A DNA stretch of 37,178 bases from Pachysolen tannophilus NRRL Y-2460 (GCA_001661245.1 KV454014.1:186001-223178); one strand, 5' to 3'; positions 1-37,178 are shown, numbered from the stretch's first letter. Numbers and translations: made by a program. Notes: a model not told the origin generated them from the letters alone.

Positions 1-336
1 TGAATTTTTCCTTTTTTTTTATTCTTTTTCTGTTTTTATATATATAGTCTTCTTGGTAATAAAAAACATGAATTCTTTTATTCGGTTTTGTAGTATTCTG
101 TTCTTTTTTAGAGCGGCTGGAAAAGTCAAGACATGAGTCTCTTCAATGAGATGATCAAGACAACGAAAGAGAAAAGAAAGAGTAGAATGTGATAATTCAA
201 TCTCTATCAAAAATAATATTTTACCTGATGGAGGGTGGTATTAAGATTGGGAAATGGACAATCGATAGATTTCTTTACAATAAAGTTATTACACTAGATA
301 AAGTACAATATATATCAGAAAAGTTTTCAAATTTTT

Positions 337-1551
337 TTATAAACCTTCTTTTGCTAAATTATCTATAATATCTAAATATAATGCCACTGCGTTGAACTTT
401 GGTTTTTCTCCTAATATTGCTTCAGAATAATATTTCCTTATAGTGTTTGTCCAATTAATCAAATCCAAATGATCAACATTCTCCAATGTTCCTAAATATT
501 TCCCCCATTTAGAAGATTCTACACCAACCATCCCATCATTATCCCCCTGAGTCTCATAGATGATTTTCCATGAGAAATAAAACACATTATAAAAACTTGG
601 TACAAACCTTGAGCCATAACTAAAATATTTGACATTGGAATCATCAGGTACTTCTTTATTAAAATGATTATTGACATAATCTGTAGTCAATTCGAATATG
701 CTTCTTGGTATGATTTTTTGTAATGGGCCTTGTTTCACTTCCTTATCACTTAATTTAAAGTTGTTGATAATATAATCAGCCATTCCTGAACCATGATGAG
801 GAGATGAAATTGTAGTCAAACTCATAACTTTATAATTTTTTTGTTCTATTTTTGAAATCAAATATCTTGCATCTAATCCTCCCATTGAGTGAGCTATTAA
901 GTTAACCTTTATTGGTTCATCTTTAGGATTTTTATCTGTACCAGAATCTTTACCTTCCTCATGATAAATCAAATTTGCATCATCTTTTGTATCTTGTCTT
1001 AATTTAATAATCTTTGTCTCTATGAACTTGTTTAATGCATTTGCTCTTTCTTCTATACTACCAAAAGGAGGTACTCTTGCTACTAATACAGTACATCCTT
1101 TCAGATCTAAAGCTTCCTTAATACCATGCCAATAATTAAAATAAAACCCTCCATTTTCCTCCGCTAATTCTTTTCCAACAGATTCTGCTGTTTTACCAAA
1201 TGATTGATTTAAAGATATGTTGAAATTATGTAAAAATCTTCTTATAGGAGGAACAATGAAAAGTCTATCAAACCCTGAAAACCCATGGCATAGCACTATG
1301 GGATACTTTGGTGTTTGATAGTCATCTCTTAGACCTGAAAATTTATCAACAATAATTATGTCCTCTTCGTTACTGACATCTCTGGTACTATTGGCAAAAT
1401 TTCTGCATGATCCATCTCTACTATGCAACGACAACTCATAATGACGAGTAGTAACAACAGTTAAGGGCACCAAGCTCAAGAAATAATGATGGCGAAACTT
1501 GGGGATCATTCCTTTCATTTGTAGGGATATCAATGATATTCTAGGGATCAT
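337..1551 (-). CDS. TGL2: Triacylglycerol lipase Tgl2-like (alpha/beta hydrolase, probably mitochondrial)
   Basis: PIVLCHGFSG oxyanion motif, AHSMGG nucleophile elbow, TISSPHHGS, DNDGMV and VDHLDLINW. The first ATG in frame is at 1551; the track start at 1623 is a TTG in AT-rich UTR. Confidence 0.88.
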   Translation of the reverse strand: MIPRISLISLQMKGMIPKFRHHYFLSLVPLTVVTTRHYELSLHSRDGSCRNFANSTRDVSNEEDIIIVDKFSGLRDDYQTPKYPIVLCHGFSGFDRLFIVPPIRRFLHNFNISLNQSFGKTAESVGKELAEENGGFYFNYWHGIKEALDLKGCTVLVARVPPFGSIEERANALNKFIETKIIKLRQDTKDDANLIYHEEGKDSGTDKNPKDEPIKVNLIAHSMGGLDARYLISKIEQKNYKVMSLTTISSPHHGSGMADYIINNFKLSDKEVKQGPLQKIIPRSIFELTTDYVNNHFNKEVPDDSNVKYFSYGSRFVPSFYNVFYFSWKIIYETQGDNDGMVGVESSKWGKYLGTLENVDHLDLINWTNTIRKYYSEAILGEKPKFNAVALYLDIIDNLAKEGL

Positions 1552-1737
1552 TTTGAAAAAATTAAGAAATATCAAAAAAAAATATAAAAAAATAGAATAC
1601 AATTTAATATATTTGCAGTACAAATTATTTTATGAAGCAATTAACTTATATAAGATATAAACTTGACAATATAATTCTAAATGATTTTTAAAACTATACA
1701 AGAGGATCTAGTTTATTTTTTTTTTTTTTTGGTTCTT

Positions 1738-3174
1738 TTATTTCCCACTAATCTGTTTAATCATAAACTCTTTAACAAAATCTAAATTATTTAAAATATC
1801 AACACCAAGAGATCTTGCCTTTACTATAGGCATAAAATCAGTACTGTAAATCTTGTGTAATTTATCAACAACTCCAAGCAAGACGTGGTTTTCAGGCCAT
1901 CTTTCACTGAAATAAGGTTCCAAACTTAATGGGCTACCAATGTCCAAACCTCTTAAGCTAGCTTTTTCTAAAGCTTTAACTAAAGATTTAACATCACCTT
2001 GACCCATATTTAAACCTTGACCTGCTAATGGATGAGTAGTATGAGCTGCATCACCAACTAGTGCTACTCTTTCTGAGACATAAGTATCTGAATGAGATAA
2101 TTTCAATGGGAATTTACCTCTAGATTTTGAAATCATTGATGAAACCATAATTGGGTAATTTTCTTCCAAGAATTTTTCATCTTTATTTTTAGAAAATTGT
2201 TTTAATCTCCAAGATAATTCCAGTGGTAAAGAATCTTCATCATCTTGAGCAATCTTGAAAATATAATTCAATTCATCTTGATCTAATCTATAAGCAGCAT
2301 TTACTAATAAGACAAAATTCTCTTCTTTAACTTTCATCAGGATATTACTTAATTCTGGAGTAAGAGTCCATACCAAGCTAACATAATTATCTGGCATTGG
2401 TAATAGTGCAATAGGACCAGTTGGTAAAAACCTTTGCCATGCAACTGGCATTCTAAAACTTTCATGTTCATTTTGTAAAGTTGCTACAATTCCCCATCTA
2501 TTATATGACCAACCTCTATTTTCAATTTTAGCAAATTTTCTTGCAGGTGAATTAAAACCATCACAACCAATAAGAAGTCTTGTTTCAATTTTTGTCCCAT
2601 TACTCAATTCTAAAACGGGCCAATGATTCTTATCATTTTCCCCAATATTAACAACTTTTGTATTATCCAAAATTTCTAATTGATTATCTATAGAATCATT
2701 ATTATTTAATTCTTCAATTCTTTCAAGTAATGAAGATTGAATATTAATATTTTCACACATTGTGGCAATATCATCATGTGTAAATTCAATCTTAGCATTT
2801 GTAATACCATCATAAGCAATTATATCATCATATGATTGAATTCTATCTTCTTTAATAAATTTCCAAGAACCAATTTCTTTGAAAAAATCTACTGTTGTTG
2901 GAGTTAATGAAACAACTCTATTTGTGAAAAATTCAGGTGCATTTTTTTCAAAATCTTTCAATGGACCCAATAAATTCAAAGATTCAATAATCTTAATTTT
3001 CAAATTACTCGTCAGAGGAGAATTCTTTAAACCAGCACCTAAAGATAACCCAGCTGGTCCTCCTCCAATAATCACCACATCGGCAACCTCATTCTTTACA
3101 GCAGTACCAACAGTCGCTAAACCCCTAGCAAATAACCTGCAATTAATCATTCCTCTAAACTGATAAGAAAACAT
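1738..3174 (-). CDS. COQ6: Ubiquinone biosynthesis FAD-dependent monooxygenase
   Basis: DVVIIGGGPAGL FAD motif, NRVVSLTP, LLIGCDGFNS, WQRFLPTGPIALLP, VALVGDAAHTTHPLAGQGLNMG; mitochondrial presequence-like N-terminus. Confidence 0.96.
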   Translation of the reverse strand: MFSYQFRGMINCRLFARGLATVGTAVKNEVADVVIIGGGPAGLSLGAGLKNSPLTSNLKIKIIESLNLLGPLKDFEKNAPEFFTNRVVSLTPTTVDFFKEIGSWKFIKEDRIQSYDDIIAYDGITNAKIEFTHDDIATMCENINIQSSLLERIEELNNNDSIDNQLEILDNTKVVNIGENDKNHWPVLELSNGTKIETRLLIGCDGFNSPARKFAKIENRGWSYNRWGIVATLQNEHESFRMPVAWQRFLPTGPIALLPMPDNYVSLVWTLTPELSNILMKVKEENFVLLVNAAYRLDQDELNYIFKIAQDDEDSLPLELSWRLKQFSKNKDEKFLEENYPIMVSSMISKSRGKFPLKLSHSDTYVSERVALVGDAAHTTHPLAGQGLNMGQGDVKSLVKALEKASLRGLDIGSPLSLEPYFSERWPENHVLLGVVDKLHKIYSTDFMPIVKARSLGVDILNNLDFVKEFMIKQISGK

Positions 3175-3253
3175 CAGAAAAAAAAACCCAACGTTATTTT
3201 ATTCTCAATCGAATTCAACTGATCCCGTCAATTCTCTTATCGTCAATCAACTG

Positions 3254-3289
3254 GTGAACTTAGTCAACTTGGTCAACTTGGTCAACTCT
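3254..3289. repeat. Tandem 9-mer (GTCAACTTG)x4, degenerate, in the COQ6/FOL1 divergent promoter
   Basis: gtgaactta gtcaacttg gtcaacttg gtcaactct. Confidence 0.8.
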
Positions 3290-3338
3290 TTCCCACAAAA
3301 TAATATTTATGTCCGCTCCTTTCCCAAAGTGTCGTGCG

Positions 3339-3368
3339 TGAAAAATTAAAAATGTTCCTTGTGATGAG
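3339..3368 (+). promoter_or_regulatory. RRPE-like (TGAAAAATT) plus PAC-core (GATGAG) pair upstream of FOL1
   Basis: TGAAAAATT at 3339-3347 followed by GATGAG at 3363-3368, the usual order in yeast promoters. Motif match only. Confidence 0.35.
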
Positions 3369-3442
3369 GTAGTAATCTTTTGGGACATTAACAGAGGTTA
3401 ATCCGACAATACTATTGATAACAATAACAATAGAGGTTATCA

Positions 3443-3446
<4 letters not shown>

Positions 3447-3474
<28 letters not shown>
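3447..3474. repeat. (AT)n microsatellite
   Basis: Uninterrupted atatat... run. Confidence 0.9.
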
Positions 3475-3480
<6 letters not shown>

Positions 3481-3577
3481 TGGTATTAACTTATTTTGTT
3501 TAAAGTATTAGGGGAAAACTTGTTCAACTTGATAATATTTTTTTTCTTTTCTTTTCTTTTTCTTTTCAGGATTTTTT

Positions 3578-6163
3578 GTGAAGTTGTCGCAAATACTGAA
3601 AAATTTTGTCAAGTCCTGGCGAACCACTTCATCATCAGGACTGACTATAAACAATTGTGTTAAGAGAAGTTGCCTGAAAAGTATTCTGTCTTCTTTTCCA
3701 AGATATGGAATTGTGAATAGTTTAGAATTGGGATTGGAACAGAAACTGGAACTGGAACTGAAAAAGGTTTCTGGAGATAAAAATTGTATGAATATGGGTA
3801 CTGATTTAGTTTCTATTAAAAATTTGAAGATAAGTGCTATTACTGGGAAAGATTTTTGGTCAAGATCGGTTTTACAACCTTTAGAAGTTAGCGTTGATTT
3901 AAAGACTAGTTTTACAAAAGCAAGTTTGAATGATGATTTAAAATATTCTTTAAATTATGCTGTTATTTCAAATAATATTTTAAATTTTTTCGATAATTGT
4001 AAATCTACCAATTTTCAATCATTAGAAAAAATATCAAATTTTATATTTAAAATTATTTTACAAGATAAGAATGGATCTTTTGGTAGAATTGGTAAAGTTT
4101 GTATTAAAAGTACAAAATCTGAGATAAGATGTGATAATATTGAAATTGAAATGGAAAGAACAAGAGATGAAAATGATAAAATAATTATTTTACCTCAACG
4201 TAATTATTTGGATAAAATTAAAATTAATGGATTAAAATTATTTACAATTATTGGAGTTTTCAAATTTGAAAGATTACAAAAACAAATTGTTAATTTGGAT
4301 ATTGAAATTCAATATGATTTTTCTCAAAATTATGAACAAAAATTGGATTATTATTTAATAATTGATAAAATTGTTGAATATGTTGAACATTCAAAATTTA
4401 AAACTGTTGAAGCATTAGTATTGAATGTAGCAAACTTGATTTTCCAATCAAATCAAGATATTACAATTTGTAAAGTCGCAGTTATAAAACCAAATGCAAT
4501 TTTATTTTCAGATGGTGTTGGTGTTTCTATTGAAAAGACAAGAAAAGATTTAAAAGATTTTAAAATGATAGAATTTCAAGAAACTGATAAAATTGAAGAA
4601 TTAAATAAAATTTCTTTACCTAATTTTAATGATGAAAATTCTATTCAAAATGATTTTAAAGATCATATAGTTTATATTGCATTTGGATCTAATGAAGGTA
4701 ATCAATATGAAAATATTTTAAAATCTTTCCAAGAATTGATTAAAAATGATATTAAAATTATAAGTACTTCTACATTATATGAATCTAAACCAATGTATTA
4801 TTTAAAACAACCAAATTTTTATAATGGTGTTATTAAAACAAGTACAAGACATTCTCCTCATGAATTATTAAAAATTTTGAAAAAAATTGAATATGAAAAA
4901 TTAGATCGAATTAAAAAATTTAATAATGGACCAAGAACAATTGATTTGGATATTTTATTGTATGATAATTTAATTTTAAATGATACTGATTTAACTATTC
5001 CACACATTTCATTATGTGAAAGAAATTTTGTCTTAGCACCACTTTGTGAACTTTTATCACCCAATGCAATTCATCCAATTACTGCAGAACCATTTCATAA
5101 TCATTTAAAACAATTATTTGATAACACAATTAAGATAGATTCAAAATTACAAGAATCAAATGATTTAATTAATGTTATACCATTACCTACAAGAAAAAAA
5201 AATTTTCAAAAATTATCATTTGATTTAATTAAAAACACTAGTGAAACCATTATTATGGGAATATTAAATGTAACACCAGATTCATTTTCTGATGCAGGTT
5301 CAAATTATCATTTAGATCAAGCATTAAAGACTGTTGAATCCATGTGTTTGAATGGAGTTAAGATTATAGATATAGGAGGATGTTCTACTAGACCTGGATC
5401 TGAGCAACCAACAGAAGAAGAGGAATTATCTCGAGTTTTACCTATAGTGAAACTGATTAGATCTCATGAAAATCCACAAATCAATGAACTGCTATTAAGT
5501 ATTGATACATATAGATCTAAAGTTGCTGAAGAATCAATTAAACTTGGAGCTGATATTATCAATGATATAAGTGCAGGATTATTTGATAACAAGATGTTTG
5601 ATGTGGTTGCTAAATATGGCGTTCCATATATTGTAAATCATACAAGAGGGACTATACTGACAATGAATAAATTAACAAATTATAATCAAGAAATAGAATC
5701 TAATGATGAATTTTTAGAGTTTAATTTAAATTTTAAAGATAATAAAGAAAATCCACTTTTATCAATAATTAGTAAAGAGTTAACAAGACAATTATCTATT
5801 GCATATTCAAAAGGTGTTAAGAAATGGCAAATTATTTTAGATCCAGGAATTGGATTTGCAAAGACAACAGAACAAAATATAATTACAATTAAATCAACAA
5901 GAGATTTGAAAAAAAAATCATTACTTAATAAAGAAACTGGTGAATATATAAGTTTTAATAATTTACCTGTATTAATTGGACCTTCAAGGAAAAAATTTAT
6001 TGGTAATTTAACAAGAAATTCAAAAGTAGATGAAAGATTGATTGGTACATGTGCTGCCGTCATGTCATGCATTGGTTTTGGAGCAGATATTGTAAGAGTA
6101 CACGATTATAAAGAAGTTAGAGATGTATGTTTGATTGGTGATGCTATCTATAAGAATAGGTGA
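3578..6163 (+). CDS. FOL1: Trifunctional dihydroneopterin aldolase (x2)/HPPK/dihydropteroate synthase; true start uncertain (first in-frame ATG 3788, near-cognate start ~3578, or spliced exon 3309-3333)
   Basis: DHNA motifs (DDLKYSLNYAVIS; IIGVFKFERLQKQ), HPPK motifs (YIAFGSNEG; GPRTIDLDILLY), DHPS motifs (IMGILNVTPDSFSD; DIGGCSTRPG; ILDPGIGFAKT; GPSRKKFIG; IVRVHD). Confidence 0.96.
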   Translation: MKLSQILKNFVKSWRTTSSSGLTINNCVKRSCLKSILSSFPRYGIVNSLELGLEQKLELELKKVSGDKNCMNMGTDLVSIKNLKISAITGKDFWSRSVLQPLEVSVDLKTSFTKASLNDDLKYSLNYAVISNNILNFFDNCKSTNFQSLEKISNFIFKIILQDKNGSFGRIGKVCIKSTKSEIRCDNIEIEMERTRDENDKIIILPQRNYLDKIKINGLKLFTIIGVFKFERLQKQIVNLDIEIQYDFSQNYEQKLDYYLIIDKIVEYVEHSKFKTVEALVLNVANLIFQSNQDITICKVAVIKPNAILFSDGVGVSIEKTRKDLKDFKMIEFQETDKIEELNKISLPNFNDENSIQNDFKDHIVYIAFGSNEGNQYENILKSFQELIKNDIKIISTSTLYESKPMYYLKQPNFYNGVIKTSTRHSPHELLKILKKIEYEKLDRIKKFNNGPRTIDLDILLYDNLILNDTDLTIPHISLCERNFVLAPLCELLSPNAIHPITAEPFHNHLKQLFDNTIKIDSKLQESNDLINVIPLPTRKKNFQKLSFDLIKNTSETIIMGILNVTPDSFSDAGSNYHLDQALKTVESMCLNGVKIIDIGGCSTRPGSEQPTEEEELSRVLPIVKLIRSHENPQINELLLSIDTYRSKVAEESIKLGADIINDISAGLFDNKMFDVVAKYGVPYIVNHTRGTILTMNKLTNYNQEIESNDEFLEFNLNFKDNKENPLLSIISKELTRQLSIAYSKGVKKWQIILDPGIGFAKTTEQNIITIKSTRDLKKKSLLNKETGEYISFNNLPVLIGPSRKKFIGNLTRNSKVDERLIGTCAAVMSCIGFGADIVRVHDYKEVRDVCLIGDAIYKNR

Positions 6164-6191
6164 AGAAGAAGAAGAAGAAGAAGAAGAAGAA
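6162..6191. repeat. (GAA)n microsatellite beginning inside the FOL1 stop codon
   Basis: tgaagaagaagaagaagaagaagaagaagaa. Confidence 0.9.
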
Positions 6192-6619
6192 ACACAAACC
6201 GGAGGCTTACCGAGGTGTATACCGAGGCTCTGAATCTCTGATTTTTTGAACATCCCTCGAAATTAAAAAAAAAAAAAAAGTTTTTCGAGGACCAAAGACC
6301 AAGGACCGAGGAAAACGATGCCCACCGATATTCCACACACACATGTATATATATATATATTTATAATATTTATTTTATTTTATTTCTGCCCCGGGGCAGA
6401 TCACAATTTTTTCCTCGGTCGGTTTAAAGTTTCGGTACTATTTCCTTTCCTCGGACTTTTCTTTTCCCGGACTTTCCTTTTTCCGAAACTTTCTTTTTCT
6501 TTTACTTTTTCTTTTTTTTTTTTATTTCTTTTTTGCTATTGTTCCGCACGACTATTTTCCGTGTTAATTTTTCCCCTTTTCAGTTTTTCCGTGATTTTTT
6601 TCACAACCTTTCCTCGAAG

Positions 6620-6630
6620 TGAAAAATTTT
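6620..6630 (+). promoter_or_regulatory. RRPE element upstream of GIS2
   Basis: Exact TGAAAAATTTT. Confidence 0.5.
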
Positions 6631-7189
6631 CCAAGACACACAGATAATAACTACAGTTAAAAAAAAAAGGACAAAAAGGACAAAAATAAAAAAATAGTAC
6701 GGTTTTTTAAGAAATTTGATTGATAGTTGGTTTTATTTCAATAATCATTTTAAAAGGCGGGCTAGTTTAAGCCAAAATAACTACTTTTACTTTACTATTA
6801 CTACTACTACTTACTGCCTTTTAAATTTTTTTTTTTATTTTTTTGGTTTTTTTGGGTTTTTTTCGTTTTAATCCAACCTCCTTTTTTTTAATAATTTTTT
6901 GGAAAAATTAATAATTATTATACATTTTAGTATATCGTTATATTAATTTTTTTTTCTTTTTTTTCTTTTTCTTTTTTTCATTATTTTTTAAAGAAAATAT
7001 TTTATTAAAGTGGAATATAATTCAAAAATAAGGTCCAAATTTTTTTTCCCTTTTGGTTTTAGAGAGAAGAGAAGTGTTGGAAGTGTTGTTGAGAGAGTGT
7101 TGAAAGAAAAAGAGGAAAAACTAAAAAAATAGTGGAAAAAAAAAATTTAAAAAAAATTTTATTATATCCATCCTTTCATTTTGAATATA

Positions 7190-7921
7190 ATGGCTGCTGT
7201 TTATCCAAGAACTTGTTATAAATGTGGTGAAGTTGGTCACTTTGCTGAAGTTTGTCAGCAGACCGAGAGGTTATGTTACAACTGTCGTCAACCGGGCCAT
7301 GAATCGAATGATTGTCCGGAACCAAAACAGGTTACTCAAAAACAATGTTATAATTGTAATGAGACTGGTCATTTACAATCAGAATGTCCTCATCCTGCTA
7401 AGCCGTCATTTTCTCAACCAAAATGTTATAACTGTAACAAGTTTGGCCATATTTCAAGAAATTGTCCAAACCCACCTTCCGATGAAAGTGCTGATGTTGA
7501 GGATTCTCCAGTAGCTGCTGGTACTACTACTAGTAATAATACTGCTACTGGTACCGGTGCGGCCGCCGCCTCGGTTTCCTCCTCCTCCCCAGCCGCCGCC
7601 GCTGCTGCCGCCGCTGGTCCTGCTGGTCCTGGTGCTGCCTCCAACGGTGGTTCGGCCCCGGCTGCTAATGGTTCCGGTAGAGGTTCTTCTTTTAGAAAAC
7701 CAGCTACAACTTGTTACAAATGTGGTGGTCCAAATCATTTTGCTAGAGACTGTCAAGCAGGTGTTATCAAGTGTTATGCTTGTGGTAAAAGTGGACATAT
7801 CTCGAAAGATTGTACTTCTGTTAGTGGCGGATCAAACAATTATAATCAAAAAACTTGTTATGCCTGTGGTAAGAGCGGTCATATTTCAAGAGATTGTGAT
7901 TCCAAAACCGAAGAAAATTGA
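7190..7921 (+). CDS. GIS2: CNBP-like seven-CCHC zinc-knuckle RNA-binding protein
   Basis: Seven CX2CX4HX4C knuckles; ATG at 7190; lies between FOL1 and RTC4 as in S. cerevisiae. Confidence 0.95.
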   Translation: MAAVYPRTCYKCGEVGHFAEVCQQTERLCYNCRQPGHESNDCPEPKQVTQKQCYNCNETGHLQSECPHPAKPSFSQPKCYNCNKFGHISRNCPNPPSDESADVEDSPVAAGTTTSNNTATGTGAAAASVSSSSPAAAAAAAAGPAGPGAASNGGSAPAANGSGRGSSFRKPATTCYKCGGPNHFARDCQAGVIKCYACGKSGHISKDCTSVSGGSNNYNQKTCYACGKSGHISRDCDSKTEEN

Positions 7922-8241
7922 AACTGTTAATAATGCAAATGTTTTAGCTGAAGATGTTGTTGTTGTTGTTACTATTGTTCATTCAATATTCTTTATAATT
8001 TTTTTTTTTATTTTTATTTTGGGGGTCTTTTTTTGAAAGAAAAAGAAAAAGAAAAGAAAAGAAAAGAAAAGAAGATCTTGGTTATTTAAAATATTTATCT
8101 TTTATTTACATATCTGTTAATTTATGCTGTTAATTCGTGTTGACCCTTTTATTATTTGCCATTTGTGTGTGTTGTTGTGTATACGTCTGTATGTATGATC
8201 TGAGTGTTTAAAAAAAGAAAAAATAATCTATATTATCATTA

Positions 8242-9546
8242 CTATAAATCATCTTCACTATCTGCTAATAAATCATTCATTCCTAATAAATTACCTGTAA
8301 AATCATCATTCTTATTCTTTTCCATCATTTTCAATATTTGATCATCAACTATACAAAGTTTTTTCTTTGTTGCTTTCATATCTTCATCATCTTCATTGTC
8401 ACTTATATATTCCTGATCTTTTATATCAATTTTATCCATTATATAAGTACCATAATCAGATGTCCATTCCATTAAATCATAACTATCATCTAGATCTTGA
8501 AATTTAAATTCATCTTTAATAAATCTAGAAAGTAATTCAGGAACTAACACAAATGAAACAAAATTATCTAGATTCCAAAATTGAATAACTTGATTTTTTT
8601 TAAATTTCAATTGAAATAAATCATGATATTTTAATTTCAATTTTGAAGATATCATTGAAGATCGTACTTTGCCTATATAACCTGTAGAAAATTGTCTCAT
8701 TGGTAATGCTAAAAATTCATCCTGTGACATTGTCTCATTATCAGATTTAGATTGAACCTTCTTTGCCAACCCATAAAAATAAGATTTCTCATCTCCACTC
8801 AATATCTTTGGTATTAAATCATAATAAGGTTTAATCTTGTTCAATAATTGTTTTTTGGTATATGGTAATGGATGGAAATTTTTCCCCTTATATTTCAATT
8901 CTGTCTGTTTGATCAATTTAGAATCATCATATATTCTATCCATTAATTTTTCATTTTCTTCTAATATCTCAAATTCCATATTTGTTTTCTCCAAGTTTAA
9001 TAATCCTCTTGCTTTTGCTTCTTCCTTATCTAATTTTTCAAATTCTTCAAATTTCTTATTCTCTTCTTCAATTAATCTTTTTTTCATCTCTAAATCATTA
9101 TTTTTTCTTTCCAAATTCTGATCTTTCACATCTTTAACATTTCCTGATTTTTGCAAAGTCTCCTTATTTAACTCCAGTAATTTTTCTAATTCCTTAATGA
9201 AATTATCGTTTTCAGTATCTTCATTTTTATTTCTTCGTCCTTTCATTAAATCTTCATCTTCTGAATCACTCAAGGGAATAAAAGAGTTAGAACCAATAAA
9301 TTTACCTTCCTCTAACTTGTCCCCATCAAGCACAATTTTTTTATTCTGCTCATTGTCACTCAATGCTTCATCCTGTCTTTTCCTTTTACCTCCAGCTGAT
9401 GCTGATGCTGCAATTGAATTTGAAGGTACTAAACCTGATCTTGATTTTGAGCCTGATCCTGATCCTGATCCTGATCCATTATAATACAAAAAATTCCCTC
9501 TACTGTCTTTAACACCATTCTTCCTCCTCCGATAGACATTTGACAT
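8242..9546 (-). CDS. RTC4: Restriction of telomere capping protein 4-like (RTC4 domain at C-terminus)
   Basis: C-terminal GYIG...FWNLDNFVSFVLVPELLSRFIKDE...MEWTSDYG resembles the RTC4 domain; syntenic between GIS2 and TEX1; ATG at 9546. Confidence 0.75.
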   Translation of the reverse strand: MSNVYRRRKNGVKDSRGNFLYYNGSGSGSGSGSKSRSGLVPSNSIAASASAGGKRKRQDEALSDNEQNKKIVLDGDKLEEGKFIGSNSFIPLSDSEDEDLMKGRRNKNEDTENDNFIKELEKLLELNKETLQKSGNVKDVKDQNLERKNNDLEMKKRLIEEENKKFEEFEKLDKEEAKARGLLNLEKTNMEFEILEENEKLMDRIYDDSKLIKQTELKYKGKNFHPLPYTKKQLLNKIKPYYDLIPKILSGDEKSYFYGLAKKVQSKSDNETMSQDEFLALPMRQFSTGYIGKVRSSMISSKLKLKYHDLFQLKFKKNQVIQFWNLDNFVSFVLVPELLSRFIKDEFKFQDLDDSYDLMEWTSDYGTYIMDKIDIKDQEYISDNEDDEDMKATKKKLCIVDDQILKMMEKNKNDDFTGNLLGMNDLLADSEDDL

Positions 9547-9796
9547 CACCGTCGCTAGATTATTTGCTCAATTCCGTTTGGTTCTTCTCTTTTAATACCA
9601 AACCTCTTTTATTTTACGGGGAATAAAAAAAATAAAATAAAAAAAAAAAAAAACCACAAAAAATTATTTTATAATTTATTTTTCACCTAATTATTTGGAG
9701 TTTTCACAAATTCAATTTCAAATTTGATACGAATTGGTTCTTTGTTGCTGGTTTTGTTGCTTGAAGGCTTGAAGGTGTTATTCTTTGCTTGTTATT

Positions 9797-10822
9797 ATGT
9801 CAAATAAAAATTTCTTCAAATCATTGAAGACAGAGCATGTTAAAGATCATGAGCTTGAATCTTATAATGGTAGATATTCAGAAGTTATTGATTTACAATG
9901 GAATAGTACCGGTTCGAGGATTTCTTATTCTAAGACAGATAGATCTATTCGTATATTGAAAAGGTCTCATGATGAGACCGAGAATGTCTTGTTGATCAGA
10001 AATGCTCATAAATCTCCAGTGGAGAAGATTAGCTGGCACCCAATTTTAGAATATACTTTTGCAACGGTCGCTAAGGATAATGAGGTTAAGATATGGAATA
10101 GTAATTTCAAAAATACAACTTTTGAATGTGTCAAGACTATTCAGTTGAAAAATAGTAATTCTAGAAATATAATGTGTTATTATTCTCCTGATGGGAATTA
10201 TTTAGCTGTTATTGATAAATTTAATGTTATAACATTAATTCAAGCTGAAAATTACATTGAGATTATCTCGATTAAAGAGAATTCAAATATTTACGATTTT
10301 TGCTGGACAAATACTTTCAATTATTTCTTGGCTGGTCTTTCAAATGGTAAGACATTTATATATAAGTTTGGACCACTTGATACAAAGACTAATGATTTGT
10401 ATGAAGTTCATAGAATACATGAATTGAGTAATGGGAATAATTCATCGATAACACAGGTAAAATTTGATCCTAGAGGAGAATTTTTAATTACAGGTGCTTC
10501 AGATGGTGTTATTTCAATCTATGAGACTTTGAGATTCACTTGTTTTGCAACAGTATACGAGGTCGATGAACCGATAAGTTGTATAGATATTAGTAAAGAT
10601 GGTACTTATTTCATAGTCACTTTTGAAAATGGTTCAGCTGCAAAGATTTATGAAGTTGACGGTGGTTCAGAAAATTTGGAGATTGCAAGATGTTTTGTTG
10701 GGCTAACCACGTTACCATTGGCCAAATTCTCTCCTACAAAGACAACAGTAGCTCATACTAATGGTAATGACGGATCTATAAGTGTCCTATACAAAGGTTT
10801 TGAAGCAGTAAGTAGAATGTGA
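9797..10822 (+). CDS. TEX1: WD40 TREX/THO subunit (THOC3/Tex1)
   Basis: WD repeats (LQWNSTGSRISYSKTDRSIRI; ISWHP; VKFDPRGEFLITGASDGVISIYE); synteny with FOL1-GIS2-RTC4; ATG at 9797. Confidence 0.8.
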   Translation: MSNKNFFKSLKTEHVKDHELESYNGRYSEVIDLQWNSTGSRISYSKTDRSIRILKRSHDETENVLLIRNAHKSPVEKISWHPILEYTFATVAKDNEVKIWNSNFKNTTFECVKTIQLKNSNSRNIMCYYSPDGNYLAVIDKFNVITLIQAENYIEIISIKENSNIYDFCWTNTFNYFLAGLSNGKTFIYKFGPLDTKTNDLYEVHRIHELSNGNNSSITQVKFDPRGEFLITGASDGVISIYETLRFTCFATVYEVDEPISCIDISKDGTYFIVTFENGSAAKIYEVDGGSENLEIARCFVGLTTLPLAKFSPTKTTVAHTNGNDGSISVLYKGFEAVSRM

Positions 10823-10934
10823 ATTTTTAACAAAAAAAAAAATAAAAAATAATTTATTCATTTTGATTTATTTATATATATATATATATATGAGTGTGTG
10901 TGTGTAATAAATAATGATGTACTATATACTAGAT

Positions 10935-12908
10935 TTATTTTGCATTCTTTTTGGCATCTCTGCTTCTTACACCAGCTTTCTCAATAACTTTTAAAGTTTT
11001 ATCTTTTAACTCTTCTTGTGCTTTTTCTATTAAATTAATATCCTCGAAACTTTCATCATTTCTAGCATCTGAGATCAATTTTTTCAAATCTTGGATATGC
11101 AGTAGTAAACCTTCTTTCTCTTCTTTAGTGACGAAAACTCCCCATTGGTTCAAGGCTTGTTCTGTATCAAAACAAATCAATTCCAAATTGTTTAATTTTG
11201 TAAAAACATTTCTCCTTGCTTGATCTTTTGTACTATTTAATTTAGACTCATTAACCATCTTTTTAACTTCATCCTCAGTAAGGCCAGTGGAACCGGAAAC
11301 AGTAATGGAACTTTCTTTACCACTAGTTTGATCCCTGGCACTTACTTTGATGATACCATCAGCATCAATTTCAAAAGAAACTTCTATTTTTGGAGCACCT
11401 TTTGGCATTGGTGGTATATCTGATAATTTAAATTCTCCAATCAATTTATTGTCCTGTACCAAGCTTCTTTCTCCTTGATAAACATTAACATTGATTGCAT
11501 TTTGCCCATCAACAGCAGTTGAGTATAATTGTTTAACTTTACATGGAACTGTAGTATTTCTTGGAATTAAAGGAGAGAATATACCACCAAAAGTTTCAAT
11601 ACCTAAAGTTAGAGGTGTTACATCTAATAATAAGACATTTTTCACTTCTCCAACTAATACTGCACCTTGAATTGCAGCTCCCAATGCAACTGCTTCATCT
11701 GGATTAACTGAAGTGTTTGGTTTTTTACCAAAGAAATTTTCAACAGTTTTTATAATTTTTGGCATTCTTGTCATACCACCAACCAAGATTACATCATCAA
11801 TATCTTGTTTAGTCAAATCTGCATCTTTTAATGCTTTTCTAACAGGATCAATTGTTCTTTTAATCAATGGCAAACTCATTTCATCCAATTGATCTTCAGT
11901 CAATTCCAATGCAAGACTTTCAGTTTTTGTTAAGAATGGTAATTCAATTCTTGTCTTTTTCACATGAGTCAAATCAATTTTTGCCTTTTCAGCAGCTTGT
12001 CTTACTCTTTGTATAGCCAATCTATCATTTTTTAAATCAATTCCTGTTTTATTTTTAAAAATTTCTAAAATATGATTTGATACCAAATTATCAAAATCTT
12101 CACCACCTAAATGAGTATCACCATTTGTTGATCTAACTTGGAAAACACCATCTTCAATATCCAATATAGAAATATCAAAAGTACCACCTCCAAGATCATA
12201 AACTGCAACTATACCTTCATTTTTCTTATCTAAACCATAAGCCAATGACGCTGCTGTAGGTTCATTTATAACTCTTAAAACGTTAAGGCCAACAATTTCT
12301 CCAGCTGTCTTAGTTGCTTGTCTTTGAGAATCATTAAAATATGCTGGCACAGTAACAACAGCATTTGTAATATCTCGATCCAAATATTTGGTTGCTATTA
12401 ATTTCATTTCTTTTAATACAAGTCCACCAATTTCTGAAGGTGAATGAGTAGTACCAAATGAAGTTTGTAACCATGCATCTCCATTATCATGTTCCACTAT
12501 CTTATAAGGTACAGTAGACAAATCTTTTTGCACTTCATCATCAGAAAATTTCCTACCAATTAATCTTTTAGTTGCGTAAAAAGTATTTTCATGATTTATC
12601 ACTGCTTGCCTCTTTGCAGGATTACCAACCAAAATATTATTTAAATTTTTCTCTTTAGTGAAAGCAACTATTGAAGGAGTTGTTCTAGCTCCTTCAGAAT
12701 TTTCAATAATTCTTGGAATTTTACCTTCCATAATAGCAACAGCAGAATTTGTAGTTCCTAAATCAATTCCAATAACAACTTCATTTTTCAGTTGAGATGA
12801 TGATTGAAACCTTTGAAAATTTGTAAATTTTGTGAAAATACCATTTTTCACTGCTAACCTCTTACTCGAGCATAATGACAATCTCATAAAATTTTTTGAA
12901 CCTAACAT
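10935..12908 (-). CDS. SSQ1: Mitochondrial Hsp70 specialised for Fe-S cluster biogenesis
   Basis: GIDLGTTNS, TVPAYFNDSQRQAT, DLGGGTFDISILDIEDGVF, GIETFGGIFSPLIPRNTTVP (Ssq1-type rather than Ssc1-type); presequence; ATG at 12908. Confidence 0.85.
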   Translation of the reverse strand: MLGSKNFMRLSLCSSKRLAVKNGIFTKFTNFQRFQSSSQLKNEVVIGIDLGTTNSAVAIMEGKIPRIIENSEGARTTPSIVAFTKEKNLNNILVGNPAKRQAVINHENTFYATKRLIGRKFSDDEVQKDLSTVPYKIVEHDNGDAWLQTSFGTTHSPSEIGGLVLKEMKLIATKYLDRDITNAVVTVPAYFNDSQRQATKTAGEIVGLNVLRVINEPTAASLAYGLDKKNEGIVAVYDLGGGTFDISILDIEDGVFQVRSTNGDTHLGGEDFDNLVSNHILEIFKNKTGIDLKNDRLAIQRVRQAAEKAKIDLTHVKKTRIELPFLTKTESLALELTEDQLDEMSLPLIKRTIDPVRKALKDADLTKQDIDDVILVGGMTRMPKIIKTVENFFGKKPNTSVNPDEAVALGAAIQGAVLVGEVKNVLLLDVTPLTLGIETFGGIFSPLIPRNTTVPCKVKQLYSTAVDGQNAINVNVYQGERSLVQDNKLIGEFKLSDIPPMPKGAPKIEVSFEIDADGIIKVSARDQTSGKESSITVSGSTGLTEDEVKKMVNESKLNSTKDQARRNVFTKLNNLELICFDTEQALNQWGVFVTKEEKEGLLLHIQDLKKLISDARNDESFEDINLIEKAQEELKDKTLKVIEKAGVRSRDAKKNAK

Positions 12909-14842
12909 TTCCCAATTCAATTCAAATTTAATTTAACTTAAACCAAGAAAAAAAAATGATAAATCTACTTCTTCATAAGACCTTTATTAATAATCTATAT
13001 CTTAACTAATCATAGTTGTGATCTTGCCAATATATATCTATCTATCTTCTTTTGCTCTTTGGAAAACTCGTACATACAAAATCCCAAAAAGGAAATTTTT
13101 CAGTTTTAGGAAATTTTTAAAAAGTCAGACTTCTGTATTAGGAAATTAGTTCATGCGCTATAGAAAATTACTTTATGTGGTTCTTTAGCTTCCTCATTTG
13201 GTAATTCCGGCGAATACTTCCGAACCATAAAATGAGTTTATAGAGAAAGAAATAGAAAACAAGAAAGAAATAGAGAAATAGTTATTTGAAATAGTAGATT
13301 AGATTTAGGGTTTAGTAGTTGGAAAAAGTAAATTGTTAATTGTTAGTTTTAACAGTTTGACGGTTGATTTTGTCTTTGATTTTAGGTTTTTGAAACGTTT
13401 TTCGGTTTAATAAATCAAAAGCCTGCATGCAATTCTTTAAAATCAGAAGATGAAGAAGAAGCGCTTGCATCTGCAAAAGCGTTTAGGAAAAAAAAAAAAT
13501 GGAAATAATCAGACAATAGATTGATGTAGAAAGTCACCTTTTTTCTTTTAAATATTTTTTTTTACCCAATATGTAAGAGAACTGAATAAAATATTTTATT
13601 TTTCAGCAGGTGATACTCTATATTTATCCGAAACATAAAACTGTAGGCACATATACAGATAGTAATAGCCTTCTTTAAAAAATATTTCTGCTTTATTTAC
13701 ATGTTTTAGCAGCATTCCACTAATAAATGGCCATCTTCTCTAATAATAGATAGTAGTAATACAATTTAACAGTTAATTGTTTGGATGTATTTGATTATTT
13801 TTCAAATCTTGAATTTTGAATTTTTCCGTGAAAAATGCATGACACTATTTTTTTTTCCATTTTTTTTTTTTTTCTTTTGGGCAGTTTCTATCGGAAAACC
13901 TATTTACGATGACGATCCTATGTAGAACATAACAAACACACATATACTATTGAAAATGAACATTTTTTTTTCTTTATTTTGTTTTTGATCTTTTAGCTTT
14001 TTCTAAATCAAACGATTCCAAGCCAATATTTATCCGGATAGTCTTGGATTACAATTATAATAGGTTTGTATTATAAGTTATAGTACAGTTTGTTGTATAT
14101 TTTGGTTAGTAGTTAAGCCGTATTCTAGTGGTATGAATGTATGTAGGATATCGGATATAACACATTAATAGTACCAGGTACTAGGTAAAAAAAGATAATC
14201 ATTTTTTTTTTAAAGTTTACAACTAATATACAATATAACCAATTTATTTTTTTTTTCCTTTTCGTACTATATTCTTCTTACTTAGTATTATTGATCGGAT
14301 TTTTAAGTAGCAATAAAACCCACGGTATTATATATATGTTTATAATTGTTGTTTTAGGCCAACTTAATTTTTAGCTTCTCCTCTTCTATTTCATCATCTC
14401 CTCAATTGTATTGCTCTTTATTTCGGCTTATGGCCCGTGAAAAAAGAGAAAGAAAAGAAAGAAAAAAAAAAAAAAAAAAAGTCGTCTCATGCATTAAATG
14501 GCGTGCATTTTTCGAAATACAATAATAAATTAATTTATCCGAATGCTTCTTTCATGAATAGTACCGTGTGTTTTTTTTATTATTATTATTTTTTTGTTTC
14601 TTTTTGACCTCCTCCCCTTAGGAAAAAAAAAAATCTTCCAATCTGAAATTTTTTGAACTCAGCATCTAGGGTTGGTTGTATTATGTATTTACATATATAT
14701 ATAAAGAGATGTATTTCCTTTTAATTCTTTACAAGTTTTCTTAATATATGTACCTGTAAATCTTTTTTTTTGAGAATTAAAATAATTCAAGTTTTTCAAT
14801 AATACTTTTTAAAGTACTATACATATTACATAAAGCGGTATA

Positions 14843-15844
14843 ATGAACTCAGTGGCAAACGGTAATAGTTTTAAAGATCAACAGTTTGACTGGTCCACTA
14901 TATATGATGTTTTCATTAACGGTGGCCAGCAGAACCAACAAAGTCAAAGCCAACAAAGTCAAAGCCAACAAAGTCAGAGACAAAACCTTGCGTCATCGCC
15001 ATCACATCACCAGCAGTTACAGTTACAACAGCTTTTAAAACTGAAACTTGAACAACAACAACAACAACAACAACAGCAGCAGCAACAGCAGCAACAATGT
15101 TTCTCACCAAGGGGACCAGAATCTCCATTATCAACTGTGGTAGAAGAAGTATGGTTGGATAGTTTGTTGAATACAGAACCAATTTCTTTAGTTCAAACAA
15201 GCTCTTCTGGAGATTGTGGTGATAGTCTTTTCAGTAATTCCAATCTCAATTCTAGATTACAATCTGCTCAGACTTCATTTTCAAATACTCCGGTTTTAAA
15301 ATCAGAAATAAGAAACGATGAAATTCCAAGATTACCATTATCAAATGTAGAATCTCCAATTTCTAGAAATAGTTCAATGGATTCAATGTTTAGAGATATT
15401 TTTTCAGATACAGCTGAAGAAGAAAATAACATTCAAGAACAACAAAATGACTTGAAACAAAATCAATCCATGAATAATAATAACACCAAATCATCAGAAG
15501 AAGGAACAAAAAGAAAAAGAACCCCAAGAAAAAGATTAACTGTACATCAAAAAGAAGCTCATAATAAAATTGAAAAAAGATATAGAATTAATATCAATGC
15601 TAAAATTGCAGGTTTACAAAAAATCATTCCATGGGTTTCAAATGAAAAAACTGCTTTTGAAATTGGTGATCTTGAAAATGATAAAGATATCAAAACAGAG
15701 AGATCAATTCCAAGATTAAATAAAAGTATAATCTTAGATAAAGCTACCGCCTATATCTTGCATTTAAGGGAAAAGGAAATAAAGATGGCACAAGAAAATG
15801 AAAGATTAAGAGAAGAAATAAGAATTCTTCGCAACGGAGCTTGA
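14843..15844 (+). CDS. TYE7: bHLH glycolytic transcription activator (Tye7/Sgc1/Sck1 family)
   Basis: AHNKIEKRYRININAKIAGLQKIIPWVSNEKTAFEIGD...LNKSIILDKATAYI (SREBP-type Tyr in the basic region); Q-rich N-terminus. Confidence 0.9.
   Translation: MNSVANGNSFKDQQFDWSTIYDVFINGGQQNQQSQSQQSQSQQSQRQNLASSPSHHQQLQLQQLLKLKLEQQQQQQQQQQQQQQQCFSPRGPESPLSTVVEEVWLDSLLNTEPISLVQTSSSGDCGDSLFSNSNLNSRLQSAQTSFSNTPVLKSEIRNDEIPRLPLSNVESPISRNSSMDSMFRDIFSDTAEEENNIQEQQNDLKQNQSMNNNNTKSSEEGTKRKRTPRKRLTVHQKEAHNKIEKRYRININAKIAGLQKIIPWVSNEKTAFEIGDLENDKDIKTERSIPRLNKSIILDKATAYILHLREKEIKMAQENERLREEIRILRNGA
14935..15097 (+). repeat. Coding repeats in TYE7: 15-nt tandem (CCAACAAAGTCAAAG)x~3 and a CAA/CAG poly-Q tract
   Basis: 14935-14979 encodes QQSQS repeats; 15053-15097 encodes Q15. 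Confidence 0.85.
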
Positions 15845-16603
15845 ACTACAGAATTAATAATAATAATAATAATAAAAAAAAAAAGTATATTTATTTTAAC
15901 GAGTCTTTCTTTTATGACATACAAACGATTTTTAACTCTTATTTTTTTTTTTCTTCTTTTAAAGTATTTTGTTATGGGATAACTACATACATACATATAT
16001 ATATATATTACTAATTTTTTTTTGTATATTATTGAATTTTTTTTTTCTACTTATGATGAAAGTTTGATATTATAATGATTTTACGTTGTTTTTTTACTTT
16101 TTTTTCTTTGCCTTTTCGTTTCGTTTGTGGATACATTTATAAATACAAAATTATTGATTAAAATTATTAAACTATTAAATTTTGTAATTAAAATTGTTTA
16201 TGGACCATTATTGACCATTAACCGCTTATCGGTATTGCGTCGAAAAGAAGTAATGCATACGTAGATCACGCTTTTCCTAAAGAGGAATATGCATGTATCT
16301 TAACTAATAGTCTATTATTTTCTATTTTATTTTATTTTATTTTGTATTATTTTATTGTAGTGTACAAGGATCCCAATTTCTCAATTGAGCTACTTTCTAT
16401 AAAAGTTTGGTATTAAAGATTTCAATGCCAAAGCTAAAGGAAGAAAGGAAGTGTACTTATTTTACTTTACTTTAATTTACATTTTTATTGTTTTTTCAAT
16501 TAAAGTTAACAAAAAAAAAAAGCTAATTTAAACTTTTTTCATATTTATGTCCAGGACCAATAGATAAAGTGGGATTTTGTTTGTTAGTATTATAATTTAT
16601 ATT

Positions 16604-16890
16604 CCCCGCTGAAAATAATATTTTTTCGATTTCGCTCACTGTCTTTTGTGCAGATTGTTGGAAAATTTCATAAAAAATATAACCCACACTCGGTTGAAAG
16701 GAGGGGAAGAAATTATTTCTTCTTGCTTACATATATATAAATACATATTTATTATAAAAATCTTGCAGATGAGGACAGCAGCAAAGCTGCTGTCATCTAC
16801 TAGATGCTATTAATGGGTTGTATTTTATTTTATTTTTTTTATTTTTTTGTCCATGCCGACTGAATCTTTACTACCCCTTTACCCCAGAAA
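16604..16890. promoter_or_regulatory. Candidate Mig1 (CCCCRS + AT flank) and STRE sites upstream of the JEN transporter
   Basis: CCCCGC 16604-16609, CCCCAG 16882-16887, AGGGG ~16703, CCCCT ~16874. Glucose repression of JEN genes is known in other yeasts; function here is inferred. Confidence 0.45.
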
Positions 16891-17042
16891 TAGATTGTCG
16901 AAGAATGAAAACAAAAAAAAAATAAAAATCAACGAGAAATAATAAATAATTACTGGATTAAAGAGTATATATATTTCATCAACTTTTTCGTTTTAGTTTT
17001 TTTTTTTCGCTTTTGTAACATTGTAGTGCGCCTGTAAGTAAA

Positions 17043-18677
17043 ATGGATTCGCAGTATAGTAGAGATTCGCTAGATAAGACTCAACAAGTTGATGATGGTT
17101 ATGAAAATAATCATAATGGTGGTCTAAGTCCACCAGATTTTTCCAGTGTAACGATTAAACATTATCTCAAGACAAGATTTACTGAATTAATTCCAACAGT
17201 GGAAGAAATTAAATCTAAGAGACATCTTGTTAATCCGTTTCCTCCTTTGAAAAATATGACATGGAAACAATGGAGTTTTTTCGGAGTTTCATTTTGGAGT
17301 TGGACCCTTGATTCTTTTGATTATTTTGCAGTTAGTTTAAATGTTTCAAATTTGAGTAAAACATTTGATGTATCAACTGCTGATATAACATGGGGTATTA
17401 CGTTGGTATTAATGTTAAGATCAGTTGGTGCTATAATTTTTGGTGTATTAAGTGATAGATATGGTAGAAAATGGCCTTTAATAAGTAATTTGATTTTACT
17501 TTCAATTTTACAAATTGCTACAGGTTTTGTTAATACTTATAAACAATTTTTAGGTGTTCGATCACTTTTTGGTATAGCAATGGGTGGATTATATGGTAAT
17601 GTTGCTGCAACTGCATTAGAAGATGCTCCTTCAGATGCTAGAGGTATTTTATCTGGTTTACTACAAGAAGGTTATGCTTTTGGTTATTTATTAGCAGTAG
17701 TTTTCCAAAGAGCTTTAGCTGATACAACTTCAAAAGGATGGAGATCAATGTTTTGGTTTAGTGCAGGTGTGACTTTAATTTTTATTGTTTGGAGAATGCT
17801 ATTACCAGAAACTAATACTTATAAAAGACAAAAAGCTCTTTCTGAAAAATCTGGTTCTGCTTCAAAAATATTTATTCAACAAGCAAAATCATCTATAAAA
17901 ATTTATTGGCTTATTTGTATTTACCTTGTTATACTAATGGCAGGTTTTAATTTCATGAGTCATGGTTCACAAGATTTATATCCAACTTTACTAGATGTTC
18001 AATTAGGTTTTAGTACAGATGCTTCAACAGTGACAAATTCTGTAGCAAATTTAGGTGCTTTTACAGGTGGTATCTTTATTGGTTATATTAGTGAATTCAT
18101 TGGTAGAAGATTATCTATAATCATATGTTGTATTCTTGGAGGTGCAATGATTTATCCATGGCTGTTTTTAACAGGTTCAGGCATTAATGCAGGATGTTTT
18201 TTCTTACAATTTATGGTTCAAGGAGCATGGGGTGTTATTCCAATTCATTTAAGTGAATTGGCACCTCTGCATTTTAGATCATTTATAGTAGGTACTAGTT
18301 ACCAATTAGGTAACCTATGTAGTTCAGCAAGTTCTACCATAGAAGCAACAATTGGTGAAAGATTTCCATTATATGATTCAAATGGTAACAAAGAAAATGG
18401 TGTTTATAACTATGCAAAAGTAATGTCTATATTTATGGGATGTGTTTTCGCATTTGTATTATTAGTTGCTTTATTTGGACCTGAAAATAAAGGTGCAAAT
18501 ATTGCTATGGATACTATAATTGATAAAGATTTTAAAAATGATGAAGAAGCACAATTAGATGAAGAAAAAGAACAAACCGAATATGAAGAATTGGTTTATA
18601 ATAATGAAGAAGGTGATGAAGTTGATGAATGTGAATCTAATGAATCTCAAGTCGGAAAAGCGGTTCAATTGAATTAA
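17043..18677 (+). CDS. JEN1: JEN-family MFS carboxylate:H+ symporter (more Jen2/dicarboxylate-like)
   Basis: DITWGITLVLMLRSVGA, DRYGRKWP, NFMSHGSQDLYPT signature, QGAWGVIPIHLSEL, YQLGNL; ~12 hydrophobic segments. JEN1 vs JEN2 subfamily is not resolved. Confidence 0.85.
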   Translation: MDSQYSRDSLDKTQQVDDGYENNHNGGLSPPDFSSVTIKHYLKTRFTELIPTVEEIKSKRHLVNPFPPLKNMTWKQWSFFGVSFWSWTLDSFDYFAVSLNVSNLSKTFDVSTADITWGITLVLMLRSVGAIIFGVLSDRYGRKWPLISNLILLSILQIATGFVNTYKQFLGVRSLFGIAMGGLYGNVAATALEDAPSDARGILSGLLQEGYAFGYLLAVVFQRALADTTSKGWRSMFWFSAGVTLIFIVWRMLLPETNTYKRQKALSEKSGSASKIFIQQAKSSIKIYWLICIYLVILMAGFNFMSHGSQDLYPTLLDVQLGFSTDASTVTNSVANLGAFTGGIFIGYISEFIGRRLSIIICCILGGAMIYPWLFLTGSGINAGCFFLQFMVQGAWGVIPIHLSELAPLHFRSFIVGTSYQLGNLCSSASSTIEATIGERFPLYDSNGNKENGVYNYAKVMSIFMGCVFAFVLLVALFGPENKGANIAMDTIIDKDFKNDEEAQLDEEKEQTEYEELVYNNEEGDEVDECESNESQVGKAVQLN

Positions 18678-18727
18678 GAGCTATTTTTTACAACAAGGTT
18701 TATCCATATCATATATATATATATATA

Positions 18728-19551
18728 TCATGGAGCTGGAGATGATTTTTCCGAAACTTCAGATTCTGAATCATCATCTGTAAGTGAACTCATTGAATCA
18801 TAATTAAGATATTCTTCCAAGGAAAGATGTTGTATCCGATCATCCAGTGGCTGTGAAGTTGTAGTTGAAGAAAATTTTTTTCTTGTGGTGTTGTCTTAAT
18901 TTGTTCTTTTTGTTGATATATTGGTTTTTTACAAATTGGCCATCTTTCTAATCCATCATTATTACGGATCCAACTGAAATTTTCAAATTTTTCAGTACTA
19001 TCAGAAGTTATCAGAAGCAATTTTTCAAATTTACGTTCTGATTCCTTTATTAAAGAATCTGAATCTATCTCATCATTATTATTGTCGTTACTTTCATTGT
19101 CATCCCTCATAATAGGTGACTGATGTTCTATCTTCAAGATATCATCATCATTATCATCTGTAGATTTGATATTTATGAAATTCAAGATATTATTTACTGG
19201 CATTAAAAAATTGGAAATATCTTCATGGTATAATTGATCCTTTTCACAAGGTTCATTTTTAACCAATTCTTGTTCCGATTCCGATAATTCTGAATCCAAT
19301 TTTCTTCTTTTAAAGTTAATTTGTGAGTTAACATTATCTTCATTATCTTGTTGAAATTTTCTTGATAATCCATGCATCGATTGCAATTTATCCTCTTCGA
19401 CTATTACATTATTAATATTATTAATACTTTTTAAATCTTTCAAAACAGAGCGATGAGGAACAACAACAACTCTTTCATTGGCTGTTGTACTTGACATCTC
19501 TTTTGCTCTTTCTGATAAACGGCGAATACGACTAGACTTACGAGTTGACAT
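18728..19551 (-). CDS. Orphan hydrophilic protein (~274 aa if one A is restored at the 18875-18881 run; 253 aa as assembled)
   Basis: Long ATG-initiated ORF with yeast-like composition, a KRRK basic motif and an RSVLKDL D-box-like motif. The -1 frame continues SSTTTSQP..EEYLNYDSMSSLTDDDSESEVSEKSSPAP to TGA at 18730-18728. Confidence 0.6.
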
Positions 19552-19837
19552 CGCTCAAAAATTTCACGGTCACTAAATAAATTTATACGCCCACAAGTGA
19601 AGAAAAAAAAAACTTTCAAGGCCCTTCTTTTTATTGGTAAACAATAAAATAAGAAAATAACCAAAATAAACTTCCTATAATATATATAGTTGTTATATAA
19701 ATATTTTTAAAAACAAAAAAGTTGAACTGTTCATTCTAGTTTTCAATAGCTTTTTATTGAAAAATTTCTTTTTGAAATCGTGCGGCTTCCAGTTTAAAAA
19801 ATTTTTTTTTTTTTTTTTTTTAAACTTTTAATTTTAA

Positions 19838-20185
19838 ATGTGCATGAGATGCCCGTTACCCTACCCAGGTACTAAACAAAACAATAGAAATAAATAATAC
19901 CGAGAAGATATTTCTACATTACCATCATCAATTTTCACTAAAAAGTTCTATCCTAGTCAATTGGAGTATAGATATCATGAACATTTAAATTTAGCATTAA
20001 CAGATATTGCAATCAAGAATATTGATTATTCTATAGGTGGCAATAATAATATTGATTTATTGGATAAAAATACTACGATTGGCAGAGGTAAAACTACAAA
20101 CTATACTAATGCTATTAAGAAAAGAGCAACTAATAACGATGTTTATCTCACTGATGTTGCAGATTATAATGAATTTTTAATTTAG
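19838..20185 (+). pseudogene. Possible degenerate gene fragment (ATG 19838/19844, in-frame TAA at 19895, open to TAG 20183-20185)
   Basis: About 115 codons in one frame with a single stop, in a stretch lacking the homopolymers typical of local intergenic DNA. Confidence 0.25.
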
Positions 20186-20699
20186 AAAACTATGGAGTAT
20201 GAAGGATAACCTTTTTTTTTTTAATTTTTTAATTTTTTTCTTTGACATTTTCTTTTTTCATTTCTTGCATTTTCTATTTAACTATAGTTCATTATTTTGT
20301 TTCTATAGAGTTTAAATCGTGGTTATTCCTTGCTTTCTTTTCTTCTTATCGGAATTGTTTGTGTGATTGTTTGTGTGTGAATTATGTTTTTTTTTTTTTT
20401 TGAACTTGATATATATTATTTTAATTTGAGTATAGGTTAGTTAGGTTTTTATCATATATTCTTATTTATTCCAATTAAGAGTACGTTACTTTTATGAATT
20501 TATTGTAAGCTATTTAACTATTATTGAAAATTAATCAAAAATGTAAAAATGAATATGACCTTATATACTTTTTTTTTTTTTTTAATTTTATCTTTAAATT
20601 TAAACTAAAGTAAACTAGAAAGCGAAAGCGAATGACCTAAAACACAACAAAAAAAAACATTAAAAAAAAACCAATAAATAAAAAACCCAATTTTTGGTC

Positions 20700-23087
20700 T
20701 CAAAGCCTTAATGAATGATAAATTCCATTTGGATTATGAATTCTACTGACACCTGTTCTTACTCTAACTTGGCACTCTTCTTCTTCTTCATCATCTTCTT
20801 CTCCTCTTACATCATCTACTCCACCAGCTTGTTGCGGTCTATCAATCGTGCTATCACGATTTCCAAACACACTATTAGTATTCTTTCTATTGTTCATGCC
20901 TTCTTCAATCTTCATATTTTTTTGTAAATTTTTCAAAAATTTACGATTATTTTTCAGATCCACTGGCAAAATTAAATATATGAAACTTTCAACTGTCCAT
21001 TCGTACCATATTTTTCTATCTTCGTTATCAAAATCTCTTTTAAGTAAAATTTCTACTTCTTGATCATCAGAAAGATATATTGGATTTTCTAAAGGGAAAA
21101 AAGTAGGTAACCAAGAAATTAAATCTTGCGGGAGCAAATAATTTGGGTTATTTGATATAGAGATTCCAGGATATAATTCCAGTTCAAAACAACCCACAAG
21201 ACCATGAATCATACCTTTATGTCGACATTTGAAAGATAATTTTTTAATACGCTTGTTGTGATGGTTATTATTCAATGATTTATGCATATGAGATATATTA
21301 TTTGGATGTTCAAAAGTCCAGGATTCATGAAATTTGGATGATAATAGATCGAACTGATTGTTCAACACAATATACGGTCTATGGAATGCTCTCATATCAC
21401 CTAATTTGCACAAATTCTTGTATACTGTTGGTGCAATGGCAGGAGCAATGTAACTGGTATATGATCTTGGAATGAATATGCAACTGTTTGTCTCTGAATA
21501 ATCGCACCATTTTTCGACTGAATCAAAACATTCTGGTGAGAGTTCATTACAACCAAAGCTTCCTAATAATTCTCCAATGACAAGATTGAACTTTAAAGAA
21601 ATATCATCGTTTTGCCAAAATCTTACATCTTCATTAATAATATTTACTTTATTATCCCATTTCTGTTGATTTTTTTGTGTTAAATAAATTGTTGCATTTG
21701 GATTTTTTTCAACCAGATAAATTTTTATTTTTGATAAATCTAATTTTAAAAAATTTAAAGATGAAAATAATTTTTCTATTAAAGGACCTCTACCTGGACC
21801 TATAATTAATATATTTAAATTTTTAATTTGAATAATATTTTGTGATGATTGAAATGATAATACAGTTTTTTTAATATTTTGAAATTTTTCTAATTTTAAT
21901 AAATCAATTAATGATGCAATCATTGCACGTTCATAATAATCATATTTAATTGAATCTTTTTCAAAAATTTTATAAGTAATATTATCTAAATTATGTTGTA
22001 ATGGTTGTAAAGGAACTTGTAAAGAATCTTGACCAAAAATTTTAGAATATCTATCATTTGTAAATAATTCAATTGGAGAAAGTTGTAAATTTTTATCATT
22101 TGTCTTTGAAATAAATTTTAAATAATTTAAATATGCTAAATCACCAAGATAAATTTCTTCACCATTTTCTAATTTTATAATTGGATGATCATTTTCAATA
22201 GTATTATTAATTGAATTTTTTTTAAAATCTTTATCAACACCATGTAATAATAAAATAGGAGGATTAAACCATTTTTTTTGTATAAATTTCCATAATATGA
22301 TTTGATTAAATTTATTTAAAACTGGATAATTTTTATGATTTAAAATAAAAGAAGAAGTTGAAATAAGAAAAATTTTAACAGGTTCTAATAACCAACGATT
22401 TATAATATATTGTGGTATATTTTTTTTAGGTAATGCTAATGAAACTGATAAATTTTCATTATAATTACATTGTAATCTAATTGAATTCCACATATCCCAA
22501 GTTGATAATGAATCTATAACTGGTACAATTTCTCCAGTTATTGGATTTTCTAAAATTTCTTCACAAATTGGTAATGATATTGAAATATTTAAATTTTTAA
22601 ATTTGTTTAATGCAGTATTTAAATTATTTGTAAAAATTGATAAAGTATTTAAATTTTTAGGAGGTGCAATTAATACCATTGATAATCCAATATGATTTGC
22701 ATATGATAATTCATTCAGTAAAACTTGAAGAGAAAATTCATTAATAATTTGATTTTTACTATCTAATTCAACCCATGAAGAAATTAATCCAACAATTTTT
22801 TTGGTATGATCACCAGTAAATATACCAACTTCTGAAGAATTAGGAAACGGCACTTTTAAAAAATTTAAATCAATTATTTTTTCATCATTATGCTTATTAT
22901 ATAAATCTTTAAAATCTCTAAATGCTTCTTTACAACTTTCTCTATATTTTGCATTTGTAATTGGTGACAAGACATAATCATAACCTAAATTTGTATAATT
23001 TTCACATAACAGCTTATCTGAATTTAAAAGTATCAAACTTGATGGTGAAGGTTTAATACCAATCGACACATAAGGTATATCCGGCAT
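20700..23087 (-). CDS. HSL7: Type II protein arginine methyltransferase (PRMT5/Skb1/Hsl7)
   Basis: PLQPLQHNLDNITYKIFEKDSIKY, IIGPGRGPL, VEKNPNA, GELLGSFGCNELSPEC, SWLPTFFPL, WYEW; ATG at 23087; divergent from CKS1 as in S. cerevisiae. Confidence 0.95.
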   Translation of the reverse strand: MPDIPYVSIGIKPSPSSLILLNSDKLLCENYTNLGYDYVLSPITNAKYRESCKEAFRDFKDLYNKHNDEKIIDLNFLKVPFPNSSEVGIFTGDHTKKIVGLISSWVELDSKNQIINEFSLQVLLNELSYANHIGLSMVLIAPPKNLNTLSIFTNNLNTALNKFKNLNISISLPICEEILENPITGEIVPVIDSLSTWDMWNSIRLQCNYNENLSVSLALPKKNIPQYIINRWLLEPVKIFLISTSSFILNHKNYPVLNKFNQIILWKFIQKKWFNPPILLLHGVDKDFKKNSINNTIENDHPIIKLENGEEIYLGDLAYLNYLKFISKTNDKNLQLSPIELFTNDRYSKIFGQDSLQVPLQPLQHNLDNITYKIFEKDSIKYDYYERAMIASLIDLLKLEKFQNIKKTVLSFQSSQNIIQIKNLNILIIGPGRGPLIEKLFSSLNFLKLDLSKIKIYLVEKNPNATIYLTQKNQQKWDNKVNIINEDVRFWQNDDISLKFNLVIGELLGSFGCNELSPECFDSVEKWCDYSETNSCIFIPRSYTSYIAPAIAPTVYKNLCKLGDMRAFHRPYIVLNNQFDLLSSKFHESWTFEHPNNISHMHKSLNNNHHNKRIKKLSFKCRHKGMIHGLVGCFELELYPGISISNNPNYLLPQDLISWLPTFFPLENPIYLSDDQEVEILLKRDFDNEDRKIWYEWTVESFIYLILPVDLKNNRKFLKNLQKNMKIEEGMNNRKNTNSVFGNRDSTIDRPQQAGGVDDVRGEEDDEEEEECQVRVRTGVSRIHNPNGIYHSLRL

Positions 23088-23147
23088 CCTATCATTAACT
23101 ATCAATATTCCAATACACAAATCAGAAAAAAATCATAAATTAATGAC

Positions 23148-23174
23148 ATATATATATATATATATATATATATA
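23148..23174. repeat. (AT)n microsatellite
   Basis: Uninterrupted atatat... run. Confidence 0.9.
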
Positions 23175-23291
23175 AAGATCATCCTCATCAGCCATCACCA
23201 TCTCAAACCTTCATACAAAAAAATAAATCTTGGGTCGTGTTTTAGCCGCTCAAAATAAAAGGAAAAAAAAAAAGTATGTGAAAATCCGCTG

Positions 23292-23297
23292 ACGCGT
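23292..23297. promoter_or_regulatory. MCB (MluI cell-cycle box) in the HSL7/CKS1 divergent promoter
   Basis: ACGCGT, rare in this AT-rich DNA, between two cell-cycle genes; a PAC core (CTCATC) is at 23184-23189. Confidence 0.55.
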
Positions 23298-23437
23298 TTC
23301 AAAACCTCCTTTTTAAACAAGAATTTATTAATATATTTATATATATAAATATAAATATATATATAAAAATTGTTATTTATAGGTTTAGGATTAGGATTGA
23401 TATCTATTGTTACGGAAGAGATAGGAGATAGGTTGCA

Positions 23438-23844
23438 ATGTCGAATAAACCGAGATATCTTGCAGATAGTGAGCGGGCCAGGGTATTGGAGTTCCAAGAG
23501 ATGATTCATTACTCTCCTCGTTATTCCGATGATGAATATGAATATAGACATGTTATGCTTCCAAAGCCAATGCTAAAAGTTATTCCTCAAGATTATTTCA
23601 ATCAAGAAACTGGAACGCTCAGGATATTATCTGAAGAAGAATGGAGAGGTTTGGGGATCACGCAGTCTTTGGGTTGGGTACATTATGAAACACACGGTAA
23701 GTAAATATTAAAAAAAAAATTAATAGAAGAGAGTTTTTTTTTTTAGATTTTATTAATATGGAACAAACTAACCATCTATTAATTTTATTAGCTCCTGAAC
23801 CACATATTTTATTATTCAAACGTCCAATCAATTTCGGACAGTAA
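23438..23844 (+). CDS. CKS1: Cyclin-dependent kinase regulatory subunit, 2 exons (23438-23696, 23792-23844), 103 aa
   Basis: [21 protein letters not shown]...[21 protein letters not shown] joins to [17 protein letters not shown] after splicing. Confidence 0.97.
23697..23791 (+). other. Spliceosomal intron in CKS1 (95 nt, phase 1)
   Basis: GTAAGT donor, AACTAAC branch at 23766-23772, TAG acceptor; restores the conserved HAPEPH. Confidence 0.95.
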
Positions 23845-24711
23845 GATTTTAAGTGTGAAATTTGTGGACTTTTTTTAAAAAAAAAAATAGTCCAGGTTTT
23901 CCAGACTTTTAAAAATTGTTTTTTTTTTTTTTGTTTTGTTTTGTTTTCATAATTTTTCATGATTTTGGCCTTCATTTTATATTGGAAGGATTGGAGTACT
24001 TCCCTTTTTCTTTTTTTTTTCTTTTTTTTCTTTTTTGATACCCAAAAATTTTGCATTCTCACAACACATATATATATATGTATACTTTTAAATCTAGAGA
24101 AATAACTGACTAGGCTAGGTTTGGTTTTTTAAAAAAAAAAAAAATATATATGTATGTATGTATAGTAAGTAGTTTTTATATATATAGTTTTTATCTGTTT
24201 ATGGTTTTTCAAAGAAAATAAATTAAAAATTACAAAAATAAGAAAAATTATTAACTATATTATTTCGTTCTTGATTTGGGAATTACCAATAATTTATTAT
24301 ATCATCACCACTAACAAAAAGAACAAATTGATATATATATATATAAATCAATAATAATATATGGTATTTATTGTATAGATATATAATACGAGATGTGCGT
24401 ACCGCAGTTTTTTTTAACAATCAAGCACTAGTGTTAGTACTAATTGTGTGCTGCTAAGTGCGCTTATACGTATACGCTCTTTTGTGTGTTTTCGCGTATG
24501 CTTATGTGTACGCTTAATTACGCGGCCACTGCGTATCACATTGAAAAAGTTGTAATTCCTAAAATCGATAAAACAAATTGCAAAACCCTTTTTTCGCTTT
24601 TTCTTTTGAAAACAAAAACAAAAACAAAAAAACAGTTTTCAAATTTTATATATCTCTTTTTCTTTTCTTTTCTTTTCTTCTATAAATGACGGTGGCGGTT
24701 ATTTAATAAAG

Positions 24712-27700
24712 ATGGAATCCGATCAGAATCTATTACTGCTATTGGATTCAATAATTCAACAAATACCTCTGAGTTCTTTTAAAGGCTCAGTGAATCTTGA
24801 AAATGATGGCGGTAATCATGATATTGAACAATTGGATAAAATTAAAACAATGAGAATATTGGTCAATGACGTTTTAACTAGTTATATTGATTGTAAATTA
24901 GGTGCGTATGGATATTTTATGGAGTAATGGTTTTGATTACATTTTCAACTAACATGTTTTTCTTTTTTTTTATTTTAGACGATGGACAAGTAATTATTAT
25001 TATGAAAATTTTAAAAGTTATTCAATATTTGATTTCAAAATCTTATAATGTAATGATAGAATCTAAAGATTTAAGTTATGAAATTTTTTTACAAAAATTG
25101 ATTCCCTTTTTGAATTGCCGTTTATGTGAAGATAAATTAATAAATGAGATCAAATTTACAATATTAAATATGATAAGTATACTACATGAAAAATTACATA
25201 ATTTTAAAATTCAACAAAAAATTGCAAATTTTTTAATAAATAACTTGGAATTAAATTTGAATGCAATTTTTGAACTTAATAAAATAATGAATAATTCCTC
25301 AATATCAATTTCTAATGATTTTTTTGATAATAACAATGAAAAATTAAACAAGTTAAGCATATCGATCCATATATTACAAATTTTAATGAATTATAAATCA
25401 AATAGACTATTATTCTTGGATATTCAACATGATTTTCAATTTGAAAGTTACTCACGCAAACTTTGGTTTTTGTTACAAAGTCATAGTTTAAACATAATAA
25501 ATATCAAAGATAATTTGAAAAATTCATATCAATTATTAAATAAAATTGATGATCTTTCAGTAATATTATTAAACAGTATGAGTTCATCTTTTTTAAATGA
25601 TCATACACCAAAATCTTCTAAAATAACTTTTTTGTTATTAAAATTTAAAGAATTATTAAATTGGGATTATTTACCTTATTTCATAAAATTACAACATGAA
25701 CTTTCAAAAGAATTATTAAAAGTTTTCATCAAGACTATCGAACTTAATTTTGTTAAAAATTTTGAATTAAACTTAAGAATTGCAAATTGTATGGTAATGC
25801 AATCGATCAAAAATGGCAATACAATTAATGTGAATCCAGATCTTATAAAGACTTTATATATTATCACATATTCATTACACAAGTTAAATGCTAAAGAATT
25901 AATTCCTTTAATAGATGCCGATACTACATTAGAAAATATACATATGAATTTTATTGAAACAATTATAAATAATTCAATAACAGCATTTGATGATTTAACT
26001 TTGGAAAATTTAAGGTTATCAATTTTTAAATTAATATTTAAAGAAAATCAATCAATGCAAGAAATTTTACCTTTAATTAATGGTAATGAGTTTATTAACA
26101 TTATTAATGAAAAAGAATATAAAGAAGATCATTCCTTATTTTTGAAAAATTGGTTAAACACTTTAAATTTAAAAATTAAGAAAGAAGAAATCAAATTTGA
26201 ATCAACAATTCAGAAAATATATATTATAAACTCGTTGGGTAATTTTGCTTGCCTATATTCACAAGATTACGATTATGATTCCAAGATCTGTTCTAAGTGT
26301 GATATGCAAATTAATGACACATCTTATGGCTTAAATATTATTGATAAGAATAGAAAATCTTCAAAATATGAACCAGAAATTGTACTAGCATTGCAAATTT
26401 TATTCAAATTTGCCGGAGATGATGAAAATGAAATAGTAAAAGTTCATGTACTATTATCCTTACGCAAATTTTTTGCTTCTTTTAGACCCCCAACAATCAA
26501 TAATAAATGCAAAGTTTGGAAGTTTATACTAACTTGTCTCAGAAGTACTACCCGAGAAATAAGATTACTTTCCAGCAAGTTAATCCCTTATTATTTGATT
26601 ATTCCAGAAGGTAAGGATTATGAAGAAAATTTTCAAATTATTGTTAGCGACTTGCAAATGATTAAGTTTAACGATGCTAAGTTGACTCATCTTGCTGAAT
26701 CGACTGTTATGGCATGGGGTGAATTAGCCATTGTTTCTGGAATAGACGAGAAGCTAGTGTTGATTTTGATGAAATTAATAGATTTTCTTGGATCTGAAAA
26801 TCAATTTCATTCAATGATTGCTTTCCATGAGTTTTTAATAATCTCCAAATCAAAGAAAAAAACTCCTTGGCAACTATTGGCACCTTTTTTACCGAATTTG
26901 AGTGTCATAATCGTTAAGCAAATGAAAAGTAAACCAATTATCTTGGCAAAAATTTGTGAATTAGTTGCAGTTACAGTGGATAGTTTTTTAGCGAGAACAC
27001 AGGCTTATACAGTTCCACATTTATTAACTTATTACAAGCATGATTTGATTGGTGACGTAAGCCAAAAGATTAAAATCTCAAGATTTGAATTAATCCATAA
27101 AAATTTTTCTAGGATTATTGCTTATTTGTTAACTTTTGAAGATAAAATCAGTCAGAAAAAAATCATGCAGATTTTAGGTAATGCGGCTTCTGAATTCAAA
27201 GGAAGACAGTTGACTGAGTTGGTTGATAACAACAGTATTGCAATAAGTTGGGAAGTTTTGAAGATTTATTCCCCTGAATCGAACAATCATCTGAAAATCA
27301 AAAATGCTTTATTGTATATCGCTTCAACATTGCTTCCAAATGAAACTAATCCTTTGGAAGTTTATCTTGAACGAACTATATTAGGTATTGTTCAAAATTT
27401 TTCTGAATCCACATACGATGTGAAAGGCTTACAACCATTCATTGAAAAACTAAGAGCTATTTGGGCCATTGATTGTCTCATAGCAATTAGTGGGAAATCC
27501 ATAGTATCTGCGTTACCTCAGATTATGGCCTGTATACAAACCAATCTTGAACTTTCTCATTTACATTACGAATCTTTAAGGTGTTTGAAAATTTTAATTA
27601 AAAATTTATCTCAGTCGAATTTGTCAATTATATTAGATTTGATCTTATCCTTGATTTTGCAGAAATGGAGTCAATTTAGTGAAAAGACAAAACTAGAATC

Positions 27701-30700
27701 TAAGGAAATCTTGAATATTTTGTTTAAAGAACATGAAGCTTTGATTAAAAAAAAATATTTTAATTATATATTTTCACTTTCCTTCAATCCAGAATTATTA
27801 GGCATTTATAATAATGCAAGAGTTACTTTTCCAAACAGCATCAAAGGTACTTCTTTTAGCTTATTACATGACCTAACTCTCAGGTCCAAGAATGAAAATA
27901 AATTTGTTGTTCTGCAGGCATTATCAGATTTGGAATATTATTTCAAAAAATATCAAAACGAATTTCATTCGTCATACGTGAATAATCCTTCTTTTATAAA
28001 CTACATACCGGTTTTGAGGAGCACTTTGTTAGAAGTATCACACAAATTTAGATCATCTGACGTTGAAATTCCGACAAAATGTGCTATTGTTTTTGGTTTA
28101 ATGGGTTCGCTAGACTTTAATAAATTTAACAATTTTTCTGTAATATCCAGTGATGAGAAAGATCAATTGATAATTTTGAAACAGTTTACAGATAGGAACG
28201 AAGTATATCGATTCCTTATTATATTTGTTAAAAGTGTTTTGGTGAAAGCATTTTGGGCTTCTACAGATCCAGTCAAGCAATTGTTTTTAGCATATGCCAT
28301 GCAGGAATACATGAAACTACTAGAATTAAATGGGATCGATGTGGAATCTTTTTCTAAGGATGAAATCAACAAGACTTCGACGCCCCTGATCATCTGGTCC
28401 AAATTTGACGATATTTCAAAGTCTACTTTGTTGCCATTGTTGAGCTCGAAGTATATCGTCAACGGAAGTAAGAATGAAAACTTAACATATCCAATTTATA
28501 AGACATGGATGAAGCACTCAAAATGGCTTAGAGACTTTACTTTAGATCTATTGAGAAAATCCAAACATGAAGGTATCAATCCTGCTGCTCAAAAAATATT
28601 CCTTATATGTACATCTATCATCAAAGATCAGGATCTATCAATATGCAACTTCATTTTACCGTATGCTACTTTAAATCTTATTTTATGCAAAGATGAAAAA
28701 ATAGAAAAAGAGATTGAAACTGAAATGTTACTGATATTAGGCAGTAATGTTAGCGGTGTAAATGACAACTCCACTGCGGAGCATTTGAAATCTTGCTATC
28801 AGTCAGTTTTTGGTATTCTAGATTACTTCAAAAAATGGTGCTCTGCAAGGAAACAAAAAAAGAAAAGAGCAGACCTTTCATCTATTTCTACTAAAACTTT
28901 TAATGAAGAAACTTCACTAGTTGAAAACTTTTTAAATCGGATGCCCCAGGAGCTCATAGCAAAAAGATCAGCAGAATGTAATTCCTATGAAAGGGCCATT
29001 TTAAACTTAGAAGAAAGTTACAGATCGTCAAAAATTGAAAGGAATGAATTTTTTTCTACCATTCAATCAATGTACGTTGAAATTGATGACTTAGATGCAT
29101 TAGACGGTGTATTGAAAAAATTCTCCACGCAGAGTTTAACAGATAAGCTATTGCAATTTCAATACAGTGACAATTGGAAAATTGCCCAAGACTGCTTTGA
29201 AGCCTTAAGTGAATCTGATTTAAACAGAGAAAAAGTAAAGGATACAACTGATTTGTTGAAATCATTGAATGATTACAGTTTATATGACAGTTCTTTAGAA
29301 AAATTAGATGCTCAGTTATCTTTGTTGAATGGTAATTTGAATATGCTAGCAAGCGAGTGGGTTCGTATCGGATTGAATTCATCAGTTTATGCTGGAAATT
29401 TACATGCTTTAAAAAAATGGATTTATGTCACAGAGTCCAATATCAAACCTTCGTCTTTGACCGACTCTGCTTTATTTATAGATTATGAATTTGCGAAGGC
29501 ATTGGTATTTTTAGCAGAAGATAAAATTGAAGACACTGTAAGCCATATTAATAAGGCATTCCAGTTGTTAGGCTATTCACTTGCAATGTCTAAAGAGACT
29601 TCGTTGTCGAGGACTAGGAGTATAATAAATCAATTACATTGTTTAACAGATTTGAAAGAGATCCTGTTATCTACGTCTAAATCCAAGTCGGAATCTAACA
29701 TAAAAACATTGGACTTAAGATATTCTAATGTTTCCAACGATTTTCAATCTTGCTGGCGTATTCTTTCAACGAGAAGGGCTGCAGACAATTTACATCCCAA
29801 TGATTTTACTAAAAATGATATAAGTAATATTTGGATTGAAAGTGCTAAGATAGCAAGAAAATCTGAGAGATTGGATTTGGCTACTAAATCTATCATGAAT
29901 GCTATGCTTTTGGAAAATCAAAAAGTTGATTTAGAGTATGCTAAGTTGTTATGGGCCCAAGGAGATCATAGTAGAGCATTGAAAGCTATTGATGAATTGA
30001 GATCCAGTGATAACGAAAGAAGCATTAGGGAAAATGCTCTAATTCAATTAAAGTATACTAAATGGTTGGATTCATCAGATAGTGGTAATTCATCAACTAT
30101 TATAGATGAATACAACAAAGCCGCTAAGATGGATGTTAAATGGGAAAAACCATATTACCTTTTAGGTAAATATTTCAATAAAATTTTGGAAAATCAATCT
30201 ATAGTTTCGGAAGATATCAAATCCTCTAAGGATTTTTATGGAGATTACGAAAGAAGATTAGTTTTCAACTATCTTCGTGCTCTTCAATGTGGATCTAAAT
30301 ACTTATTTGAAGCTTTACCAAAAGTTATCACTGTTTGGCTAGATTTTGCTTCCAAATATAAGGACAAAGTTCCAAGGTTTAAGAACGAAGAAATGGCGAT
30401 AGAAAGAAAAAAAATTACGATTTAATAAAGGAGAGTATAAAACAGTCGATAAATCTTATTCCTGCAATATGCTGGTATACAGTTCTTTCACAGTTGATTT
30501 CAAGACTGCTTCATCCAAATCCAGAGGCTCTGGAACAAGTCATGGATTTGGTTTCAAAGATAACAGAGGCATATCCAGAGCAGGCTTTATGGTCTGTCTT
30601 TGCTCAATCTAAATCAACCATTACAGAAAGGTCAAAAATGGGTAATAATATTCTTTCAAACATTATTCAACGGCCAAGTAATCCGGAAGAATCAGTAAAG

Positions 30701-31957
30701 AGGAAAAATACCATCAAATCAGCGATTAACTTGTTTGATGCATTATTAGGTGTCTGTATGAAAGAGGTAAACAAGAAGCGTAGCGACTTGATATTAAGTA
30801 CAGATTTTGGATTTGACCACAAAGTTACTCCTTGTGTCTCTCTAGTAGTCCCTTTGAGATCTAATTTTGAGATTAAATTACCGGCTTCGTTTGATTTATC
30901 GTCAAAGAATTATAAGTCCTTCCCTATAGGTTCCAAAATTACTATAATAAAATTTGATGAACATGTCAAGATTTTGTCGTCAATGCAAAAACCAAGGAGG
31001 TTAGCCATCTTAGGCAGTAATGGTGGTAAATATCATATTTTATGTAAGCCACATGATGACTTGAGAAAAGATGCAAAATTAATGGAATTTACAACAATGA
31101 TTGATCGCTTGCTTAAAAAAGATGACGAATCAGAGAAAAGAAAACTTTCAATTACATCTTATGCTGTTGTTCCGTTGAATGAGACGTATGGTGTCCTTGA
31201 ATGGGTTGATAGTTGCCGTACTATGAGAGATATTGTTTTGAGTTACTTAACTTCTATAGGTAAGCCTCTTGATTTCAGCTTTTGTAAGAAAATGTTGGCA
31301 GAAGATCAATCATTACAAGAAAAAATCACAGGTTTAAATAGATTAATTAAGGAATATCCACCGGTTTTCAGGTTATGGTTTTTAGAGGAATTTCCTGATC
31401 CAAAGGCTTGGTACGGGGCTAGATGTAATTACACGAGATCTTCTGCGGTTATGTCCATCATTGGTTATATTTTAGGAATGGGGGATAGACATGGTGATAA
31501 TATTCTAATGTTAGAGAAGACTGGTGGAGTTTTACATGTCGACTTTGACTGCCTTTTTGATAAAGGTTTAACTTTAGCTGTTCCTGAAAGAGTTCCATTC
31601 AGATTGACGTCAAATATGGTAGATGCATTTGGAATCAGCGGTGTTGAAGGTGCTTTCAGGAAATCATGCGAAGTGACTATGAGATTGGTAAGGAATCATG
31701 AGCCTGCTTTGATGAATATTTTGGAAAGCTTCTTGTACGATCCAATTTTAGATTGGTCAGCTACTAAGCGTAGAAAGAAACATGACAGTCATAATCCGGA
31801 AGTCTCTTTGAATAATATCAAAAAGAAAATCCGTGGAATTGAAAAAGATGCGAGTCTATCATTATCAATTCCTGCTCACGTTGATGCAGTGATTAGTCAA
31901 GCAGTTTCGCCAGAGAACTTGGCTCAGATGTATATTGGGTGGATGAGTTTCATTTAA
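24712..31957 (+). CDS. MEC1: ATR-family PIKK checkpoint kinase, 2 exons (24712-24901, 24979-31957) with an apparent 1-nt frameshift at 30407-30414; ~2389 aa reconstructed
   Basis: HEAT/UME and FAT regions, kinase motifs (KPHDDLRKDAKLMEF; GMGDRHGDNI; VLHVDFDCLF; PERVPFRLT), FATC (NLAQMYIGW); downstream of CKS1 as in S. cerevisiae. Confidence 0.95.
24902..24978 (+). other. Spliceosomal intron in MEC1 (77 nt, phase 1)
   Basis: GTGCGT donor, AACTAAC branch at 24947-24953, poly-T tract, TAG acceptor; joins ORF 24712 to ORF 24927 in frame (G|AC = Asp). Confidence 0.85.
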
Positions 31958-32575
31958 CACAATTTTGGTGTAGGGTGTTCAATTTTTAAAAATTTTATGC
32001 ATATTTTGTTTTTTTTTTGGGGCTTAAAGGTAGGTAGGTATATTTGAAAAATAAATTAATAGTTTTAGTTGTAATTTTAAAACTCTGCTTCTAAATTGAT
32101 TGCATGAAATATATACTACTCTGATAATCTTTTTTGCAGCATGTGAAATATATCTCTATCTATATGTAACGAGGTCGCTTACTAAATACTCTACTTGATT
32201 AAATTTACGACCAACTCTGTTACAAAATATTGCTCTAATCTCAATTTTATGAAAATCAATTACTATTTCAAAACAGTTCAAGTTACACAAGGATCTAGCA
32301 ATTGTTAGTTAAAAAATTAAATTATGAATTATGCAGCAAGGTTGATACAGAATTATTACAAAGATGTATTAAGGTCTTTTTGCAGTTTTCAAGTTATCGT
32401 TTTAGTAAAATGTAAGCCAAGAAAATTTTGCTTCAATTCAGCTTAACAACTCTATAAAACAAATTATAAAAAATCCGTATAAATTTTCCAGTTGCAACTG
32501 CTCTTACAATCAGTCTAACCTAAAATTTCAGCATGTAGTTACTTTAAACCGGCGTTTCTCCTAATATGTGACTAG

Positions 32576-35500
32576 TTAATGTAAAATTGCATCAACTTCT
32601 TTCTGATCTTCATCATAACCAACTGGTTTTTTTCTCTCTGGAAAATGCTTTGCTGTTTGGGTACTTCCAGTGCTACTTACAGAAAAAATTGCATTTTTAT
32701 CACTAGAACTACCGGAAATTGACGAACTTCTCTTATCTCTTTGGGTCATCAAAGATGGCAGAAAGGAGGAAGCTTCCCTCATTTCCAATAAATTATCTTC
32801 ACCATTATTACTAATATTATGATCATCATCATCATTACTATTATTATCCCTTGGAGGTAATGATGGAGGAACTGGCGCCATAGCTGTATTTTCCCTTGGT
32901 GGTAACTGAGGTGGTAATCCTGGACCATTTGTAGAATCAGTCAGAGAAATTGTATTATTTGTAGTTAACTCTATTCCACTTGAGTCTAGACCATAAGCAG
33001 TAGATACTTCGGGTGGGCGTTGATCCTGAGGCAAAGAGAACTTACTTCCTAGCAGGTTTGGAGTTTTGGGCAACACCATATCAGCCATTGGTTCATAAGT
33101 CGGAATTTTGTTAAACATTTGAGAAGACATGCGGCGCATATGTCTTTGATGATTACTTTCGGGACTCGAATTATCTATGGTTGGCTTTCTTTCAGGTAAA
33201 GAAGGTTTCCGTTCTCTTCTGTGGTGAATCATTTCCGGAGGATTATAAGAATTTTTTTTGGAACTGTCCTCTTTTGAGTCACTACCATTCGCATATTCAT
33301 CCAATCCTTCATTTCCTTCACCTTGTCCAAAAGAAATTCCATTGTTTGAAGAGGAAGAAAGTGGGATATCGCCTCCTCTACGCTTATTGTACCATTTACC
33401 CAATTTCCTAATTGACGACGAGATTTGCAGAGAAGTGTACTTCCTTGAAGGATCTAAGTTCGATAAAGTTTCTCCAGAATTTTCTGTATTACCACTACGC
33501 ATACTCAAATGTTTTTGAATACCACTTCTTTTTGATCCTTCTGAACTTTCCAGTTCAATGGACGACCCATCATTTTGACTAGTATCATTCAAAATATCTG
33601 ATTCATTGACTTGTATCTCCCTTTCAAATTCCAATTCTGGAAGACTTTCAGAGTTTTCAGTGTATTTATCATCTGAATGTGAAGTATCAGTATCAAAAGA
33701 TGATGACCCAACACGAGATGCTGTTTGAGCTTGTTTAGTCAAACTTTTAGTCGGAATCTTAATTGAAGATGGCTTCACAGACGTACCATTGATTACTTCT
33801 AAATTCTTTTTAGCTCTCAGTTTTATAGAACGGTCATGATCATGACTTGTGCCATTACTCACATTAGTACCACCTGTTGCAGTTTCCAAATCATTAGCAT
33901 GAATTTCATTTTCATCAGAGGTTATTCCAGAACCAAGATTGTTATATTTAGCAAGATCTTCTTTATTATTTGCAGAATTCTTGTACAGCCTATTAGATTT
34001 ATCCCAAATACCACCTCTGTAAATTTCACCTTCAGTACTACTAAAGGCAAAATCATCCATGTATGGTAAAACAAGACTTTCTCTTATTGCTTCTTTAAAC
34101 TTGTTGCTAATCATTTTTGTAATGACACCATAAGTTAATTGTCTTGAACTGACAATTGGTTCTATATCTAAATCTATCTGAGGCATTTTAGTAAAACCAT
34201 ACCATATTCTATTTGAAGGAGGCGGTTTTATTTTTATTAATAAATTACCAGAAACTTTCAATACCTTGACACGTAAAACTAAATTGACTTCTCTAGCTAT
34301 AAATCTCGAACCAAGATTAATAGTTGCCTTAGTAGAAATTTGGATTGATAATTCACCTTTGTACAAGAAATGTGACTCAACTTCTAAATCACCTTCAGGA
34401 GAAAGTTTCTGTAATCTAGGATGTGTGAAAAATGGAGCTTCATTTCCAACATCAATTTCTTGAATTTGAAAATCATCCAAAAAACCAGGTTTCTTTATCT
34501 TTGTCAATTTTTTTTCAATTCTTTGTTTAACTAAAAGATGAAATTCTTCTGTATCATGTAAAGATAAAAATAACCTTCCTATAATTGCGTTTAACCATTT
34601 TGTAGTTAGTTGTCCCTCTGAAGAATTCAAAGTTTGAATTAGAGTTAGCATATCTTTTGTTTTAAAATGTAAAGTTTTTGCATATAATGAAGGTTCTATT
34701 AAATCTTTTTCTGTAAAAGTTTTTGAATAATCATCATGTTTTAATGCTTTTATTAAATGGAAGTACCAGTCTTCCTTTTCATGATTTGTATCTGTATGAA
34801 TGAAAAAAGCGTCTTTTGGAGGTTCGTTATCATCACCTGAATTATTTAAAAAATCTAAAGTTGTCTTTCTTTTAAATTTTGACATTGATAATCCAAGAAT
34901 ATCAGTAGCTGTTGCTGAATGAGCAGTATTATCTTGGAAATCTTTCTTTAAAATACAAATAGCTGTTCTCTTTGTAAACAATTCACCATCTTTTAAATTT
35001 CTAGGCCATATTGCAACAACATTGTTTGATAAGACAATTACATTTTGAACATCTTTACATTCTTCGTCTTTATATAAAAATAAATTCCCATATTTTAAAA
35101 CTGCAAAATATCTATTTTTTTTCCTAATAGCTTTTAAATTCTTTGATGTTACATTAATATCTGAAGGTAATTGATCTCCTCCATTATTATCATTAGCACC
35201 AAAAGTACTGTTACCGTTACCAGTACCCGCATTTGCGTTTGCGTTTGCGTTTGCGTTCGCATTTGTATTGGCGCCGGCGCCCGCACCAGTATTAGCCGTT
35301 CCTGAACTGCTGCCCTTTATTAACTTTGAATATAGAGATGAATAAGTAGATGAAGTTTTTGCGGGTGCAATTTCATCTTGTCTTTCCTCATCATCATCTT
35401 TATTAATACCAGTTGTATACTGAGGTAATTGATAAAATTCTCTTGTTACAGTTAACCAACCTGAATAATATGCATCAACTCCTGAACTATTCGAATCTTC

Positions 35501-35707
35501 AAATTCACCAGCTTTTAAATCTTCATATTTAATATCTGAATGATCCTCATAATATTTATCCAATTCATTTTCAACTTCATTTTGTGAATTTAAATCAATT
35601 TTAGGTAAACTATAATTGAAATAAATAAGCAGAGATATAATAAGTAAAGGAATGAATGTTAAACCACCAATAATATATATCAATAAATAGAATAAAAAAA
35701 TATTCAT
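32576..35707 (-). CDS. NVJ2: Nucleus-vacuole junction lipid-transfer protein (TM + PH-like + SMP domain; TEX2 family)
   Basis: N-terminal TM (IYIIGGLTFIP), GWLTVTREF, YFAVLKYGNLFLY, SEGQLTTKWLNAIIGRLFL, IKPPPSNRIWYGF, ESLVLPYMDD; ATG at 35707. Confidence 0.93.
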   Translation of the reverse strand: MNIFLFYLLIYIIGGLTFIPLLIISLLIYFNYSLPKIDLNSQNEVENELDKYYEDHSDIKYEDLKAGEFEDSNSSGVDAYYSGWLTVTREFYQLPQYTTGINKDDDEERQDEIAPAKTSSTYSSLYSKLIKGSSSGTANTGAGAGANTNANANANANANAGTGNGNSTFGANDNNGGDQLPSDINVTSKNLKAIRKKNRYFAVLKYGNLFLYKDEECKDVQNVIVLSNNVVAIWPRNLKDGELFTKRTAICILKKDFQDNTAHSATATDILGLSMSKFKRKTTLDFLNNSGDDNEPPKDAFFIHTDTNHEKEDWYFHLIKALKHDDYSKTFTEKDLIEPSLYAKTLHFKTKDMLTLIQTLNSSEGQLTTKWLNAIIGRLFLSLHDTEEFHLLVKQRIEKKLTKIKKPGFLDDFQIQEIDVGNEAPFFTHPRLQKLSPEGDLEVESHFLYKGELSIQISTKATINLGSRFIAREVNLVLRVKVLKVSGNLLIKIKPPPSNRIWYGFTKMPQIDLDIEPIVSSRQLTYGVITKMISNKFKEAIRESLVLPYMDDFAFSSTEGEIYRGGIWDKSNRLYKNSANNKEDLAKYNNLGSGITSDENEIHANDLETATGGTNVSNGTSHDHDRSIKLRAKKNLEVINGTSVKPSSIKIPTKSLTKQAQTASRVGSSSFDTDTSHSDDKYTENSESLPELEFEREIQVNESDILNDTSQNDGSSIELESSEGSKRSGIQKHLSMRSGNTENSGETLSNLDPSRKYTSLQISSSIRKLGKWYNKRRGGDIPLSSSSNNGISFGQGEGNEGLDEYANGSDSKEDSSKKNSYNPPEMIHHRRERKPSLPERKPTIDNSSPESNHQRHMRRMSSQMFNKIPTYEPMADMVLPKTPNLLGSKFSLPQDQRPPEVSTAYGLDSSGIELTTNNTISLTDSTNGPGLPPQLPPRENTAMAPVPPSLPPRDNNSNDDDDHNISNNGEDNLLEMREASSFLPSLMTQRDKRSSSISGSSSDKNAIFSVSSTGSTQTAKHFPERKKPVGYDEDQKEVDAILH
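35233..35261. repeat. (TTGCGT)n hexamer repeat encoding an Asn-Ala run in NVJ2
   Basis: tttgcgtttgcgtttgcgtttgcgttcgc. Confidence 0.8.
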
Positions 35708-35997
35708 CACAAAAAACAAACAAACAAACAAACAAACAAATTTCAAAGCAAAATGAAAGAAAAAATAAATAATTATTTTTATTTTCACCCAATTATTTTA
35801 ATTCTTATTTTATCCACTAATACCAATAACATTGACAAGTTAATAATAAAATTAATACATTAATAACAAGACCGTTAATTGCTGTTTCAGCAATCAAAAT
35901 CAATTAAAAGATAAATTTAATATATCACAACAAAGTATTGCAACTACCTAAAACGGAACATTTGGTATCGGTGCACTACTGCTACTACTACTAGTTC

Positions 35998-36026
35998 TAT
36001 TATTATTATTATTATTATTATTATTA
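35998..36026. repeat. (TAT)n microsatellite
   Basis: tattattattattattattattattatta. Confidence 0.85.
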
Positions 36027-36087
36027 CATAAGATATACAGAGTCAACCTGATGGAATCAGCAACTTAAAAGTTCTTTGTGATTTTAT

Positions 36088-36846
36088 TCAAGATGATGAT
36101 TTTCGTACTGGAGAAATTTTTTCATCAGAGTTGGTATTTTTGGTCTTACTAGTACTATTATTGGTACTGGAATGATGATGATGACGATGACGATGACGAT
36201 GACTTTTGTGTGAATCATGTCTACTATCTTTCTTTGACACTTTGCTATTAGAATCTTTATCTGATTTTTTAAGTTGAGAACGAGACGTACTAGATTCTTG
36301 TCTCTTGAGAAATTCCAATCTTTTCATTTGTTCCAATTTTAACTTCATCATTGGATCATCACGGGCTTTGTTTAATGCATCTCTTTCACTTATTTGAAAT
36401 TCTTCTTCTTTTTGTTGTTGTTGTTCATCCGATTCAGATTTCAACTGTCCTACAGCTAGCGCTCTTGCTAACCTATCATTTTTATCATCTTTAGATTTGA
36501 TTTTAATTTTATCTTTATTTAATAATAAATTATCTATTCTTTTTTTACCCAAGAGATAATCTTCTTCTTCATCTAATATATTTGAACCATTACCATTTTG
36601 TTTTGTTGGATCATCATACATCCATTCAATTCTATCCTTAAGTAATTTTGTCTTTAAATGAGGATCATTTTTAATTTGTAAATCAATTAATTCTTTTCTT
36701 TCTTTTTCTTTTTCAAATTCTTTTTGTCTTTCTTTAATTTTTTTATGTTCTTGTAATGCATCTTGTTCCATTTGCCAGACTTTTGCCTGGTTTTTCATTA
36801 ATTTCGGAAACCATGATTTTTTCAAATTTAAATCACCAGGTGCCAT
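36088..36846 (-). CDS. CWC25: Pre-mRNA splicing factor Cwc25
   Basis: N-terminal GDLNLKKSW.P.LMKNQAKVW..EQ, IEWMY, EDYLLGKKRID, DDPM; ATG at 36846. Confidence 0.92.
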   Translation of the reverse strand: MAPGDLNLKKSWFPKLMKNQAKVWQMEQDALQEHKKIKERQKEFEKEKERKELIDLQIKNDPHLKTKLLKDRIEWMYDDPTKQNGNGSNILDEEEDYLLGKKRIDNLLLNKDKIKIKSKDDKNDRLARALAVGQLKSESDEQQQQKEEEFQISERDALNKARDDPMMKLKLEQMKRLEFLKRQESSTSRSQLKKSDKDSNSKVSKKDSRHDSHKSHRHRHRHHHHSSTNNSTSKTKNTNSDEKISPVRKSSS

Positions 36847-37178
36847 GATCAATCAATAATAATTATTATTTTAAACTTGTATATGATAATTAATTATAAT
36901 ACATTAATAGAAATAAATTAAAATATATAAAAAAAAAAAGGGTCGTGAATAAATAGGATTTAGATTGAAAGTAAAATTAAATTTTTTTTTCTTATATAAT
37001 AATTCCTACGAAATATTAAGTGATAGAATATAGATTGAACGCTAATGAAACTAGATAAAATAAAATGCATTACCCTAAAAGATCAAATTTATAATTCAAT
37101 GCAATCAGAGAGCAGCTAAAAATAAAAACTAAAAAAAAAGAAAAGAAAAACTAAAAAAAAAAAAAAAAANAAAAAAAA

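What the first reader, a model, noticed from the sequence alone, without database searches (positions are those of the whole stretch)
1102..30532. Genome appears to read CUG as alanine (Pachysolen-type code, NCBI table 26)
Seen: in-frame CTG codons at Hsl7 IY[CTG]VEKNPNA (21716-21714), Fol1 VK[CTG]IR (5453), Jen YPW[CTG]F (18162) and AP[CTG]HFR (18267), Tgl2 ALD[CTG]KGC (1104-1102) and Mec1 PEA[CTG]EQVM (30530). Recalled family knowledge: PRMT5 has YAVEKNPNA, S. cerevisiae Fol1 has IKAIR, Jen2-type proteins have YPWAF and S. cerevisiae Jen1 has ELAPA, so Ala (not Leu or Ser) fits. CUG-Ala decoding is established for Pachysolen tannophilus and relatives. Inference: this genome belongs to that clade and every CTG in the ORF track is mistranslated. 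Two sites (Coq6 NI[CTG]MK ~2338-2340; Mec1 ISR[CTG]LH 30506) align better with Leu, so the signal is not perfectly clean.
Basis: partly seen in the sequence, partly recalled or inferred. Interest (0 to 1): 0.75.

Follow-up and report, generated by a model that had tools for sequence, protein, structure and literature searches.

The report
Known CUG-to-alanine yeast genetic code
This DNA comes from a budding yeast already known to read the codon CTG as alanine instead of leucine, using an alanine transfer RNA with a changed anticodon, so the finding is right and matters for translating the genes but is not new.

Summary
Real, already known. All eight quoted CTG codons are in frame. In four alignments, conserved columns under CTG were Ala 3 of 6 (Leu, Ile, Pro once each), against Ala 0 of 110 under the other Leu codons (p=8e-5) and Ser 42 of 56 under Ser codons. 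The genome holds a tRNA with anticodon CAG on an alanine body (G3:U70, A73, short variable loop; G000:C6); none of 17 Leu/Ser tRNA genes found has CAG. Public records of window proteins already carry Ala at CTG, and one is labelled Pachysolen tannophilus, the species where CUG=Ala was shown by mass spectrometry (PMC4937558; PMC5951914: 243 Ala, 3 Leu of 256 sites). The Leu/Ile/Pro columns are most likely single-base mutations into CTG, tolerated as Ala. This scan noted the same code before on other pieces of this genome.

The parts
21714..21716 (-). CTG in Hsl7/PRMT5 (residue 458), the best Ala column
   Evidence: Ala in 113 of 119 homologues; stretch 20620-23134 covered without substitutions by contigs of 4 of 4 runs
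21180..21182 (-).
   Evidence: Ala 75, Ser 20, Thr 15, Cys 7, Leu 1, Val 1 of 119
18162..18164 (+). CTG in Jen-type carboxylate transporter (residue 374), Ala column
   Evidence: Ala 109, Gly 7, Val 3 of 119
18267..18269 (+). CTG in Jen (residue 409), Pro column with rare Ala
   Evidence: Pro 111, Ala 5, His 2, Gln 1, Leu 0 of 119
5453..5455 (+). CTG in the DHPS domain of Fol1
   Evidence: Ala in 2bmb_A (Fol1) and 1tws_A (DHPS), Val in 7mpy_A; only 3 of 39 matches were shown aligned
1102..1104 (-). CTG in the Tgl2-like lipase, variable polar column: against Leu, not specific for Ala
   Evidence: K in 4, Q in 1, A in 1 of 6 fungal-type loci; H, N, R, R in 4 lipase structures shown
2338..2340 (-). 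CTG in Coq6 (residue 279 of the ORF), a true Leu column: exception
   Evidence: Leu 106, Phe 7, Val 3, Ile 3 of 119; not covered by the read check
30506..30508 (+). CTG in Mec1, aliphatic column (mostly Ile): exception
   Evidence: Ile 112, Val 17, Leu 13, Met 3, gap 4 of 149; no cover
30530..30532 (+). CTG in Mec1, variable column: no support for Ala
   Evidence: Phe 29, Tyr 28, Val 16, Trp 12, Gln 11, Ala 6 of 149
20700..23087 (-). Hsl7/PRMT5 gene, 795 aa, 5 CTG
   Evidence: table-26 translation is an exact public record, table-1 translation is not; Pfam PRMT5 domains
17043..18677 (+). Jen-type MFS transporter gene, 544 aa, 2 CTG
   Evidence: table-26 translation is an exact public record, table-1 translation is not
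24712..31957 (+). Mec1/ATR gene: probable short first exon, long frame 24927-30425 (5 CTG), frameshift at the A8 run 30407-30414, last frame to 31957 (2 CTG)
   Evidence: public model P0242 has Ala at all 7 CTG
1738..3174 (-). Coq6 gene, 3 CTG
   Evidence: public record P0122 has Ala at all 3 CTG

Best explanation
The window is nuclear DNA of Pachysolen tannophilus (order Alaninales), which translates CUG as alanine. Mechanism: a copy of an alanine tRNA gene gained the anticodon CAG (G000:C6:217831-217902, minus strand). Alanyl-tRNA synthetase recognises the G3:U70 pair and A73 of the acceptor stem, not the anticodon (established knowledge; PMC4937558), so this tRNA is charged with Ala and delivers it at CUG; no leucine or serine tRNA with CAG competes. 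Shown here: the codons, the columns, the tRNA gene and its identity elements, the lack of CAG among the Leu/Ser tRNAs found, the table-26 public records. Shown in papers, not here: Ala in peptides. Inferred: charging by AlaRS; and that the 'unclean' sites arise because CTG is one base away from Leu (TTG, CTA, CTT, CTC), Pro (CCG), Gln (CAG), Met and Val codons but two or more from GCN, so new CTG codons appear at such sites and stay where Ala is tolerated.
For: tRNA: RF00005 57.6 bits, E 4e-11; anticodon CAG; 5' GGGC, G3, U70, A73, G37, no long variable arm; 51 and 49 of 72 bases identical to this genome's Ala(AGC) and Ala(TGC), 35-45 to four Leu/Ser tRNAs, 48 to Val; it is 1 of 7 genes caught by an Ala-body pattern. 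17 Leu/Ser genes: Leu TAA 4, CAA 1, AAG 1, TAG 1; Ser AGA 3, TGA 3, GCT 3, CGA-type 1; none CAG; a pattern for a Leu/Ser body with CAG found 0. Columns. Public records; P0242 labelled Pachysolen tannophilus by its source. Nearest named Hsl7 relatives are Pichiales at 46-48%, the sister group. MS: 97.2% Ala of 907 supported CUG positions (PMC4937558); 243 Ala, 3 Leu of 256 (PMC5951914 Suppl. Table 1). Neighbour effect: in the paper's BLAST table for the species, non-Ala residues under CTG are enriched over GCN for Leu 5.3x, Gln 4.7x, Met 3.5x, Pro 1.6x.
Against: Only 6 conserved CTG columns in the window, and 3 are not Ala. Pfam scores under tables 1/12/26 separate Leu from the others but not Ala from Ser: of 13 domains whose score changed and that pass or near their cut-off, Ala was best in 5, Ser in 6, Leu in 2, all within 3 bits. 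Public Ala records only show the annotator's code. tRNA searches were by pattern and are not exhaustive (the Rfam scan, scored 63 of 1003 candidates and missed the CAG gene; my first Leu/Ser pattern missed Leu-CAA). For the neighbour idea: Lys is enriched 3x though not a neighbour, Arg (1.0x) and Val (0.6x) are not enriched.
Confidence: 0.98

Rival explanations
1. Standard code: CUG=Leu, and the Ala columns are chance Ala-to-Leu changes.
For: Coq6 2340 is a Leu column (106 of 119); Mec1 30506 is aliphatic; ARAGORN labels the CAG gene 'Leu' from its anticodon alone.
Against: Leu under 1 of 6 conserved CTG columns against 99 of 110 for other Leu codons, p=1.5e-4; the CAG tRNA lacks the long variable arm and has an Ala acceptor stem; MS 3 Leu of 256.
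Confidence: 0.003
2. CUG=Ser (table 12, Candida type).
For: Ser scores as well as Ala in Pfam; Ser is second at Hsl7 21182 (20 of 119) and aligned at Fol1 5657 in 2bmb_A.
Against: Ser under 0 of 6 conserved CTG columns (p=6e-4); no Ser-body tRNA-CAG; the CAG tRNA shares only 35-41 of 72 bases with Ser tRNAs; MS 0 Ser of 256.
Confidence: 0.003
3. Mainly Ala but with meaningful Leu at some CUG sites (wobble by the intron-containing tRNA-Leu(UAG), or mischarging of the G37-bearing CAG tRNA), which lets sites such as Coq6 279 and Mec1 30506 keep a hydrophobic residue.
For: Two of 6 conserved CTG columns are aliphatic; Leu is second in the published genome-wide CTG row, 15.8%; the genome has one Leu(TAG) gene and the CAG tRNA has G37, the base tied to Leu mischarging in Candida (PMC5951914).
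Against: MS finds CUG as unambiguous as AUG (PMC4937558) and Leu at 3 of 256 sites; no long variable arm for LeuRS; single-base mutation into CTG explains Leu, Gln, Met and Pro together, whereas Leu decoding explains only Leu.
Confidence: 0.03
4. For the exceptions only: the CTG at Coq6 2340 or Mec1 30506 is a base error of the assembly.
For: The assembly has homopolymer errors: 7 insertions in 16900-23900 seen in 4 of 4 runs.
Against: No substitution was listed in the covered parts; such sites are common genome-wide. Neither site was covered, so this is untested.
Confidence: 0.07

Closest known systems
Pachysolen tannophilus nuclear code, NCBI translation table 26 (Muhlhausen et al. 2016, PMC4937558; Riley et al. 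2016, cited in PMC11182611, not read)
   Same: Same species by the label of P0242; CUG at Ala columns; tRNA-CAG with GGGC start, G3:U70, A73, G37 and no extended variable loop, as the paper describes.
   Different: Nothing found. The paper's tRNA figure could not be compared letter by letter.
CUG-Ala clade = order Alaninales / Pachysolenaceae (Pachysolen, Nakazawaea, Peterozyma; PMC5951914, PMC11182611)
   Same: Code is the diagnostic character of the order; MS 95-98% Ala in all three genera.
   Different: None; this is the type species.
CUG-Ser1 (Serinales, table 12) and CUG-Ser2 (Ascoideales) yeast codes
   Same: Same codon reassigned through an anticodon-shifted tRNA whose synthetase ignores the anticodon.
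   Different: Donor is tRNA-Ser with a long variable arm; Ser1 has about 3% Leu mischarging and most Ser2 species keep a tRNA-Leu(CAG); neither a Ser-body nor a Leu-body CAG gene was found here.

Membership tests
CUG-Ala code (table 26, Alaninales) | CUG codons lie at conserved Ala columns rather than Leu or Ser | tested here: met
   Ala 3 of 6, Leu 1, Ser 0; other Leu codons Ala 0 of 110; small sample
CUG-Ala code (table 26, Alaninales) | tRNA with CAG anticodon on an alanine body (G3:U70, A73, short variable loop) | tested here: met
   L039:1486-1557 minus
CUG-Ala code (table 26, Alaninales) | No Leu- or Ser-type tRNA-CAG | tested here: met
   0 of 17 Leu/Ser genes found, 0 matches; pattern searches in a 197-contig assembly, so not proof of absence
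CUG-Ala code (table 26, Alaninales) | Peptides carry Ala at CUG | not testable with these tools
   Published for the species; peptide lists for these genes not seen
CUG-Ala code (table 26, Alaninales) | Belongs to Pachysolen, Nakazawaea or Peterozyma | tested here: met
   P0242, identical to window frames apart from the skipped break, is labelled Pachysolen tannophilus by its source; no tree or rDNA comparison was made
CUG-Ser code (table 12) | Ser-body tRNA-CAG and CUG at Ser columns | tested here: not met
Standard code | CUG at Leu columns as often as other Leu codons | tested here: not met
   1 of 6 against 99 of 110

The most novel reading that the evidence does not exclude
Some CUG codons in this yeast still give leucine often enough to matter, so that conserved hydrophobic sites such as Coq6 279 and the Mec1 site at 30506 are kept working by residual Leu decoding (tRNA-Leu(UAG) wobble or mischarging) under conditions or in low-abundance proteins that bulk proteomics did not cover: a second natural case of dual CUG decoding.
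Probability: 0.03. Interest if true: 0.65.

Novelty: already known. Interest (0 to 1): 0.08.

Why it matters
Practical only: every CTG here must be translated as Ala (table 26), and automatic tRNA callers mislabel the responsible tRNA as Leu. The biology (third meaning of CUG in yeasts, codon capture by an anticodon-shifted tRNA-Ala) has been in print since 2016. A small side point may be useful to people who infer codes from alignments: in this code Leu, Pro, Gln and Met sites are one mutation from an Ala codon, so a minority of CTG in Leu columns is expected and is no sign of ambiguity. One search (terms CUG-Ala, leucine, mistranslation, Pachysolen, residual; 4 listings, none opened for this point except PMC5951914) did not show that point, which is too little to call it unpublished.

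Tried and rejected
ARAGORN on the window: 0 tRNA genes. Rfam tRNA scan of the genome gave 63 genes and missed the CAG gene; 20 of the 63 were typed by anticodon. A first CAG pattern gave 2 matches, neither a tRNA. The second gave 22 matches (control 5); 4 of its 20 loci were run through ARAGORN, chosen by eye, 1 was a tRNA. Folding the tRNA alone: z-score -0.59, uninformative. Pfam scoring under three codes did not tell Ala from Ser. Exact look-up: 2 of 10 translations found; Tgl2, Fol1, Hsp70 and two CTG-free ORFs were absent under the starts I chose, so absence there says nothing. Other CTG columns were variable: Hsl7 23012, 22718, 20957; Coq6 3015 (V38, I36, K27) and 2223 (D56, E33); Mec1 27291, 27912, 28386, 29664 scattered, 28731 Ala 46 of 127; Fol1 5489 V/K/L and 5657 S/C/N in 3 alignments. 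Sequencing runs: no RNA holder listed. Contigs laid on 16900-31990 gave no cover at Mec1 30004-31990 and none listed over Jen 17968-18736, so the Mec1 frameshift and the CTG at 30506, 30530, 18162, 18267 were not checked; Coq6 lay outside the stretch; three of the four runs are one sample and the fourth may be the source. Supplements of PMC4937558 could not be read; they may hold the tRNA alignment and peptide lists that bear on the exceptions. Notes near this finding: none.

Full report
Observation. All eight quoted codons are CTG in frame. The 15 frames examined hold 34 CTG among 8,922 codons, against 899 other Leu codons and 383 GCN.

Columns. Homologues were gathered with CTG read as X, except the Mec1 query (table 1) and the Tgl2 locus search (table 26): 119 each for Hsl7, Coq6 and Jen (the listed best 120 less the window's own record), 149 for Mec1, 6 loci for Tgl2 and 3 shown alignments for Fol1. 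21 of 34 CTG were thus compared. Clear Ala: Hsl7 21716 (113 of 119), Hsl7 21182 (75 of 119, rest mostly Ser/Thr), Jen 18162 (109 of 119), Fol1 5453 (2 of 3). Not Ala: Coq6 2340 (Leu 106 of 119), Mec1 30506 (Ile 112 of 149), Jen 18267 (Pro 111, Ala 5, Leu 0). With a 60% conservation cut over four alignments, CTG columns are A3, L1, P1, I1; other Leu codons L 99 and A 0 of 110; GCN A 38 of 49; Ser codons S 42 of 56. CTG differs from Leu codons (p=8e-5 for Ala, 1.5e-4 for Leu) and from Ser codons (p=6e-4), not from GCN (p=0.17). Pfam scores under tables 1, 12 and 26 disfavour Leu slightly and leave Ala and Ser level.

The tRNA. A pattern search found a tRNA at G000:C6:217831-217902, minus strand (L039). 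It scores 57.6 bits as RF00005 and has anticodon CAG (ARAGORN names it Leu from the anticodon). Its acceptor stem GGGCGTG/CACGTCC with discriminator A, G3:U70, G37 and short variable loop is that of the genome's own alanine tRNAs: 51 and 49 of 72 bases match Ala(AGC) and Ala(TGC), 35-45 match four Leu/Ser tRNAs, 48 match Val. The Ala-body pattern gave 7 genes: AGC 3, TGC 3, CAG 1. Leu/Ser patterns gave 17 genes, none with CAG, and a direct pattern for a Leu/Ser body with CAG gave 0. These searches are not exhaustive.

Identity and annotation. The table-26 translations of Jen and Hsl7 are exact records in NCBI/UniRef; the table-1 versions are not. Records P0122 (Coq6) and P0242 (Mec1) have Ala at 3 of 3 and 7 of 7 CTG. 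P0242 is labelled Pachysolen tannophilus by its source. This shows which code annotators used, not what the cell does. Contigs of 4 runs (two samples; one may be the source) cover Hsl7 without substitutions, so its CTG codons are not base errors.

Literature. PMC4937558 (parts 1-3 of 6 read; supplements not available): CUG=Ala in P. tannophilus, 97.2% of 907 fully supported positions, tRNA-CAG with G3:U70, A73, G37 and no extended variable loop, tRNA-loss-driven capture. PMC5951914 (parts 1-2 of 5, passages, and parts of supplements 1, 4, 6 with search passages of 3 and 5): Ala clade = Pachysolen, Nakazawaea, Peterozyma; 243 Ala, 3 Leu, 0 Ser of 256 sites. PMC11182611 (passages): CUG-Ala is the diagnosis of the order Alaninales (also in NCBI taxonomy). 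PMC5499181 (passages) restates it. Riley et al. 2016 was seen only as a citation. Eight earlier notes of this scan, of 105 that fit the look-up, say the same for other pieces of this genome; they were seen after my reading was fixed and are not independent support.

Mechanism. Shown here: codons, columns, tRNA gene and identity elements. From papers: Ala in peptides. Inferred: AlaRS charges the CAG tRNA because it reads G3:U70, not the anticodon. For the exceptions, the paper's genome-wide BLAST row for CTG in this species is Ala 30%, Leu 16%, Pro 10%, Gln 7% of 554 scored sites, against Ala 82% for GCN, so Leu columns under CTG are usual here. Relative to GCN, the non-Ala share under CTG is enriched for Leu 5.3x, Gln 4.7x, Met 3.5x and Pro 1.6x, all one base from CTG; Lys (3.0x) does not fit, Arg (1.0x) and Val (0.6x) are not enriched. 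I take single-base gain of CTG at sites tolerant of Ala as the likeliest cause (about 65%), then relics of the old Leu code read as Ala (about 25%), base errors (about 7%) and real Leu decoding (about 3%); these shares are my judgement.

Verdict. Correct, and already known: the type species of the CUG-Ala code. Interest 0.08. The only opening for novelty, residual Leu decoding, is disfavoured by two published proteomes.

Noticed in passing
window 30407-30414: Mec1 is split by a frameshift at a run of 8 A; the public model P0242 jumps the break, dropping about 13 residues, and starts at an internal Met. Most likely a homopolymer error of the assembly (Mec1 is essential in budding yeast, recalled); no contig covered it.
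   Followed up: partly
window 18790-19551 (-), run of 7 T at 18875-18881: An ORF without Pfam match changes frame near its end; contigs of 4 of 4 runs have one more T behind 18874, so the break is an assembly error. Six further one- or two-base insertions lie between genes.
   Followed up: yes
window 24712-24978: Probable first exon of Mec1 (2 more CTG) followed by an intron with a GT start at 24902, a branch-point-like ACTAAC at 24948 and TAG at 24978; the 5' site is GTGCGT, not the usual GTATGT (recalled).
   Followed up: partly
proteins P0013 (Hsl7), P0396 and P0397 (Jen): Unnamed database proteins with Leu in Ala columns: P0013 at both window CTG/Ala sites of Hsl7 (and 2 of 7 strong Ala columns), P0396 and P0397 at 2 and 3 of 20. 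Probably other CUG-Ala yeasts translated with the standard code; their DNA was not seen.
   Followed up: partly
L057 = G000:C8:422113-422249 (-): Single tRNA-Leu(TAG) gene with a 52-base intron; single Leu(AAG) and Leu(CAA) genes against four Leu(TAA).
   Followed up: partly
window 17043-18677 and protein P0409: A second Jen-type transporter of the same species, 59% identical, is on record; it has Ala and Pro at the two CTG columns.
   Followed up: no
window 1738-3174, 17043-18677, 20700-31957: Brettanomyces locus tags for Hsl7 and Mec1 are consecutive (FOA43_000290, _000291), so the Hsl7-Mec1 neighbourhood seems conserved in Pichiomycetes.
   Followed up: no
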